From Candidatus Dormiibacterota bacterium (GTDB lineage: Bacteria; Chloroflexota; Dormibacteria; Dormibacterales; Dormibacteraceae), in assembly GCA_036794405.1 (NCBI GenBank), contig DAIRGV010000001.1, positions 44,550 through 108,549 on the forward strand: DNA of 64,000 nt. The letters are read 5' to 3'. Positions 1 through 64,000 of the stretch are shown piece by piece (the stretch's first letter is position 1; each line of letters begins with the position of its first letter). The notes under the pieces are model-generated. The model was not told the DNA's origin, searched no databases, and saw nothing but the letters and a program-made list of their open reading frames with translations. Made by a program: the position numbers and the translations under genes.

Positions 1-779
1 ACAACGCCCTTGCCGTGATTCAGGTGCTTGACGAAGGCTACGATGCCGCCCTCGAAATAGAAGGTGTAGGAGTAAGCGAGTTGCTCGTCGTCGAGGATGA
101 TCTTGAGGCCCTTGTTGAGGAAGGCCATCTCGCGCAGTCGATGGGTGATCAGCTCCCGATCGAAGCTGGTGTCAGGGAACATCTGGCTGTCGGGCCAGAA
201 GCGGATCACAGTTCCCCGGTAGGAGCTCTTACCGACGGTCTGGACCGGAGATTGCGGCACGCCTCGGATGTAGCTCTGGTGGTACTCCTTGCCATCCCGG
301 TGGACATATGCCTCGAGCCGCTCGGAGAGAGCGTTCACCACCGACAGGCCGACGCCGTGGAGTCCGCCGGAGACCTTGTAGCCGCCGCCGCCGAACTTGC
401 CGCCGGCGTGGAGCACGGTCAGCACGATCTCGAGGGCGCTCCGGCCATCCTCCTTCTTGTCGACCGGGATGCCGCGACCGTCGTCGCGGACGGAAACGCT
501 GCCATCGGAGTGGAGGGTGACGAGAATCTCCGTGCAGTAGTTCGCCAGGGCCTCGTCAACCGAGTTGTCGACGATCTCCCAGACCAGGTGGTGAAGGCCC
601 CGGTTGTCGGTCGAACCGATGTACATGCCGGGACGCCGCCGGACCGGCTCCAGGCCCTCCAGGACCTGGATCTGCTCGGCGGTGTAGGCAACGTCGGCGC
701 CCAGAGGTCGGGGGCGGATCGAGCGGCCGTCCCGAGGGGACGTGCCGGGCTCCCGATCGTTCGCCGCAGGCTTACTCAT
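1..779 (-). CDS. gyrB: DNA gyrase subunit B, N-terminal fragment (gene continues past the left edge)
   Basis: Absent from the ORF track because it runs off the edge. Minus-strand ATG at 779 is preceded by GGAGG. Hand translation [10 protein letters not shown]...[27 protein letters not shown]...[16 protein letters not shown]...[19 protein letters not shown] is the GyrB GHKL ATPase N-terminus. The listed + ORF 15..830 is its antisense shadow. Confidence 0.9.
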
Positions 780-868
780 GGACACCTCCTTCGGCCGACA
801 GCCGAAAGGGCGTGTCGCAGCAAGACGTAGGGTTTGACAAGTTCCAGTCTACCACATGGAGGGGCCTT

Positions 869-888
869 GGCCCCCCTTAAGGGGGGCC
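869..888. terminator. GC-rich perfect hairpin between gcvPB and gyrB (possible factor-independent terminator)
   Basis: GGCCCCCC-TTAA-GGGGGGCC, an 8-bp stem about 15 nt downstream of the gcvPB stop codon on the minus strand. There is no U-tract, so terminator function is tentative. Confidence 0.35.
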
Positions 889-902
889 AGCGCCCCCGCC
901 GC

Positions 903-2357
903 CTAATCAGCAGGCGGCGGTCTCCAGCGAAGCACCGGGTTGCGAGCGGCGGCGACCTCGTCGAGGCGCCCGACGGGCAGGCTCGCAGGCTCCCGACGAA
1001 GTCGGTCGGGATCATCCTGCGCCAGCTGCACGATTTCGCGAACAGCGGCAGTAAAGGCGTCCAGCGTCGCCTTCGACTCGGTCTCGGTCGGCTCCACCAT
1101 CACCGCCTCCGGCACGATCAGCGGGAAGTAGATGGTCGGCGCGTAAAAGCCCCGTTCGAGCAGACCCTTGGCGAGGTCGAGCGCCTTGATCCCGTTAGGT
1201 AGCCCGCGCGCCGAGGCGACGAACTCGTGCTTACAAGGTGGCGGCTGCGGAAACTCGAGCACGTCCTCGAGGCCCTTGCGCACGTAGTTCGCCGCCAGCA
1301 CGGCGTCTTTGGAAGCCTGGGTCAGCCCGTCGCCCCCCATCGCCAGGATGTAGGTCAGGGCGCGAACCAGCATCCCGAAGTTGCCGTAGAAGCTGCGGAC
1401 GCGGCCGATCGACCTCGGTCGATCGAAATCGAGGCTGAAGCGGCCGTCCGACCGGCCGACGAGGGGCACCGGAAGGAAGGGCTCCAGCTCCGCCTTGACA
1501 CCGACTGGGCCGGCGCCCGGGCCGCCGCCACCGTGGGGAGTCGTGAATGTCTTGTGAAGGTTCAGGTGCACGACGTCGAAACCCATGTCCCCCGGCCGGC
1601 AGATTCCCATCAGGGCGTTGAGGTTGGCCCCGTCGTAGTAGAGCTTGGCGCCGACGCCGTGGACCATCTCAGCGATCGGCAAGATGTCCTTCTCGAAGGT
1701 CCCGACGGTGTTCGGATTGGTCAGCATCAGGGCCGCCGTACGCTCGCTCAGCTTGGATTCCAGGTCGGGCAGGCTCACCCGACCGTCGGGCGCCGACCTC
1801 ACCTCGACCACCTTGAAGCCACAGAGGGCGGCGCTGGCGGGGTTGGTCCCGTGCGCACTGTCCGGGACGAGCACCTCGCCCCGCTCGTCCCCGCGGTCCT
1901 CGTGGAAGGCCTGGATCATCCGCAGCCCGGCCCACTCGCCGTGCGCCCCCGCAGCCGGCTGGAGGCTCATCCGGTCCATCCCAACCACCTGGCAGAGAGC
2001 CCGCTCGAGATCCCACATCAATTCCAGGGCGCCCTGGACGGTTTCCTCCGGCTGGTAGGGGTGGAGCAGCGCGAAGCCGGGCAGCGAAGCAGCCACTTCG
2101 TTCACCACCGGGTTGTACTTCATGGTGCAGCTGCCGAGCGGGTAGAAGTTCTTCGAGATGGAGTAGTTCATCGCGCCGAGCCGGCTGAAATGGCGCATCA
2201 ACTCCGGCTCGCTGATCCGGGGAAGCCCGGGTGGATGCTTGCGGAGGACACCACGGGGCAGAACCGCGGCAGGGTCGACAGCCGGAACGCCGGCGGCGGG
2301 CAGGCGTGGCCCGGGAAGGGAATCACGGCTCTTCTCGAAGGCGAGCGACTCCGTCAT
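903..2357 (-). CDS. gcvPB: glycine dehydrogenase (decarboxylating) subunit 2
   Basis: ORF 903..2411 trimmed to ATG 2357, which makes an ATGA overlap with the gcvPA stop. Contains NYSISKNFYPLGSCTMKYNP and the PLP-enzyme core, and follows gcvT-gcvH-gcvPA. Confidence 0.9.
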   Translation of the reverse strand: MTESLAFEKSRDSLPGPRLPAAGVPAVDPAAVLPRGVLRKHPPGLPRISEPELMRHFSRLGAMNYSISKNFYPLGSCTMKYNPVVNEVAASLPGFALLHPYQPEETVQGALELMWDLERALCQVVGMDRMSLQPAAGAHGEWAGLRMIQAFHEDRGDERGEVLVPDSAHGTNPASAALCGFKVVEVRSAPDGRVSLPDLESKLSERTAALMLTNPNTVGTFEKDILPIAEMVHGVGAKLYYDGANLNALMGICRPGDMGFDVVHLNLHKTFTTPHGGGGPGAGPVGVKAELEPFLPVPLVGRSDGRFSLDFDRPRSIGRVRSFYGNFGMLVRALTYILAMGGDGLTQASKDAVLAANYVRKGLEDVLEFPQPPPCKHEFVASARGLPNGIKALDLAKGLLERGFYAPTIYFPLIVPEAVMVEPTETESKATLDAFTAAVREIVQLAQDDPDRLRREPASLPVGRLDEVAAARNPVLRWRPPPAD

Positions 2358-3682
2358 CGGCAGTTCTCCACCAGCTCGTCGAGCGCCGCCGGATCGTTCA
2401 GTTCGGTGCAACAGAAGATCAGCACTCCTTCCAGTTCGGGGAACCAGCGGCCGGCGTCGAGTCCGCCCAGGATGCCCCTCTCGGCCAGCCGCGCCAGAAC
2501 CTGCTCTGGGTGCTTCGCGCGAAGCGGGAACTCGTTGGCGAAGGGCGCGCCGGGGAAGGCCGGCTCGAAGCCCGGAAGGTCCGTCAGCCGCTGGGCCAAG
2601 TAATGCGCCCGGCTCAGGCTGGTGGTAGCGATCGACCGCAGACCGTCGGGGCCCATGTAGCTGAGGTAGACGGTGGCCCCGAGGGCGCAGAGGGCGTGAT
2701 TGGTGCAGATGTTCGAGGTCGCCTTCTCGCGCCGAATGTGCTGCTCGCGCGCCTGCAGAGTCAGCACGAAACCGCGCCGGCCGCGCGCGTCGGCCGCCTG
2801 CCCGACGAGCCGGCCGGGCAGGCGTCGGACGAGCTCGTTGCGGCAGGCCATGAAGCCAACGTGCGGGCCGCCATAGCTCGGAGCGAGCCCCAGCTGCTGT
2901 CCTTCCCCGACCGCGATGTCGGCGCCGTAGTCGCCGGGAGCCGCCAGCAGCGAAAGGCTGATCGGATCGACACAGGCGATCGCGAGCGACCCGTGGGCGT
3001 GGGCCGCGGCGGTGAGAGCCTCCGGGTCTTCCACCAGGCCAAGGAAGTTCGGCTGCTGGAAGATGACCGCGGCGAGGCCATCGTGGAGCTCGGCCTCGAG
3101 ATCGTCGGCGTTCACCACACCGTCTCGCGGAGCGTGATGTAAAACGTGGAACTTTCGGCCCTTGGCAAACCCGCGGAGGGTCTCCTCGTACTCGGGATGA
3201 AGGTAACCGGCGACAAGCACCCTGTCGCGGCCCGTCTGCACCACAGCCATCATCGCCGCCTCGGCGACTGCCGTCGCGCCGTCATAGAGCGAGGCGTTGG
3301 CGGCGTCCATGGCGGTGAGCTGGGCGATCATCGTCTGGTACTCGAAAATCGCCTGCAGCCAGCCCTGGCTCGCCTCCGGCTGATATGGCGTGTAGGCGGT
3401 GTAGAACTCGCCCTTCCCGGTGACCGCCGACACGGCGGCCGGAATGAATCGGCGGTAGACACCCCCGCCACGAAAGGTCAGCCGGTCCTCGAAGACCCGG
3501 TTGCGTCCGGCGAGGGAGCGGATGCGACCGATCGCCTCTGGCTCACTCAGTCCGTCCGGCAGGTCCAGCCGCGACACCCGCAACTTGCTCGGGATATCGG
3601 CCAGGAGCGGTTCCATCGAGTCGGCCCCGATTGCAGCCAGCATCGCCGTCCGGTCCTCCGGCGAATGGACCAGGTAGGGCAT
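2354..3682 (-). CDS. gcvPA: glycine dehydrogenase (decarboxylating) subunit 1
   Basis: 442 aa with FYTAYTPYQPEASQGWLQAIFEYQTMI, typical of GcvP subunit 1. Abuts the gcvH stop. Confidence 0.9.
   Translation of the reverse strand: MPYLVHSPEDRTAMLAAIGADSMEPLLADIPSKLRVSRLDLPDGLSEPEAIGRIRSLAGRNRVFEDRLTFRGGGVYRRFIPAAVSAVTGKGEFYTAYTPYQPEASQGWLQAIFEYQTMIAQLTAMDAANASLYDGATAVAEAAMMAVVQTGRDRVLVAGYLHPEYEETLRGFAKGRKFHVLHHAPRDGVVNADDLEAELHDGLAAVIFQQPNFLGLVEDPEALTAAAHAHGSLAIACVDPISLSLLAAPGDYGADIAVGEGQQLGLAPSYGGPHVGFMACRNELVRRLPGRLVGQAADARGRRGFVLTLQAREQHIRREKATSNICTNHALCALGATVYLSYMGPDGLRSIATTSLSRAHYLAQRLTDLPGFEPAFPGAPFANEFPLRAKHPEQVLARLAERGILGGLDAGRWFPELEGVLIFCCTELNDPAALDELVENCR
3137..3153. other. parS-like AT-rich motif, site 1 (ATGTAAAACGTGGAACT)
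   Basis: Read directly. Lies inside gcvPA, where the reverse strand encodes K-F-H-V-L-H with TTC CAC GTT TTA CAT. Confidence 0.6.
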
Positions 3683-4054
3683 CTAGTGATCCGCCGCGGC
3701 GGACGCGACGTACTCGCTCTCGCTCATCAAACCCTCCGGCTCGCCGTCGACCTCGAGCCTGATCAACCAACCGCCGCCGTAGGGGTCGGAGTTCACCAGC
3801 TCCGGGTGCTGGGTCAGCAGCTCATTCACCTCGACCACGGTTCCGGCAGCGGGCGCGTAGAGATCCGAGGCCGCCTTCACCGATTCGATCACTCCGAATG
3901 AGTCGCCCCGGGCCAGCTTTGCTCCCTTCGCCGGAAGCTCGAGGAAGACCACGTCGCCGAGCTGGGCCTGGGCGAAATCAGTGATCCCAATCGTCGCCGT
4001 CCGGCCATCGAGAGCGACCCACTCATGGGTCGCCGTGTACTTCCTTTCTGCCAC
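3683..4054 (-). CDS. gcvH: glycine cleavage system protein H
   Basis: Last 123 codons of ORF 3683..4531. GTG at 4054 is preceded by AAGGAGGG. Lipoyl-lysine region [15 protein letters not shown]. Confidence 0.9.
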
Positions 4055-4070
4055 TGATCCCTCCTTGCAG

Positions 4071-5186
4071 TCAGCTCTTGGACGCGGTCGGCGACTTGAC
4101 CGAACCGCGGTAAATCGGCAGCCCGACGATCTCGGCTGCCCCCCTTCGCCCGCGGATGTCGAATTCAACCATCTCACCGAGCTTGCCGGTCCCCGCGTCG
4201 AGCGAGGCCATCGCCACGCCCTGGTCGAGGAAGAACGACCACGTCCCGCTGGTGACTGTGCCGATCGGGATCCCGCCCTGCAGCACGGCACTGCCGTGGC
4301 GCGGGATGTTCCGGTCGGTGGCCTTGAGCCCGACCATCCGCCTCCGCGGCCCGGCCTCCCTGGCTCGGGCCAGTGCTTCGGAGCCGACGAATTGACCCTT
4401 GGCGAGCTTGACCGTCCACCCGAGGCCGGCGTCGAAGGGGTTGGTCGACTCATCCATGTCATTTCCGTAGAGGCGCAGCCCGGCCTCCAGCCGGCAGGCA
4501 TCGCGGGCTCCCAGCCCACAGGGCAGAACACCCGCCTCGCGGCCGGCCGCCAAAACCGCTCGCCAGACCTCGACGGCGTGCTCCGCCGGCAGGAAGAGCT
4601 CGAAGCCGTCCTCGCCGGTATAGCCCGTGCGTGAGATCAGCACTGCCACCCCGTCGATCTCGCCCTGCCCGAACCCGAAATAGGGGACCGAGTCGAGGTC
4701 GAGGTCGCCCGCCGGCAAGAGCGACGCGGCCTTCGGGCCCTGGAGGGCGATCAGGCTGACGTCGTGAGTCCGGTCGTCGAGGGTCACGCCCGGGGGCAGA
4801 TGGGCGCGCATCCAGGCGACGTCCTTCTCCCGGTTGGAGGCGTTGACGACAAGCAGGAAGTCGTCCTCGGCGCGGCGGTAGATGACGAGGTCGTCGAGGA
4901 TGCCACCGTCCTGGCGGCAGAGCAGGGTGTATTGCGCCCGCCCCGGCTCGACCTGGCTCACGTCGTTGGTGAGCATTCCCTGGAGAAAGTCGAAAGCGGC
5001 CCGGCCCCGGACGTCGAGGCGACCCATGTGGCTGAGGTCGAAAAGTCCAGCGACCTTCCTGACCGCGAGGTGCTCATCGCGGATCGAGGTGTACTGCTGG
5101 GGCAAGTCCCAACCCCCGAAGTCAACCATCCGGCCGCCGAGCGCGAGGTGCTCGGCGTGGAGGGCCGTGCGCTCAGTTGCTGCCAA
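4071..5186 (-). CDS. gcvT: aminomethyltransferase (glycine cleavage T protein)
   Basis: [23 protein letters not shown] and [13 protein letters not shown] motifs. The start is placed at TTG 5186 (alternative CTG 5192). The upstream part of ORF 4071..5453 overlaps the preceding gene. Confidence 0.85.
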
Positions 5187-5832
5187 ATTCAGCCTCGCCG
5201 AGCAGGTCGGTGACCTCCTCCGGCTCGACGTAGAGGAGCAGCTCCTCGTCGTGGACGCGCCGCGCCTCCTCGACCACGGCCCGGACGTGCTCGGTCCGCT
5301 CCTCCGACCACTCCAGCCGCGTTCCGATCTCGGCCGCCGTGGGCGCCCGATGCAACTCCCGAGCGAGCGCCATCTCGACCCGGTCATAATCCGCCGACGC
5401 CTCCAGGAGCAGCCTCTCCTGGTGGACCGAACCCTGCTCGGCCACGATCCCATCCTCCATCGCGAGCGCCGCCTGTGCGGTCAGAAAGCGGTCGACATCG
5501 GCCTCACCCGAGGCGGGGAAGGCGCGGATGCCGGCGAGCAGCCCCACCGAACCCTCCTGGAAGAGATCCCCGATCGAGAGCCCGCGACCGCTCTTGGTCC
5601 GGGCGAGAGGGAGGACCATTTCGAGACGAGTCTCAAGAAGGCGGGCGACGGCTCCTTCGTCGGAACCTCGCCGAATCCTGTCCAGGAGCGTCTTTTCTTC
5701 GCCGGGACGCAGCGGAAGGACCCGCCCCACCTCGGCAGCCAGCGCTTCGAGCTCGGTTGCGGAAGTCTCCTGGCCTGGAGTCGTGGCCTGCCGCGGCGCT
5801 CCGGGCCGCTGGGAGGCGGGCTCGGGCGACAT
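5173..5832 (-). CDS. sigma-70-like protein with regions 2 and 3 but no recognisable region 4
   Basis: EEKTLLDRIRRGSDEG...GLSIGDLFQEGSVGLLAGIRAF resembles sigma regions 1.2-2.2. ELHRAPTAAEIGTRLEWSEERTEHV resembles region 3. The protein ends about 40 aa later without an HTH. Confidence 0.55.
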   Translation of the reverse strand: MSPEPASQRPGAPRQATTPGQETSATELEALAAEVGRVLPLRPGEEKTLLDRIRRGSDEGAVARLLETRLEMVLPLARTKSGRGLSIGDLFQEGSVGLLAGIRAFPASGEADVDRFLTAQAALAMEDGIVAEQGSVHQERLLLEASADYDRVEMALARELHRAPTAAEIGTRLEWSEERTEHVRAVVEEARRVHDEELLLYVEPEEVTDLLGEAEFGSN

Positions 5833-5933
5833 CGCCGGCTAATTGTACCGGCCTCCTGAGGACCGCCCGGGATCGCCCGGCCTCGTGCGCCGCGACGCCG
5901 CATATACTCGGCGCACTGCCCAACCTTCCTTCC

Positions 5934-6974
5934 TTGATCACCTGGCAGGACGAGCTGACCGCCCTCGCGCCGGCGCCCGCCGCGGTGATCGCCAACCTCG
6001 CGGGGCGCCGGCGTTGGGCCTGGTTCTCCAACCTCACCATTGCCGGCGGGTCGATCCTCCTGGTTGGGGCCTCCGGCCTCTACAACCTGGTCCTCGCCCT
6101 GCTCGCCCACCAGCCCGCACTCCCCGCCGGGATCGTGCTCCTGGCCGCGGCCCTTGCCGCGCCGGTCCTCTGGAGAGCTCCCCGCCGGCTCCTCGCCAGA
6201 GTCCTGCCCTTCGATCCTGAAAGCGCGCCGGCTCTGCTGGCGTTGGTGGCCGTGATCCTGGTGGTGGGTGTTCAGGCGAGCTACCAGGCCGGTCATGACG
6301 CCCTCGCCGCCGTCAGTCGGTCTTCCCAGCTGCAGCCGGTCGACGTCCTCGGCCAGGAGATCCCGATCCTGATCCTGGCGCTGCTCGGCGTGGGACTCTT
6401 CACCCGCCGCGGCTTGTCGGCGTCCCTCGAACGGCTCGGGGTGGTGCGCCCGGCGGCCTGGCAGATCCTCTTTGCGCTGGCGGTCGCCGGCCTCTTCATC
6501 GCCATCAGCCAGGGGGCCGAGAGCCTCCAACGAGAAATCGACCCGGGGCTCGCCCACCGCCTGGAACAGTCGACATCGCACTATTACGGGGGCATCAACG
6601 GGCCTTACGCCATCGTCGTCATCGCCCTCGCCCCCGGGATCGCCGAGGAGCTCTTCTTCCGGGGCGCGCTCCAGCCCCGACTCGGGATCCTTGTCGCCGC
6701 GCTTGCGTTTGCGGCCGTCCATACGCAGTACGCCATCACCGTCGACACCCTGCTCGTCTTCACCCTCGGCTGCGGGCTGGGCCTGCTGCGCAAGTGGCTC
6801 AACACCTCCGCCGCAATCACGAGCCACGCCGCCTACAACGCGCTCGCCGGCCTCGGCATCCCGGGATTGCTTCTGCCCTGGGCGATCGCGGGCGAGGTCC
6901 TCCTCACGATCGCGGCGGTCGCACTCTGGTTGATCGGCCGCAAGTCTTCCCCTGAATTCTCCGAAACTCCTTAA
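5934..6974 (+). CDS. CPBP family (CAAX-type) intramembrane metalloprotease
   Basis: IAEELFFRGALQP, FAAVHTQY and SHAAYNA motifs plus multiple hydrophobic segments. Start is TTG 5934 or GTG 5985. The earlier part of ORF 5475..6974 overlaps the divergent gene. Confidence 0.75.
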   Translation: MITWQDELTALAPAPAAVIANLAGRRRWAWFSNLTIAGGSILLVGASGLYNLVLALLAHQPALPAGIVLLAAALAAPVLWRAPRRLLARVLPFDPESAPALLALVAVILVVGVQASYQAGHDALAAVSRSSQLQPVDVLGQEIPILILALLGVGLFTRRGLSASLERLGVVRPAAWQILFALAVAGLFIAISQGAESLQREIDPGLAHRLEQSTSHYYGGINGPYAIVVIALAPGIAEELFFRGALQPRLGILVAALAFAAVHTQYAITVDTLLVFTLGCGLGLLRKWLNTSAAITSHAAYNALAGLGIPGLLLPWAIAGEVLLTIAAVALWLIGRKSSPEFSETP

Positions 6975-7023
6975 CAACGGCGGTAGCCAGGGCCTCCGGC
7001 CGGCGGTAGAATTCGTTTCAATC

Positions 7024-7860
7024 ATGCAGGCGGCGAGTGGACTGGCACAAGATGTTCGGGATAAGCAACGACTGGAGCCCAAGATCTTGAGGCCAGCGCT
7101 GGAAACGCGAATTGTCGCGATCGTCAATCAAAAGGGCGGAGTGGGAAAGACCACCACCGCCATCAATCTCGCGGCCGCAATGGCCGAGTTGGGGCGCCAG
7201 GTCGTGCTGATCGACCTCGACCCGCAGGGGAACAGCACCAGCGGGCTGGGTTTCGACGTCCGCCGCCAGCGCCTCACCGTCTACCAATTGCTCAGCGGCG
7301 AAGCGGTGATCGACGACGTCGCGATCCCGACCGCCGTGCCCGGCCTCCATCTCGTCCCCTCCGACCTGTCCCTCGCCGGAGCCGAGATCGAGTTGGCCAC
7401 CCAGCCGGAGCGGGAGTTCCGTCTCCGCCGGGCTCTGGGCGAGCTCGGCGGGGGCTTCGGCCACGTCATCATCGACTGCCCGCCCTCGCTCGGGCTCCTG
7501 ACCCTCAATGCGCTCACCGCCGCTCACGAAGTGCTGGTGCCGATGCAATGCGAGTTCTTCGCCCTCGAGGGACTGGGCAACCTTGTGTACACGATCGCCC
7601 TCATCCGCCAGCGGCTGAACCCAGAGCTGCGCCTGAGCGGAATCCTCATGACCCAGTTCGACGCCCGAACGACGGTGGCCTGGGAAGTGATCGACCAGGT
7701 CCGTCGCGCCTACCCGGCCGAGGTCTTCGCGACACTCATCCCACGCAACGTGCGCCTCAGTGAGGCGCCCAGCCACGGCCAGCCGATAACCGCTTACGAC
7801 CCGAGCTGCAAGGGGGCGATCGCCTATCGCGAGCTCGCCAAGGAGGTACTCGCGCGATGA
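7024..7860 (+). CDS. parA: chromosome partitioning ATPase ParA/Soj
   Basis: Deviant Walker A IVNQKGGVGKTTTAINLA and DLDPQGN. ATGA overlap with parB. Confidence 0.9.
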   Translation: MQAASGLAQDVRDKQRLEPKILRPALETRIVAIVNQKGGVGKTTTAINLAAAMAELGRQVVLIDLDPQGNSTSGLGFDVRRQRLTVYQLLSGEAVIDDVAIPTAVPGLHLVPSDLSLAGAEIELATQPEREFRLRRALGELGGGFGHVIIDCPPSLGLLTLNALTAAHEVLVPMQCEFFALEGLGNLVYTIALIRQRLNPELRLSGILMTQFDARTTVAWEVIDQVRRAYPAEVFATLIPRNVRLSEAPSHGQPITAYDPSCKGAIAYRELAKEVLAR

Positions 7861-8708
7861 TGGGAACCAAGCGACATGGTCTCGGTCGAGGGCTCGAGGC
7901 GCTCATCCCGCTGCCAACCGACCGGCGGGAATCGGGCGTGCCACAGTTGATTGCCATCGACCAGATCCGGCCTTCGGACCAGCAGATGCGCCGCACCTTC
8001 GATTCGGAGGCGCTGCGGGAGCTGGCCGAATCGATCCGAAGCCACGGGTTGCTCCAACCGGTGCTGGTGCGGCGCCTCGCCGACGGCTACCAGCTATTGG
8101 CAGGAGAGAGGCGCTGGCGAGCCGCGCGGCTGGCGGGCTTGGATCGTGTACCCGCGCTTGTCCGCGAAGAGCCGGATGAGGCCGAGCGCCTCTTGCTGGG
8201 GCTGATCGAGAACCTCCAGCGCGAGAACCTGAACTCGATCGAGGAGGCGCACGGCCTGCGCATCCTGTCGGACCAGTTCCATCTGACCCAGGAAGAGATC
8301 GCGGCGCGGCTGGGGAGGAATCGAGTCTCGGTCACACAGTCCCTGCGGCTGCTCACCGCCTGCCCGGCGGTCCAGTCGGCGGTGGCGGGTGGATCGTTGA
8401 GCGCCGGACACGCCCGCGCCCTGGTTGGTCTGCCCGGTTTCCAGGACCAAGAGCACGGATTGAAGGTGGTGCTTTCTCGGCGGCTCTCGGTTCGGCAGAC
8501 GGAGGCTTGGGTGAAGCGCTACGTTCCTCCCCGGCCACGAATCCCAGCCGCCTCGTCTCACTCGGCGCTCGAGAAGCTGGCGTCTGACCTGCAGGCGGCC
8601 CTGGGCGTTGACGTCAAGCTGACCGGAAGCCTGCGACGCGGCCGGCTCGTCCTCGGATTCAACTCCAAGGAAGAGCTCCAGAGGCTTTACGACAAGCTGA
8701 CAAGCTAG
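7857..8708 (+). CDS. parB: chromosome partitioning protein ParB/Spo0J
   Basis: GERRWRAA arginine/CTP box and HTH LTQEEIAARLGRNRVSVTQSLRLL. Lies downstream of parA. Confidence 0.9.
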   Translation: MMGTKRHGLGRGLEALIPLPTDRRESGVPQLIAIDQIRPSDQQMRRTFDSEALRELAESIRSHGLLQPVLVRRLADGYQLLAGERRWRAARLAGLDRVPALVREEPDEAERLLLGLIENLQRENLNSIEEAHGLRILSDQFHLTQEEIAARLGRNRVSVTQSLRLLTACPAVQSAVAGGSLSAGHARALVGLPGFQDQEHGLKVVLSRRLSVRQTEAWVKRYVPPRPRIPAASSHSALEKLASDLQAALGVDVKLTGSLRRGRLVLGFNSKEELQRLYDKLTS

Positions 8709-8711
8709 GCT

Positions 8712-8727
8712 TGTTCCACGTTTACAT
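8712..8727. other. parS-like AT-rich motif, site 2 (TGTTCCACGTTTACAT, one T shorter than the other copies)
   Basis: Read directly. Starts 4 nt after the parB stop codon (TAG 8706-8708). Confidence 0.6.
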
Positions 8728-8775
8728 TGATCAGGGGCGTGCCGCGCGCCGTCCTCGGCCAAAGGTTTCGCGCCG

Positions 8776-9420
8776 GTGAGGGATACGAAGCAACTACCGC
8801 CCACGGAGGCCTCCCAGCGCTTGCAACCGGCCCGCTCTTTTGTGATCGAGCTCGGCGAGATCGTCCTTCTTGCGATCGGGCTCTACATCGTCATCACCTT
8901 CGCGATCCAGACGGTGCACGTGATCGGCTACTCGATGCTGCCGACCCTCAACGACAACGACTACGTGCTGGCCACCAAGATCGACCTGCGGTTCAGCACC
9001 CCTTCCCGAGGCGACATCGTGATCCTCAAGGACCCTTTCGACAGCTCGCAGGACTTCGTCAAGCGAGTGATCGCGTTGCCGGGCGAGCGGCTTCGAATCA
9101 CCAGCGGCCAGGTGTTCATCAACGGGCATCTGCTGCGCGAGCCATACCTGCCCAAAAACGACCCCTGGGTCAGTTCCAACAACTGGCCGGCCGACTCCAC
9201 TGACCCGGCTGGCGCTTTGATTCCGGCGGGCCATTACTTCGTGATGGGTGACAACCGGAACCATTCGAGCGACTCCCGTGTATTCGGGCCGATCTCACTC
9301 AACCAGATCGAGTCGCGGGCCTGGATTCGTCTCCTGCCACTCGACAAGGCCGGACCGGTGGTCCAGCGCGCAACCCTGGTCGCCGCGGCTGATCCGGCCG
9401 ACCGTCGCCGGGCGGCGTAG
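8776..9420 (+). CDS. lepB: signal peptidase I
   Basis: GYSMLPTL (catalytic Ser box), VKRVIALPGE (Lys box) and GDNRNHSSDSR. Confidence 0.9.
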   Translation: MRDTKQLPPTEASQRLQPARSFVIELGEIVLLAIGLYIVITFAIQTVHVIGYSMLPTLNDNDYVLATKIDLRFSTPSRGDIVILKDPFDSSQDFVKRVIALPGERLRITSGQVFINGHLLREPYLPKNDPWVSSNNWPADSTDPAGALIPAGHYFVMGDNRNHSSDSRVFGPISLNQIESRAWIRLLPLDKAGPVVQRATLVAAADPADRRRAA

Positions 9421-9565
9421 CCACACCCAGTCGATCCGGCGCGGGTGATGACGCGGAGGCTCAGGAATGTTGTTTCCGCGCCCGTTCCTCCGGGATCTCC
9501 TCCTGCTACTGGTTCCGGCGAGCTCGCCGAACCCATCCCTTGGAGGACCCGGCCCGGGTCGAGGG

Positions 9566-10840
9566 CTAAAGGCCGATCGCCTTCCGAAACTTGCCGTCGG
9601 AAGCGAAGGGACCGATGACTGAGAGCTGGATGGGCTGATCGAGAACGCGGCCGGCGACACGGCGGATCGCCGCCTGGTCGACCGAGTCGACGGCTGCGAC
9701 GATCTCGTCGACGGGGCGAATACGCCCGGCCAGCAACTCTTGCTGACCCAGCCAGCTCGCCATTGCGTTGGTGCTTTCGAGGCCGAGCTTGAGCCTGCCC
9801 TTGGTGTATTCACGAGCCTTGGTCAGCTCCGACTCCGGAACGTCCTTCTCAACCATCTGCTCGAGCTCGCCCAACACCGCCTTGATCGTCTCCTCGGCCT
9901 TGCTCGGATCAACGCCGGCGTAGACGGCGAAGTAGCCCCCGTCATGGTGCTTACTGGTGAAGCTGTGCACGTCATAGGCGAGACCGCGCTTCTCTCGGAT
10001 CTCGAGGAAGAGCCGCGAGCTCATGCCCTCGCCCAGGATCGTGTTGACGAGGTCGAGCGCGTAGCGGTCATCGTCCAGGTAGCTGATGCCACGGGTCCCC
10101 AGGCAGAGGTGCGCCTGTTCGGTCTTTTTGTTCAGGAAGGCGAGGCCGGCCTTCTCGAGGCCCGCGGGCGCCGGGAGGTAACCGCCTCCGTTCTTGGTAG
10201 CGAGACGACCGACGCGGGCGTCGACCATTTCGGCGGCGTCGTCCGGGTCGATGCCGCCGGAGAGACTCACAACGAGCTGAGGCAGGCTGTAGTGATGCGC
10301 GATGTAGTCGACCAGGTCGTCGCGTGTGATCGCGGCTACCGACTCCAGCGTGCCCCCGATGTCCCGACCGAGGGGATGCCCGGGCCACATCACCTCTTCG
10401 AATAGGCTGTGGACGTAATCCTGCGGTAGATCCTGGTACATCTTCAGCTCTTCGAGGATCACCATCCGCTCGCGATCAATGTCGTCAGCCGTGAGCCTGG
10501 AGTCGGAGACGATGTCGAAGAGTACGTCGATCCCCAACTCGAGGTGGTCGGCCGGAAGCCGCGTCCAGTATGTGGTCACCTCTTTGTCGGTCGAGGCATT
10601 GATGACGCCACCAACACCCTCGATTGCCTCCGCAATCTCTTTCGACGTCGGGCGCTTCTTGGTGCCCTTGAAAAAAAGGTGCTCGATGAAATGGGAGACG
10701 CCGCCAACGCGGTCGTCTTCGTAGCGAGAACCGACCCCGAACATCAACACCAGGCTGGCCGAGGCACGGTCGCGCATGGGCGCGGTCACGAGACGAGCGC
10801 CGCCTTCGAGGGGACGGACGTTGAAGGGACCGACGCTCAT
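9566..10840 (-). CDS. M16 family (pitrilysin/insulinase-like) zinc peptidase
   Basis: HFIEH inverted zinc motif in GVSHFIEHLFFKGTKKR. Trimmed to ATG 10840 (MSVGPFNV...). Confidence 0.85.
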   Translation of the reverse strand: MSVGPFNVRPLEGGARLVTAPMRDRASASLVLMFGVGSRYEDDRVGGVSHFIEHLFFKGTKKRPTSKEIAEAIEGVGGVINASTDKEVTTYWTRLPADHLELGIDVLFDIVSDSRLTADDIDRERMVILEELKMYQDLPQDYVHSLFEEVMWPGHPLGRDIGGTLESVAAITRDDLVDYIAHHYSLPQLVVSLSGGIDPDDAAEMVDARVGRLATKNGGGYLPAPAGLEKAGLAFLNKKTEQAHLCLGTRGISYLDDDRYALDLVNTILGEGMSSRLFLEIREKRGLAYDVHSFTSKHHDGGYFAVYAGVDPSKAEETIKAVLGELEQMVEKDVPESELTKAREYTKGRLKLGLESTNAMASWLGQQELLAGRIRPVDEIVAAVDSVDQAAIRRVAGRVLDQPIQLSVIGPFASDGKFRKAIGL

Positions 10841-10931
10841 CCGTCGGCCAGTATAGCCAGCGCGATCGGGGCGGCCCAGGATCGGGATGAAGCAACGTCG
10901 GGGGGGCCCGTCGTCGCCCAAAAACAGGGCG

Positions 10932-10948
10932 ATGTAAAACGTGGAACA
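10932..10948. other. parS-like AT-rich motif, site 3 (ATGTAAAACGTGGAACA)
   Basis: Read directly. Intergenic, upstream of the M16 peptidase start. Confidence 0.6.
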
Positions 10949-10991
10949 GATCCGGTTCCCAGCCCGCGCCCCGGGCGGCGTGGGGGTCGGA

Positions 10992-11261
10992 TCAGCTCGA
11001 CTCTCCGAGCACCCCAAGGGCTGCGTAGAGGCTCATCGCCACATGGTCCGCCGGCATGCCGTCCGAGACTGAGTCAAGCGCCTCGACAAGGTAGCGATGA
11101 GCTGCCTGCGGCAGTTCGCCTCCCGCCGAGTCGATCGCGTCGCGCACCGCCTCGGCGATCTCGCTCGGTGTGATCTCTTCGTCAGTGGGACCATCCGAGA
11201 CTGCGTTGACAAGGGCGATTGCCCGCCTGATGTGATCCCCCGCTCTCTCGCTTGCGGCCAC
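10992..11261 (-). CDS. hypothetical acidic 89-aa protein
   Basis: ORF with coding-like composition between jag and the M16 peptidase. No recognisable motif. Confidence 0.45.
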   Translation of the reverse strand: MAASERAGDHIRRAIALVNAVSDGPTDEEITPSEIAEAVRDAIDSAGGELPQAAHRYLVEALDSVSDGMPADHVAMSLYAALGVLGESS

Positions 11262-11271
11262 CGGCGGCTGG

Positions 11272-11937
11272 CTACTCAGCGACCCGCCTGGGCTCGACCA
11301 CGAGTCTTCGGTTGGGCTCCTCGCCGACGCTCACGGTAGTCACGTCGGGGTCGGCTTCGAGGGCGAGGTGAATGGCCCGGCGCTCAAAGGGCTGCATGGC
11401 GTCGAGGGTGATCGGATCGCCGGTCACCTTGACCTGGCGGGCGGCCCGGAGGGCAATCTCCCGGACGGTATGTTCCCGCCGCTGCCGGTAGCGCTCGACG
11501 TCGATGATCACGCGCCTCTCCGCCCCGACCTTGTTCATCAGCATGTTCACGACGGTTTGGAGGGCTCGCAAGTTTTCACCGCGCCAGCCGATCAGCGGAC
11601 CGAGCTCGCGCCCCGTGATGTCGAGGATGATCGGATCCCCCGCCTGCCGGACGCTGACCTGGCCCTGGATGCCCATCCGCTCGATAAGCTCGCCCACCAG
11701 CTCCCGCCCGCGCTCGGCGGCGGGGTCGGCGACCGCCACCGGGGCGGCGGCGATGACGCGCGCCGGCTCCGACGGATCGATGACCACGACCTCGACCACG
11801 GTTTCCTCCGCGGACTCGCCGAGCACTTTGACATCAACATTGCGCCGGCTCTCGCCGAGTTCGATCAACGCCGCGTCGACCGCTTCGTCAAGAGTGCGGC
11901 CGCGGCCAACTGCCGACTTCAATTTCCCGGTCTCCAT
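11272..11937 (-). CDS. jag: RNA-binding protein Jag (KH/R3H, SpoIIIJ-associated)
   Basis: ATG 11937 (METGKLKSAVGRGRT...). GWRGENLRALQ (KH) and C-terminal R3H-like FERRAIHLAL. Overlaps the yidC 3' end as in other genomes. Confidence 0.85.
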   Translation of the reverse strand: METGKLKSAVGRGRTLDEAVDAALIELGESRRNVDVKVLGESAEETVVEVVVIDPSEPARVIAAAPVAVADPAAERGRELVGELIERMGIQGQVSVRQAGDPIILDITGRELGPLIGWRGENLRALQTVVNMLMNKVGAERRVIIDVERYRQRREHTVREIALRAARQVKVTGDPITLDAMQPFERRAIHLALEADPDVTTVSVGEEPNRRLVVEPRRVAE

Positions 11938-12647
11938 AGCTGCCCCCAGCCCGTCACGAAATACTGCTGGAGTATAGCCACACAGTTGGAGACAAACCAA
12001 TAGAGGCCGAGGCCGGCCGGTGTGACGATCGCAAAGTAGGCGATCATCAGCGGCATCATCAGCGACATGCTCTTCGTCATCTGCTGAGCCTGCAGCTCCT
12101 GCTCCGATGCGAGCGGATTGGGCGGCTGCTGCATCATCTTTGATTGCACGAAAGTCGACAGCGCAGCAAGCAATGGGATGATCGCGAAAACCACCGTCGG
12201 AAGCAGCGGGAAACCAGGTATCAAAAGGTGCTTGTTGGGCGCATCCAGCAGCGACGGGATGAAGAGGAAATGCGGGTCCGGAACGTGGAACTTGTAGAAG
12301 GCCCAGTAGAGGGCGGTGAGGATCGGGAATTGGAGCAACAGCGGGAGGCAGCCGATCATCCCGCCGAGCGGGTTGATGCCGTGCTCCTTGTAAAGCTCCA
12401 TCGTCGCGGTTTGCAGCTTCTGCGGATCGCCCTTGAACTTCTTTTTCAACTTGGCGAGCTCCGGCGCAACCTTCCGCTGTTCCATCTGGCTCTTGCGCGC
12501 GGTGGATAGCTGGAAGTGCGTCAGCGGCGCCAGGAGCAGCTTGATAATCAGCGTCAGGACGATGATGGCCAGGCCGTAGGCGCCGACAGCCTCGAGCCCC
12601 GGCACGGAGTTGAAGGCATGGTAAAGACCGGTCAGCCCCCATTGCAC
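11919..12647 (-). CDS. yidC: membrane protein insertase YidC (N-terminus probably longer, up to about 12719)
   Basis: YGLAIIVLTLIIKLLLAPL, MELYKEHGINPLGG and GCLPLLLQFPI motifs. The first canonical start is GTG 12647, but YidC-like sequence INLTHVLDFLGPVKTAWETTF continues upstream in frame. Confidence 0.85.
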   Translation of the reverse strand: MQWGLTGLYHAFNSVPGLEAVGAYGLAIIVLTLIIKLLLAPLTHFQLSTARKSQMEQRKVAPELAKLKKKFKGDPQKLQTATMELYKEHGINPLGGMIGCLPLLLQFPILTALYWAFYKFHVPDPHFLFIPSLLDAPNKHLLIPGFPLLPTVVFAIIPLLAALSTFVQSKMMQQPPNPLASEQELQAQQMTKSMSLMMPLMIAYFAIVTPAGLGLYWFVSNCVAILQQYFVTGWGQLWRPGN

Positions 12648-12761
12648 ACCGGCAAGGAAGGTTGTCTCCCAGGCGGTCTTGACGGGGCCGAGGAAGTCGA
12701 GTACGTGGGTCAGGTTGATGGCGCGACCCTCAGTCTGTTCACTAGTCCTTGTACGTGGCGA

Positions 12762-12971
12762 TCAGGGGACTGGATCGTACCCACCCTTCGCGAAGGGATG
12801 ACAGCGGAGGATCCGGAGCACCCCCATCCAAGATCCACGGGCCCAGTCGTACCGTTCGACCGCTTCATAAGTGTACTGAGAGCACGACGGGTAGTAACGG
12901 CAGGAGCCCGTGAAGAGATGGGAGAGGGACCGCTGGTAACCGCGGATCGCGCCGAGCACGATGGCCTTCAC
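12762..12971 (-). CDS. yidD: membrane protein insertion efficiency factor YidD
   Basis: CRYYPSCSQYTYEAV...HPFAKGGYDPVP. Confidence 0.9.
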   Translation of the reverse strand: MKAIVLGAIRGYQRSLSHLFTGSCRYYPSCSQYTYEAVERYDWARGSWMGVLRILRCHPFAKGGYDPVP

Positions 12972-12977
12972 AACGGG

Positions 12978-13334
12978 TCAACAACCGCGCGGTAGGCGGG
13001 AGATGAACTCGTCCAGGTCCGCCTCGATCCGAGCCAACGGCAGCTTGAGCGCGGGTGGCCGGGCGATCAACACGACGTCGAAACTTATTCCCGGTGCGCG
13101 AGTGAACGAATCATCCCGGAGCAGAGTGAGCCGCACGGCTTCCCGGAGTCGCCTCCGGGCGCGGTTCCGCGCCACCGACCCGCGAATCTGGCGGCTGGCG
13201 GTAACGCCCACCCGGGTCGATGGCGTCCGCCCGGAGGCGGCGAAGCCGACCAGGCTGGCACCGGCATACAGGCGCCGCTCCACCAGCAGCCTCTGGAAAT
13301 CCGCTCGGCCGGCGAGTCGAAACCGCTTCTTCAC
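12978..13334 (-). CDS. rnpA: ribonuclease P protein component
   Basis: Basic 118-aa protein (RADFQRLL..., ASRQIRGSVARNRARRRLREA) directly downstream of rpmH. Confidence 0.85.
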   Translation of the reverse strand: MKKRFRLAGRADFQRLLVERRLYAGASLVGFAASGRTPSTRVGVTASRQIRGSVARNRARRRLREAVRLTLLRDDSFTRAPGISFDVVLIARPPALKLPLARIEADLDEFISRLPRGC

Positions 13335-13365
13335 CCGGCGTCAAACTCGCCGGATGGGTAGCGGT

Positions 13366-13503
13366 TCAGCTGGCGGCGAGCCTCGCGCGGCCCTTGCGTC
13401 GCCGGTTCTGGATGACCCGCGCGCCACCGACGGTGCTCATCCGCTTCATGAAACCGTGCACGTTGCGGCGATATCGCTTCTTGGGTTGATAGGTCCTCTT
13501 GAT
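13366..13503 (-). CDS. rpmH: 50S ribosomal protein L34 (apparent ATC start codon)
   Basis: Too short for the ORF track. Hand translation (I/M)[50 protein letters not shown] lies 6 nt upstream of ATC, and there is no in-frame ATG/GTG/TTG. Confidence 0.85.
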
Positions 13504-13727
13504 GGCTGTCTCCTCACTGTTTTTCGGTTCGTCGCGAGCCCCGGGTGAACTCGCGGATTATAGGGAATCGTATTCGCGGCATGTCAAACGTCATGTCAGG
13601 TTTGGTGCGATCGCCGTGCCTTGCGACCGCTCCCACCCTTTGCTAGAATCCGGCCCCGGAAGCGGTCTTGGGGAGCCGCGGCCAGAGTCCTTCACCAACG
13701 TCTCAGCTTTTGGGTCGCAGCATCATT

Positions 13728-13858
13728 CTATCCACGGGCTGTGGTCAATTTGTGGATAAGTTCGCTTCCAAAGGATGAGGGCCCGTTGCCCGTCGCGAAT
13801 CGCCTCCTGGCCGGGCCAGTCGGGGCGCTGAGACTCATATCGGTCGTCGTTTTCCACA
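13728..13858. promoter_or_regulatory. DnaA-box cluster (putative oriC / dnaA-operon control region)
   Basis: Boxes found: CTATCCACG 13728-13736 (7/9), TGTGGTCAA 13740-13748 (7/9), TGTGGATAA 13751-13759 (9/9) and TTTTCCACA 13850-13858 (8/9). A relatively AT-rich stretch lies at about 13553-13612. Located between rpmH and the dnaA operon. Confidence 0.6.
13751..13759 (-). promoter_or_regulatory. perfect consensus DnaA box (TTATCCACA on the minus strand)
   Basis: TGTGGATAA read directly. Confidence 0.7.
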
Positions 13859-13882
13859 CGCGCTACAAGGAGAAGCCAGAGC

Positions 13883-14659
13883 TTGCAGGTCGGGCCACAA
13901 CCCTGCCTCTCGGCTAGGTTGGCCATATATCGGGATGGTGAGCCGGAGCCGAAGGTCGAAGAGGTGCAGGGGACCGGTCCGCAGGAACTTATGCACAGGC
14001 TTTGCACCGCCACCGCGCAGGTTATCCGCGACCAGGGCGGAAGCCTTCCCCAGCCCGCCGTGAGGGCTTTGATTGAAAACCTCGTGCACGCGCGATTCCA
14101 GAGTCCGACCGTGTCGATCCTAGATGGCGGACGGACGCTGCGAGTGGCAGACCGCGGGCCCGGCATCTCTGAAAAGCAACTGGCGCTGGAGCCCGGCTAC
14201 TCCAGCGCCGGCGACTCCGAGCGGAAAGTCATCGCCGGGGTCGGCGCCGGTCTGGCGGTGGCGGCGCGGATGGCGGCGGACGGCGGAGGACGACTGGAGA
14301 TCAACGACAACCTGGGGGGTGGAACAGTGGTGACGCTTACATTCGCAGGAACCGTTAAGGACGGCCGCTCGGCGCGGTCGGAGCCGCTTCTCACCGGGCT
14401 CGGCCAACTTCTTCAACCGCCCCCGCCCGACGGGCCTTCGGAGCTGAGCGACAACGGCAAACGAATCCTTCTTCTTCTCGCCGAGCTCGGTGGAAGCGGA
14501 CTCGTCACGATCTGCGATGAGCTCCGGATCTCGCCTGCGGCCGCGCGCTCAGAACTGGACTCTCTCCGACGGCTGGGCCTCCTCGACCCCGCCGACCTCG
14601 AGCAGATCATCCTCAGCCCGGCTGGCCTCGGCTACCTCGATGGCATCTTCGCCGAATGA
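13883..14659 (+). CDS. GHKL (HATPase_c-like) ATP-binding domain fused to a C-terminal winged-helix domain; function unknown
   Basis: N-box-like ALIENLVHA, G1 VADRGPGIS, G2 GVGAGLAVAARM, then GGRLEINDNLGGGTVVTLTF. C-terminal KRILLLLAELGGSGLVTICDELRISPAAARSELDSLRRLGLL looks like a MarR/ArsR-type wHTH. No HisKA domain. The start could be TTG 13883, TTG 13919 or ATG 13991. The stop overlaps the dnaA ATG (ATGA). Confidence 0.65.
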   Translation: MQVGPQPCLSARLAIYRDGEPEPKVEEVQGTGPQELMHRLCTATAQVIRDQGGSLPQPAVRALIENLVHARFQSPTVSILDGGRTLRVADRGPGISEKQLALEPGYSSAGDSERKVIAGVGAGLAVAARMAADGGGRLEINDNLGGGTVVTLTFAGTVKDGRSARSEPLLTGLGQLLQPPPPDGPSELSDNGKRILLLLAELGGSGLVTICDELRISPAAARSELDSLRRLGLLDPADLEQIILSPAGLGYLDGIFAE

Positions 14660-16035
14660 GCGGTGGTATGAACCAGGAGCAGATCTGGACCGCGGTCCAG
14701 GAGGAGCTGCGCTACCAGCTTGCCAAGCCCAGCTATGAGACCTGGGTGAAGAACACCTCCCTCCAATCGCTGGAAGGGAACACCTTCCGGATCGCAGTCC
14801 CCAGCAAGCTCGCCAAGGACTGGCTCGAGGATCGGTTCGCAAGCCTGATCCAGGAAACGTTGCAGGCGGTGACCGGGACCGAGGCTGAGGTCGATTTCGT
14901 CGTCGCCGCGTCGACCTCCCGCCGCCAGTCCCGCCAGGAGGATGACGAGGAGGACCAGCGGCGGCTCAACCTGGAGGAGGAGCAGGAGGAGCTCGGCACC
15001 GTCGCCAACGCGGAGCTGAACGAGAAGTTCAAGTTCAGCGCGTTCGTGGTCGGCAACAACTCGCGCTTCGCCCACGCCGCCGCAATGGCGGTGTCAGACT
15101 CGCCGGGACAGGCCTACAACCCGCTCTTCCTCTATGGCGGCGTTGGGCTCGGAAAGACCCATCTGATGCACGCGATCGGCCACGAGGTGCGCCGACGCTT
15201 CCCCAAGAAGCGGGTGGCCTACCTCACCTCCGAGCAGTTCATGAACGAGGTGATCGCCTCCATTCAGACGGCGCAGATGAGTGAGTTCCGTCACAAGTAC
15301 CGGACCGTCGACGTGCTCCTGATCGACGACGTCCAATTCCTCGCCGGCAAAGACCGGACCAAGGAGGAGTTCTTCCACACCTTCAATGCCCTTCACGAGA
15401 TCAACAAGCAGATCGTCATCTCGTCCGACCGGCCACCGAAGGAGATCCCGACCCTTGAGGATCGACTCCGCTCGCGCTTCGAGTGGGGCCTGATCGCCGA
15501 CATCCAGCCGCCCGACTTCGAGACCCGGCTCGCCATTTTGAAGTCGAAGCTGGGGACCGCGGGCGGCTACGTGTCGGAGGACGTGCTGACCTTCATCGCC
15601 CACAAGGTGCAAAAGAACATCCGGGAGCTGGAAGGAGCTCTGACTCGGGTCATCGCCTTCGCCTCGATCCACCAGCGGGAAATGGACACCGAGTCGGCGG
15701 CGGTCCTGCTCAGCGACATCATCCCCGCGGCCTCTCGGCGGCCGATCTCGATCGACGCGATCAAGCAGGCGGTGTCGGACCACTACGGGATCCCGCTCGA
15801 GGAGCTGACCGGGAAGCGCCGAGACAAGCACATCGTCTTCCCCCGCCAGGTGGCGATGTACATCGTTCGAGAGGAGACGCCCTCATCGCTGCCGGTGATC
15901 GGTCAGGCCTTCGGTGGACGGGACCACACGACGGCGCTCCACTCGATCGAGAAGATCGCCAACGAGTTGAAGGAGGACGAGCGGTTGCGCTACGAGATCC
16001 AGACCATCCGAGAACGGCTCTACGCAGCGCGATGA
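14656..16035 (+). CDS. dnaA: chromosomal replication initiator protein DnaA
   Basis: YNPLFLYGGVGLGKTHLMHAIGH (Walker A), LLIDDVQFLAGK, and C-terminal DNA-binding domain VFPRQVAMYIVREET...GGRDHTTALHS. Confidence 0.95.
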   Translation: MSGGMNQEQIWTAVQEELRYQLAKPSYETWVKNTSLQSLEGNTFRIAVPSKLAKDWLEDRFASLIQETLQAVTGTEAEVDFVVAASTSRRQSRQEDDEEDQRRLNLEEEQEELGTVANAELNEKFKFSAFVVGNNSRFAHAAAMAVSDSPGQAYNPLFLYGGVGLGKTHLMHAIGHEVRRRFPKKRVAYLTSEQFMNEVIASIQTAQMSEFRHKYRTVDVLLIDDVQFLAGKDRTKEEFFHTFNALHEINKQIVISSDRPPKEIPTLEDRLRSRFEWGLIADIQPPDFETRLAILKSKLGTAGGYVSEDVLTFIAHKVQKNIRELEGALTRVIAFASIHQREMDTESAAVLLSDIIPAASRRPISIDAIKQAVSDHYGIPLEELTGKRRDKHIVFPRQVAMYIVREETPSSLPVIGQAFGGRDHTTALHSIEKIANELKEDERLRYEIQTIRERLYAAR

Positions 16036-16285
16036 GAGCCACCTCTCTGCACAGCGCCCGGTGGAACCGGGAGGGACTGCTGGTGAAGAACCGCCAGGCC
16101 CGTTTTCTTTCCACCGCCACCCTCAACCGACAGGGGAGTAGACGGCGACTTTTCCTATACACTGTGCGACCCGGCGCCGAGTTCGCGGTGATCTCGTCTT
16201 GCACAGACTGCACAGGGCCTACTGCTACGCCGGCTAAGCATCTCTATCGTTTCAGTAACGAGGTCGTGGGGACAAGGAGCCAAGC

Positions 16286-17401
16286 TTGAAAGTCAGCTGC
16301 ATGCCGGGCCCGCTCGGCCAATCTCTCCAGGCCGTGTCACGTGCCATCTCGGCCCGAACGACCCTGCCGATCCTGAACAACATCCTGGTCCAGGCCACCG
16401 ACCAGGGCCTCGCCCTGACGGCCACGAACCTTGAGATCGGGATCCGCAAGGTGGTGCCGGCGGAGGTCGCCGAGGAAGGCAGCACGACAGTGCCGGCCCG
16501 GCTGATCACGGATTTCGTGTCGACACTGCCGGATCAGGAGCTGACCCTCGAACTGGACCTCCAGACCCAGACCCTCGGCCTCCGCTGCGGCCGATTCGAC
16601 ACGCACATCAAGTGCATCGAGGCGGAGGAATTTCCGCCCAGCCCGCGACCGGACGAGGGTGACCGGTTCGAAGTGCCACTCGACGAGATGCTTCGTGCGG
16701 TCGAGCAAACTCAAATGGCCGCTTCGACCGACGAGGCCCGCCCGGTCCTCACCGGTATCCTCTTCCAAGTCAAGGGCACCGATCTCACCCTCGCCGCTAC
16801 CGACGGTCACCGGCTCGCAGTTCGCAAGCTCAAGGCCAGCCGGGCGGACGAGATCGACGCCAGCCTCATCGTTCCGGCCCGAGCCTTGGGTGAGCTGGCC
16901 CGTGCCCTCCGCGGCGAAGGACAAAATCTCGAGATCATCATCTCCAAAACGGGCAACCAGGTCTTCTTCCGGGCCGGGACGTCGGAAGTCAATTCAAGGC
17001 TGATCGACGGCAACTACCCGAACTACTCGCAAGTGGTACCCACCAAGAGCTCGACCTCCGTGTCGACCTCGACCGGAGACCTGGTGCAGACCGTCCGCGC
17101 GGTGGCGCTCTTCGCCAAGGACAGCGCCAACGTGATCCGTTTCCGGGCCGGGGGCAGCGGGCTGAACCTGTCCGCGACGACCAACGAGGTCGGCGACAGC
17201 CAGGCCGAGGTCGACGCCGCGGTCGACGGGGCCGACATCCAGATCGCCTTCAACGCCCGTTACGTGTTGGACGGGCTCGGCGTGATCGGCGAGGATAAGG
17301 TCGAGCTGCAGTTCAACGGCCCGTTGAGCCCGGGCCTCATCCGGATGCCGGGCAAGGATGACTACGTCTACGTGATCATGCCGGTCCGGGTGGCGATGTA
17401 G
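16286..17401 (+). CDS. dnaN: DNA polymerase III beta sliding clamp
   Basis: TTG start preceded by AAGGAG. TTLPILNNILVQA...LTATNLEIGI...TDGHRLA. Follows dnaA. Confidence 0.9.
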   Translation: MKVSCMPGPLGQSLQAVSRAISARTTLPILNNILVQATDQGLALTATNLEIGIRKVVPAEVAEEGSTTVPARLITDFVSTLPDQELTLELDLQTQTLGLRCGRFDTHIKCIEAEEFPPSPRPDEGDRFEVPLDEMLRAVEQTQMAASTDEARPVLTGILFQVKGTDLTLAATDGHRLAVRKLKASRADEIDASLIVPARALGELARALRGEGQNLEIIISKTGNQVFFRAGTSEVNSRLIDGNYPNYSQVVPTKSSTSVSTSTGDLVQTVRAVALFAKDSANVIRFRAGGSGLNLSATTNEVGDSQAEVDAAVDGADIQIAFNARYVLDGLGVIGEDKVELQFNGPLSPGLIRMPGKDDYVYVIMPVRVAM

Positions 17402-17413
17402 CAGCCTCAGCAC

Positions 17414-18499
17414 TTGAGGCTGGTCTCGCTCACGCTGCGCAACTATCGAAACTACGCTCGCCTCCAACTCGAGCTTGGACCTAGGCTCAACGTTTTCCTC
17501 GGCCGCAACGCCCAGGGCAAAACCAACCTGCTTGAGTCGGTCGCCATACTCGCTCTTTCCTCCTCGCCTCGGGCGCGCCGCGAGTCGGACCTGATCGGAC
17601 CGCTGGCGTCCGATGCGCTGGTCGAGGCAGTCGTGGAGAGCGGCGGACGCCGGGTCGAACTCTCGCTCCGCGTGTCGCAGGAATCGGAGCGCACAGGCAA
17701 GACCATCCGTGTCGACGGAGTCGCCCGCCGCGCCGTCGATCTGCCCGGCGAGGTCCAGGCGACTCTCTTCTGGCCCGATGACTTGAGCCTCGTCAAGGGC
17801 GGGCCGGAGCACCGAAGACGGTTCCTGAACGAGATGCTGGTCCAGGTCGTCAAGGGCTACGGACGGACGCTGGCGCGCTATCGCCGCGTACTCGACCAGC
17901 GCAACCACCTGCTGAAGCGGATCGCCGGCCGCCAGGAGGGGCGAGACTCGCTCGCCGTTTGGGACGCGGAGCTCGCAGCCCTCGGCGGAGCGCTCGCCAG
18001 CGCTCGTGCCCTGGCCACCGCCGACCTGGCACCTTTGGCCGCGGCGGGTCATGCCGCGATCTCCGGCGGCGAAGTGCTGGGCCTGTCCTACCTTGGGCCC
18101 GCCGGCGATCTGGCGACGGTCCTCGCCGCCACGCTGGACGAGGACCTGCGCCGGGGTACCACCGGGGCGGGCCCCCATCGCGACGACCTGTCGATCGCCA
18201 TCGATGGAGCCGACGCGCGCAGCTTCGCCTCCCAGGGACAGCAACGGACGGCGGTGGTCAGCCTCAAGCTGGCCGAGTCCGACCTGATCGAATCTCGCTC
18301 GGGGGAGCGGCCGATCCTACTCCTCGATGATGTACTCAGCGAGCTCGATCCGCAGCGCCGCGAGGCCCTTCTGGCGCGGGTCGGAGAGGCCGGCCAGGTG
18401 ATCGTCACGTCGGTCGAGGCCGATCCATTTCCGCCCGCGCTGATGGAGCTCGCGGCTGTGCGCTGCATCAGTGGCGGACGCGTGGAAAGTTGTGGATAG
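17414..18499 (+). CDS. recF: DNA replication and repair protein RecF
   Basis: LTLRNYRNY...FLGRNAQGKTNLLES (Walker A), and signature/Walker B ILLLDDVLSELD. Confidence 0.9.
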   Translation: MRLVSLTLRNYRNYARLQLELGPRLNVFLGRNAQGKTNLLESVAILALSSSPRARRESDLIGPLASDALVEAVVESGGRRVELSLRVSQESERTGKTIRVDGVARRAVDLPGEVQATLFWPDDLSLVKGGPEHRRRFLNEMLVQVVKGYGRTLARYRRVLDQRNHLLKRIAGRQEGRDSLAVWDAELAALGGALASARALATADLAPLAAAGHAAISGGEVLGLSYLGPAGDLATVLAATLDEDLRRGTTGAGPHRDDLSIAIDGADARSFASQGQQRTAVVSLKLAESDLIESRSGERPILLLDDVLSELDPQRREALLARVGEAGQVIVTSVEADPFPPALMELAAVRCISGGRVESCG

Positions 18500-18791
18500 G
18501 ATCGGAAAGCTGTTGCCCAAGGTGCTGGCCCGGCAGCCGGCGTCAGGTCGCGTCATCGAGATGCGGGCTCGTCTCGCTTTTGCTGAAATCCTCGGCGCGG
18601 ACCTGGCTCGGGACTGCGAAACGCTCGAGCTGCATGGCTCGACCCTCACCGTCATCACACCGAACCCGGCGCTCGCCCACCAGCTCCGGCTGGATGCAGA
18701 GCAGCTCCTGGAGCGTCTCAACGCCGCTACACCGGGCCGCCGTATCCGCGCCCTGAAGGTGCGGACGGGCCGGCGATCGCCTTCCTCCTGA
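18471..18791 (+). CDS. DUF721 / DciA-like protein
   Basis: About 100 aa in the conserved post-recF position. ...FAEILGADLARDCETLELHGSTLTVITPNPALAHQLRLDAEQLLERLN fits the DUF721 pattern. The start could instead be GTG 18492. Confidence 0.6.
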   Translation: MADAWKVVDRIGKLLPKVLARQPASGRVIEMRARLAFAEILGADLARDCETLELHGSTLTVITPNPALAHQLRLDAEQLLERLNAATPGRRIRALKVRTGRRSPSS

Positions 18792-18813
18792 AGCGGCCGA
18801 GATCTTTGGCCCG

Positions 18814-21702
18814 ATGACCTTGAATCGCGAGCAGCGGCAGGCGGTGGCGGAGCTTCGGGGTCCGGTCCGGGTCGTCGCCGGTGCGGGAACCGGCAAGACC
18901 GCCGTTGTCGCCGAACGTTTCCGCCGTCTGGTCGCGGCGGGCGCCCCGCCGGATTCGATCTTGGTCATGACCTTCACCGAGCGGGCTGCCGCCGAGATGC
19001 GGGCAAGGATCGAGGCGGGTCTCGGCACCTACCTCGGCGAGATCTGGGTCGGCACCTTCCATTCGGTCGCGCAGGCGTTGCTGCGCGAGGACGGATGGAG
19101 GGTGGGCGTTCCACCCAGCTTCAGGGTGCTGGCGGGCGCCGACCGGTGGATCCTGATGCGAGAGCTTCTCTGGGAACTGGGCGACGCGGCCCTGGTCGGG
19201 GCAGAGCGACCGGACGATCTCGTAAACCCGCTCCTGCGACTGCTGGAACGGCTGAAGCAGGAGCTGATTCCAGCCAACCGGCTGGAAGATTGGGCTCGCG
19301 GCTGCGAGGACCGGGTCCTCGGGGAGCAAATGCTGGCCGCAGTCCGGCTGTTCCGCGCTTATGGTCGGCGCTGCGACGCCGAGCGGATGCTCGACTTCGA
19401 CGACCTGATCCTTCGCCTGGTACGGCTGCTCGAAGGCCGCGCCGAGGCGAGGGAGAGGAATGTAAAACGTTTTACATCCGTCCTGGTCGACGAGTATCAG
19501 GACTCCAACCTCGCGCAGGAGCGGATGGTTGAACTGCTCTCCGGGAGCGGCAACGTCTGCGTCGTGGGCGATGACGACCAGAGCATCTATCGTTTCCGTG
19601 GAGCATCTTTGGCCAGCATGGAGAGGTTCGTCCGGTCCTTTCCTGCGGCCACGACCCGCTCTCTCGGACGCAACCGCCGGAGCACCGGGAACGTCGTCGC
19701 CGGCGCGGCAGCCTTGATCGAGAATAACCCGAATCGGCTCCCCAAGATCCTTACCTCATTCCGCGGCTCCGGCCCGCGGATTGCAATCGCACACGCGGCC
19801 ACCGGACTCGACGAGTCGCTACAGATCGCTCAACGGGTCGGCAAGCTCGTCGAGACCGGCGTGGCTCTTCGCCGGATCGCGCTCCTGGTCCGAACCAACG
19901 CCCTTGCTCGCCCCATCGTTCTCGCGTTGCGTGCCGCCGGCATCCCACACCAGCTCTGGGGAGCGCGGGGCTTCTACCGGCGGCCCGAGATCCTCGACGT
20001 CATCGCGTATCTGCGGCTGCTCGCCGATTCGTCCGACGAGCTCGCCATCAGCCGCCTGGCCGCGCGCCCGGCGGCCGCTCTGGATCCGCTGGAAGTGCTT
20101 TCGAGGCTGTCGGCGGCTCGCGCAGCCGGCCAGCCGCCGCTGGTGGCCCTCGAAGGCTGGCCGCCCGCAGGGGCCTGGGTCGCCACGATCCGCCGCTTGA
20201 CCGGCCTCGCCAGCCGGCTCGGCATCGACGAGCTGTTCTTCGAGTTGATGGCATCGACCGCCTACCTCGAGGTCACGACATTCGAGAGCGAGCTCGAACA
20301 GCGGCAGGTCGCCGCCAACCTTGCCAAGTTCAGTGAAGTGATCGACGGCTTCCGGGAGCGAAGCCGATACCAATCGCTCGGCGCCTTCCTCGGCTACCTC
20401 GAGCTGGTCCTTCTTTCTGAGGCCGAGGAGGAGGTGGCACAGGTCGAGGAGGTGGAGGCCGCCGTCCAGGTCATGACCATCCACCAGGCCAAGGGCCTCG
20501 AGTTCGACGCCGTGTTCGTCCCGGCCGTGGTCGAAGGCAGGCTGCCCCAGCCACACCGCGGCGACCGCTTCCGGATCCCGGTCCAGCTGGCCGGGGAGAC
20601 GGCCGGTCGCGAAGACCAGATCGCAGAGGAGCGCCGCCTCCTCTATGTCGCGATGACGCGGGCTCGCGACAGGCTCCAACTGAGCTGGGCTGACAGCTAC
20701 GAGGGCGCCCGGGCATGGCGTCGCTCCCGCTTTCTGGACGAGGTGGAGGCGGCCGGGGCCCGCCACTTCCGCCAGGTCCTGGTCCCACCCCTCGGGGGAG
20801 GCATGGGAGCGGTGGTCGCGAGCCGGGAAGGCACGGGCCTCGACTCCGATTCCCGGCCGGGCCCAGGTCGCCGCCGTCGCCCTCGGTCAACCGCGTCCGG
20901 GCCCGCGGCGAGACTCTCCTTCAGTGGGATCAGCACCTATCGTGAGTGCCCTCGTCAATACCAGTACCGCTACGTCCATCAGCTGCCCGTGGCCGCCACC
21001 GCCGAGGCGCAGTACGGGACCATCCTGCACGCGGCGCTCATGCGCCTGGGGCGACTGCGGATGGCCGAACCGGAGGTTACGTCTGACGCGCTTGATCGTC
21101 TCTACGACGAGGTCTGGGAAGAGCTGCCCTTCCCCGATCCCCGTCGCCTTCCCGCCCTCCGCGCACTCGGGAGGCGGCAGTTGGAACGCTATCGGCTGGC
21201 GGGCGGCTTCCTGGCCCGTCCGGCAATGGTCGAGCAGTCGTTTACCGCGGAGCTTGACGGCTGGAAGCTCCGTGGGATCATCGACCGGGTAGACCCACCC
21301 CCCACCCTTGAGGGTGGGGACCAGGCTTCCCGCCACGGAAAGCGGGCCTCCGCTACGGCCCCGCCTGGAGTCGAGCAGCCGCAGTTGGGCCGCTGGCGGA
21401 TCATCGACTACAAGACCGGAGATCCGATGCCCGCCAGCCGGCTTCGCCGCGACCTGCAGCTGGCGCTTTATGCGCTCGGGGCTCGGCGCGCTCTAGGGCT
21501 CGGCGAACTGGAGTTGGAGATCGTCTACCTGAAGGACGCGAGCCGAATCCTGCTCCCGGCCGGCGACAAGCTGCTGGCCGAAGCCGAGAGCGTCGGTCGG
21601 GAGGTTGCCGAGGCGGTCGACGCCGGCCGGTTTGAGCCGCGCCCAGAGCGGAGGCGCTGCTCGCTCTGCCCTTACCGGCTGGCCTGCCCCGCCGCCCTGT
21701 AG
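18814..21702 (+). CDS. UvrD/PcrA-type helicase fused to a PD-(D/E)XK (RecB/Cas4-like, Fe-S) nuclease
   Basis: AGAGTGKT Walker A, VLVDEYQDSN, VMTIHQAKGLEFD, YVAMTRAR. C-terminal GIIDRVD...IIDYKTG and Cys pattern YRECPRQ...CSLCPYRLAC. Confidence 0.85.
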   Translation: MTLNREQRQAVAELRGPVRVVAGAGTGKTAVVAERFRRLVAAGAPPDSILVMTFTERAAAEMRARIEAGLGTYLGEIWVGTFHSVAQALLREDGWRVGVPPSFRVLAGADRWILMRELLWELGDAALVGAERPDDLVNPLLRLLERLKQELIPANRLEDWARGCEDRVLGEQMLAAVRLFRAYGRRCDAERMLDFDDLILRLVRLLEGRAEARERNVKRFTSVLVDEYQDSNLAQERMVELLSGSGNVCVVGDDDQSIYRFRGASLASMERFVRSFPAATTRSLGRNRRSTGNVVAGAAALIENNPNRLPKILTSFRGSGPRIAIAHAATGLDESLQIAQRVGKLVETGVALRRIALLVRTNALARPIVLALRAAGIPHQLWGARGFYRRPEILDVIAYLRLLADSSDELAISRLAARPAAALDPLEVLSRLSAARAAGQPPLVALEGWPPAGAWVATIRRLTGLASRLGIDELFFELMASTAYLEVTTFESELEQRQVAANLAKFSEVIDGFRERSRYQSLGAFLGYLELVLLSEAEEEVAQVEEVEAAVQVMTIHQAKGLEFDAVFVPAVVEGRLPQPHRGDRFRIPVQLAGETAGREDQIAEERRLLYVAMTRARDRLQLSWADSYEGARAWRRSRFLDEVEAAGARHFRQVLVPPLGGGMGAVVASREGTGLDSDSRPGPGRRRRPRSTASGPAARLSFSGISTYRECPRQYQYRYVHQLPVAATAEAQYGTILHAALMRLGRLRMAEPEVTSDALDRLYDEVWEELPFPDPRRLPALRALGRRQLERYRLAGGFLARPAMVEQSFTAELDGWKLRGIIDRVDPPPTLEGGDQASRHGKRASATAPPGVEQPQLGRWRIIDYKTGDPMPASRLRRDLQLALYALGARRALGLGELELEIVYLKDASRILLPAGDKLLAEAESVGREVAEAVDAGRFEPRPERRRCSLCPYRLACPAAL
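19460..19477. other. parS-like AT-rich motif, site 4 (perfect 18-bp palindrome ATGTAAAACGTTTTACAT)
   Basis: Read directly. Inside the helicase gene, encoding N-V-K-R-F-T as AAT GTA AAA CGT TTT ACA. Confidence 0.6.
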
Positions 21703-22859
21703 CGTGCCGCGACCAGCAGGCACTGGTGAGCGATGTCGAGGCTGGCGTAGGGCCTTGAGATCTCGGCCGCCCGCTCTGACATCGATCGCCAGCGCTCACT
21801 TCCGGATTGGGCGAGCTCCTGCACCGCCTCCAGGAGCTGCTCCGGCTTTGGTGTGTAGAGGCCCAGGCCCGACTCGGTGACGAAGGTCACGTTAGGCGTC
21901 TCCTGGCCGGGTAGGTAGCTGGTCAGGAGGATCGGTACCTCGGTCGCAAGGGCCTCGCCGATGGCGCCGGGGCCGGCCTTGCTGACCACGAGGTCGCCCG
22001 CCCGCATCAGGTCCGGCATGTTGTCGACGAAGCCGAGGATCAGGGCCCGGGACTTGAAGTTGACCCTCGCCAACCTCCGGCGCAGCTTCTCATTGCGCCC
22101 GCAGACGACTATCAGCTGCCAGTCGCCGGCCCGGCGAGCAAGTGCACGCACCTGGGTGAGGAGCTTGCCCGAGCCTTCGCCTCCGCCCGAGACAAGGATC
22201 GTGAAGCGGTCCTGGTCGAGGCCGAAGCGTCGTCGCAGCGCTGCTTTCTCGCCGGGCGCGGGTGGGCGGAAGCGGAGGTCCACGGGGAGGCCGAGCAGTT
22301 GCACTCTGTCCTTCGGCAGCGACGCGGCGAGACATTCCTGGCGGGCGCCCTCGGTCGGCACGATGGTCAGGTCGGAGTGGGGGAACATCCAGCCGAGGTG
22401 GAACTCGACCAGGTCGGTGATGACGGTGACCAGGCCGCGGGGGCGTCCGCCGCGTCGAATCGCCTGCCAGGCCACGTGGTTGAGGAGGGGGTGGACGGAT
22501 AGCACGAGGTCGGGATCCTGCGCGCGGATCGCGTTGCCGATGATGCGGCGGATCCGGCCTCCGAAGACGCCCCGCACGGCCGCGAAGACGGGGCGGTTGT
22601 TGAAGCCGTGGTAGAGAGCGCCCCAGAGTGCCGGTGAGCGCTGGATGATCGGCGAATAAAGGCCGGCAAGCCGCCGCACGAGGCCGGGAGATGAATCGGC
22701 GCCCATCAGCGGGTCGAGCTTCGCGATTTTGGCCTGGGGGTCAAGCTGCACCAGCGCCTGCTCCAGCGCTTTGGCTGCAGCGCGGTGACCGCCGCCGGTG
22801 TCGGAGAAGAGAATGAGGACTGAAATGCCGCGCACTTCCGTGGCCTGGGTGCCGATCAT
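21672..22859 (-). CDS. GT28-family glycosyltransferase (MGDG synthase / UgtP-like)
   Basis: ILFSDTGGGHRAAAKAL N-terminus and a C-terminal GT-B fold (KAGPGAIGEALA). Confidence 0.7.
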   Translation of the reverse strand: MIGTQATEVRGISVLILFSDTGGGHRAAAKALEQALVQLDPQAKIAKLDPLMGADSSPGLVRRLAGLYSPIIQRSPALWGALYHGFNNRPVFAAVRGVFGGRIRRIIGNAIRAQDPDLVLSVHPLLNHVAWQAIRRGGRPRGLVTVITDLVEFHLGWMFPHSDLTIVPTEGARQECLAASLPKDRVQLLGLPVDLRFRPPAPGEKAALRRRFGLDQDRFTILVSGGGEGSGKLLTQVRALARRAGDWQLIVVCGRNEKLRRRLARVNFKSRALILGFVDNMPDLMRAGDLVVSKAGPGAIGEALATEVPILLTSYLPGQETPNVTFVTESGLGLYTPKPEQLLEAVQELAQSGSERWRSMSERAAEISRPYASLDIAHQCLLVAARYRAAGQASR

Positions 22860-23077
22860 CGCTGGCCCCTGCCCGAGGCGGCGAACGGGATTCGGGTCGC
22901 GATCAGCACATCCTCCTCGCCGTCCCAGTCCTGGATCGCACAGAGCTGCCTTGCCACGCCGCCCTGAAGGTTAGTGCCGGGGCACTCGGCGCGAGGTGGG
23001 AATATGGTGCGACCGATTACGGTATCTGGAGAAGTGCCTGCCCACGGCAAGGGGCTTCGACTGAGGAGGTCGAGCCT

Positions 23078-24337
23078 TTGATCATCACGCCCAAAGCCCG
23101 GATCGCCATCGTCTCGATGCATACCTCGCCCACGGCCTCCCTGGGCCACAGCGCGAACGGTGGCATGAACGTTTACATCCGCGAGATCTGTGCCGCGTTC
23201 GGCAGGTGCGGCATCGCTACTGATGTCTTCACCAGGCGCGTCGGTGGGGACGACCCGGAGACGGAGATGATGTCGCCCCTCAGCCGCGTCGTCTACCTGC
23301 CTGCAGGCCACGACCACGACGACAAATACCAGCTCGAGCATCATGTCGAGGAGTTCGCCGGCGGGGCACTGGCGTACATCGAGGAGCACGGGCTCGACTA
23401 CCAGCTGACCTACTCTCATTACTGGCTCTCGGGGATGGTCGCGGGCATACTCAGCGAGAAGCTCGATCTTCCGTGGGCGCATACCGCGCACACCCTCGCT
23501 TTGGTGAAGAACCGACAGCTTGCGCCGGGCGCCACCCCGGAGCCGATTGGACGCATTCGGGCTGAGCGAGAGATCGCGACCGAGGCCGACATCCTGATCG
23601 CGAGCACCGCTGACGAGGGTGAGGATCTCACCCACCTCTACGGTGCCGATCCCGACCGGGTCGCGGTGGTGGCGCCTGGGATCGACCTCGCGAGCTTTTT
23701 TCCCCGGCCGAAAGCGGAGGCTCGGCGCAAGATCGGGTTCGCCGGCCAGCGCCTGCTCCTCTTCGTCGGCCGTCTGGAGCGGCTCAAGGGTGTCGAGACC
23801 CTTCTCCGCGCTTTCGGGCTGGCCGCTGATCGGCGCCACCAGGACGTGCGCCTGCTGGTCCTCGGAGAGGACAGCCGGGATGCGAAGCAGAGCGAAAAGG
23901 ACCGCCTCCGGAGGATCGCAGAAGAGCTCCGAATCGCAGATCGGGTGGATTTCCTCGGCCCCGTGGCTCACCACGAGCTCCCCTACTTCTATGCCGCCGC
24001 CGACGCCTGTCTGATGCCTTCCTACAGCGAGTCGTTCGGCCTGGTCGGCCTCGAAGCACAAGCCTGTGGTTGCGCCGTCATCGCATCCAAGGTGGCGGGT
24101 CTGGCCTCGGTTGTGAGAGAAGGCGTCACCGGGTACCTGGTCGAGGGTCACGAACCAGCGGTGTGGGCGGAGCGGATGCTTCGGCTTCTCGACGAGCCCG
24201 AGTCGGCCGACCAGATGGGCCGGCGCGGTGTCCTGCTCGCTCAGCGGTTCCCCTGGGCGCTGACCGCCGATCGGCTGTGGGCGACCATGGAAACCCAGAT
24301 CGTGCCTGCCGAACAGCGCGCCGCCCGCCCGACTTAG
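23078..24337 (+). CDS. GT4 glycosyltransferase resembling D-inositol-3-phosphate glycosyltransferase MshA
   Basis: TTG start preceded by GAGGAGG. IAIVSMHTSPTASLGHSANGGMNVYIREI resembles the MshA N-terminus. SESFGLVGLEAQACG is the GT4 E-x7-E region. The long minus ORF 22856..24358 is its antisense shadow. Confidence 0.7.
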   Translation: MIITPKARIAIVSMHTSPTASLGHSANGGMNVYIREICAAFGRCGIATDVFTRRVGGDDPETEMMSPLSRVVYLPAGHDHDDKYQLEHHVEEFAGGALAYIEEHGLDYQLTYSHYWLSGMVAGILSEKLDLPWAHTAHTLALVKNRQLAPGATPEPIGRIRAEREIATEADILIASTADEGEDLTHLYGADPDRVAVVAPGIDLASFFPRPKAEARRKIGFAGQRLLLFVGRLERLKGVETLLRAFGLAADRRHQDVRLLVLGEDSRDAKQSEKDRLRRIAEELRIADRVDFLGPVAHHELPYFYAAADACLMPSYSESFGLVGLEAQACGCAVIASKVAGLASVVREGVTGYLVEGHEPAVWAERMLRLLDEPESADQMGRRGVLLAQRFPWALTADRLWATMETQIVPAEQRAARPT

Positions 24338-24357
24338 CCCTCGACCGGCCCGGCCCA

Positions 24358-24375
24358 ATGTAAAACGTTTTACAT
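24358..24375. other. parS-like AT-rich motif, site 5 (perfect 18-bp palindrome ATGTAAAACGTTTTACAT)
   Basis: Read directly. Lies in the spacer between two convergent stop codons (24337 and 24404). Confidence 0.6.
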
Positions 24376-24403
24376 CGCCCCGGCTAGGGCTTGGCGGCTC
24401 CCT

Positions 24404-26029
24404 TCAGGAGGTTGCCCAGTGAAGCGCCCGGCAGGAGTATGGGAAGGCTTCCGAATCGAACCCCGTAAGACGGTTTTGACCCGTCCCGTCAGCGTTCATC
24501 AACCAGACCTGCGCGCTCTGTGGAGCCCCGACCAGGAAGGCGATCTGGTGTCCATCCGGCGAGGGCCGGGGAAGGAAGGCGTCCGCATCGGCGTCAGCGG
24601 GGCTGATGGCGGCCGCCACCGTGAGCTGGGCCGGCGGAAGCGCCGTGTTGACTCGAAAGATACGCCACCGGCGCTTACCGGCCTGGTCGAGGCGGGCGCT
24701 GAAGACGAGGTCGCTGGAATCGGCGAGCCAGGCCGGGTCGGCGATCTCGCCGGTGGCAACTGACGTCGCGGCCGCGCTCCCGACCAGTGACTTCAGCTTC
24801 AATACCCCCTGGCCGGCGCCGCCGCTCGAGAGCATGTAAGCGAGCCGGGTGCCGTCGGGCGCCCAGGTGATGCTGCTGATGAGCTCGCTCTCCCGCTGAA
24901 CCCGGTACCTCGCCCGGAGCTGGACATCGTAAGCCCAGATCTCGCTACCGCCCGGTGCTGCCTGGCTGAACGCGATCCGGTTCAGGTCGCGGGACACCGT
25001 GGCCTGGACCACGCCGGAGGCGATTGTGACGGTGGCCCCGGACGGTAGTAGCCGGTTCAGGCGAGACCCGTCCAGGTAGACGTAGCCCGAACGCGCCCCA
25101 AGGTGGGCGGCCCATTCCGCCGAGAAAGGCATCGTCAGCGGGGCGGCGCCGAGCGGGTAGTCGGTCCAGGTGAAGTCGGGATGGCGAACGAGAAGGTTCG
25201 ACCCGTCCGGTGACCACGAGAAGTCATCGGTGGAGGTCTCCTCCAGCAGCCGCGGGAAACCTGCCTCGTCCACCATCCAGACACCCGATCCGGTGTCGGC
25301 GCCGCTCTCGGAGGCGACGAAGGTGATCCAGCGGGAGAGGGAGCGGATTCGCCCGACGGCGAAGTGAAGCTTCTGCGGTGGCAGGTGGTTCCCGTCCTGG
25401 TCGAGGGCATCGCCGCTGATCGAGACCTGGTAGTCAGTGTTGGTACTGAGCAGGCTCCTGGGGGCGATCAGCACCCGCCTTTCATCCGTGGGGTCCGACC
25501 GGACCGTGAAGGGCACTGACGGCGAGAAGGTCACCGCGCCTCGAAAGCTCTCCGCGCTCATCTCGCGGCTGAAGGCGAGAGTGAGGTAGCTTGCGGGGTC
25601 GACCTGGACATCGCCCTGGGCCGGGGCAGACGTCCGAAGCTCCGGCGAAGGCTCGGTCCGGAAGCTCCACCCGTGGTTGAAGCCGTTGACGTTGCCGGCG
25701 CTGTCGCGGTACCCGCCGCCGAGGACGACCGTGTAGAGATGGCTCGGGTCGAGGGTGTCGTGGCGGAAGACCAGCGTGTTGGACTGTTCCCAGGTGATTT
25801 CGCCGCCAACATGGGGCCGAAGGCTGAATCGGGAGGCGACCGAGGCTCGTTCGACGGCCCGGTCGAAGTGGATCCGGATCGGCGCGTTGGTGGGGACGTC
25901 GCGGACGCCGCGCCCAGGCGAGATGTCGAGGATCTGGGGCGGGCTGGAGCAGTCGACCTGCAAGAAGCCCCCCAAGAGTAGGAACAAGACGATCAGCCCG
26001 AGCGGACGTTGGCGGGCGGTCCGGGGCAC
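24404..26029 (-). CDS. secreted or lipid-anchored protein with SbsA-type Ig-like domains and a TolB/PD40-like beta-propeller
   Basis: Signal-like N-terminus RPLGLIVLFLLLGGFLQVDCSS. Two repeats of the ...PTNAPIRIHFDRAV...L...V pattern. C-terminal WSPDGS / WAPDGTRLAY / PSPDGHQIAF PD40 repeats. Confidence 0.65.
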   Translation of the reverse strand: MPRTARQRPLGLIVLFLLLGGFLQVDCSSPPQILDISPGRGVRDVPTNAPIRIHFDRAVERASVASRFSLRPHVGGEITWEQSNTLVFRHDTLDPSHLYTVVLGGGYRDSAGNVNGFNHGWSFRTEPSPELRTSAPAQGDVQVDPASYLTLAFSREMSAESFRGAVTFSPSVPFTVRSDPTDERRVLIAPRSLLSTNTDYQVSISGDALDQDGNHLPPQKLHFAVGRIRSLSRWITFVASESGADTGSGVWMVDEAGFPRLLEETSTDDFSWSPDGSNLLVRHPDFTWTDYPLGAAPLTMPFSAEWAAHLGARSGYVYLDGSRLNRLLPSGATVTIASGVVQATVSRDLNRIAFSQAAPGGSEIWAYDVQLRARYRVQRESELISSITWAPDGTRLAYMLSSGGAGQGVLKLKSLVGSAAATSVATGEIADPAWLADSSDLVFSARLDQAGKRRWRIFRVNTALPPAQLTVAAAISPADADADAFLPRPSPDGHQIAFLVGAPQSAQVWLMNADGTGQNRLTGFDSEAFPYSCRALHWATS

Positions 26030-26031
26030 GT

Positions 26032-27612
26032 TCAGAGGTAGTTCTGGAGCTGCGCCCTCATGTCCTGCTCGAGCTTCACGAGCAGCGCGGAGTCGACGAA
26101 GAGCAGCGAGATCTGGCTCACCTGCGCCACCGCCGCCTCGACACCAGCCTGCGATCGCTCGGCGGAGCCGAGGAGGTCCTTGACCTTGCGCGAGCGGGCG
26201 CCGAGGGCCCGGTCAGCGAGGCCCTGGAGATCCTCCACCACTGCGTCCCAGTTGGGGGCGGCCTTGGCCGTTGCGGGAGGGGAGGCCTGGTCCTCCTCGG
26301 GGGACGGAGCCGGCTGACCCTCGGCCCGTGGCTCGTCCTTCATGACCGGCAGGTGGGTCGTCTCGTCGACGGCGGGAGCCGCGGTCGGCGCGAGGGCGGG
26401 CATCGTGGCCGTCTCGGTAGCGGACGGAGCCGGGGCCTGGGCTGGCGGTGGCGGAGCGGCGGCAGCCTGGGGCGCCGCTCCCCTGCCGCCCCGGCCGCGC
26501 GAGCCGACGACTTCGTCGACCTCCAGCGGCGGCCGCCCGGCCGAGTTGTCCGCCGCCTTTACCTCGATCATCGCGTTCCGGTCGGAGCACAGATCGAGTA
26601 CCACCTTGGGATCCTCGTCGATGCCGCGCGATTCGCTGGTGTAGGCCCCGGTCGCCTTGCCCTCGGTCAGGATGATGATGCCGGTCCCGCCCGCGCCGCG
26701 GACCATGACGCTGCCGGTGAGCTTCTTTTCGAGGAGGTAGTGGAGCAGCGCCGGCATGTCGACCCAGGCGGCATAAAGCTCGGTATAGACAGGCCGCGCC
26801 ACGACCAGGTCGTAGAGACCGTCGACGATCTCCACCGGGAGGCCGACGACGTCGAGCACGCCGTGGCCCCGGGTGACCTCCTCGCTGAAGGCATGCAGCG
26901 CTTCGCGCCCCCGCTGGGGCTTGTCACCAAGATCGAAAACACACTCCTGCGCAGCGCCATCGCGGAAGAGGATGAGGCCACTTGCATGCTCGGTGAGGAG
27001 CCGGACGTATCCGGTGTAACCCTCGGTCTCGAGGGTTGTGATCAGCCGTGGAAAGTCGACGAAAGACGTCTTGAGGGAGTCGTAGACGACCTCGCCTGCC
27101 GGCACTGGAATCGGCTCGCGGCCGTGCATGGGTTGGGGGCGGTGCTTGACGCCTCGCCTCACCGGGGCCTCCTCCTCGGCCTCCGCCTCGGCGGCCCTGG
27201 GTCGTGGCGCGGCCTCCTCGCGCGGCTCGGCCCTGGCTTCCGGCGTGCCCTCGGCCGCCGGCGTCGGAGGTGCCTCGGTGTGCCCGGCAGCGGAGGCCTC
27301 CGGCGGCCCCGCGCCGTTGTCGCCGGCGGCGTTGACCAGTTCCGGAATCGACGACTTCACAGTCTCATCCGCCGGCAGCTTGGCTTTGGCGTCAAAGGCG
27401 AAGTCTCCGTCGTGCCAGCGGAGCGCCCCGAGGACCGCGTCGTCCCCGTTCGCACCTTCGCCGATGGCGTGGAAGAGGTGACCGAAGAGGAAGTAAAGGG
27501 TGTACGCCCCGCCTTCGTTCTGGACAGTCAGAGTCCCGGTCGCCCTTTCGGCCTGCGCTCCCTCCAACAATGAGCGTAGCGCTGTTTCTTTCAGTGAGCC
27601 CTTTGCGTGCAT
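26032..27612 (-). CDS. DUF4388 (PatA-N-like) domain protein with Pro/Ala/Glu-rich linkers
   Basis: ATG 27612 preceded by GGGAG. GSLKETALRSLLEGAQAERATGTLTVQNEGGAYTLYFLFGHLFHA...AVLGALRWHDGDFAF fits DUF4388. A second similar module follows, then low-complexity regions. Only 2 nt separate it from the downstream exoprotein gene. Confidence 0.6.
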   Translation of the reverse strand: MHAKGSLKETALRSLLEGAQAERATGTLTVQNEGGAYTLYFLFGHLFHAIGEGANGDDAVLGALRWHDGDFAFDAKAKLPADETVKSSIPELVNAAGDNGAGPPEASAAGHTEAPPTPAAEGTPEARAEPREEAAPRPRAAEAEAEEEAPVRRGVKHRPQPMHGREPIPVPAGEVVYDSLKTSFVDFPRLITTLETEGYTGYVRLLTEHASGLILFRDGAAQECVFDLGDKPQRGREALHAFSEEVTRGHGVLDVVGLPVEIVDGLYDLVVARPVYTELYAAWVDMPALLHYLLEKKLTGSVMVRGAGGTGIIILTEGKATGAYTSESRGIDEDPKVVLDLCSDRNAMIEVKAADNSAGRPPLEVDEVVGSRGRGGRGAAPQAAAAPPPPAQAPAPSATETATMPALAPTAAPAVDETTHLPVMKDEPRAEGQPAPSPEEDQASPPATAKAAPNWDAVVEDLQGLADRALGARSRKVKDLLGSAERSQAGVEAAVAQVSQISLLFVDSALLVKLEQDMRAQLQNYL

Positions 27613-27684
27613 ATACTCCCACCCACATCGGGGCAAGCCACGATCCCGGACCGCAGCCGAATCACGGCTAGTATAAACACACAA

Positions 27685-28350
27685 ATGTCGAATTCGGGCG
27701 CACGGGCGACCCCGCCCGATCTGCCTGAGACCACTCGTCCCCAACCTCTGCGGCTGGTTTTCATCCGTCACGGCAGCTCCACCTGGAACGATGAAAGGCG
27801 GATCCAGGGACAGCTCGACCCACCTCTTTCGGAGAATGGGCGGGAGCAGGCAAAGCGGCTGGCCGAGAGGCTGCGGGGGAGCGCGGTCGAGGCCCTTTAC
27901 AGCAGCGACCTGCAGCGCGCGCGTGAGACGGCCGAGGCCGTCGGCGAGTGCGTCGGCCGAGCGCCGGAGCTGTGGCCAGAGCTCCGCGAGGTGGCCCTGG
28001 GCGAATGGGAAGGGCTCCAGCGCGAGGAGATCGTTGCGCGCTACCCGGAAGAGTGGAGTCGATGGGCGAGCCAGCCCTCCTGGGACATCGTCCCCGGCGG
28101 GGAGGGGACCGCGGCTTTCGAAGCCCGAGTCGGGGCGGCGATCGACCGGCTGGCCGAACGCCATCGGACGGGCCGGGTGCTGGTGGTGACCCACGGCGGT
28201 GTCATCCAGGTCGCGCTCCTGCGGGTTGTCGGCCGCTCTTCCAACGGCCTTTTCCCATTCACAATCGACAACACGTCACTGACCGTCCTTCAGGGCAGCC
28301 GCGAACGACTCGTCGTGGGTCGCGTGAACGACACATGCCACCTGGATTGA
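27685..28350 (+). CDS. histidine phosphatase family protein (phosphoglycerate mutase-like)
   Basis: LVFIRHGSSTWN (RHG motif), SSDLQRARETA and VVTHGGV. Trimmed to ATG 27685. Confidence 0.8.
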   Translation: MSNSGARATPPDLPETTRPQPLRLVFIRHGSSTWNDERRIQGQLDPPLSENGREQAKRLAERLRGSAVEALYSSDLQRARETAEAVGECVGRAPELWPELREVALGEWEGLQREEIVARYPEEWSRWASQPSWDIVPGGEGTAAFEARVGAAIDRLAERHRTGRVLVVTHGGVIQVALLRVVGRSSNGLFPFTIDNTSLTVLQGSRERLVVGRVNDTCHLD

Positions 28351-29312
28351 GCGAAGCGGAGAGCTGGGACGAGCGCCTCCGCGAACTCTCCCAACCCGCG
28401 CCTGCCCCCTTGCTCCAGAGCTGGGCGTGGGGCGAGGTTCAGGGTTCTGCCGGGTGGCGGGTGGAGCGGCTCCCGCTGCCGGGTGGCGGCGTCGCAAGCG
28501 TTCAACTCCGGGGCCGCCCGCCCTTCGAACGGGGATATGTACCCCGCGGCCCCGTGCCCGGCGACCGGGCTTCGCTCGAGGGTCTGATCGGTTGGGCCCG
28601 CGAACGCGGGCTCGCTCGGCTGCGAGTTGAACCGGAGGCCGGGCAGGAGCTTGCGGGCGTCCTCCGCGAGCTCGGTTTCAGGCCCGCCCCGCAGGTCCAG
28701 CCGCAGTACACGATGATCGTCAAGCTCGGCGCCGAGGAGGGGACGCTTGCCTCTTTCAACCGGGGAACGCGGTACAACATCCGGCTTGCCGACAAGCGCG
28801 GCGTTTCGGTCGTCGAGGGGATCGACGCCGAGGAGATGGCGCGCCAGTCGGGCGCCAGCGCCGCTCGGCAGGGAATTCGGCTGCCGCCGGCCTCCTACTA
28901 CCAATTGCTGCTCGCCCGCCTTCCCTGGGCCCGAACTTACGTCGCCCGGGTGGACGGCGAGGCGGTGGCGGCGATGCTGGTCCTCCACTTCGATGGCCGC
29001 GGCTACTACATGTTCTCCGGTTCCAACGGAGAGAGGCGGGAGCTGAAGCCCGTTTACGCCGCCCAGTGGGCCGCGATCCGGGCGGCGATCGGCGCCGGCT
29101 GTCGCGACTACGACCTCTGGGGGGTTCCGCCCGGTCCCGACCGGACTCATCCCTGGTACGGCCTTTGGGAGTTCAAATCGGGCTTCAACGGCGAGCTGGT
29201 CGAGTACGTCGGATGCTGGGACCTGGTCCTGAGCGAGTTGCGGCACGGCGTCGGGGAGGCGACCGAGCGCGCCCGCCGGCGCCTGGGCCGGCTTCTTCAT
29301 CGGGGTGATTGA
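28335..29312 (+). CDS. FemAB-family peptidoglycan interpeptide-bridge aminoacyltransferase
   Basis: LLQSWAWGEV, FNRGTRYNIRLADKRGV, and YMFSGSNGERRELKPVYAAQWAAIRAA...LWEFKSGFNG. Trimmed to ATG 28335. Confidence 0.75.
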   Translation: MPPGLSEAESWDERLRELSQPAPAPLLQSWAWGEVQGSAGWRVERLPLPGGGVASVQLRGRPPFERGYVPRGPVPGDRASLEGLIGWARERGLARLRVEPEAGQELAGVLRELGFRPAPQVQPQYTMIVKLGAEEGTLASFNRGTRYNIRLADKRGVSVVEGIDAEEMARQSGASAARQGIRLPPASYYQLLLARLPWARTYVARVDGEAVAAMLVLHFDGRGYYMFSGSNGERRELKPVYAAQWAAIRAAIGAGCRDYDLWGVPPGPDRTHPWYGLWEFKSGFNGELVEYVGCWDLVLSELRHGVGEATERARRRLGRLLHRGD

Positions 29313-29373
29313 TGCCGGCGGCGGAGGTGAGCTAGATTGCCCCGGGGACCGCAGTTGAGGCTCGAGGTACAGA

Positions 29374-30102
29374 TTGGAAGTTGAAGCCCTCCCGCAGGAG
29401 CTCGGGTCTCCGCGGGTGCTGATCGTCGATGGAGACCCCGCGTTTCGACGCGAGCTGCGCGCGAACTGCGAGCAGTTCGGCTACCAGGTGATCGAGGCGG
29501 ACAACGCTGCGGACGGCGTCCGCGAGTTCGAGGAGAGGGGGCCAAGCCTGGTCCTCCTGGAGGCGGTGCTGCCCGACGGCTCGGGGCTCGACGTCTGCCG
29601 GAGCATCCGGCGCTCCGACCCCAAGGTCCCGATCCTGATGGTCAGCAGCCGGGGTGAGGAGATCGACGTCGTGGTTGGCCTCGAGATCGGCGCCGACGAT
29701 TACGTCGTGAAGCCGGTCCGCATGCGGGAGCTGTTGGCGCGAGTCACCGCTCACCTGCGCAAGGCGCGCCTGGAGACGACGGAGACAATCGCGGGCCGAC
29801 TCGAGTTCAAGGACCTCGTCATCGATATCAACGAGCGGCGCATCTTCAAAGAGGGTGCTGAGATCGACCTCACCCATACCGAGTTCGACCTGCTCGCCTA
29901 CCTCGCCGGGCACGCCGGGAAGGTGATGAGCCGGGAGAAGATCCTGAACCACGTTTGGGGTTACGAATACCCGATCGAGACCCGACTCATCGACGTGCAC
30001 ATCCGCAACCTGCGGCGGAAGATCGAAACCAACTCTTCACGCCCGTACTACATCCTCGCGGTGCCGGGGATCGGCTACCGATTCACCAGCGCGAGGACCT
30101 AG
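29374..30102 (+). CDS. OmpR-family response regulator with Glu in place of the phospho-acceptor Asp
   Basis: Receiver domain VLIVDGDP...LVLLEAVLPDGSG...MVSS...KPV, then winged helix LTHTEFDLLAYLA...VPGIGYRF. No adjacent histidine kinase. Confidence 0.85.
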   Translation: MEVEALPQELGSPRVLIVDGDPAFRRELRANCEQFGYQVIEADNAADGVREFEERGPSLVLLEAVLPDGSGLDVCRSIRRSDPKVPILMVSSRGEEIDVVVGLEIGADDYVVKPVRMRELLARVTAHLRKARLETTETIAGRLEFKDLVIDINERRIFKEGAEIDLTHTEFDLLAYLAGHAGKVMSREKILNHVWGYEYPIETRLIDVHIRNLRRKIETNSSRPYYILAVPGIGYRFTSART

Positions 30103-30125
30103 TGTCCCGTCTCAGAGATTCGTGT
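30102..30125 (+). repeat. IS630 left terminal inverted repeat
   Basis: GTGTCCCGTCTCAGAGATTCGTGT. Confidence 0.9.
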
Positions 30126-30170
30126 CATAATTAAGGAGTTCCAGCTAACTATGATGCGAGGGCTCTTCCT

Positions 30171-31259
30171 ATGCGTACTGGCCGCCCCAAAGCAGCGCTC
30201 GTGGTGACCGATGATGAACGTGCAGTCCTGACGCGTTGGACGGCGCGGCGCAAGACGGGACAGGGTCTGGCTCTGCGAGCTCGAATCGTTTTGGGCTGCG
30301 CTCAGGGAAGCTCCAATACTGAGGTCGCCAAGGCTGTGAAGGTCGCCAACGCGACTGTCGGCAAGTGGCGGCGTCGCTTCGTCGAAAAGCGCTTGGCAGG
30401 GCTTCTGGACGAGCCCCGGGTGGGGGCTCCGCGCCAGATCGGGGATGACCAGATTGAAGAGGTGGTGGTGAAGACTTTGGAGTCGACTCCGCGCGGGGCC
30501 ACCCACTGGAGCACCCGCTCGATGGCGGCCGACAGCGGACTCAGCCGGCCCACGATCAATCGGATCTGGCGAGCCTTCGGACTGCAGCCGCATCGGACCG
30601 ACACGTTCAAGCTCTCCAACGACCCCCAGCTGGTCGAGAAGGTGCGTGACATCTTCGGCTTGTATCTCAATCCGCCCGATCGAGCGCTTGTGCTCTGCGT
30701 CGATGAGAAAGCTCAAATCCAAGCCTTGGACCGGACTCAGCCGATCCTGCCGATGCGGCCCGGACTCCCCGAGACTCGCACCCATGACTACAGTCGCCAC
30801 GGCACCACCACCTTGTTCGCTGCCCTCGATATTGCCACTGGCGGGGTCACCGGCGAGCTTCATAGGCGCCACCGCTCGACCGAGTTCAAGAGCTTCCTAG
30901 ACACCGTCGACGAGGCCGTCCCGGGCGACCTTGAGGTGCATCTCATCATGGACAACTACGGCACTCATAAGACGCCGCTGATCCACAAGTGGATGCTTCG
31001 CCATCCTCGCTTCCACTTTCACTTCACCCCCACCTACTCGTCCTGGATCAATCAGGTCGAGCGCTGGTTCGCCGACCTGACTATGAAGCAGTTGCGGCGT
31101 GGTACTCATCGCAGCACCCTCGCCTTGGAGGCAGCGATCAAACAGCACCTGCTCATCTACAACGAGAACCCCAAGCCCTTCGTCTGGGTCAAAAGCGCCG
31201 ACGAGATCCTAACCAGCATCATGCGATTTTGCACACGAATCTCTGAGACGGGACACTAG
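30171..31259 (+). CDS. IS630-family DDE transposase
   Basis: N-terminal HTH ([20 protein letters not shown]). DDE_3 core LCVDEK...IMDNYGTHK...[11 protein letters not shown]. The ORF reads through the right IR, and its TAG stop is built from the duplicated TA. Confidence 0.9.
31233..31256 (-). repeat. IS630 right terminal inverted repeat
   Basis: ACACGAATCTCTGAGACGGGACAC, the exact reverse complement of the left repeat. Confidence 0.9.
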
Positions 31260-31275
31260 CAGCGGCTGTCAGTAG

Positions 31276-32586
31276 TCAGGCGATGAGGTCGAGCTGCTGC
31301 CAGTCGGCCGTCAGCACTGCGGCGAGCTTGCGGAAGGCGAGCTGCCAGTCGTCCGGCGCGGCGTCCCAGCTGAAGCTGCCGTCGGTGACCCGCGCCGCCG
31401 CCTCGGCGTCGGCGCCGATCCCGATCACGCCGCGGGCGGAGCCCATCTCACCGATCAGGCTCTCCATGTCGAGCCGGCCGCCTGAGCGAGGGAGCTTGTT
31501 GACGACCACCGTGTAGGAGCGCTCGCTTCCCATCGCCCTCGCCGCTTCAGCCACGATCCCGGCCGTCAGCGGGTCGGCGTCGGAGACGATCACGAGCTGG
31601 TCGGCCGCGGCCAGGGCGGCACGCGTGGCCGGATGCTGAAGCCCGGCTCCGCAGTCGAGGATGAGCATGCCGGCCAGTTGCTGGAGGCGGCCGATGACGC
31701 GGTCATAGGCGGACCGGTCGAGGCGCTCCATGCGCTCAGGGTCGGTCGGGGCGGGAAGGACGAGCAGGCCATGCGGACCTCGGCCGAGGAAGCGCTCGAG
31801 CATCGTGACGGTGAGGGCCGGCTGGTCGATGACGTCGAGGAGGTCGTCGACGAAAATCGGGTGTTCGGCGGCGAGCGAGCGGCCGAGGGTCCCGTGATCG
31901 GGATTGTTGTCGATCGCAACCACCCGGTCGCTGCGGATCATCGCGAAGAGGGTTCCGAGGAGGGCGGCGGTCGTCGTCTTGCCGACGCCGCCCTTGGGCG
32001 AGACGACCGCGATGGTCACGCAGCGGGCCAGCCGGGGGGCGGCGATCAGGTCCGCCAACCGGCTGCTGTAGTCGCTCGAATGCCAGGCCTCCCGGGCGCG
32101 CTCGAGAGCCGTTCGCGAGCGCGGGATGCTGAGCCGGTGGGAGCCCGGTTCGGCGCGGTCCGAGGAGATCACCGCCTCGCCGACGGCGCGCAGCCGTTCC
32201 TGCAGCAACGCCATTCGCGGCAGCGCGACCTGCCCCGGGGCGGCCAGGGCCAAGGGCACGCCGGCGGTCGCCTCGTCGGGCGATGCCGGGGCCTCGGCGG
32301 CGGGAATGGATCGGTGCTCGCCCTCCGACGGGGTGGCGGAAAGGTCGTCGAGGGTGAGCACCATTCCTTCCGCCACGCCAGATTGCTCCAGGGTGAGATT
32401 CCCCGGCAGCAGGTGGCCGTCGCGACGCAGGATCCATTGACCCTCTTCCGGCGTGGCAGCGCTGCCGGCGCCGCAAACGTCGAGCAGCTGGGGCATCAGC
32501 CGCGCGATCGGGATGTCGCCGGGCAGGGCCACCTCTCGCCGCCCGGTCTCGCATTCGACGCTGACGAGGAGTCGCTGTGAGCTCAT
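31276..32586 (-). CDS. YukD/EccD-N-like ubiquitin-fold domain fused to a ParA/MinD-family P-loop ATPase
   Basis: ATG preceded by AAGGAGG. N-terminus LLVSVECETGRREVALPGDIPIARLMPQLLDVCG...GMVLTLDD. C-terminal IAVVSPKGGVGKTTTAALLG and ILDCGAG. Confidence 0.65.
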   Translation of the reverse strand: MSSQRLLVSVECETGRREVALPGDIPIARLMPQLLDVCGAGSAATPEEGQWILRRDGHLLPGNLTLEQSGVAEGMVLTLDDLSATPSEGEHRSIPAAEAPASPDEATAGVPLALAAPGQVALPRMALLQERLRAVGEAVISSDRAEPGSHRLSIPRSRTALERAREAWHSSDYSSRLADLIAAPRLARCVTIAVVSPKGGVGKTTTAALLGTLFAMIRSDRVVAIDNNPDHGTLGRSLAAEHPIFVDDLLDVIDQPALTVTMLERFLGRGPHGLLVLPAPTDPERMERLDRSAYDRVIGRLQQLAGMLILDCGAGLQHPATRAALAAADQLVIVSDADPLTAGIVAEAARAMGSERSYTVVVNKLPRSGGRLDMESLIGEMGSARGVIGIGADAEAAARVTDGSFSWDAAPDDWQLAFRKLAAVLTADWQQLDLIA

Positions 32587-32651
32587 GGTCGACCTCCTTG
32601 AGGCGGCTACCCTAACCCAGACCCACGGGTTCGTGCCACCGCCGGCCGGGT

Positions 32652-33821
32652 TCAGGACGAAGTCGACTCGCCTGTGGAGCGTTTTACGGGGGAGTGCTCG
32701 ACCAGTTGGTCGTAGAGCCCGGCGAGCGCTTCCAGATTGCGCTCCAGCGAATACCGTTCGACCACCCGTTGCCGTGCGAGCCGTCCCAGTTCGACCGATA
32801 GGAAGGGGAGCTCGATCAGCTCGCGAAAAGCCATCCCGAGCTCTATCGCCAGGTGGCGCGGGTCGACCACGACGCCCGCGCCGCGGAGCGCCTCGCCGTC
32901 CGTTCCGACATCGGTGGCGACGGTCGCGACACCGCAGGCCATCGCCTCCAGCATGGAGAGGGAGAGTCCCTCGACGGTCGAGGGCAGGAAGAAGCCATCG
33001 GCGGCGCGGAGGATCGACACTCGCTCCTCCTGCTCAGCGATGTGGCCCGTGAAGATGACTCGCGGGTCGCGGTAAAACCGCTCCAGACGTCGCTTCTCGG
33101 TTCCGGTGCCCATGATCAGCAGCTTGCAGCGGCTGGGCGGCGCGCAGTCGAGGAATGCCTCGAGCAGCACGTCGACGTTCTTTTCCGAGTCGACCCTCCC
33201 CATGTAGACGAAGAGCCGGTCGGCACCGAAGCGTTGTCGTCGGTCGGAGGGGCCGGGGCAGTAGCGCTCCACATCGACTCCGTTGGGCAGGATCCGGATG
33301 ATCGGCTCCGGCACGCCGAGGTTGACCAGGATGTCGCGCTGCGCAGGGCCGAAGACGATCACGCGGTCGCATTTCGCCAGCGTTGGAGCGTAGAGCCGGT
33401 AGGTCCCGCTGGTGATTCCGCCCCAGAGGCTGAGCCGGTTGTCGAAGGCGACGTGGAAGGTGGCGACCAGGGGAATGCCAACTTCGCGGCTCAGCTTGGG
33501 CAGATCGAAGTCCATGCTCGAAAACCAGAAGGAGGCATGGATGACGTCGAACTCTCGCTGGCGCAGACGGTCGACCAGCTTCCGCTTGGCCCGGCCGGGC
33601 GAGAGCACCAGCGGCTTGACGAGGGGGACGTTGACCGATGCCAGCGAGACCGACTCGCTGCTCTCCTCTGGCCCTTCGCCGCTGGGGTCGGCGTTGTGGA
33701 AGAAGGTCACCTGGTGGCCCATCCGGCGGAGCCCACCGACGATCTCGTGCGAGTAGGTCGCCATTCCACCGCCGAGGCTGGCCGACTGGTGGCCCAGCCA
33801 CGCGATCCGGAGCCGCCTCAT
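32652..33821 (-). CDS. GT4-family glycosyltransferase
   Basis: RIAWLGHQSASLGGGMATYSHEI, and EGLSLSMLEAMACGVATVATDVG (E-x7-E). Confidence 0.75.
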   Translation of the reverse strand: MRRLRIAWLGHQSASLGGGMATYSHEIVGGLRRMGHQVTFFHNADPSGEGPEESSESVSLASVNVPLVKPLVLSPGRAKRKLVDRLRQREFDVIHASFWFSSMDFDLPKLSREVGIPLVATFHVAFDNRLSLWGGITSGTYRLYAPTLAKCDRVIVFGPAQRDILVNLGVPEPIIRILPNGVDVERYCPGPSDRRQRFGADRLFVYMGRVDSEKNVDVLLEAFLDCAPPSRCKLLIMGTGTEKRRLERFYRDPRVIFTGHIAEQEERVSILRAADGFFLPSTVEGLSLSMLEAMACGVATVATDVGTDGEALRGAGVVVDPRHLAIELGMAFRELIELPFLSVELGRLARQRVVERYSLERNLEALAGLYDQLVEHSPVKRSTGESTSS

Positions 33822-34231
33822 GAGGCCAGTATGTCGGGACGAAGCTCGTGGAGCGGAGCGAGCACGAAGTCTCGCTCGGCGAGGCCTTGGTGTGGGATTG
33901 TCAGGCCCTCCTCCCTGACGTCCAGGTCACCGAAAATGAGGATGTCGACGTCGATCTCGCGGGGCCCCCAGCGAAACGTCTCCGTCCGGCCCACCGCAGC
34001 CTCGACCGCCTTGGCGGTGGTCAACAGCTCCCGCGGCGTGCCCTGCCAGTCCACCTCCAGCACCTGGTTCAGGAAGCGGGGCTGGGAGAGAACGCCGTAG
34101 GGCTCCGTTTCGTGGACCGAGCTCTGGCGGAGGACACGAGCGCCGCGCGCCTCGAGCTCGATCCGCGCCCGGTCCAGGTTCTGGCTGCGGTCGCCGAGGT
34201 TGGAGCCGAGGCCCAGGTAGCAGACCGTCAC
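33818..34231 (-). CDS. folK: 2-amino-4-hydroxy-6-hydroxymethyldihydropteridine diphosphokinase
   Basis: YLGLGSNLGDR, ETEPYG, GPREIDVDILIFGD, IPHQGLAERDFVL. Confidence 0.9.
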   Translation of the reverse strand: MTVCYLGLGSNLGDRSQNLDRARIELEARGARVLRQSSVHETEPYGVLSQPRFLNQVLEVDWQGTPRELLTTAKAVEAAVGRTETFRWGPREIDVDILIFGDLDVREEGLTIPHQGLAERDFVLAPLHELRPDILAS

Positions 34232-35031
34232 CGCAGGGCCTCCGCGACCCGCACCACCCGGGCCATCTGGCGGACGTCATGAACCCGCACCAGGTCCGCG
34301 CCCCGCAGCACCGCGGCGGCCACCGACGCGGCCGTTCCCTCGACCCGGTCTTCCTCGGGCAGATCGAGGATCCGGCCGATGAAAGATTTCCGCGAGGTGC
34401 CGACCAGGAGCGGCCGGTCGAGGGCCTTCAGCTCCTCCAGGCGGCGGAGCACGACCAGGTTCTGCTCCCACGTCTTGCCGAAACCGATGCCCGGGTCGAC
34501 GATGACACGGCTGGCCGGGACGCCGGCTTCCTCAGCGATCGCCAGGGATCGTCGGAGAGAGGTCATCACCTCGCCCACCAGGTCGGAGTAATGGGTGCCC
34601 TCCTGGTTGTGCATCACGACCAGACCAGCCCCCTCCCGGGCGGCGAGCGCTGCCAGGCCGGGGGACCGTTGAAGGCCCCAGACGTCGTTGATCAGCGCCG
34701 CCCCGACAGCGACTGCGGCCTCCGCCACCGCCAGCTTCGAGGTGTCGATGGAGACCGGGACGCCAGCCTCACGGGCGAGTCGCTGGACCACGGGAAGCAC
34801 CCGCTCCAGCTCCAGCTCGGCACTCAGCGGCCGGTGGCCGGGCCGGGTTGACTCGCCTCCGACATCGAGGATGTCGGCTCCCTCGGCGACCATCCGGAGC
34901 CCCTGCTCGACAGCCTTGCCGGGATCGAGGACGCCATCTCCGCTGAAGGAGTCGGGTGTCACGTTGACGATCCCCATCAGGTAGACGCGACTGCCCCAGT
35001 CGAAGCTCCGACCGCCGAGGATGGTTCCCAC
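34228..35031 (-). CDS. folP: dihydropteroate synthase
   Basis: MGIVNVTPDSFSGDG, ILDVGGESTRPG, SIDTSK, INDVWG. Start is GTG 35031 (alternative ATG 34977). The rest of ORF 34228..35682 is spurious. Confidence 0.85.
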   Translation of the reverse strand: MGTILGGRSFDWGSRVYLMGIVNVTPDSFSGDGVLDPGKAVEQGLRMVAEGADILDVGGESTRPGHRPLSAELELERVLPVVQRLAREAGVPVSIDTSKLAVAEAAVAVGAALINDVWGLQRSPGLAALAAREGAGLVVMHNQEGTHYSDLVGEVMTSLRRSLAIAEEAGVPASRVIVDPGIGFGKTWEQNLVVLRRLEELKALDRPLLVGTSRKSFIGRILDLPEEDRVEGTAASVAAAVLRGADLVRVHDVRQMARVVRVAEALR

Positions 35032-35040
35032 GCGCCGATT

Positions 35041-36540
35041 ATGCTGGCCCCGATGAGGCTGACCGAGCTCGCCGCCGGGGTCCCGGGCGCCATCGTCGAG
35101 TCGGGGCCCGACACCGAGGTCGTCCGCGTCCTCCAGGATTCCCGCCGAGCCGGCCCGGGAGACCTCTTCGTCGCCGTCCCGGGCCTGACCGTCGATGGGC
35201 ACTCTTTCGCGGCCGACGCGGCCGCCCGGGGAGCCGCCGTCGCGATCCAGCGCGGGGTGACGCTGCCGGGGGGAACGCCGACCCTGCGGATGCCCTCGAC
35301 CCGAAGCGGGCTGGCCGAACTGGTGGCGACCCTGCTCGGCCGCCCCGCGCGGCGGCTCCGGGTGGCCGGCGTCACCGGCACCGACGGCAAGACCACAACC
35401 ACCCACATGGCCGCTCACGTCCTCGAGGCCGCGGGCCTCCGGACCGGTTCGATGAGCACCGTCGCCTTCCAGCTGAGCGGCACCCGCGACCACAACGAGT
35501 CGGGCCAGACCACCGTCGAGGCGCCCGACCTGCAGGCCTGGCTGGCCCGGATGGTGGAGGCCGGGATCGGTCAGGTCGTCCTCGAGGTGACCTCCCATGC
35601 CCTGGTCCAGGAGCGCGTCGGGGCCTGCGACTTCGACGCGGTCGCGGTCACCTACGTCGGGCATGACCACCTCGACTACCACTCCACCTGGGAGGAGTAC
35701 GTGGCGGCAAAGGCGAGGCTGATCGACCTCTGCGCCGCGGGTGACGAGAAGGGCGTTCCCAAGACAGCGGTGCTGAACCGGGACGACGCCAGCTGGGCGG
35801 TGCTCAGCGCGCGGCCGATCGAGCGCCGCTGGAGCTATTCCCTGAAGGGCGAGGCTGACATCACCGCCCGCGGCCTGCTCTGCGGCGATTTCTGCAGCTT
35901 CCGCCTTGCGACCGCCGAGGGCGAGGCGCCCGTAGAGCTGGCCCTACCGGCACGCTTCAACGTCTACAACGCGCTGGCCGCTGCCGGTGTCGGCCTGGCT
36001 TTCGGTCTCAGCGTGGAACAGGTGGCGGCTGGTCTCACAACGTTCAAGGGCGTCCCCGGCCGCCTCGAACGGGTCGACCTCGGCCAGCCTTTCTCCGTTT
36101 TCGTCGACTTCGCGCATTCCGCCGGAGCTTTGCGAAGCGCCCTGGGCGAGCTTCGACCGCTGACGCCGGGAAGGCTGCTGACGGTCTTCGGCAGCACGGC
36201 CCGCAGTGACCACGACCGGCCGGGGATGGGGTTGGCCGCGGCCGAGGCCGCGGACTTCTTCATCATCACCACTGACGACCCGGTCGACGAGGACCCGGCC
36301 CAGATCGCTCGCGAGGTCGCAGCCGGGGCAGAGGGAAAGGTCGCCGGGCGCGACTACGACATCATCCTCGACCGCCGGGTCGCAATCTGGCGTGCGATCG
36401 AGATGGCAGGTCCGGGGGACACCGTGCTCCTCGCCGGCAAGGGGCATGAGAGGTCGATGCTGACCGCCGCCGGGCGCGAGCCGTGGGACGAGCGTGCGAT
36501 CGCCGAGGAGGCGATCCGGGAGCTGCTTGCCGAGCGCTGA
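35041..36540 (+). CDS. murE: UDP-N-acetylmuramoyl-L-alanyl-D-glutamate--2,6-diaminopimelate ligase
   Basis: VAGVTGTDGKTTTTHM, VLEVTSHAL, FVDFAHS, and DHDRPGMG, which resembles the DNPR-type motif position. Confidence 0.85.
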   Translation: MLAPMRLTELAAGVPGAIVESGPDTEVVRVLQDSRRAGPGDLFVAVPGLTVDGHSFAADAAARGAAVAIQRGVTLPGGTPTLRMPSTRSGLAELVATLLGRPARRLRVAGVTGTDGKTTTTHMAAHVLEAAGLRTGSMSTVAFQLSGTRDHNESGQTTVEAPDLQAWLARMVEAGIGQVVLEVTSHALVQERVGACDFDAVAVTYVGHDHLDYHSTWEEYVAAKARLIDLCAAGDEKGVPKTAVLNRDDASWAVLSARPIERRWSYSLKGEADITARGLLCGDFCSFRLATAEGEAPVELALPARFNVYNALAAAGVGLAFGLSVEQVAAGLTTFKGVPGRLERVDLGQPFSVFVDFAHSAGALRSALGELRPLTPGRLLTVFGSTARSDHDRPGMGLAAAEAADFFIITTDDPVDEDPAQIAREVAAGAEGKVAGRDYDIILDRRVAIWRAIEMAGPGDTVLLAGKGHERSMLTAAGREPWDERAIAEEAIRELLAER

Positions 36541-36543
36541 CGG

Positions 36544-36846
36544 CTACTGAGCGTCGGCGAACCGGCGATAGCGCTCCCGCCAGAACTCGGCCCGACGCCG
36601 GAAGCGGTCGCGCTCGACCCGCAGCACGATCAGGTCGGTCGCCTCGATCTCCTTTCTTGCCTCGGCGCCGAGAGCGATGCTCTCGATCGCGATCCGCTCC
36701 AGCGCGCGCTCCTTGAAGTCGCACAGCTCGCGGTAGACCTCGGCCCAGTGCAGCGCGTCCTCAGGATGCCTGGACGCCGGTTTCTCGCCGGGGAGCAGAC
36801 GATCGTCATCGACCTGCTCCTCGGCCGCCTTCTCCTTGTCAGTCAT
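36544..36846 (-). CDS. hypothetical 100-aa charged, helical protein, translationally coupled to thiS
   Basis: ATG 36846 overlaps the thiS stop (ATGA). No recognisable motif. Confidence 0.45.
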   Translation of the reverse strand: MTDKEKAAEEQVDDDRLLPGEKPASRHPEDALHWAEVYRELCDFKERALERIAIESIALGAEARKEIEATDLIVLRVERDRFRRRAEFWRERYRRFADAQ

Positions 36847-37082
36847 GGCCTTGTCGGAGTATGTCCCAACCCGCTCCCCGAGCCGCCGCCGACCATGCGC
36901 ACGATCTCGACCACATCGGCTTCGACCAGCGTCGTGCCGGTCAGCTCCGATCGTTCCAGGATCCGCTCGTTGAGCTCGACCGCAACCCCTCGCGGGTCCA
37001 CACCGAGGCCGGCGAGGTAATCGCCCAGCCGGGTCGGCCCGGCCAGCTCCACCTCCTTGCCGTTGATCAGGAGCCGGATCAC
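36843..37082 (-). CDS. thiS: sulfur carrier protein ThiS with a 12-residue extension after the Gly-Gly
   Basis: [13 protein letters not shown]...VEIVRMVGGG is followed by SGSGLGHTPTRP. Lies downstream of thiG-thiE. Confidence 0.8.
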   Translation of the reverse strand: MIRLLINGKEVELAGPTRLGDYLAGLGVDPRGVAVELNERILERSELTGTTLVEADVVEIVRMVGGGSGSGLGHTPTRP

Positions 37083-37621
37083 CCGACAGGATCCCGGAAG
37101 AACCGGATCGCTGCATAGCCGTCGGCACCCGCCGCCAGGCAGGCGGCGGCGCGCTCGCGGTCGACGCCGCCGATCGCGAGAACGGGGATCGCCACCGCCC
37201 GCGCGACCTCCGCCAGCGCATCGGTGCCGAGGGCCGCCCGGCCGGGATGGGTCGGAGTCTCGAAAACCGGACCGAAAAGGACGAAGTCGGCGCCTTCCGC
37301 GGCGGCCGCGGCGGCCTCCCCCACCGAGTGCACTGAACGGCCGACGAGCCGATGTGGGCCCAACAGGGTGCGGGCGGCGGCCACCGGCAGGTCGCCTTCC
37401 GGGAGGTTGACGCCGGCCGCTCCGGCCGCCAAGACGAGGTCGGGCCGGCCCCGGGCGAGAACTGGGATCGGTGCGGCGGCGACCAACCGAAGCAGGGCCT
37501 CGTACTGGGTGCGGGCGTCCGCTCCCGGCATCCTCAGCAGCAGGTGGGACGCGCCCCGGCTGGCGGCGTGCAGCCCGGCCTCAACCCCGTCGGTGACCGC
37601 CATCAGCACCGGGACGGTCAA
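37079..37621 (-). CDS. thiE: thiamine-phosphate synthase (ThiE/TenI family)
   Basis: [40 protein letters not shown] overlap with thiG. Confidence 0.7.
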
Positions 37622-38409
37622 CCGCGGCGCGATATCCCCTCGGTTGGCGAGCTGGCTGCGGCCTCGTCCCGGCGCGGCATCCGCCCCGCCGCGAAGGCCT
37701 TCCGGCCGGCATCGACGCCGAGCCGCAGCGCCTCCGCCATCAGTGCCGGGCGCGTGGCCGCCGCCACCGCGGTGTTGACGAGGACCGCGTCTGCCCCCAT
37801 CTCCATGGCCAGCGCGGCGTCGGATGGGACACCGATCCCGGCGTCGACAACCACCGGCACCCGCGCGTTCTCGATGATGAGGCGGATCTGCGAGAGCGTT
37901 TGGAGGCCCTGGCCGGAGCCGATCGGCGAGCCGAGCGGCATCACCGTGACGGTGCCGATCTCCTCCAGCTTGCGTGCGAGGATTGGGTCGGCGTTGATGT
38001 AGGGAAGGACGGCGAAGTTCTCACCGACCAGGATCCGAGCCGCCTTGAGGGTCTCCTCGGCGTCCGGCAGGAGATAGCGCGGGTCGGGGATCACCTCGAG
38101 CTTGATCCAATCGGAAAGCCCCATCGAGCGCGCCAGCCGGGCGATCCGGACCGCTTCCTCCGCGGTCTGGCACCCGGCGGTGTTGGGCAGGATTCGGTAC
38201 CGCTTCCAATCGATCACGTCGAGGATCGTCTTCTTGGCCGGGTGGTCGAGGTCGAGGCGCCGGAGGGCGACGGTGACCAGCTCGCAGCCGGAAGCTTCGA
38301 GCGAAGCCAGCATCTCCTCGTCGGAGCGGTACTTGCCGGTGCCCACGAAGAGCCGGGAGCGGAGCTCCTGGCCGGCGATGACGAGAGTGTCGCGTGCGAC
38401 CGTCTGCAC
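37618..38409 (-). CDS. thiG: thiazole synthase
   Basis: [37 protein letters not shown]. Confidence 0.9.
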
Positions 38410-38418
38410 GCCCCAAGC

Positions 38419-39036
38419 TTAGCCAGCCAGCGGCCGCCGTCCCGGCACGCCCGGGCGCCGCGGGTATTCGGGTGGCGTCGGGCGAACCTTCTCGACCACG
38501 ACGACCTGGCCCAGCGATCGCGCCCGGGACGCCGCGGCGCTGACCGAGACCAGCTCGCCTCCGAGCAATTCGATCACACTGCGAGCGGCCTCCGCCTCGG
38601 CGACCGAGTCCGCCTTCATTGCGAGGAGCCGGCCGCCGATGGTCACGAAGGGGAGGCAGAGCTCGGCCAGCACCGGCATCGGCGCCAGCGCACGGGCGAG
38701 CGCGAAGTCGTAGGCCTCGCGATGGCGCGGATCCCGGCCGGCCTCCTCCGCGCGCCGCGCGATCACTTCCACGTCATGCAGCCCGAGCCTGGCCGTCGTC
38801 TGGACCAGGAATGCGGCCTTGCGCCGGTTCGCCTCCAGGAGGCTCAGCCGGAGCTCGGGCCGGGCGATCTTGAGGGGAAGCCCGGGCAGGCCTCCGCCAC
38901 TGCCCACGTCGATGACGCGGAGCGGTCCCGAGGGAAGGAAGTCGAGCAGGACCAGCGAGTCCTCGAGGAGGGCGCGGTCTGGCCGCGCCACCAGCCCTGG
39001 CCAGGAGGAGATCAGGTTGAATAGAATCTCGTTCAT
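38419..39036 (-). CDS. rsmG: 16S rRNA (guanine527-N7)-methyltransferase
   Basis: VIDVGSGGGLPGLPLKIARPEL, LLEANRRKAAFL, ARA. Confidence 0.85.
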   Translation of the reverse strand: MNEILFNLISSWPGLVARPDRALLEDSLVLLDFLPSGPLRVIDVGSGGGLPGLPLKIARPELRLSLLEANRRKAAFLVQTTARLGLHDVEVIARRAEEAGRDPRHREAYDFALARALAPMPVLAELCLPFVTIGGRLLAMKADSVAEAEAARSVIELLGGELVSVSAAASRARSLGQVVVVEKVRPTPPEYPRRPGVPGRRPLAG

Positions 39037-39271
39037 GCCGCTCTACGAGTATTCATGCGCCGACTGCACGGGCAAGTTCGACCTCTTGACGTCCTTCCAG
39101 AATCGCGAGCGCAAGCAGGTCTGCCCGACCTGCGAGTCGACCCGCACCAGCGTCATGATCTCGAGCTTCGCCGCTTTCGGGTCGTCCGAGGCCGGCAAGG
39201 AGCCGGTGAGCCTCGGCCGTGGCGGAGGCTGCGGCCCCGGTTGCTGCGGGGGCGCCTGCTCGGCCAACTGA
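39035..39271 (+). CDS. FmdB-family zinc-ribbon protein
   Basis: MPLYEYSCADCTGKFD...CPTCES, with a Gly/Cys-rich tail. Trimmed from ORF 38819..39271. Confidence 0.75.
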   Translation: MPLYEYSCADCTGKFDLLTSFQNRERKQVCPTCESTRTSVMISSFAAFGSSEAGKEPVSLGRGGGCGPGCCGGACSAN

Positions 39272-39299
39272 GGACCGCCTCCCCGCCCGCGGGACCGTA

Positions 39300-40583
39300 A
39301 TGCTCTTCCCGATCACCTATCGGGTCAACTCCCGCGGGCACATGGAGGTCGGTGGTTGCGACCTCGTCGACCTCGCCCGGGAGCACGGCACACCTCTCTA
39401 CGTATACGACGAGGCCACCGTCCGCCAGCGGGCAGCCGAGTTCATCAGGGCGATGGGCGGCGCGGGCGAGGTTCTCTACTCGGCCAAGGCGTTTGCGAGC
39501 CCCGCCTTCCTTCGCATCGTCGCCGACGAGGGCCTCGGGCTCGACGTGGTCTCCGCGGGCGAGCTCCACCTCGCCCTCAAGTCGGGCTTCCCGGCTGAGC
39601 GGATCTACTTTCTCGGCAACAACAAATCGGCCGGGGAGGTCGAGCTCGCGGCACGGTCCGGCTGCACGATCGTGATCGACGGCTCCTACGAGTTCGAGCT
39701 CCTCGACCGGGTGGTGCCCAGGGGGAGGCGGGTGCGCGCCGAGCTGCGGATCTCTCCGGGGATCAAGCCCGACACCCACGACTTCATCGCGACCGGCCAG
39801 CTCGACTCCAAGTTCGGCTTCTCGATCGAGAACGGCCAGGCGCGGGCTGCGATCGAGCAGGCGCTGGCGCACCCCCGGATCGACCTCGTTGGCCTTCACT
39901 CCCACATCGGATCGCAGATCTTCGACCTCCGCGCCCACGCCGCCGCGATGGAGGTGATGCTCGACCTCGTCGCCGAACTGAAGCGGGACCTCGATTTCGA
40001 GCCGGCAGTGCTGGGCGCCGGGGGCGGCCTCGGCATCGCCTACACCGGGGCCGATGACCCGCCCACCCCGCGCGACTTCGTGGAAACGCTTCGGGGCGTC
40101 CTCGAGTCCGGCAGCGCCCGCCGCGGGATCTCGCCGCCGCGGCTGGTGGTCGAGCCCGGCCGCTCGATCGCCGGGCCCGCCGGCGTGACCCTCTACACGG
40201 TCGGGTCGATCAAGGACATCCCCGGCGTCCGCCGCTACGTCGCGGTCGACGGCGGGATGGGCGACAACATCCGGCCCAAGCTCTACGGGGCCCGCTACGA
40301 GGTCCTCAAGGCGGCCGAGCCGGAGGCTCCGGCGACGGGCCGGGTGACGATCGCGGGCAAGTACTGCGAATCGACCGACATCCTGATCAGCGACGCCGAC
40401 CTGCCGCCGGTCAGCTCCGGCGACGTTCTCTGCGTCCCCGCCACGGGTGCCTACTGCCTGGCGATGGCGAGCAACTACAACGGCATCCCCCGGCCCGAGG
40501 TCGTGATGGTGAAGGACGGCGCGGCGCGCGTCATCCGGCGGCGTGAGACGCTCGACGACCTGCTCCGAACGGAGGTCTTCTGA
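39300..40583 (+). CDS. lysA: diaminopimelate decarboxylase
   Basis: GTPLYVYDE, YSAKAF, HSHIGSQI, EPGRSI, CESTD. Trimmed to ATG 39300. Confidence 0.9.
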   Translation: MLFPITYRVNSRGHMEVGGCDLVDLAREHGTPLYVYDEATVRQRAAEFIRAMGGAGEVLYSAKAFASPAFLRIVADEGLGLDVVSAGELHLALKSGFPAERIYFLGNNKSAGEVELAARSGCTIVIDGSYEFELLDRVVPRGRRVRAELRISPGIKPDTHDFIATGQLDSKFGFSIENGQARAAIEQALAHPRIDLVGLHSHIGSQIFDLRAHAAAMEVMLDLVAELKRDLDFEPAVLGAGGGLGIAYTGADDPPTPRDFVETLRGVLESGSARRGISPPRLVVEPGRSIAGPAGVTLYTVGSIKDIPGVRRYVAVDGGMGDNIRPKLYGARYEVLKAAEPEAPATGRVTIAGKYCESTDILISDADLPPVSSGDVLCVPATGAYCLAMASNYNGIPRPEVVMVKDGAARVIRRRETLDDLLRTEVF

Positions 40584-40586
40584 ACC

Positions 40587-40802
40587 TCAGCCCGCCCGGC
40601 GGACAGTGAAAGACGACTGGACGCAGGCGGTCCCGACGCAGCCCCTGATCTCGTGCTGCCCCACCGCCAGGAGACGTGGAACGGGCAGCTCGTAGGCGGC
40701 CTGACCCTGTGAGTCGGCCTTGACCGTTGCCAGCTTGGCATTGGTGCCGAGGTAGACGTCCACCGACTGGCCCGCCCGGAAGCCGGCGAAGGCGGCCGTC
40801 AG
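40587..40802 (-). pseudogene. out-of-frame continuation of the kinase gene (Ig-like extracellular domain, 71 codons plus stop)
   Basis: Hand translation LTAAFAGFRAGQSVDVYLGTNAKLATVKADSQGQAAYELPVPRLLAVGQHEIRGCVGTACVQSSFTVRRAG. It joins smoothly to ...SVTLSASTVAQG if one G is added to the G5 run (C5 at 40807-40811 on the + strand). Confidence 0.7.
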
Positions 40803-41824
40803 GGAACCCCCTGGGCCACCGTCGACGCCGACAGCGTCACCGAGGGACGGGGGCGCGACACGACCGCCAGGACGCCCAGGAGCAGGGCGATGACGAGGAG
40901 GCCGGCCACCGCGGCGAGGAGCAGTCGTCGCCGCGACCTCGGCGGTGCCGCCCGGGGGAAGACGTAGTCGGGCGCCGTGCGCACCGGCGTCGGGATGGGC
41001 ATCGTCGCCTCGACCGGAGGTGGTGGCGCGAGCGCCTCCGCGAGGGCGCCGACCAGGGCACTCCCGCTCTCCCAGCGTGCGACGGGGTCCTTGGCGAGGC
41101 CGCGGGCGAGCACGGCGTCGACCGCCGGCGAGAGCTCGGGGTTCCGGCTCGAGGCGGGAGGTGGCTCGCGGTGGACGTGGGCGTAGAGGAGCTCGAGCAT
41201 GCCCTCGCCCTCGAAGGGGATCGTCCCGGCGAGGAACTCGTAGGCCATCGTCATCAGCGCGTAGGTGTCCGCTGCCGGGCCGACTGTCGCGCCCATCACC
41301 TGTTCGGGCGACATGTAGGCCGGGGTGCCGGTGGTGACGCCGCTGATGGTCTTTACCGACGCCTGCTGGAGCAGCTTGGCGAGCCCGAAATCCCCCAGCA
41401 CCGGGTTTCCGTTGCGGTCGACGAGGACGTTGGCCGGCTTCACGTCGCGATGGATGATGCCCATCCCGAGGGCGTAGTCGAGACCGGCGGCGATGCCCGC
41501 GAGGAAGCGCAGCGAAGTCGGCCTGTCGAAGCGTTCGCCGGCCTTCAGGCGGTCGCTCAGGGAACCGCCCGGTATGTACTCGACGACCATGTAGGGCGTT
41601 CCCTCGTGCTCTCCGAAGTCGTAGACGTTGAGAACGTTGGGATGGCGCAGCTGGGCGATCGCCTGCGCCTCGCGACGGAACCGCGCCGCGGCGTCGGGGT
41701 CGGGGGCAAGCGCCTGGAGGACTTTGACCGCGGCGGTCCGGGCCAGCCCCGCGTGGTAGGCGCGATAGACAGTGCCCATGGCGCCCTGGCCGAGGAACTC
41801 ATGGACCTCGTAAGCACCGAGCAC
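40799..41824 (-). CDS. Ser/Thr protein kinase (kinase domain plus one TM helix), truncated by a frameshift
   Basis: GTG 41824. LGQGAMGTVYRA, AVKVL, HRDVKPANVL, DFGLAK, TPAYMSPEQ. TM helix LLLAAVAGLLVIALLLGVLAVV. Stops 20 codons after the TM. Confidence 0.85.
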   Translation of the reverse strand: MLGAYEVHEFLGQGAMGTVYRAYHAGLARTAAVKVLQALAPDPDAAARFRREAQAIAQLRHPNVLNVYDFGEHEGTPYMVVEYIPGGSLSDRLKAGERFDRPTSLRFLAGIAAGLDYALGMGIIHRDVKPANVLVDRNGNPVLGDFGLAKLLQQASVKTISGVTTGTPAYMSPEQVMGATVGPAADTYALMTMAYEFLAGTIPFEGEGMLELLYAHVHREPPPASSRNPELSPAVDAVLARGLAKDPVARWESGSALVGALAEALAPPPPVEATMPIPTPVRTAPDYVFPRAAPPRSRRRLLLAAVAGLLVIALLLGVLAVVSRPRPSVTLSASTVAQGVP

Positions 41825-41888
41825 CGGGCTGGATCGGCATGCCGTTGGCAGGTTAATTCGGTGGGGCGGGATGAGGCAACCTGCCGGG

Positions 41889-42563
41889 TTAGCTTTTCCA
41901 CCCCCCGGAGGCGCCGGAGCGGACGGCGAGCAGGCCGGCGAGGATCGAGAGCGCGATCTCGGGCGCCGTCCGCGCCCCGATGTCAAGGCCGACCGGGCTC
42001 TGGATCGCGGCGATCGCCTCCTCCGGCAGGCCTCGCCGGCGAAGCTCGTCGAGGTGGTGGCCGGTGTGGCGGCGGCTTCCCATCACGCCGACGAACCGGG
42101 GCCCGGCCCGGAGCACCCTGGCCAGCGCGTCGGGAAGGCCCGGGTCGTCGTGGTCGGTGTGCACCGCATAGGTGCCTGGCCCCGCCTCGCCCACCTCCGT
42201 GGTGGCATGAAAGCCGACTCGACGGCTCAACTCGAGAAGCTCGCGCGCGACCGGGGTGTCACCGAGGACGATCAGCGTCGGGCTGGCGAGGTAAGGCTCG
42301 AGGTAGACCTCGATCGTGCCCAGGTCATGGGCATAGGTGCGAAGGCCCGGCCTGCCGGCATCCAGGAAGTGGGCAGCGTCGGCCTTCGCGGCGGCGTCGA
42401 ACTCGGAGCAGCCGAGAGTTCCGGCGAGTGCCCCCGAGCGGTCGACCAGGATCTTCTCGCCCGGCCGGCTGGGAGGCTCCCGGTCGATGCTGACGACGGT
42501 TGCCACCACCACGTCCCGGCGCTCGGCGCGGAGCCTGACGAGCTCCGACTCGACGTCGCTCAA
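41889..42563 (-). CDS. XdhC/CoxI-family accessory protein
   Basis: N-terminal VVATVVSIDREPPSRPGEKILV...GTLGC, and a Rossmann-like C-terminus LIVLGDTPVA. Confidence 0.65.
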   Translation of the reverse strand: MSDVESELVRLRAERRDVVVATVVSIDREPPSRPGEKILVDRSGALAGTLGCSEFDAAAKADAAHFLDAGRPGLRTYAHDLGTIEVYLEPYLASPTLIVLGDTPVARELLELSRRVGFHATTEVGEAGPGTYAVHTDHDDPGLPDALARVLRAGPRFVGVMGSRRHTGHHLDELRRRGLPEEAIAAIQSPVGLDIGARTAPEIALSILAGLLAVRSGASGGWKS

Positions 42564-43567
42564 GCTCGGACCAGGGGCGCGAGGACCGACCGCAGGACCT
42601 GCTCGGCGCGCTCGAGGTCGGCCTCGTTCGTGGTCCAGCCGGCACTGAGCCGGAGGCCGCTCAGGGACTCGCCGAGGGTGAGACCCAGGGCGAGCAGGAC
42701 GTGGGACGGATCGAGGGAGCCGCTGGCGCAGGCGGAACCACTCGAAGCGGCGACGCCGGCCAGGTCGAGGGCGAGCAGGAGATCCTCGCCCCGAGCGCCG
42801 GGGAAGATGGCCGAGGCATGGTTGGGAAGGCCGGGACGGCCCCCGGTGAGGCGGCCACCGGCGGCTTCCAGCGCCCGACGGAGCCGGTCACCGAGAGGTC
42901 GCACTGCCTCATTCCGGGCCCTGTGCTGCTCGGCGCAGGCGGCAAGGGCGGCCGCGACGGCAACCGCGGCGGAGACATCCTCGCGTCCGGCGCGCCGGCC
43001 GCGCTCCTGCGGGCCGCCGTACTGGAGGGGCTCGAGCCGGACGCCGCCGCGGACGAAGAGCAGACCGCCCCGACCGGCGCCGATCTTGGCGCCCGAGAAG
43101 GAGGCGAGGTCGACCCCGCGGAGGTCCACTTCGATCCACTGGGGTCCCTGGCAGGCGTCGAGGTGAACGATCGCGCCCGGGGCGTGGACGCGAGGCTGGA
43201 GCGTCCCGACCTCGTTGTTGGCGAGGGAGGTTGAGATCAGGCCGGCACCCGGCAGGTCCGACTCTGAATTACGGCCCTCCCCATCCACGGGGAGGATCTC
43301 AACCGACCGGCCCTCGAGCTGGAGGTGGCGGACGGCGCCGAGGACGGCCTGGTGCTCGGCGGCCCAGGTCACCACCGGCCGGCCGGGTGGGAGGCGCCGG
43401 CCCGCACCGAGGATGGCCAGGTTGACGGCCTCGGTTCCGGAGGCGGTGAAGACGATCTCGGCGGGATCGACGCCGAGGGCGCCGGCCGCCATGTCGCGCG
43501 CCCGGTCGAGCGCTGTCAGCGCCGCCCGCCCTTCGCCGTGGGGGCTGGAGGGGTTGCCCGCCGGCAC
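42560..43567 (-). CDS. class V aminotransferase / cysteine desulfurase (true N-terminus probably about 22 codons further upstream)
   Basis: NPSSPHGEG, FTASGTEAVN, SFSGAKIGAGRGGLL (PLP Lys), SSGSACAS (active Cys). The in-frame upstream sequence encodes the conserved VYLDHAAGT motif. Confidence 0.8.
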   Translation of the reverse strand: MPAGNPSSPHGEGRAALTALDRARDMAAGALGVDPAEIVFTASGTEAVNLAILGAGRRLPPGRPVVTWAAEHQAVLGAVRHLQLEGRSVEILPVDGEGRNSESDLPGAGLISTSLANNEVGTLQPRVHAPGAIVHLDACQGPQWIEVDLRGVDLASFSGAKIGAGRGGLLFVRGGVRLEPLQYGGPQERGRRAGREDVSAAVAVAAALAACAEQHRARNEAVRPLGDRLRRALEAAGGRLTGGRPGLPNHASAIFPGARGEDLLLALDLAGVAASSGSACASGSLDPSHVLLALGLTLGESLSGLRLSAGWTTNEADLERAEQVLRSVLAPLVRA

Positions 43568-43643
43568 CTGCGTCAGGGCCTCAGCGACCTCGGGCAGGAG
43601 GTCGGTGCCGGCGGCGTGGTCGAGGTAGACGCGACCGGCCCGG

Positions 43644-44006
43644 CTAGCGACTGCGGTGGGGGGCCTTGAGGAGGTCGTCGAGCGAGCCCTCGAAGTCCTT
43701 CAGCAGGAGGTGGACGTCGAGGATCTCGTCGGCTTCGATCGGCTCTGAGCCGGCGCGGACCGGCGTTGCCGAGAAGACCTCCTCGATCACCAGCTCGTCG
43801 TCGGCCTCGAGCATCGCCTCGACACCGGAACCCTGGATGGCGAGCACCACGACAAAGCTGACCTTGCAGGCCGCGCAGGTCACCTGGACTGTGAACCGGT
43901 CCTCCTGGTGATTGAGCATCCGGACCTCGCAGGCCCGCAGGTTGCGGCCGCAGACCGGGCAGTTGTAGTAGCGCGCGCGGTCGCGGATGTAGTCGATCAT
44001 GTTCAT
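43644..44006 (-). CDS. hypothetical zinc-ribbon protein with acidic C-terminus
   Basis: CPVCGRNL...CAACKVS, a four-Cys pattern. Confidence 0.5.
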   Translation of the reverse strand: MNMIDYIRDRARYYNCPVCGRNLRACEVRMLNHQEDRFTVQVTCAACKVSFVVVLAIQGSGVEAMLEADDELVIEEVFSATPVRAGSEPIEADEILDVHLLLKDFEGSLDDLLKAPHRSR

Positions 44007-44162
44007 CCTCGCGACCCCATTATGCCCCCGGATTCAGCCGGTCTGGCTCTCGATGCAGCCGACACCCGCCGGGCCGTTCGACCACGCGGAGCAGGAGCCC
44101 GCCTCCGCCTCGACCCGCCACCGGATCGCCGATTCGTCGATCATCAGCTCGATGATGCTCGC

Positions 44163-45002
44163 ATGAGGAGAATGCTGGCCCGGCTCCTGGCCGGCGAACT
44201 GACGGTCGACGAAACGCTGGAGGAGATCCGCCGAACGCAGCTGCTCGAGCTCGCCGGCCAGGCCCGCGTCGACCTCGGCCGGACGGCCCGCCGAGGGATC
44301 GCGGAGGTCGTCCTCGCGGCAGGCAAGCCGCCCGATGCAGCCGCGCGGCTGATCGTCGCGCTGGCCCGCGAGCAGGGACAGGGGCTCGGGAGTCGCCTCG
44401 GGCCGGACCACTGGAGCGCCCTCGAGGTCGCGGCGCAGGGCTTCGAGGTCCATCGCTACGGGCCCCGCTCGGCCCTGGTCCGCCGCCCCGGTCACCAGCC
44501 CGAGCCAAGCGGCGGCCGGGCCGCGATCATCAGCGCGGGGACCTCCGATTGGGTGGTCGCCGAGGAGGCGCGGATGGTGCTCGAGGCCGCCGGCGTGGAG
44601 ACACGGCAGGTCTTCGACGTCGGCGTCGCCGGGCTTCACCGGTTGCTCGAGCCGCTGGTCGAGCTGGTCGGATGGCGGGCCGACGTGTTCGTCGTCGCGG
44701 CGGGCATGGACGGCATCCTTCCCGGCGTCGTCGCCGGACTGGTCGACGCGCCCGTTATCGGGGTGCCGGTCCCGACCGGCTACGGCGCCGGAGGCGAGGG
44801 GGAGGCGGCCCTCCTGACCATGCTCCAGTCCTGCTCCACCGGCCTGACCGTGGTCAACATCGACAACGGGATCGGGGCCGGCACCGCAGCGGCTCTCATC
44901 GCCCGCCGGGCGGGCGCAGCGAGGCTGCCAGGGCCACCGCCAGCGCCGCCAGCGCGAGCAGCGCGATCAGGACAAGGAATCCGATCCCGATCCAGTAGCT
45001 GA
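44163..45002 (+). CDS. larB: nickel-pincer cofactor biosynthesis protein LarB (PurE-like)
   Basis: AIISAGTSDWVVAEEA, VVAAGMDGILPGVVAGLVDAPVIGVPVPTGYG, VVNIDNGIGAG. Start is ATG 44163. Confidence 0.75.
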   Translation: MRRMLARLLAGELTVDETLEEIRRTQLLELAGQARVDLGRTARRGIAEVVLAAGKPPDAAARLIVALAREQGQGLGSRLGPDHWSALEVAAQGFEVHRYGPRSALVRRPGHQPEPSGGRAAIISAGTSDWVVAEEARMVLEAAGVETRQVFDVGVAGLHRLLEPLVELVGWRADVFVVAAGMDGILPGVVAGLVDAPVIGVPVPTGYGAGGEGEAALLTMLQSCSTGLTVVNIDNGIGAGTAAALIARRAGAARLPGPPPAPPARAARSGQGIRSRSSS

Positions 45003-45141
45003 TCGCGGTCCCGGCTCGGGACGCGAAGGTCAGGCCGAGGAGGATCGCCAAAGCCAGCACGCCGACCAGGAGCCCGGGGAAGCCCCGCCGCCGGCGGCCA
45101 TAGAAGAAGAGCCAGAGTCGGCCCGGCCGGCGGCGGCTCAC
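44896..45141 (-). CDS. small hydrophobic protein (two predicted TM helices)
   Basis: GTG 45141 overlaps the HAD stop (GTGA). GLLVGVLALAILLGL and WIGIGFLVLIALLALAALAVALAA. Overlaps the 3' tail of larB, so tentative. Confidence 0.35.
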   Translation of the reverse strand: MSRRRPGRLWLFFYGRRRRGFPGLLVGVLALAILLGLTFASRAGTAISYWIGIGFLVLIALLALAALAVALAASLRPPGGR

Positions 45142-45833
45142 AGCAGCGATTCCAGCCCGGCCAGGGTCGCGATGGAGGCGACTCCCGCCGCCGGCGGTGG
45201 ACCGAACGGTGGGCAGACGATAGCGGCGCGCATGCCCACCGCCAGCGGCCCCTCGTAGTCCTCGCGGACCCGGTCGCCGATGAAGAGAACCCGCTCGGCG
45301 GGGATGCCGAGTGCCGCCAGCGCCGCCCGGTAGGGCTCGGGGCTCGGCTTGCGCCGTCCGACCGCGGACGAGAAGACGATCGCGTCCATCCGCTCGGCGA
45401 GGCCTGTCGCGCGGAGCTGGCGCTGCATCATCTCGGGTGGAAAGGGCGCGTTCGAGCAGATACCGGTGAGCAGGCCCCGGGCGCGGAGACGGTCGATGAC
45501 GTCCAGGGCTCCCGGCACAAGTCGCACGGAGCGATCCCAGGCCCGCTGCTCGAGGTCCAGAATCCGGTACAGCACGTCGTCGGAGAGGGTCAGGCCCGCC
45601 CGGCGCCAAGCGCGGCGGTAGAAGTCCAGGTAGTCGATCTCGTCCTCCGAACCGAACCCGTCCAGGTCCTGCTCCAGCGGATGTAAAACGTGGAACAACA
45701 GCCATTCCGCGGTTGGCGGCTCGGGGCCGAGCCAGGGCCGAACGGTCTCCAGCACCTCGACCAGGGCGGTGGTGGGGTACTCGAAAGTGACGAGTGTCAG
45801 CCCGTAGTCGAAGAGAACGGCCTCTGTCCGCAT
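45138..45833 (-). CDS. HAD-superfamily hydrolase
   Basis: ATG 45833. [10 protein letters not shown] (motif I, DxG), ICSNAP (motif II), [10 protein letters not shown] (motif III Lys), [11 protein letters not shown] (motif IV). Confidence 0.8.
45681..45697. other. parS-like AT-rich motif, site 6 (ATGTAAAACGTGGAACA)
   Basis: Read directly. Inside the HAD gene, encoding F-H-V-L-H as TTC CAC GTT TTA CAT. Confidence 0.6.
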
Positions 45834-45852
45834 CTGTGGTACACACAGTGTC

Positions 45853-46335
45853 GTGTCCTCGCGCCTGACCCACGTCGACGAGTCGGGTGCCGCCCGGATG
45901 GTCGATGTCGGCGCCAAGGCCGAGACGCGCCGCGAGGCCAAGGCCGAGTGCCTGGTCCGGATGGCTCCGGCAACACTGGAGGCGGTCCGGCAGTCGGACG
46001 TCGCGAAGGGTGACGCGCTCGGGGTCGCCCGCGTCGCCGGGATCATGGCTGCCAAGCGCACCTCGGAGCTGATCCCGCTTTGCCACCCCCTTCCGATCAC
46101 CAGCGTGGAGCTCGAGTTCGAGCTGCTCCCCGCCGGCGTCCGGATCCTCGCCACCGCCCGGGTCACCGGGCGCACGGGCGTCGAGATGGAGGCGCTCACC
46201 GCGGTCGCCGTGGCGGGGCTCACGGTGATCGACATGGTCAAGGGAATGGAGCCGGGCGTGTGGCTGGAGTCGGTTCGACTGCTCGAGAAGACCGGCGGCA
46301 AGAGCGGGGGCTGGAAACGGCAACCGCCTGGGTAG
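45853..46335 (+). CDS. moaC: cyclic pyranopterin monophosphate synthase
   Basis: [32 protein letters not shown]. Confidence 0.9.
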
Positions 46336-46784
46336 TGACGGTCAGCGACCGCTGCTCCGCCGGTGAGGCTGAGGACCGCAGCGGGCCCGCGGTGGCCCGC
46401 CGGCTCCAGGAGGCGGGCATGGACGTGATCGGAAGCCAGATCGTGCCCGACGAGGTCGACAAGATCCGCGCCGCCCTCCGCGAAGCCGTCGGCGATCTCG
46501 TCGTCACCACCGGCGGCACCGGCCTCGCGCCGCGCGACGTGACGCCACAGGCCACCGCCCTCGAGCTCGACTACCAGGTGCCCGGGCTGTCCGAGACGAT
46601 GAGGCGGGCGGGCGCCGCCTCGACGCCGATGGCGATCCTGTCGCGAGGAATTGCCGGTGTCCGCGGCCGCTGCCTGGTGCTGAACCTTCCCGGCAGCGAG
46701 CGAGGGGCCACCGAGTCCCTGGACGCCGTGCTGCCCGCGCTTGGCCACGCCCTCGAACAGCTGGCGGGCCGGACCGGGCATTGA
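46335..46784 (+). CDS. mog: molybdopterin adenylyltransferase (MogA/MoaB family)
   Basis: TVSDRCSAGEAEDRSGP, VVTTGGTGLAPRDVTP, LNLPGS. GTG 46335 overlaps the moaC stop. Confidence 0.75.
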   Translation: MTVSDRCSAGEAEDRSGPAVARRLQEAGMDVIGSQIVPDEVDKIRAALREAVGDLVVTTGGTGLAPRDVTPQATALELDYQVPGLSETMRRAGAASTPMAILSRGIAGVRGRCLVLNLPGSERGATESLDAVLPALGHALEQLAGRTGH

Positions 46785-47464
46785 CGATCAACCTCAACTC
46801 CGACCTCGCCGAGGGCGCGGGCCACGACGAGGCGATCCTCGCCAACATCGACAGCGCGAACGTGTCCTGCGGCGTCCACGCCGGCTCGCTCGGCGAGACG
46901 ATCCGGGTCTGCCGCCGCTGCGGTGAGCTGGGCGTCGAGGTGGGCGCGCACCCCGGGTACGACGATCGCGAAAGCTACGGGCGGGTCGAGACCGGCATCG
47001 GGCCGGCCGACTACGAGGCGCTGGTCGCAGCCCAGGTCGCCTCCCTCGCGGCCATCGCCCCGATCGCCTACATCAAGGCCCATGGCGCGCTCTATCACCG
47101 GGCACAGGCCGATCCCGAGGCGGCCGCTGCGCTGGCGAGGGTCGCCGCCCGGCATGGGGTCGGCCTGGTCGGCCAGCCCGGGTTCGGGATCCTCGCCGCC
47201 GCCGCCCGAGCGGGGCTGCCAGGCTACCGCGAGGGGTTCGCCGACCGCGCCTACCTGCCCGACGGCCGGCTCCGGCCGAGGGCCGAGCCGGGAGCCGTGC
47301 TGGAGCCTGAGGGGGCGGTTGCCCAGGCGATCCGGTTCGCCCGCTCGGGCGACTACGACACCATCTGCGTCCACGGCGATTCGCCGGGGTCAGAGCACGT
47401 CGCGGCCGCGATCCGCGCCGGCCTCCGCGAGGCTGGCATCACGACCGGTCACCTGCGCCGGTAA
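46781..47464 (+). CDS. pxpA: 5-oxoprolinase subunit A (LamB/YcsF family)
   Basis: INLNSDLAEG, ANVSCGVHAG, AHPGYDDRE, IKAHGALY, ICVHGD. Confidence 0.85.
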   Translation: MTINLNSDLAEGAGHDEAILANIDSANVSCGVHAGSLGETIRVCRRCGELGVEVGAHPGYDDRESYGRVETGIGPADYEALVAAQVASLAAIAPIAYIKAHGALYHRAQADPEAAAALARVAARHGVGLVGQPGFGILAAAARAGLPGYREGFADRAYLPDGRLRPRAEPGAVLEPEGAVAQAIRFARSGDYDTICVHGDSPGSEHVAAAIRAGLREAGITTGHLRR

Positions 47465-47475
47465 CCTTTGACGAG

Positions 47476-48018
47476 ATGCTTGACGTAGGCGACACCGCAC
47501 CCGACTTCGAACTGCCCGCCAGCGGGGGCAGCCCGGTCCAGCTGTCCGAGGCCGTGAAGCGCAGCCGCGCGACCGTGATCGCGTTCTACGTCCTCGACTT
47601 CACCCCGGGTTGACGGAACGAGCTTTCCGAGTTTCGGAACCGGTTCGGCGACTTCCAGGAGGCAAATGTCGCCCTCTACGGCGTCAGCGTCGATAGCGTC
47701 TACTCCCACCAGGCGTTCTCCAAGGAGCTGGGCGGGCTGCCCTTTGAGCTGATCGCCGACTTCGAGCGGAAGATGGTCGACGCCTGGGGCGTCCGACGCA
47801 CCGACATGGAGGGGTACGACGGGGTCCCCCGGCGAACCATCTTCATCCTCGACCCGGAGATGAAGGTCCGCTGGCGCTGGGTCACCAGCCCGGAGCAGCG
47901 CCTGCCCGACACCGATCAGGTGCTGGCCGAGGCCCGCAAGATCGGCGGCGATGACGTTGGGGCCGGGAAGCGGGCCAAGCCGGCCAAGCCGGCAGCACGG
48001 CTGAAAAAGAAGACCTGA
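47476..48018 (+). CDS. BCP/PrxQ-type peroxiredoxin with in-frame TGA (47611-47613) at the peroxidatic Cys position: candidate selenoprotein, or a nonsense pseudogene
   Basis: Hand translation MLDVGDTAPDFELPASGGSPVQLSEAVKRSRATVIAFYVLDFTPG[TGA]RNELSEFRNRF...VALYGVSVDS...GVPRRTIFILDPEMKV.... The ORF track shows only the C-terminal 81 aa (47773..48018). Confidence 0.7.
47616..47646 (+). promoter_or_regulatory. SECIS-like stem-loop downstream of the in-frame UGA
   Basis: Outer stem GAAC (47616-47619) pairs with GUUC (47643-47646). Inner stem UUCCG (47625-47629) pairs with CGGAA (47635-47639). The apical loop AGUUU has G at position 2 and starts 17 nt after the UGA. Confidence 0.45.
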
Positions 48019-48022
48019 GCCG

Positions 48023-48976
48023 CTAGGCGATCTGGTCGAGGGCGGCCCGGAGCCGGCGCCATTCGTCCTGCGCCTCGCCCACTGAGGTCTCCCGGAAGGT
48101 CAGCTGCTCGCCGGGCAGCAGCTGCGCCGCCAGCGGCAGCGCGGCCCGCGTCACCCCGAGGATCACCGGGTAGCCGCCGGCGGTCTGGTGGTCGGCCATG
48201 AGCAGGATCGGCTGCCCGCCGATCGGCAGCTGGACGGCGCCAGCGGTGAGCCCGATCGAGAGCAGCTCGGCGCCTTTCATCTGAAGCTGTGGGCCCTGGA
48301 GCCGAAAGCCCATCCGGTCCGCGTCGCGGCTGACCTCGAAGGGTGATTTCCAGAGGGAGGTTCGCGAGCTGCGGTCGAGACGGGCGTGGTGCGGACCGGG
48401 CACCGCGGCGAGGGCCGGAGCACGGCCATACTCGGGCAGCAGCCGGCGCGAGAGGTGGCGGCCGGCGATCAGCGGCCGCGGCGCCGGCCCGGCCAGCGCG
48501 AGGGTGTCACCCGCCTCCAGGGTGCGGCCGTCGAAGCCGCCCTTCTCCACCAGCAGGTAGGTCGCCAGCGAGCCCAGCCAGCGCGCGCCTGCCAGCCCTC
48601 CCGCAACCGCGACGTAGCAGCGGGCTCCCCAGCGCCGGCCGGTGAAGCTCAAGCGCTCGCCGGCGGCGAGGTAGACACCCGTCCAGAGGGGTATCTCCGC
48701 ATCGTTGACGGAGGGCGTGAAGTCGGCCCCCGTCACCGCCACCAGGCATGGCTGAAGCGCCAGCAGCATCGGTCCGTTGAGGGCGCACTCGAGGGCCGCC
48801 GCCCCGTCCGGGTTGCCAACCAGCCGGTTCGCTGCGGCAAGCGCGAAGCGGTCCATGGCGCCGGAGGGCGGGACGCCGAACTTGCGGTGTCCGGGCCGGC
48901 CGAGGTCCTGGATCGCGGTCAGCAACCCGGGCTTCTCGACCTTCAGCACCGGCTCGCTGAGCGAGCTCCTGGCCAT
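48023..48976 (-). CDS. pxpC: 5-oxoprolinase subunit C (KipA / allophanate hydrolase subunit 2 family)
   Basis: LLTAIQDLGRPGHRKFGVPPSGAMD, and HQTAGGYPVI. Confidence 0.85.
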   Translation of the reverse strand: MARSSLSEPVLKVEKPGLLTAIQDLGRPGHRKFGVPPSGAMDRFALAAANRLVGNPDGAAALECALNGPMLLALQPCLVAVTGADFTPSVNDAEIPLWTGVYLAAGERLSFTGRRWGARCYVAVAGGLAGARWLGSLATYLLVEKGGFDGRTLEAGDTLALAGPAPRPLIAGRHLSRRLLPEYGRAPALAAVPGPHHARLDRSSRTSLWKSPFEVSRDADRMGFRLQGPQLQMKGAELLSIGLTAGAVQLPIGGQPILLMADHQTAGGYPVILGVTRAALPLAAQLLPGEQLTFRETSVGEAQDEWRRLRAALDQIA

Positions 48977-48982
48977 CTGCGG

Positions 48983-49612
48983 CTAGACCGGGTGGAACTT
49001 CACCCGGTCACCCGGGCGGAGGAGGCTGGGCGGGTCGTTCTCGGCGAGGAACATCGGGAGGGAGGTCCGGCCGATCAGATGCCAGCCACCCGGAGTCGGA
49101 AGGGGGTAGACGCCGGTCTGCTCCCCCGCCATCGCCACCGACCCGGCGGGGACGTGGGTGCGGGGGACCCGCCGCCGGGGCAGCTGGAGCGCCGGCGGAA
49201 GCGGCCCCAGGTAGGCGAAGCCGGGTACGAAACCGACCATGAAGACGCGATAGATGGGCTGGCTGTGGAGCCGGACGAGCTCGGCCGCGGTGAGCCCGAG
49301 GAGGTCAGCCGATTCGGCCAGGTCCTGGCCGTCGTAGCTGACCGGGATCCGGTGCAGGCGCCCGCTGGGGCCGACCCGTGCCTTCTCCCGGAGCAGCTTT
49401 GCCACCGCGGACCCGATGGCGCTGAAGCTGGTCCGGTCGGGGTCGTAGTGAACGGTGACGGTCGAGTAGCCGGCAAAGGCCTCCCGCACCCCGGAGCGCT
49501 TCTCGAGAGCCGCGGCGAGGGCGTGGCAGCGGGCGTTGAGGGCGGTGTCGATGCGTGAGCCGAGCTCGACCAGGAGGGTCGCGTCACCGATCGGCCAGAT
49601 CTTCTCAGCCAT
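48983..49612 (-). CDS. pxpB: 5-oxoprolinase subunit B (KipI / allophanate hydrolase subunit 1 family)
   Basis: GDATLLVELG, STVTVHYDP, GFVPGFAYLG, PAGSVAMAGEQTGVYP. Confidence 0.85.
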   Translation of the reverse strand: MAEKIWPIGDATLLVELGSRIDTALNARCHALAAALEKRSGVREAFAGYSTVTVHYDPDRTSFSAIGSAVAKLLREKARVGPSGRLHRIPVSYDGQDLAESADLLGLTAAELVRLHSQPIYRVFMVGFVPGFAYLGPLPPALQLPRRRVPRTHVPAGSVAMAGEQTGVYPLPTPGGWHLIGRTSLPMFLAENDPPSLLRPGDRVKFHPV

Positions 49613-50240
49613 CGGCCAGGGTCGCGGTGGCGTGGGCCGAGACCAGCATCGCGTAGAGGACCCCGGGCACCACCCCGAGGAGGGCGAGCCCGAGGCCGCA
49701 GAACCCGATCCCCCAGGCCGTCACGATCGCGACCACGGCCAGGTTCCAGGTCGGGAACCGGCGGCCGATCGTTCCCAGCGACGGCCTCGGGTCGATGAGG
49801 TCGGTGAGCGACCCGGTCCGGGCGAAGCGGGCAGTCGCGGGCGGCATCAGCACCAGCAGGAGTATCCCCCAGGGGAGGGCGGCCGCCGCGCCGGCGAGCA
49901 CCAGGCCCAGCCCGGCGCGAATGAAGGTGTCGGTGGGCTGGGCGGCGAGATGGGCGGTGATCCACGGGGCGAGCAGGGCGGCGCCGGCGGCGAAGGGCGC
50001 GGTCAGGACGGCCAGGACCATCGCCACCGCCAATCCCTCGCCCAGGAGCCGGGGCAACGGCCCCCACGGCGGCGGACCCGCCTCTGGGTCGGCTGCCGCG
50101 CTGCGGACCACGGCAACCGAGTACCCGAGCAGCGGCACCAGCCCGAAAGGCAGCAGGACCACCAGGGGGATCCCGATCAGCCAGGCCCGCGCCGCGCCCG
50201 GCCGAAAGGGGAAGCCGAATGCCGCGGCAACCCGATCCAC
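49605..50240 (-). CDS. DUF4013-like polytopic membrane protein
   Basis: Five or six hydrophobic segments. GYSVAVVRSAA near the N-terminus. Overlaps the pxpB start. Confidence 0.5.
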   Translation of the reverse strand: MDRVAAAFGFPFRPGAARAWLIGIPLVVLLPFGLVPLLGYSVAVVRSAAADPEAGPPPWGPLPRLLGEGLAVAMVLAVLTAPFAAGAALLAPWITAHLAAQPTDTFIRAGLGLVLAGAAAALPWGILLLVLMPPATARFARTGSLTDLIDPRPSLGTIGRRFPTWNLAVVAIVTAWGIGFCGLGLALLGVVPGVLYAMLVSAHATATLADG

Positions 50241-50254
50241 TACGCTGCCGAGCG

Positions 50255-51100
50255 ATGGACACGGCGGACATCATGGCGGTCGCCCTGCAGCTGGCAGGCC
50301 TCGCCGAGGTGCCTGCCGACTCGGCGGTCCACATCCCCGGCACCGGGCTCAAGCGGGCCCTCTTCGGAGTCGACATCGAGGTTGGCGAGGTCCTCTACGC
50401 GCGGGACGCCGGGTTCGATGTCGTCGTCGTTCACCACCCGGTCGGAGACGGTGGGGCCAGCGTGCAATTCACCGAGGTCATCTGGCGCCAGGTCGCCCAG
50501 ATGATGGAGGAGGGTATCGCGGAGCCGGTCGCCCGGGCGGCGGTGGCGGAGCGAGTGTCGACCGTCCACCGGCGCCGCCATCTCCTGAATCACAACCGGG
50601 TGCTCGACACCGCCAGGTTGATCGGCCTGCCGCTGCTGAACATCCACCTTCCGCCGGACATTGTCGCCCGCCGCTTCGTGCAGGACATCGTGCGACGGAC
50701 GATGGGCGCCGAGACGACCGTCGCCGAGCTTCTCGGCGTCCTCGGCGAGGTGCCGGAGATGAAGGGCTCGCTGGTCAAGCCAGAGGCGTGGATCGGAGAG
50801 CCCGAGAACCGCGTCGGACGTACGGCGGTCGCGATGGCCGGTGGCACCAACGGGGGCTATCCGGTCTTCCGGACCTACTACGACGCCGGGGTCAACACGA
50901 TCCTCGCGATGCACATCGACGAGGCCGACTTCGGGCGGCTGCGAGCGGAGGCGCGGGACGATTGCAACTTCATCGTGACCGGCCACGTGCCCTCCGATTC
51001 GATCGGGATCAACCGGCTGATCTGGGCGCTCGAGGACCGGGGCCTGGAGTGTGTGCGGACGAGTGGCATCATCGGCGTTCCCCGACCAGCGCCGGCCTGA
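50255..51100 (+). CDS. Nif3-like dinuclear metal centre protein (tentative)
   Basis: VVVVHHP, NIHLPPD, GHVPSDSIG. Trimmed to ATG 50255. Confidence 0.5.
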   Translation: MDTADIMAVALQLAGLAEVPADSAVHIPGTGLKRALFGVDIEVGEVLYARDAGFDVVVVHHPVGDGGASVQFTEVIWRQVAQMMEEGIAEPVARAAVAERVSTVHRRRHLLNHNRVLDTARLIGLPLLNIHLPPDIVARRFVQDIVRRTMGAETTVAELLGVLGEVPEMKGSLVKPEAWIGEPENRVGRTAVAMAGGTNGGYPVFRTYYDAGVNTILAMHIDEADFGRLRAEARDDCNFIVTGHVPSDSIGINRLIWALEDRGLECVRTSGIIGVPRPAPA

Positions 51101-52322
51101 CCTCGCCGACCACGTAGAGGCTGCCGCAGACGAGGACCAGGCCCCCGGGGCCCGCGAGCTCGACGCCGCGCTCCGCGGCGGCCGCCGCCGGCAGGACGAC
51201 CTCGCCGGCGCCCCAGGCGGCGGCCAGGTCCTCGGGCCGTGCAGCACGGGGGCTCTGGGCGGCCGTAAAGACGACTCCGGCCGGCCGGAGGTGGCGGAGC
51301 TCGGCCAGGCCGGCGGCGACGTCCTTGTCGGCCATCATCCCGAACACCACGGTCACCGGCCGGCCGCCCGCCAGCCGCGGTACGTCCTCCGCCAGCCGCG
51401 CCAGCGCGGCGGGGTTGTGGCCGCCGTCGAGAAGCACCGGCGGGTTGTCACCGACCAATTCCAGGCGTCCCGGCCAGCGCGCCTCTGCCAGACCGTCGGG
51501 CGCTTCGCCGAGGAAATGGGCAGCCGCGACGGCCAGCCCAGCGTTGGTCGCCTGGTGGCTCCCGAGAAGTGGCACGGGGAGGCCGCGATGGGCGAAGCCC
51601 GGACCGGAGACGTCGATCTCCGACCCGTCCCAACCCGCCCAGCGCGCCTCCAACCGGAGCTCGTGGCCCAGTCGCCAGAGCGGCGCGCCGGCGCTCGCCG
51701 CCGCCTTTTCGACGACTGTCAGCGCCTCGTCCTCGGCCCCGGTGATGACCGTGTTGCCGGGCTTGATAATCCCGGCTTTCTCGGCCGCAATCCGGGCGAC
51801 GGTGTCGCCCAGGTATTGCTGGTGGTCGAGCGTGACGTTGGTGATCACCGCCAGGCCGAGGTCGAGCACGTTGGTCGCGTCGAGCCTGCCTCCCATGCCG
51901 ACCTCGATGACGAGCCGGTCGCAGCGCTGAGCGAGGTGGTTGATCGCCACCGCGGTCAGGATCTCGAACTCGGTCGGCGGACCGAGTTCAGCCGCGATCC
52001 CCTCCAGGCGGGGCCGCAGGAGCTCCACCGCGGTGGCGAAGTCATCCTCAGCGATGGGGGTGCCGTCGACCTGGATCCGCTCCGTGTAGGAGCTGAGGTG
52101 GGGGCTCGGCATGGTGCCCACGGTGTGGCCCGCGTGACGCAGAATCGCGGCCAGCATCGCGGCAGTCGAGCCCTTGCCGTTGGTCCCCGCGATGAGGGCT
52201 CCGCGCATGCCCTGCTGGGGATTGCCGACCGCCTCCAGGATGGCGCGAGTCCGATCGAGGCCGAGCTTGATGCCGAACCGGCCGAGCCCGGTGATGTACT
52301 CGACCGACTCGGCGTAGGTCAG
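51069..52322 (-). CDS. folC: dihydrofolate synthase / folylpolyglutamate synthase (apparent CTG start)
   Basis: IAGTNGKGST P-loop and ITNVTLDHQQYLG. The conserved N-terminal YAESVEYITGLGRFGIKLGLDRTRAILEAVGNP lies upstream of the first ATG (52208). The only in-frame initiator after the upstream stop is CTG 52322, which overlaps the folD stop as CTGA. Confidence 0.8.
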   Translation of the reverse strand: MTYAESVEYITGLGRFGIKLGLDRTRAILEAVGNPQQGMRGALIAGTNGKGSTAAMLAAILRHAGHTVGTMPSPHLSSYTERIQVDGTPIAEDDFATAVELLRPRLEGIAAELGPPTEFEILTAVAINHLAQRCDRLVIEVGMGGRLDATNVLDLGLAVITNVTLDHQQYLGDTVARIAAEKAGIIKPGNTVITGAEDEALTVVEKAAASAGAPLWRLGHELRLEARWAGWDGSEIDVSGPGFAHRGLPVPLLGSHQATNAGLAVAAAHFLGEAPDGLAEARWPGRLELVGDNPPVLLDGGHNPAALARLAEDVPRLAGGRPVTVVFGMMADKDVAAGLAELRHLRPAGVVFTAAQSPRAARPEDLAAAWGAGEVVLPAAAAAERGVELAGPGGLVLVCGSLYVVGEVRPALVGERR

Positions 52323-53167
52323 CGCCGCCTTCGGACCTCCGCGTCATAGGTGTTGCTGACGAGCATCGCGCGCGTCATCGGGCCGACGCCGCCCGGGTTG
52401 GGGGTGAGCCAGCCGGCCACCTCGGCCACGCCCTCCGCGACATCGCCGACCACGTTGCCGTTCAGCCGGCTCACCCCGACATCGATCACCGCCGCGCCCG
52501 GCTTGACCCAGTCCGCTTCGATGTAAAACGTTTTACCGACCGCTGTCACGAGCACGTCCGCCTGCCGGCAGACCGCGGCGAGGTCGGTGGTCCGGCTGTG
52601 GCAGATCGTGACCGTCGCGTGCTCCTGGAGAAGGAGCAGTGCGACAGGCTTTCCGACCAGGTTGCTACGGCCCACGACGACAGCCCTCCGGCCCGCCACC
52701 GGCACCTCATACCGAGCCAGTAGCTCCATGATGCCGGCCGGGGTGCAGGGTTTGACCAGTGGCTCGCCGAGTGCCAGGCGGCCGGCGTTGTAAGGGTGGA
52801 GCCCGTCAACGTCCTTGACCGGCGAGATCGCCTCCACCACCGCTTCAGAATCGACGTGCGCGGGCATCGGCATCTGGGGCAGGATCGCGCTGACCTCGTC
52901 ACTGGCGTCCAGCGCTGCAACCAGCGCGATCACCTCCTCGGTGGTGGCGCTTGCGGGGAGCCGGTGGTCAGAGGTGGTGATGCCGACCCGCTCGCAGTTC
53001 CGGTGCTTCATCCGGATGTAGATGTCCGACGCCGGGTCGTCGCCGACCAGCACTGTTGCCAGGTGCGGCCGGGTCCCGCCGGTCGCGACCCGGTCGCGGA
53101 CTCGAGCCTCGATCTCGACGTAGATCGACTCCGCGATCGCCCGTCCGTCCAGGCTCAGCGCGCTCAT
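52319..53167 (-). CDS. folD: bifunctional methylenetetrahydrofolate dehydrogenase / methenyltetrahydrofolate cyclohydrolase
   Basis: LATVLVGDDPASDIYIRMK, DVDGLHPYN, VVVGRSNLVGKP, PNPGGVGPMT. Confidence 0.9.
   Translation of the reverse strand: MSALSLDGRAIAESIYVEIEARVRDRVATGGTRPHLATVLVGDDPASDIYIRMKHRNCERVGITTSDHRLPASATTEEVIALVAALDASDEVSAILPQMPMPAHVDSEAVVEAISPVKDVDGLHPYNAGRLALGEPLVKPCTPAGIMELLARYEVPVAGRRAVVVGRSNLVGKPVALLLLQEHATVTICHSRTTDLAAVCRQADVLVTAVGKTFYIEADWVKPGAAVIDVGVSRLNGNVVGDVAEGVAEVAGWLTPNPGGVGPMTRAMLVSNTYDAEVRRRR
52521..52537. other. parS-like AT-rich motif, site 7 (ATGTAAAACGTTTTACC)
   Basis: Read directly. Inside folD, encoding G-K-T-F-Y-I as GGT AAA ACG TTT TAC ATC. Confidence 0.55.
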
Positions 53168-54315
53168 GCCTGGCGCGCCGCCTCGGAGACGAGCCGCATC
53201 ACCTCGCGCAGCTCCCGCCCGCTCTCGCGCGCCAAACGGCGCGCGTCCTCGTACTCAGGAGCCCACTCCACCGCTCGGCCGTCCATGTATTTGACCTTGA
53301 CCCGGGCCCTGCCGAGCTCGGTCGCCACCTCTATCACCTGCCGCTCGGCGAGCACACGGCGGGTCTCGCTGACCCGCACCCCGAGGGTCGAGCTGCGGCG
53401 GAGCAGCAGCTCGGTCACCGCCGGGGAGCGATCCGGTGCCGCCAGCACGGTCACGAGGTGGCCGGGCCGCCCCTTCTTCATCAGGGCCGGCACGATCGAG
53501 ACGTCGAGCGCACCCGCCTGCATCAGGTCCTCGACCAGCGCGGCCAGCATGTTCCCGGCCATGTCATCGAGGTTCGTCTCGAGGACCGTCACCGTGTCCT
53601 CGGTCCGGTCGGAGGATTCGCCCAACCAGACGCGGAGGAGGTTGCCGGGCCGGTCCCGGCCGCCGACGCCGTAACCGATGACCCGCGGTCGCAGGGCCGG
53701 CCGTTCGAAGCGGGCGCTGACCGCGAGGATCGCGGCGCCGGTCGGCGTCACCAGCTCCTCGCCGCCCTCCACCGGTTCCAGCAGGGCGCCGGCGTCGGTC
53801 AGCAGCTGGAGCGCGGCCGGCGTCGGCAGCGGCAGGTCGCCGCTCATGCCCCGCTCGGCCGGCAGCGGGGACGCGTACACCTCCTCCACCCGCAGCTCCT
53901 CGAGGAGCCAAAAGGCGCCGACCAGGTCCACGAGGGTGTCGGCCCCGCCCAGCTCGTGGAGGTGGATCTCATTGACCGGCACGCCGTGGATCCGCGACTC
54001 CACCCGGCCGAGCTGGACCAGCGCGGCAAGGGAGCGGTTGCGCGCCCGCTCGGGGATCTCGGCCGCCTCGGAGACCAGCCGCTGGAGCTCCGCCAAGGAG
54101 CGGACCGAGCCGTCGCCGGCGCGGACGATCACCCGCTGTCCCCCGATGTGGCCCCGCTCCTCACGGCGGATCTCGAGCGACACCTCCTCTTCCAGCGACA
54201 GCACCGCCAGCACCCGGTCGAGCACTCCGGCATCGCCGCCCGCGTCGAGCAGGGCGCCGAGGACCATGTCGCCCGAGATCCCGGAGAAGCAGTCGAAGTA
54301 CGCGATCCGGCTCAA
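53164..54315 (-). CDS. larC: nickel insertion protein LarC (DUF111)
   Basis: IAYFDCFSGISGDMVLGALLDAG, IHLHELGGADTLVD. TTG start overlaps the folB stop (TTGA). Confidence 0.8.
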   Translation of the reverse strand: MSRIAYFDCFSGISGDMVLGALLDAGGDAGVLDRVLAVLSLEEEVSLEIRREERGHIGGQRVIVRAGDGSVRSLAELQRLVSEAAEIPERARNRSLAALVQLGRVESRIHGVPVNEIHLHELGGADTLVDLVGAFWLLEELRVEEVYASPLPAERGMSGDLPLPTPAALQLLTDAGALLEPVEGGEELVTPTGAAILAVSARFERPALRPRVIGYGVGGRDRPGNLLRVWLGESSDRTEDTVTVLETNLDDMAGNMLAALVEDLMQAGALDVSIVPALMKKGRPGHLVTVLAAPDRSPAVTELLLRRSSTLGVRVSETRRVLAERQVIEVATELGRARVKVKYMDGRAVEWAPEYEDARRLARESGRELREVMRLVSEAARQA

Positions 54316-54662
54316 GGCCGCGAGATCTCCACGGCGACCGAGCGGAACTCACCCGGAAGCGGAGGCTTCTTGTGCACCCGAACCGTCGCCCGCTCGACTC
54401 GCGGCAACTCCAGCAGACGGTCGGCGATCCGTTGAGCGACCGCCTCCAACAGGTGGCAGGGCTCTCCCTCGACGACCTCCCGCACCAGGTTGTAGGCGCG
54501 GGCATAGTCGATCGTCTCTTCCAGCCGGTCGGAGCGCCCCGGCGCCCGCAGGTCGCCCTCGAGCACGACGTCGACCGTGAAGCGGGCGCCCAACTCCCGC
54601 TCGGCCGGGAAGACCCCGTGCCGGCCGAAGAAGGCCATCCCCTCCATCAGGATCCTGTCCAC
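54312..54662 (-). CDS. folB: dihydroneopterin aldolase
   Basis: ILMEGMAFFGRHGVFPAERELG, DYARAY, LLEAVAQRIA. Confidence 0.85.
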   Translation of the reverse strand: MDRILMEGMAFFGRHGVFPAERELGARFTVDVVLEGDLRAPGRSDRLEETIDYARAYNLVREVVEGEPCHLLEAVAQRIADRLLELPRVERATVRVHKKPPLPGEFRSVAVEISRP

Positions 54663-54742
54663 CGGCAGAATTATCGGCCGCCTGCCAGGCCCACATCGGG
54701 GAAGGGAATGGCGGGTGCGACCCGACCGGTTCAGGGAACTTG

Positions 54743-56461
54743 ATGAAGGACTCGCCGGAGCAGTCGAACCAGGAGAGGCAGGCGGCGAACGCGGCCCTGA
54801 TGGTCGGGCGCAGCCCGTGGCTCGCCCTGCTCGTCCTCTGCATGGGCTTTTTCATGATCCTTCTCGACACGACGATCGTGAACATCGCGATCCCGAGCAT
54901 CATCGACGGCCTCCACGCCACCCTCGACCAGATCCTCTGGGTCCTCAACTCCTACGTCCTCGTCTACGCGGTGTTCTTGATCACCGCGAGCCGCCTCGGC
55001 GACCGCTTCGGCCAGCGCAACCTGTTCGTCGCCGGCCTGGCCCTGTTCACCACCGCCTCGGCGCTCTGCGGCCTCGCCCAGGACAGCAACCAGCTGATCG
55101 CCGGCCGGGTCATCCAGGGCGTCGGTGGCGCGCTGCTGACTCCGCAGACGCTCGCCGTCATCTCGGTCATGTTCCCGCCCGCGCGGCGTGGTGCGGCGAT
55201 GGGCGTGTGGGGCGCGGTGGCCGGAATGGCAGCCATCGCCGGTCCCACCCTGGGCGGCTTCATCGTCACCTACATCGACTGGCGGTGGATCTTCTATGTC
55301 AATCTCCCGGTCGGGATCGCCGCGATCGCCCTTTCCTTTGCCTACATCCCCGACCTGCGACCGGGCCGCCAGCACGGCTGGGATGTGCCTGGCATCCTGC
55401 TCTCAACCGCCGCGCTCTTCCTGATCGTCTTCGGGCTGATCGAGGGCCAGCGCTACAGCTGGGGCACCATCAGCGGCTTCATCAGCATCCCGCTGATCCT
55501 GGTGACGGGCGCGCTGTTGCTTATCGCCTTCGTCTTCGTCGAGCGCTCGGCCGCGGAGCCGCTGGTTCCGCTCGACATCTTCCGCAACCGCAACTTCGCG
55601 ATCCTCAGCTGGGTCACCGCCGCGATGGCCTTCGGAATGCTGGGGCTCTTCCTGCCGCTGACGATCTACCTCCAGAGCGTCGTCGGTCTGACCGCCTTCC
55701 AGGCCGGCCTCACCTTCGCGCCGATGTCGCTGACCTCTCTCCTCGTCGCGCCCAACGCCGGCCGCCTGACCGACCGGATCGGCGGCAAGTACATCCTCAT
55801 GGCCGGACTCGCCCTCTTCGGGATCGGAATGGGCGGGATCGTCTTCAGCGCCGGGCTCGACTCGACGTGGACGACTTTCCTGCCCTGGCTGATGGTTGCC
55901 GGCTTCGGGATGGGCTGCATCTTCGCCCCCGCGACCACGGTCGCGATGCGGAACATCCCGCAGCACCGGGTGGGAGCCGCGTCGGGCGTCTTCAACACCA
56001 CCCGCCAGCTCGGCGGGGCGATCGGCTCCTCGATTGTCGGCGCTGTCCTCCAGAACCGGCTCAGCGCCGAATTGAAGGACCAGGCGGTGTCCCGAGCCGG
56101 CCAGCTTCCCGCCCGGCTATCCGCCGCGGCGAAGGAGAAGATCGTCCAATCCTTCACCTCGCGGAGCGCGGGCGGGCTGGAGGTCGGCCGCGGCCAGAGC
56201 GGCGGCGGCAGCGCGGCCTTCCAGGCGCCGCCCAATCTGCCAGCGGCGGCCGTGCATCAGCTCCAGCAGCAGATCGCTGCCTACTTCCACGACGTCTTCG
56301 TGAACGCCTACCTGGTGGCCATGCGCCCGACCCTTTTGATCTCGGTCGCAGTGCTCCTGGTGGCGGCGGTCAGCTGTCTCGGGATCCAGCGCCGGCAGGT
56401 TGCCGCGGTGGCAGCCGAGCAGGAGCGGAGTCGGGAGCGGGAGGTCCAGCCGGCTAGTTAG
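54743..56461 (+). CDS. MFS transporter, DHA2 (EmrB/QacA-like, 14-TMS) family
   Basis: MILLDTTIVNIAIPSI, ASRLGDRFGQR (motif A-like), and many TM segments. Confidence 0.8.
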   Translation: MKDSPEQSNQERQAANAALMVGRSPWLALLVLCMGFFMILLDTTIVNIAIPSIIDGLHATLDQILWVLNSYVLVYAVFLITASRLGDRFGQRNLFVAGLALFTTASALCGLAQDSNQLIAGRVIQGVGGALLTPQTLAVISVMFPPARRGAAMGVWGAVAGMAAIAGPTLGGFIVTYIDWRWIFYVNLPVGIAAIALSFAYIPDLRPGRQHGWDVPGILLSTAALFLIVFGLIEGQRYSWGTISGFISIPLILVTGALLLIAFVFVERSAAEPLVPLDIFRNRNFAILSWVTAAMAFGMLGLFLPLTIYLQSVVGLTAFQAGLTFAPMSLTSLLVAPNAGRLTDRIGGKYILMAGLALFGIGMGGIVFSAGLDSTWTTFLPWLMVAGFGMGCIFAPATTVAMRNIPQHRVGAASGVFNTTRQLGGAIGSSIVGAVLQNRLSAELKDQAVSRAGQLPARLSAAAKEKIVQSFTSRSAGGLEVGRGQSGGGSAAFQAPPNLPAAAVHQLQQQIAAYFHDVFVNAYLVAMRPTLLISVAVLLVAAVSCLGIQRRQVAAVAAEQERSREREVQPAS

Positions 56462-56745
56462 TGGCGGCGGCCGCTGACCACCCGGAGCAGGCCGAGCAGG
56501 ACCACGGCGCCGAAGAAGGCGACGACCAGGCTCTCCCAGAAGCCGGCGACGCCCTGAATCAAAAAGCTGAGCAGGATCCCGCCGATGAAGCCGCCGGTGA
56601 TCCCGACCACGATGTCGACGATGCAACCGTAACCGCGGCCGCGAACGACGCGACCCGCGAGGGCGCCGGCGACGAGGCCGATCAGGAGCCAGGAGAAGAC
56701 CCCTCCGGGTTCCAGCTGGAAGGCGAGGAAGATTATCGGGTGCAT
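56458..56745 (-). CDS. GlsB/YeaQ/YmgE-family small membrane protein
   Basis: WLLIGLVAGALAGRVV...GIVDIVVGITGGFIGG pattern. Confidence 0.75.
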   Translation of the reverse strand: MHPIIFLAFQLEPGGVFSWLLIGLVAGALAGRVVRGRGYGCIVDIVVGITGGFIGGILLSFLIQGVAGFWESLVVAFFGAVVLLGLLRVVSGRRH

Positions 56746-57957
56746 TCAGCGGTACACCCCATTGTGGCCGGTGCTGAAGCGCCCGGCGTTGGGGAAGTAG
56801 GTCAGCCCATGGGCGCCGGCGCCCGCCCGGATCGTGCTCAGCAGCCGTCCGGTCTCGGTGTCGATCACCTGCACGGTTCCGTAGTAGCGGCCCGAGGCCC
56901 ACAGCTGGCTGCCGTCCGGTGAGAGCTGCATCATGTCCGGGCTGCCCCCTACCTTCCAGGTTGCGACCACGGTACGGAGGTTCAGGTCGATGACCGAGAT
57001 CGAGCCCGCGGTCCGGTTGCTGACGTAGAGGAAGTGGGTGTCGCGTGAAACCTGCAGACCGTGCGCTCCGCGGGCGGTCGGCAGGAAGGCGAGCTCCTTC
57101 ATCGCGACCGGGTCGATGATGGAGACGCCGTTGCGCCCCTGGTTGGTGATGTAGAAGACGTCGCCCGAGGGCGCGAGACGGACGTCGATCGGCAGGCCCC
57201 CGACGTTGAGCGAACCGGTCATCTGCATGGTCCGGGTGTCGATCTTGACCAGCATCCCACTCCACTCCGTGCTGGCGATCAGGTAGCTGCCATCGGCGGA
57301 GAAGTCGAGGTGATCGATCCCTCGCCAGGGGATTGGCACCGACTTCAGGAGCTGCCAGGACACAGGGTCGCGGAAATCGAGCCGGGCCAGGCGTTCGACG
57401 ACGACGATCGCCTTCTTGCCGTCGGGTGTGAAGTAGAGGTTGTACGGATAGGGCACCGAGACCCGGCCGGTCACTCGGCCGGAGTCGGGGTCGATCACGG
57501 TGAGCTGGCTCGACCCCTCGTTGTCGACGTACAGGTGCTTCAAGTCCCAGGACGGCGTGATGTGGTGCGGGATGGCGCCGACGGCGAAGTGGCCGACCAC
57601 CCGGAAGGTCACCGGGTCGATCACGTCGACAGTGTTCGCCCGGCTGTTGGGGACGTAGACGCGGGGAGCGATGCCGGCGACGCTCGGGTCGACCTGCCCG
57701 CCGAGGGTGGCGGCGTAGACGTTGAAGGCCACTGGGGCCTCGCTGCCGGCCAGAAGTCGAAGCGAGTGGGCACCCGGCTGCAGCAACGAGGCCGCAACGG
57801 TGGTGAGATCAGTTGCGCCCCGTGCCGGAGCCCCGCCGTCGGGTGGTGGCTCGTCAAGGGTCGCCGCGACGGGCTTGTCGGGGGCGACCCAGAGCAGCAG
57901 GAGGCCGACCAGGCAGAGGGCGATTGCGCCGGCGAGCGCGCCGCGGATGAACCTCAT
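56746..57957 (-). CDS. secreted YVTN-repeat (YncE-like) beta-propeller protein
   Basis: Signal/TM N-terminus. Repeated ...YV.N...N.VSVID... units (VYVPNSRANTVDVID, LYVDNEGSSQLTVID, FYITNQGRNGVSIID, LYVSNRTAGSISVID). Confidence 0.75.
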   Translation of the reverse strand: MRFIRGALAGAIALCLVGLLLLWVAPDKPVAATLDEPPPDGGAPARGATDLTTVAASLLQPGAHSLRLLAGSEAPVAFNVYAATLGGQVDPSVAGIAPRVYVPNSRANTVDVIDPVTFRVVGHFAVGAIPHHITPSWDLKHLYVDNEGSSQLTVIDPDSGRVTGRVSVPYPYNLYFTPDGKKAIVVVERLARLDFRDPVSWQLLKSVPIPWRGIDHLDFSADGSYLIASTEWSGMLVKIDTRTMQMTGSLNVGGLPIDVRLAPSGDVFYITNQGRNGVSIIDPVAMKELAFLPTARGAHGLQVSRDTHFLYVSNRTAGSISVIDLNLRTVVATWKVGGSPDMMQLSPDGSQLWASGRYYGTVQVIDTETGRLLSTIRAGAGAHGLTYFPNAGRFSTGHNGVYR

Positions 57958-57996
57958 CTTTCGCTGGCCGGGATTCTAGTGCCGGCCGGCCTCGGT

Positions 57997-58857
57997 CTAA
58001 GCGGGCGAGTTGCCGACCTTGGGGCCGAAGTCGGCATCGGCGCGGATGAGGGAGTCGATGTACCGGAAGCGTTCATAACGATGCTGCAGCAGCTCCTCGG
58101 TCGGCGTTCTCAGAAGCGGCTCGAGGTGGCGGACGAGCGCCTTCTCGAGGGCTTTGGCGGCGCCATCGTAATCGAGATGGGCCCCTCCCTTCGGCTCCTC
58201 GATGACTTCTTCGACCACGCCCATCGCGAGCAGGTCGCGAGAGGTGATCTGCAACTGCTCGGCGACCTCCACCTTGCGCGAGTTGTCGCGCCACACGATC
58301 GAGGCGGCCGCCTCCGGCATGGCGACCGAGTAGATCGAGTTCTCCAGCATCAGCACCCGGTCCGCCACCGCCAGCCCGAGCGCGCCCCCGCTGCCGCCTT
58401 CGCCGATGATCGCGGTGATCACCGGGACGGGGATCCAGAACCACTCCATGATCGCGGCGGCGATGGCGGCCGCGATGCCGCGCTCCTCCGCCCCAGCGCC
58501 AGGGTAGGCGCCCGGGGTGTCGACCAGGCAGATGATCGGAAAGCCGAACTTGGCCGCTTGCCGGGCGAGGCGCATGGCCTTCCGGTAGCCCTCCGGGTGC
58601 ATCATCCCGAAGTTGCGGCGGACTCGCTCCGGGAAGTTGCGCCCCTTCTGCTGGCCAAGGAACATCGTCGTCCGCCCATTCCAGGTGCCCACTCCGCCGA
58701 CCAGCGCCTGGTCGTCGGCGCCGAGCCGGTCGCCATGGTATTCGACGAAATCGGGCGCCAGCCGCCGGATGTAATCAAGTGCGTAGGGTCGCTCGGCGTG
58801 GCGGGCGAGCTCGACCACCTGCCAGACCGTCAGCGTCCCCGGCTGCCGCTCCCTCAC
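57997..58857 (-). CDS. accA: acetyl-CoA carboxylase carboxyltransferase alpha subunit
   Basis: FGMMHPEGYRKA, LVDTPGAYPG, ERGIAAAIA, IGEGGSGGALG. Confidence 0.9.
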   Translation of the reverse strand: MRERQPGTLTVWQVVELARHAERPYALDYIRRLAPDFVEYHGDRLGADDQALVGGVGTWNGRTTMFLGQQKGRNFPERVRRNFGMMHPEGYRKAMRLARQAAKFGFPIICLVDTPGAYPGAGAEERGIAAAIAAAIMEWFWIPVPVITAIIGEGGSGGALGLAVADRVLMLENSIYSVAMPEAAASIVWRDNSRKVEVAEQLQITSRDLLAMGVVEEVIEEPKGGAHLDYDGAAKALEKALVRHLEPLLRTPTEELLQHRYERFRYIDSLIRADADFGPKVGNSPA

Positions 58858-59693
58858 GTGTAGAGGTCCACCAGGTGGGCGAGCAGGGGGCGGAGCTCAA
58901 CGCGGGGGACGACCATGTCGATCTGCCCGTGCTTGAGTTGGAAGTCGGCGGTCTGGAAGTCCGGCGGCAGGTCGGCGTAGGTCGCCTGCTTGATCACCCG
59001 GGGGCCGGTGAAGCCGATCTTCGCCTCTGGCTCGGCAATGTTGACGTCACCGAGCAGGGCAAGCGAGGCGGCCGTCCCCCCGTAGGTCGGGTCGGTGAGG
59101 ATGCAGAAGTAGGGCAGGCCGGCGGCGTGCAGCCGCCCGACGGCGCCATTCGCCTTGGCCATCTGCATCAGCGCCAGCACTCCCTCCTGCATCCGTGCGC
59201 CCCCCGAGGCGGCGACCAGGATGTAGGGCAGCCGGTCGGAGGCCGCCCCCTCCAGACCGCGGGCGAGCCGCTCGCCGGCAACGATGCTGAGCGTGCCGCC
59301 GACGAAGCGGAAGTCGAAGACGCCAAGCCAGACTGACCGGCCCCCCAGAAGCGCCGTCCCGGTGCGGACGGCTTCGTTGAGGCCCTCCTCGCGCGCCTGC
59401 TCGATCGTCAGGTGGTACGGCTTCGGCATCTTCCAGTCGAGGAGGTCGTGGGGCCGGACATCTGACCAGCGCTCGTTCCAGGTGTCCCCGTCGGCAAGGA
59501 GGGCGATCCAGGAGTCGGCCCGGAGCTGGAAATGGTGGCCGCAATCGCAAACGTAGACGTTGGCGGCCAGCTCCTCGCGGTCGAGGCCCACTCCACAGCC
59601 GGGGCAGTTGCTGGGAAGCGCGATCTCCGGCAGCGGGCCTCCGGCGAGGGGAACGTCCTGCCAGGGGGGCCGCAGGGTCAGCACCTCAGACAC
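58854..59693 (-). CDS. accD: acetyl-CoA carboxylase carboxyltransferase beta subunit
   Basis: Zinc ribbon CPGCG...CDCGHH, and GGARMQEG. The start is placed at GTG 59693, preceded by GGAGG; alternatives are ATG 59705 and GTG 59684. Confidence 0.85.
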
Positions 59694-60414
59694 TGAGACC
59701 TCCATCGACGACCAGGGTGTGGGCGGTAATGAAGCCGGCGCCGGGCGAGCAGAGGAAGGCGACCGCGGCCGCGACATCCTCGGGGGTGCCCACGCGCGCG
59801 AGTGGGGTGAACCTGACGAGCTCGGCCACCATCTCATCGGTGAGCGACTTGCCGGTCAGCTCGGTCCGGACATAGCCGGGAGCGACGGCGTTGACAGTGA
59901 TGCCGCGCGAGCCGACCTCCTTGGCGATCGCCTTGGTGAACCCGATCAGCCCGGCCTTGGCGGCGGCGTAATTGGCCTGGCCGGGGTTGCCGGTGATACC
60001 GACGACCGAGCTCATGTTCACGATCCGGCCCCACCGGTTGCGCAGCATCCCACCGGCGAGGGTCGCCTTGGTGGTGTGGAAGGCGGCCGTCAGGTCGGTG
60101 GCGATGATGTCGTTCCAGTCCGCTTCGGTCATTCGCAGCAGGAGCTTGTCGCGAACGGCGCCCGCGTTGTTGACCAGGATGTCGACCCGGCCGATCGCCT
60201 TGATCATCGCCTCCACGGCGGCTCCATCGGACACGTCGCATTTCACCGCGACTCCGCCGATCTCCTGCGCGACCTGCTCGGCGGCGGCACTGTCGGAGCG
60301 GTAGTTGACGTGCACTGTGGCACCCATTCCCGCGAGAGCCCGGGAGACGGCGGCGCCGATTCCCTTACCGCCTCCGGTCACCAGCGCCACCCTCTCCTGC
60401 AGCTCGGTGCTCAT
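59686..60414 (-). CDS. fabG: 3-oxoacyl-ACP reductase
   Basis: [13 protein letters not shown], and the S...YAAAKAG catalytic triad region. Confidence 0.9.
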
Positions 60415-61391
60415 GCCGGCACCTCCCGGGGGGTGTCGGCGAAGTCGACGAAGAGCTCCTCCGCGTTCCAGGTGTCGACGCCCGGGATGTGCTTGGCCGC
60501 GAGGGATGCAAGCACCCGGCCCGGGCCCAGCTCGACCACCGTTTTGATCTGCAGCCGCTGGATGGAGACCATTGTTCGCATCCAGTCGACCGGACGGAGC
60601 AGATGGTTGGTCAGCTCGCCGCGCAGCGCCGCGGCGCTGCGAATCGGTTTGCCGGTGGCGTTGGCGAGGATCGGGATGGCCGGCACCGTGATGTTGAGGC
60701 GGTCGATCACCTTCTTGAACGCCGCGCCAGCCTTCGCCATCAACGGCGAGTGGGCGGCCAGCGGGATGGTCAGGATCAGCGCCCGGCGAGCACCGGCGGC
60801 AAGCGCCAGACGCTCCGCCTCCAGCACCGCCGGCACCTCGCCGGAGAGGACGAACTGAACATCCGCGTTGCGGTTCGCGAGGTAAAGCCTGCCGCTCTTT
60901 CCAGCTTCGGCGATGATCTGTTCGATCCTGGCCTGGTCGAGGTCGACGATCGCGATCATCGCGCCCGGCCGCTCCCTGGCGGCCCGGCTCATGATCTCCC
61001 CGCGCGCTTTGACCAGCAACAGGGCGGTCTCCCAGGAGATCGCGCCCGAGGCGGCCAGGGCCGTGAACTCGCCCAGCGAATGGCCGGCCATCACCTTCAC
61101 CTTCTCCATCCCGTAGGACTCCCGCCAGACCTCGTAGGCGGCCCAGCAGCAGGTCATGACGCAGGGCTGGAGGACGTCAGTCTGGTTCAGCTCCTCCTCC
61201 GGCCCCTCGAAGCAGAGCCGGCGGACCGGCATGCCGAGGACCTCCTCGGCCCGCTCGAACGCGGCCCGTGCGGCCGGGTACCGGTCATGGATCTTCTGTC
61301 CCATGCCGGGACGTTGCACTCCCTGCCCGGGAAAGAGGAGGGCGATTGGCCCTCGCAGGTCTATGCCCACTCGAGCAGGGTTGCTCCCCAA
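60411..61391 (-). CDS. fabD: malonyl CoA-ACP transacylase
   Basis: [21 protein letters not shown]. The start is uncertain: TTG 61391 or GTG 61370. Confidence 0.85.
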
Positions 61392-62404
61392 GTCAGCCCG
61401 GCACCGAAGCCGGCCAGGAGGATCTTGTCGCCGGTCTTGACGCGGCCGGCGCGGATCGCCGCCTCCAGTGCCAGCGGGATCGACGCGGACGAGGTGTTGC
61501 CGTACTCGTCGATGTTGTGGGCGACCTTCTCCATCGGAAGCCCCATCCGGCGGGCAGCCGCGTCAATGATCCGGAAGTTCGCCTGGTGGGGTACGAAGAG
61601 GTCGATCTCCTCCAGCGAAATGCCCGCCGTCCGGCAGACCTCGTAGGCCTGGCGGAGGAAGATGTCGACCGCGAACTTGAAGACCTCGGGACCCTTCATG
61701 TTGATGATCGGGTGTGACTCCTTGGCAACGTAGGCGCCGAGCGGGATGTTGCCGCAGGTCACCTGGTCGTAGCCACGGCCGTCGCCGCCCAGGCACCAGG
61801 CCTTGAAGCCGGCGCTTCCCTTCGCCGGGCGCACCACCGCCGCCCCGGCGCCGTCGCCGAAGATGACCGCGGTGCCGGTCCCGCGCTGGGTGTAGTCGAG
61901 GTTGCGGGAGAGCACCTCGGCGCCGATCACGAGCACGTTCTCCGCTCGGCCGCTGGCGATGAAGGCGTCGGCGTTGGCGAGCCCGTAGACGAAGCTGGTG
62001 CACGCCGCCAGCAGGTCGTAGGCATAGGCGCCGGGCGCATTCCACTCGTCCTGGAGCCGGCAGGCAATGCTCGGGAATGGACCGTCCGGGGTGGAGGTCC
62101 CGACGATGATCATGTCGAGGTCGCCGGCGCTGATGCCGGCGGCGTCGAGCGCCTTCTGGCCGGCCGCACGGGCGAGGTCGAGCGTGCGAGTGCCCGGCTC
62201 GGCGATGTGCCGGGTACGGATGCCCGTCCGATCGGTGATCCACTGGTCGGAGGTCTCGAACATTTTCTCCAGGTCGAAGTTGGAGAGCAGCTTATCGGGC
62301 GCGTGGACGCCGACCCCGTAGATGGCGCTCGGCCTCCCCTGCGACTTGAACGTGCGCAGGGGGACCGCGTCGGAACGGACTCGGGGCGCGGCGGAGGTGG
62401 CCAT
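61361..62404 (-). CDS. fabH: 3-oxoacyl-ACP synthase III
   Basis: DLLAACTSFVYGL (active Cys), VPHQANFRII, GNTSSASIP. Confidence 0.9.
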   Translation of the reverse strand: MATSAAPRVRSDAVPLRTFKSQGRPSAIYGVGVHAPDKLLSNFDLEKMFETSDQWITDRTGIRTRHIAEPGTRTLDLARAAGQKALDAAGISAGDLDMIIVGTSTPDGPFPSIACRLQDEWNAPGAYAYDLLAACTSFVYGLANADAFIASGRAENVLVIGAEVLSRNLDYTQRGTGTAVIFGDGAGAAVVRPAKGSAGFKAWCLGGDGRGYDQVTCGNIPLGAYVAKESHPIINMKGPEVFKFAVDIFLRQAYEVCRTAGISLEEIDLFVPHQANFRIIDAAARRMGLPMEKVAHNIDEYGNTSSASIPLALEAAIRAGRVKTGDKILLAGFGAGLTWGATLLEWA

Positions 62405-62661
62405 CAGACCACCTGCTTCTTGGCGTGCTCTTCCTCGATGAAGGTCCAGAGGTCGCCGATCTTCTTCATCGCCTCCAACCTCTCCTCGGACAGCTCGACG
62501 TCGTACTTGTCCTCGACCGCGGCGATCAGCTCGACGAGGTCGAGCGAGTCGGCGGCGAGGTCCTTGGCGAAGCTCTTGTCGAGCTGCACATCGTCGGCGT
62601 CGACGCCGAGGATTTCGGCGGCGAGCTGCTGCAGCTCCTTGAAATCGAGTTGTTTGCTCAT
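62404..62661 (-). CDS. acpP: acyl carrier protein
   Basis: ATG 62661. LAADSLDLVELI phosphopantetheine-attachment motif (DSLD). Confidence 0.9.
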   Translation of the reverse strand: MSKQLDFKELQQLAAEILGVDADDVQLDKSFAKDLAADSLDLVELIAAVEDKYDVELSEERLEAMKKIGDLWTFIEEEHAKKQVV

Positions 62662-62672
62662 TGTCACCGCTC

Positions 62673-63929
<1,257 letters not shown>

Positions 63930-64000
63930 CGTCCAAAAGGTTAGCCCCCTGGTGCAGCAATCACATCTACGCCATGCAAGAAAAATTGGCTCTGCGCTTC

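What the first reader, a model, noticed from the sequence alone, without database searches (positions are those of the whole stretch)
3137..52537. Seven copies of an AT-rich 16-18 bp palindrome bracket the origin: candidate non-canonical parS (centromere) array
**The copies**
- ATGTAAAACGTTTTACAT, a perfect 18-bp palindrome, at 19460-19477 and 24358-24375
- ATGTAAAACGTTTTACC at 52521-52537
- ATGTAAAACGTGGAACA at 10932-10948 and 45681-45697
- ATGTAAAACGTGGAACT at 3137-3153
- TGTTCCACGTTTACAT (one T shorter) at 8712-8727, starting 4 nt after the parB stop codon

**Not chance**
- A given 16-mer is expected about 3e-5 times in 2 x 64 kb of random sequence.
- An AT-rich word should be even rarer in DNA this GC-rich.

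**Resemblance to parS**
- Two half-site types occur around a central CG: TGTAAAAC and TGTTCCAC.
- TGTTCCAC fits the canonical parS half TGTTNCAC.
- Both types keep TGT at positions 1-3 and AC at positions 7-8 of the consensus TGTTTCAC|GTGAAACA. Only the three central bases differ.
- The A/A palindrome matches consensus parS at 10/16 positions and the hybrids at 12/16.

**Selection acts on the DNA, not the protein**
- Four copies lie inside unrelated genes: gcvPA, the helicase, the HAD hydrolase and folD.
- They sit in three different reading frames.
- They are spelled with A/T-ending codons that are otherwise unusual here, for example AAT GTA AAA CGT TTT ACA and GGT AAA ACG TTT TAC ATC.

**Position**
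- The sites sit roughly 11, 5 and 3 kb to the left and 6, 11, 32 and 39 kb to the right of the DnaA-box cluster and dnaA.
- Chromosomal parS sites are known to be multi-copy, origin-proximal and often intragenic.

A chromosomal parS that has drifted this far from the near-universal consensus would be unusual.

**Alternatives**
- a DNA-uptake-type signal
- the operator of another global DNA-binding protein
- a nucleoid-occlusion-type site
Basis: partly seen in the sequence, partly recalled or inferred. Interest (0 to 1): 0.85.

Follow-up and report, generated by a model that had tools for sequence, protein, structure and literature searches.

The report
Diverged parS centromere of Dormibacterota
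The repeated AT-rich palindrome is real and is most likely the chromosome-segregation site (parS) of the uncultured soil phylum Dormibacterota. In it, one or both halves of the near-universal bacterial centromere sequence have been replaced by a new spelling, and the partner protein ParB carries a clade-specific change in its DNA-reading helix.

Summary

**The window** is the oriC/dnaA/parAB region of a Candidatus Dormibacterota genome (GC 0.685).
- ATGTAAAACGT occurs 8 times, against 0 in 100 shuffles.
- This gives 6 full sites plus one copy with a 1-nt deletion, 3 nt after the parB stop.
- No canonical parS is present.

**Site structure.** Two half-sites occur, almost always paired:
- A = TGTAAAAC, new.
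- B = TGTTCCAC, a canonical parS half.

**Distribution**
- In a public-genome scan, 28 hit loci are of Dormibacterota type.
- 26 of them are syntenic with this 64-kb window.
- 80 loci chosen by ParB alone hold 50 AB and 3 BB sites, and no other canonical parS spelling (one near-canonical site in L253).

**Conservation**
- Sites occupy conserved slots.
- The slot after the parB stop is BB, AB or AA depending on lineage.
- Site identity is 100% where flanks are 31–40% identical.
- Intragenic copies use rare codons.

**ParB**
- Every ParB in the phylum has Gln where 145 of the 150 nearest representatives have the DNA-contacting Asn178.

**Rejected:** uptake signal, mobile repeat, NBS, transcription-factor operator.

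**Rating:** new variant of a known kind.

The parts
3137..3153 (.). AB site ATGTAAAACGTGGAACT (last base off), inside gcvPA (2354-3682, minus strand)
   Evidence: The orthologous site is kept in L061, L139, L160 and L187, with 94-100% motif identity against 59-80% flank identity.
8712..8727 (.). BA site with a 1-nt deletion (TGTTCCACGTTTACAT), 3 nt after the parB stop codon. Probably weakened in this species.
   Evidence: The same slot holds a full 16-mer in L184-L187, L139, L071, L112 and L256 (BA), in L250 (BB), and in L116, L148 and L149 (AA).
10932..10948 (.). AB site ATGTAAAACGTGGAACA. Intergenic, between the M16 peptidase start and the 89-aa gene.
   Evidence: The slot is conserved in 8 other loci, with motif identity 81-100% against flank identity 31-40%.
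19460..19477 (.). AA site, a perfect 18-bp palindrome ATGTAAAACGTTTTACAT, inside the UvrD/PcrA-Cas4 helicase gene (18814-21702)
   Evidence: Orthologous site in L109. It is spelled with rare codons.
24358..24375 (.). AA site, a perfect 18-bp palindrome. Intergenic, between convergent genes.
   Evidence: AA sites lie nearby in L099 and L179, projecting about 0.65 kb away onto the window, inside the adjacent gene.
32673..32688 (.). Decayed relic TGTGGAGCGTTTTACG, at the slot where L168 carries a perfect AA site
45681..45697 (.). AB site ATGTAAAACGTGGAACA, inside the 547-aa HAD-domain protein gene (45138-46781, minus strand)
   Evidence: Orthologous in L076 and L088, with motif identity 100% against flank identity 62-78%.
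52521..52537 (.). AA site with one mismatch (ATGTAAAACGTTTTACC), inside folD (52319-53167, minus strand)
   Evidence: Orthologous in L144.
7024..7860 (+). parA (Walker-type partition ATPase)
7857..8708 (+). parB: ParB_N + HTH_ParB + ParB_C domains, with the GERRWRA and ENLQR nucleotide-binding motifs
8313..8354 (+). Codons of the ParB recognition-helix segment GRNRVSVTQSLRLL. Gln161 (8337-8339) replaces the Asn178 of Caulobacter numbering.
   Evidence: PMC7383237
13751..13997 (.). DnaA-box cluster (one perfect TTATCCACA plus two boxes with one mismatch) upstream of dnaA. This is the presumed oriC.
14656..16035 (+). dnaA

Best explanation
These sites are the chromosomal centromere (parS) of a Candidatus Dormibacterota bacterium.

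**The site.** Each is a 16-bp dyad with a central CG. The A-half side often extends outward as (G)A-TGTAAAAC. A site combines two half-site spellings:
- A, TGTAAAAC: derived and clade-specific.
- B, TGTTCCAC: the ancestral canonical parS half.

Sites occur as AA, AB or, rarely, BB.

**Proposed mechanism.**
1. A dimer of the adjacent ParB recognises the dyad. This ParB has the N-terminal GERRWRA/ENLQR motifs of the CTP-dependent clamp, an HTH domain and a C-terminal dimerisation domain.
2. ParB loads as a sliding clamp and spreads.
3. The resulting partition complexes are moved by ParA and probably recruit SMC.

**Specificity.** The recognition helix carries Gln in place of the otherwise near-invariant DNA-contacting Asn178. 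I infer that this change allowed or accompanied acceptance of the A half while the B half remained readable.

**What is shown.**
- The sites and their pairing.
- Restriction to the origin region.
- Conserved slots and DNA-level selection.
- Interchange of A and B at orthologous slots.
- The ParB substitution and its restriction to the clade.

**What is inferred.**
- That ParB is the binder.
- That Q178 underlies the new specificity.
- All downstream steps, by homology with characterised ParABS systems.
For: **1. Not chance.** 8 matches of ATGTAAAACGT against 0 in 100 shuffles.

**2. Origin restriction.**
- A truncated scan of one genome per species with GATGTAAAACGTKKWAC gave 118 hit stretches.
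- 28 are Dormibacterota-type: 25 labelled as such and 3 mislabelled or misbinned.
- 26 of the 28 are syntenic with this 64-kb window.
- One more lies 33 kb from parB on the same contig. One is in uvrA, at an unknown position.
- The remaining hits are singletons, mostly in AT-rich genomes.

**3. A set free of motif ascertainment.** 80 metagenome loci were chosen by ParB homology alone (759 kb).
- They hold 50 AB and 3 BB sites. The only other exact TGTNNNACGTNNNACA match is one near-canonical site in L253.
- TGTAAAAC occurs 48 times against 4.2 expected. 46 of these are paired in a full site.

**4. Conserved slots.**
- A site lies 3-30 nt after the parB stop in many lineages.
- That slot is BB in L250, BA in at least eleven loci, and AA in L116, L148 and L149.

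**5. Footprint.**
- In the intergenic slot the motif is 100% identical where flanks are 31-40% identical.
- Intragenic sites are 94-100% identical where flanks are 59-80% identical.
- Rare codons are used, in three frames.

**6. The B half and BB are canonical.** They equal the parS of Pseudomonas and Myxococcus (PMC7022226).

**7. The ParB helix.**
- The helix is G[KR]xR[VI][SAT][VI]xQ[SA][LM]R[LI]L in all but one of the phylum members examined; L062 reads N at the variable position before the Gln, which it retains.
- Among the 150 nearest 50%-cluster representatives, N178 occurs in 145. Q occurs only in the 5 nearest.
- N178 is listed among the residues that contact parS and are conserved in about 1,800 ParB and 400 Noc sequences (PMC7383237).

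**8. Copy number and spread.** Seven sites from -11.5 to +38 kb of dnaA is typical of chromosomal parS arrays (Table 1 of PMC7022226).
Against: - No binding data exist, and the organism is uncultured.
- Within the phylum the ParB helix is the same whether a lineage carries BB, AB or AA sites. So there is no fine-scale covariation between protein and site. Q178 alone cannot be a strict specificity switch.
- AB hybrids dominate, and only two spellings occur. That is unexpected for a symmetric homodimer with simply relaxed specificity.
- One Q178 lineage (L062/L063) has no site within 10 kb of parB.
- Another (L253) has only a near-canonical TGTCGCACGTGCAACA.
No complete Dormibacterota chromosome could be scanned end to end.
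- I could not establish which base N178 contacts.
Confidence: 0.8

Rival explanations
1. The sites are bound by a different origin-domain DNA-binding protein, not ParB. Candidates would be an analogue of B. subtilis RacA with its ram sites, or a second ParB/Noc-like paralogue encoded elsewhere in the genome. That protein would organise or anchor the origin region. On this reading the resemblance of the B half to parS is inherited or coincidental.
For: - The ParB helix does not covary with BB, AB or AA site type inside the phylum.
- The A half differs from canonical parS at all three central positions.
- The rest of the genome could not be searched for paralogues.
Against: - The most conserved slot is immediately after the parB stop codon. 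There BB (a canonical parS), AB and AA replace one another. This is expected if one protein reads both halves.
- A and B halves occur almost only paired with each other.
- ParB has a clade-restricted change at a DNA-contacting residue.
- No other conserved DNA-binding gene tracks the sites across slots.
Confidence: 0.12
2. The palindrome is the operator of a transcription factor controlling a regulon. A LacI/GalR-family repressor is one possibility, since its operators are 14-18-bp palindromes with a central CG flanked by A/T runs (resemblance recalled from memory).
For: - The AA form, TGTAAAACGTTTTACA, resembles LacI-family operators such as cre or PurR boxes. This is my own knowledge and was not tested.
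- Three of the seven copies are intergenic.
Against: - Four copies lie deep inside coding regions of unrelated housekeeping genes and are conserved there.
- Hits across the phylum are confined to the origin region, not to promoters of a functional gene set.
- The B half does not fit LacI-type operators.
- No LacI-family gene was seen next to any site in the called genes.
Confidence: 0.03
3. The word is a genome-wide signal or part of a repeat element. Possibilities are a DNA uptake sequence, a REP/MITE-like mobile repeat, a nucleoid-occlusion-type (NBS-like) site, or a restriction/methylation target. On this reading it merely happens to be sampled in this window.
For: It is a short word recurring 7 times in 64 kb, with a composition foreign to the genome.
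Against: - 26 of 28 independent Dormibacterota hits fall in the roughly 2% of the genome that is syntenic with this window.
- The copies share no similarity beyond about 18-22 bp.
- The ParB has R173 and G201, not the Noc residues Q173 and R201. It scores 198 bits against a Noc cut-off of 315 (PMC7383237).
Confidence: 0.02

Closest known systems
Chromosomal ParABS centromere parS (consensus TGTTNCACGTGAAACA; the Pseudomonas/Myxococcus form is TGTTCCACGTGGAACA)
   Same: - 16-bp dyad with a central CG and a TGT...AC frame.
- Multi-copy and origin-proximal, both intragenic and intergenic.
- A copy lies right next to parB, with an adjacent parAB operon.
- The B half and the rare BB sites are identical to the canonical form.
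   Different: - The dominant half-site is TGTAAAAC: three central positions are changed, TTC or TCC to AAA.
- Most sites are asymmetric AB hybrids. AA sites match the consensus at only 10 of 16 positions.
- The A half tends to carry a conserved outward extension, (G)A.
- The cognate ParB has Gln instead of Asn178.
Noc/NBS, the known natural specificity switch within the ParB family (PMC7383237)
   Same: - A ParB-family HTH with substitutions in or near the recognition helix, paired with a 16-bp palindrome that differs from parS at a few positions per half-site.
- It raises the same questions about permissive and promiscuous intermediates.
   Different: - NBS (ATTTCCCGGGAAAT) changes other positions: 1 and 6 in the paper's numbering.
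- Noc uses Q173, K179, K184 and R201. This protein keeps R173 and G201 and changes N178.
- Noc is a paralogue that coexists with ParB, and its sites are spread over the chromosome. Here the sole parAB-encoded ParB and the origin-restricted sites are the ones affected.
Replicon-specific parS of secondary chromosomes and plasmids (Vibrio chr2, Burkholderia, Deinococcus segS and cis elements; PMC7671480)
   Same: ParB-family proteins with private centromere sequences that differ from the universal chromosomal parS.
   Different: - Those belong to secondary replicons or plasmids, with divergent ParB subfamilies and often arrays of direct repeats.
- Here it is the primary chromosome's dnaA-linked parAB, with an otherwise orthodox ParB about 45-50% identical to canonical ones.
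Half-parS binding by P. aeruginosa ParB (GTTCCAC / GTTTCAC; PMC5961200, PMC7022226)
   Same: It shows that a single canonical half-site can be recognised by ParB. That is relevant to AB hybrids, which contain exactly GTTCCAC.
   Different: - Pseudomonas half-sites are hundreds of isolated heptamers spread genome-wide.
- Here B halves are almost always paired with an A half: 49 of 56 in the ParB-ascertained set.

Membership tests
Chromosomal parS (ParABS centromere) | 16-bp inverted repeat with a central CG in the TGT...ACGT...ACA frame | tested here: met
   - 4 exact and 2 one-mismatch matches in the window, against 0 expected.
- 41 of 43 such matches in Dormibacterota loci are A/B sites.
Chromosomal parS (ParABS centromere) | Sequence fits the consensus TGTTNCACGTGAAACA | tested here: not met
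   - No match with up to 3 mismatches in the window.
- AA matches at 10/16 and AB at 12/16.
- Only the B half (TGTTCCAC) and the rare BB sites in relatives fit.
Chromosomal parS (ParABS centromere) | Copies concentrated in the origin-proximal domain | tested here: met
   - Window sites lie from -11.5 to +38 kb of dnaA.
- 26 of 28 Dormibacterota-type hits in the genome scan are syntenic with the window.
- The scan was truncated, and no complete chromosome was examined.
Chromosomal parS (ParABS centromere) | Linked parAB operon encoding an HTH ParB with the CTPase N-terminal motifs | tested here: met
   - ParB_N, HTH_ParB and ParB_C domains; TIGR00180 scores 154 bits against a cut-off of 58.
- GERRWRA and ENLQR align with the solved ParB structures 7BNK, 1VZ0 and 6SDK.
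Chromosomal parS (ParABS centromere) | Purifying selection on the DNA word across related genomes, independent of coding frame | tested here: met
   - Motif identity is 100% against flank identity of 31-40% (intergenic); motif 94-100% against flank 59-80% (intragenic).
- Rare codons, in three frames.
Chromosomal parS (ParABS centromere) | Specific binding and CTP-dependent loading of the cognate ParB; ability to stabilise a replicon together with parAB | not testable with these tools
   This needs EMSA or BLI, ChIP-seq and plasmid-stability assays. No protein-DNA co-folding tool was available.
Noc binding site (NBS) / nucleoid occlusion | Noc specificity residues Q173, K179, K184 and R201, with the NBS word ATTTCCCGGGAAAT | tested here: not met
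   - The protein has R173, S179, T184 and G201.
- It scores 198 bits on the Noc model, below the cut-off of 315.
- The word is different.
Noc binding site (NBS) / nucleoid occlusion | Sites scattered over the chromosome except the terminus | tested here: not met
   Hits are confined to the origin region.
DNA uptake sequence / dispersed repeat element | Hundreds to thousands of genome-wide copies, or copies embedded in a longer conserved element | tested here: not met
   - The distribution is origin-restricted.
- There is no similarity beyond the 16-22-bp core.
LacI/GalR-type operator | Located in promoter regions of a regulon, with a cognate LacI-family repressor | tested here: not met
   - 4 of 7 copies are intragenic in unrelated genes.
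- No LacI-family gene appears among the neighbours.
- The sequence resemblance of the AA form is from memory only.

The most novel reading that the evidence does not exclude
The phylum preserves a centromere specificity change caught in progress.

- Its ParB, with Gln at the Asn178 position, is bispecific. It reads both the ancestral half (TGTTCCAC) and a new A-tract half (TGTAAAAC).
- The BB, AB and AA sites found at one and the same slot in different lineages are successive, functional steps of protein-DNA co-evolution on a primary chromosome.
- That would make it a natural counterpart to the laboratory ParB-to-Noc trajectories, with hybrid asymmetric sites as the viable intermediates.
Probability: 0.45. 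Interest if true: 0.8.

Novelty: new variant of a known kind. Interest (0 to 1): 0.66.

Why it matters
**Why it stands out.**
- Chromosomal parS is one of the most conserved cis-elements in bacteria. Genome annotation, origin-domain mapping and ParB biology all lean on the TGTTNCACGTGAAACA consensus.
- Here a whole phylum, one that is abundant in cold and dry soils and has no cultured member, uses sites a consensus search cannot find.
- Its otherwise orthodox ParB is altered at a DNA-contacting residue that is conserved in about 1,800 ParB and 400 Noc sequences (PMC7383237).

**What it would make possible.**
- It offers a natural test case for how a homodimeric DNA-binding protein and its multi-copy sites change specificity without losing function.
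- BB, AB and AA occur at orthologous positions, so each step is open to test with synthetic proteins and oligonucleotides. No culture is needed.
- The motif marks the origin region in fragmented Dormibacterota MAGs. It also exposes misbinned contigs; three were seen here.

Tried and rejected
1. **Canonical parS in the window.** None with up to 3 mismatches.
2. **Viral-contig scan** with ATGTAAAACGTKKWACA. It gave 57 hit stretches, each a single site (two are palindromic and match on both strands); GC was not measured. I treated them as chance and used the run only to learn the tool's output.
5. **Longer repeat or mobile element.** The repeat finder shows no extension beyond the core. Rejected.
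6. **Literature.** None of the 16-mers occurs in the held library. Hits to TGTAAAACG are M13 primers. Nothing was found on Dormibacterota parS.
7. **Nearest Asn178 relatives.**
   - P0123 lineage (L266, L267; same synteny): no A/B or canonical site in the 5.5-7.5 kb held.
   - P0272 (L264, L265; GC 0.44): none either.
   - The test 'the nearest N178 outgroup has canonical parS next to parB' is therefore inconclusive.
8. **L062/L063** (Q178 ParB, 61% identity): no site within ±10 kb. Unexplained.
9. **The N178 contact.** I could not learn from text which parS base N178 contacts. It is shown only in a figure.
10. **Orientation of AB sites relative to oriC.** No consistent polarity, by inspection.
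11. **Rfam and tRNA scans of the window.** Nothing found.
12. **Structure prediction.** Not run, because no protein-DNA co-folding was available.

Full report
**1.

ATGTAAAACGT occurs eight times on the two strands of the window, against none in 100 dinucleotide-preserving shuffles. These matches correspond to six full sites:
- 3137, 10932 and 45681: ATGTAAAACGTGGAAC[T/A].
- 19460 and 24358: perfect 18-bp palindromes ATGTAAAACGTTTTACAT.
- 52521: ATGTAAAACGTTTTACC.

These were confirmed.

The seventh copy, TGTTCCACGTTTACAT at 8712-8727, begins 4 nt after the last base of the parB stop and lacks one T. Independent metagenome assemblies that encode the identical ParB (L001, L002) also give no match at this slot in a substitution-only search. 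So the deletion appears shared rather than an assembly error, although I did not read those sequences directly.

The window is 68.5% GC. It contains no canonical parS even at three mismatches.

**2. What the window is**

NCBIfam and Pfam scans and the gene calls on identical public contigs give this order:
- gyrB, gcvPB, gcvPA, gcvH, gcvT
- a weak sigma-like gene and a CPBP protease
- parA (7024-7860) and parB (7857-8708)
- signal peptidase, M16 peptidase, jag, yidC, yidD, rnpA
- a DnaA-box cluster at 13751-13997
- a HATPase_c gene, dnaA (14656-16035), dnaN, recF
- a UvrD/PcrA-type helicase with a Cas4-like nuclease end

ParB homologues that carry a source name are labelled Candidatus Dormibacteraeota or Dormibacteraceae. 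This is a phylum in the NCBI taxonomy.

**3. Anatomy of the sites**

Two half-site spellings flank a central CG:
- A = TGTAAAAC.
- B = TGTTCCAC.

B is not a drifted half. TGTTCCACGTGGAACA is the parS of Pseudomonas and, with a final G in place of A, of Myxococcus, and it fits TGTTNCAC (PMC7022226). The window therefore has AB and AA sites.

In 313 kb of Dormibacterota origin DNA, I searched for TGTNNNACGTNNNACA with up to one mismatch. Of 43 matches, 41 had only AAA/TTT or TCC/GGA as central triplets.

In the 759-kb set chosen by ParB alone:
- TGTAAAAC occurs 48 times against 4.2 expected, and 46 copies sit in a full dyad.
- TGTTCCAC occurs 56 times against 15.3 expected, and 49 are paired.

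This pairing is what a dimeric binder predicts. A halves tend to be preceded by (G)A, so several sites are 20-22-bp palindromes, CGATGTAAAACGTTTTACATCG. That count is partly biased by my scan pattern.

**4. Selection acts on the DNA**

The four intragenic copies are read in three different frames relative to the motif. They use codons that are rare in a gene set with GC3 = 0.84:
- TTA: 2 of 516 Leu codons, both of them in the motif.
- GTA 11/349, AAA 10/110, TTT 15/135.

I compared orthologous slots between genomes, measuring identity without gaps:

| Slot | Motif identity | Flank identity |
|---|---|---|
| gcvPA | 94-100% | 59-80% |
| HAD-domain gene | 100% | 62-78% |
| Helicase | 100% | 78% |
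| folD | 100% | 77% |
| Intergenic, upstream of the M16 peptidase | 100%, or 81% where B is replaced by A | 31-40% |

**5. Distribution**

I scanned one genome per species (185,579 species) with GATGTAAAACGTKKWAC. This pattern matches all six full window sites.
- 25 stretches are from MAGs labelled Dormibacterota or 'Chloroflexi bacterium CF_xx'.
- Three more (L071, L090, L114) carry other labels but are syntenic with the Dormibacterota origin region.
- Of these 28, 26 are syntenic with this 64-kb window.
- L102 lies 33 kb from parB on the same contig as L149.
- L122 lies in uvrA, at an unknown position.

If sites were spread evenly over genomes of a few Mb, about 2% would fall in such a window. 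The genome size is my own knowledge.

The other 90 hits are singletons, mostly in AT-rich genomes with median locus GC near 0.40, as chance predicts. Truncation of the scan should not depend on chromosomal position. It does mean that no genome was fully censused.

**6. A set free of motif ascertainment**

The search for related loci with an alignment of eight Dormibacterota ParBs returned 80 metagenome loci with 54-88% ParB identity.
- They contain 50 AB and 3 BB sites. The only other exact TGTNNNACGTNNNACA match is one near-canonical site in L253, TGTCGCACGTGCAACA.
- Among loci with about ±9-10 kb around parB, 17 of 19 carry at least one A/B site.
- The largest lineage, with 58-63% ParB identity, has a single AB site about 4.2 kb upstream of parB, in the intergenic region next to the sigma-like gene.

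**7. Conserved slots and A/B interchange**

Projected onto the window, the sites of other genomes fall at a small number of slots: about 3138, about 5850-5950 (empty in this window), about 8710, about 10930, about 19470, about 23700-24360, about 32673, about 45682 and about 52537.

The slot just after the parB stop is the most telling:
- BA in the window lineage and in L184-L187, L139, L071, L112, L225, L235, L247, L256 and L261.
- BB, a textbook parS, in L250.
- AA, overlapping the TAA stop codon, in L116, L148 and L149.

The simplest explanation is that one protein reads both halves. A parS next to or inside parB is a familiar arrangement in other phyla (own knowledge).

**8. The ParB**

The protein has the ParB_N, HTH_ParB and ParB_C domains. 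It aligns end to end with solved ParB structures from Myxococcus, Thermus, Bacillus, Caulobacter and Helicobacter, including the GERRWRA and ENLQR motifs.

In the recognition helix it reads GRNRVSVTQSLRLL, where canonical proteins read GKxRSxVxNxLRLL.

I numbered it through the Q162...G170 register. This register is consistent with the residues named in PMC7383237. The Caulobacter sequence used for it was recalled from memory. By this numbering:
- R173, R181, G201 and R204 are kept.
- N178 is Gln and S174 is Val.

PMC7383237 lists Q162, G170, K171, S172, N178 and R204 as parS-contacting residues conserved across about 1,800 ParB and 400 Noc sequences.

Every Dormibacterota ParB whose recognition helix could be read, more than 85 loci in all, has Gln at this position. 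In a MAFFT alignment of the 150 best 50%-cluster representatives from 1.84 billion proteins, 145 have Asn. The five with Gln are the five nearest relatives, at 58-64% identity. Val174 is not clade-specific: 24 of 150 have it.

The substitution is therefore restricted to the clade that carries A halves. It does not vary with BB, AB or AA inside that clade. So it looks permissive or bispecific rather than a strict switch. Which base Asn178 touches could not be read from the held text.

**9. Rivals**

- **Uptake signal, dispersed repeat or NBS-like site.** Excluded by the distribution and by the absence of any extended repeat. The protein also lacks the Noc residues and scores below the Noc cut-off.
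- **Transcription-factor operator.** From memory, the AA form resembles LacI-family operators. This does not fit conserved intragenic copies in unrelated housekeeping genes, and it does not fit the origin restriction.
- **Another origin-specific binder.** This is the only serious rival, because binding was not tested and the helix does not covary with site type inside the phylum. The BB/AB/AA replacement at the parB-stop slot and the strict A-B pairing argue against it.

**10. Comparison with what is known, and novelty**

The element works like chromosomal parS. It meets all structural, positional and evolutionary criteria I could test. It fails the consensus-sequence criterion for its dominant half-site.

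No paper in the held library contains any of the 16-mers, and none discusses parS in this phylum.

I rate it a new variant of a known kind: a lineage-specific, partly hybrid centromere on a primary chromosome, together with a ParB altered at a normally invariant contact residue.

My confidence that these are the ParB loading sites is about 0.8. My confidence that Gln178 is causally involved is lower, about 0.5.

Noticed in passing
window 30099-31259: An IS630-like insertion sequence. It has perfect 27-nt terminal inverted repeats (30099-30125 and 31233-31259) around a 362-aa ORF with DDE_3 and HTH_32/29/23 domains.
   Followed up: partly
window 13883-14659: A 258-aa gene with only a HATPase_c domain. 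It lies between the DnaA boxes and dnaA, and its end overlaps the dnaA start. The same gene is present in L061 and L062 but absent in the L064 lineage.
   Followed up: partly
L071, L090, L114 (genome contigs): Contigs in MAGs labelled Actinomycetes, Eisenbacteria and Vicinamibacterales are syntenic with the Dormibacterota origin region and carry the AB site. They are probably mislabelled or misbinned. The motif could serve as a marker for such contigs.
   Followed up: partly
L253:12855-12870: TGTCGCACGTGCAACA, a near-canonical parS-type dyad with halves TGTCGCAC and TGTTGCAC, lies 2 kb downstream of parB. This Gln178 lineage shows no A/B site in the 19 kb held.
   Followed up: no
L062:5996-6011 (also L063): A perfect 16-bp palindrome, TCGCTCAATTGAGCGA, lies at a gene boundary. 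This 61%-identity ParB lineage has Gln178 but no A/B site within ±10 kb of parB.
   Followed up: no
window 32673-32688: TGTGGAGCGTTTTACG is a decayed copy at the slot where relative L168 has a perfect AA site. It indicates turnover of sites within the array.
   Followed up: partly
L266, L267: A sister lineage has the same gene order around parAB (sigma-like gene, NfeD, Band_7, Rce1-like, parA, parB, signal peptidase, M16 peptidase). Its ParB is 51% identical and keeps Asn178. Neither an A/B nor a canonical site was found in the 5.5-7.5 kb held.
   Followed up: partly
L206:1276, L215:23, L224:4610, L227:1761, L242:2519, L245:3979, L263:1649: A recurrent word, TG[CG]GA[CG]ACGTCGAACA, matches the TGT...ACGT...ACA frame with one mismatch. 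It lies about 0.8-1 kb from the AB site in the major lineage. It is probably a conserved coding segment, but this was not examined.
   Followed up: no
window 18814-21702: The helicase that hosts the AA site is a 962-aa UvrD/PcrA-type protein with a C-terminal Cas4/PD-(D/E)XK nuclease domain, making it AddA-like. In relatives it is preceded by a DciA-family gene downstream of recF.
   Followed up: no
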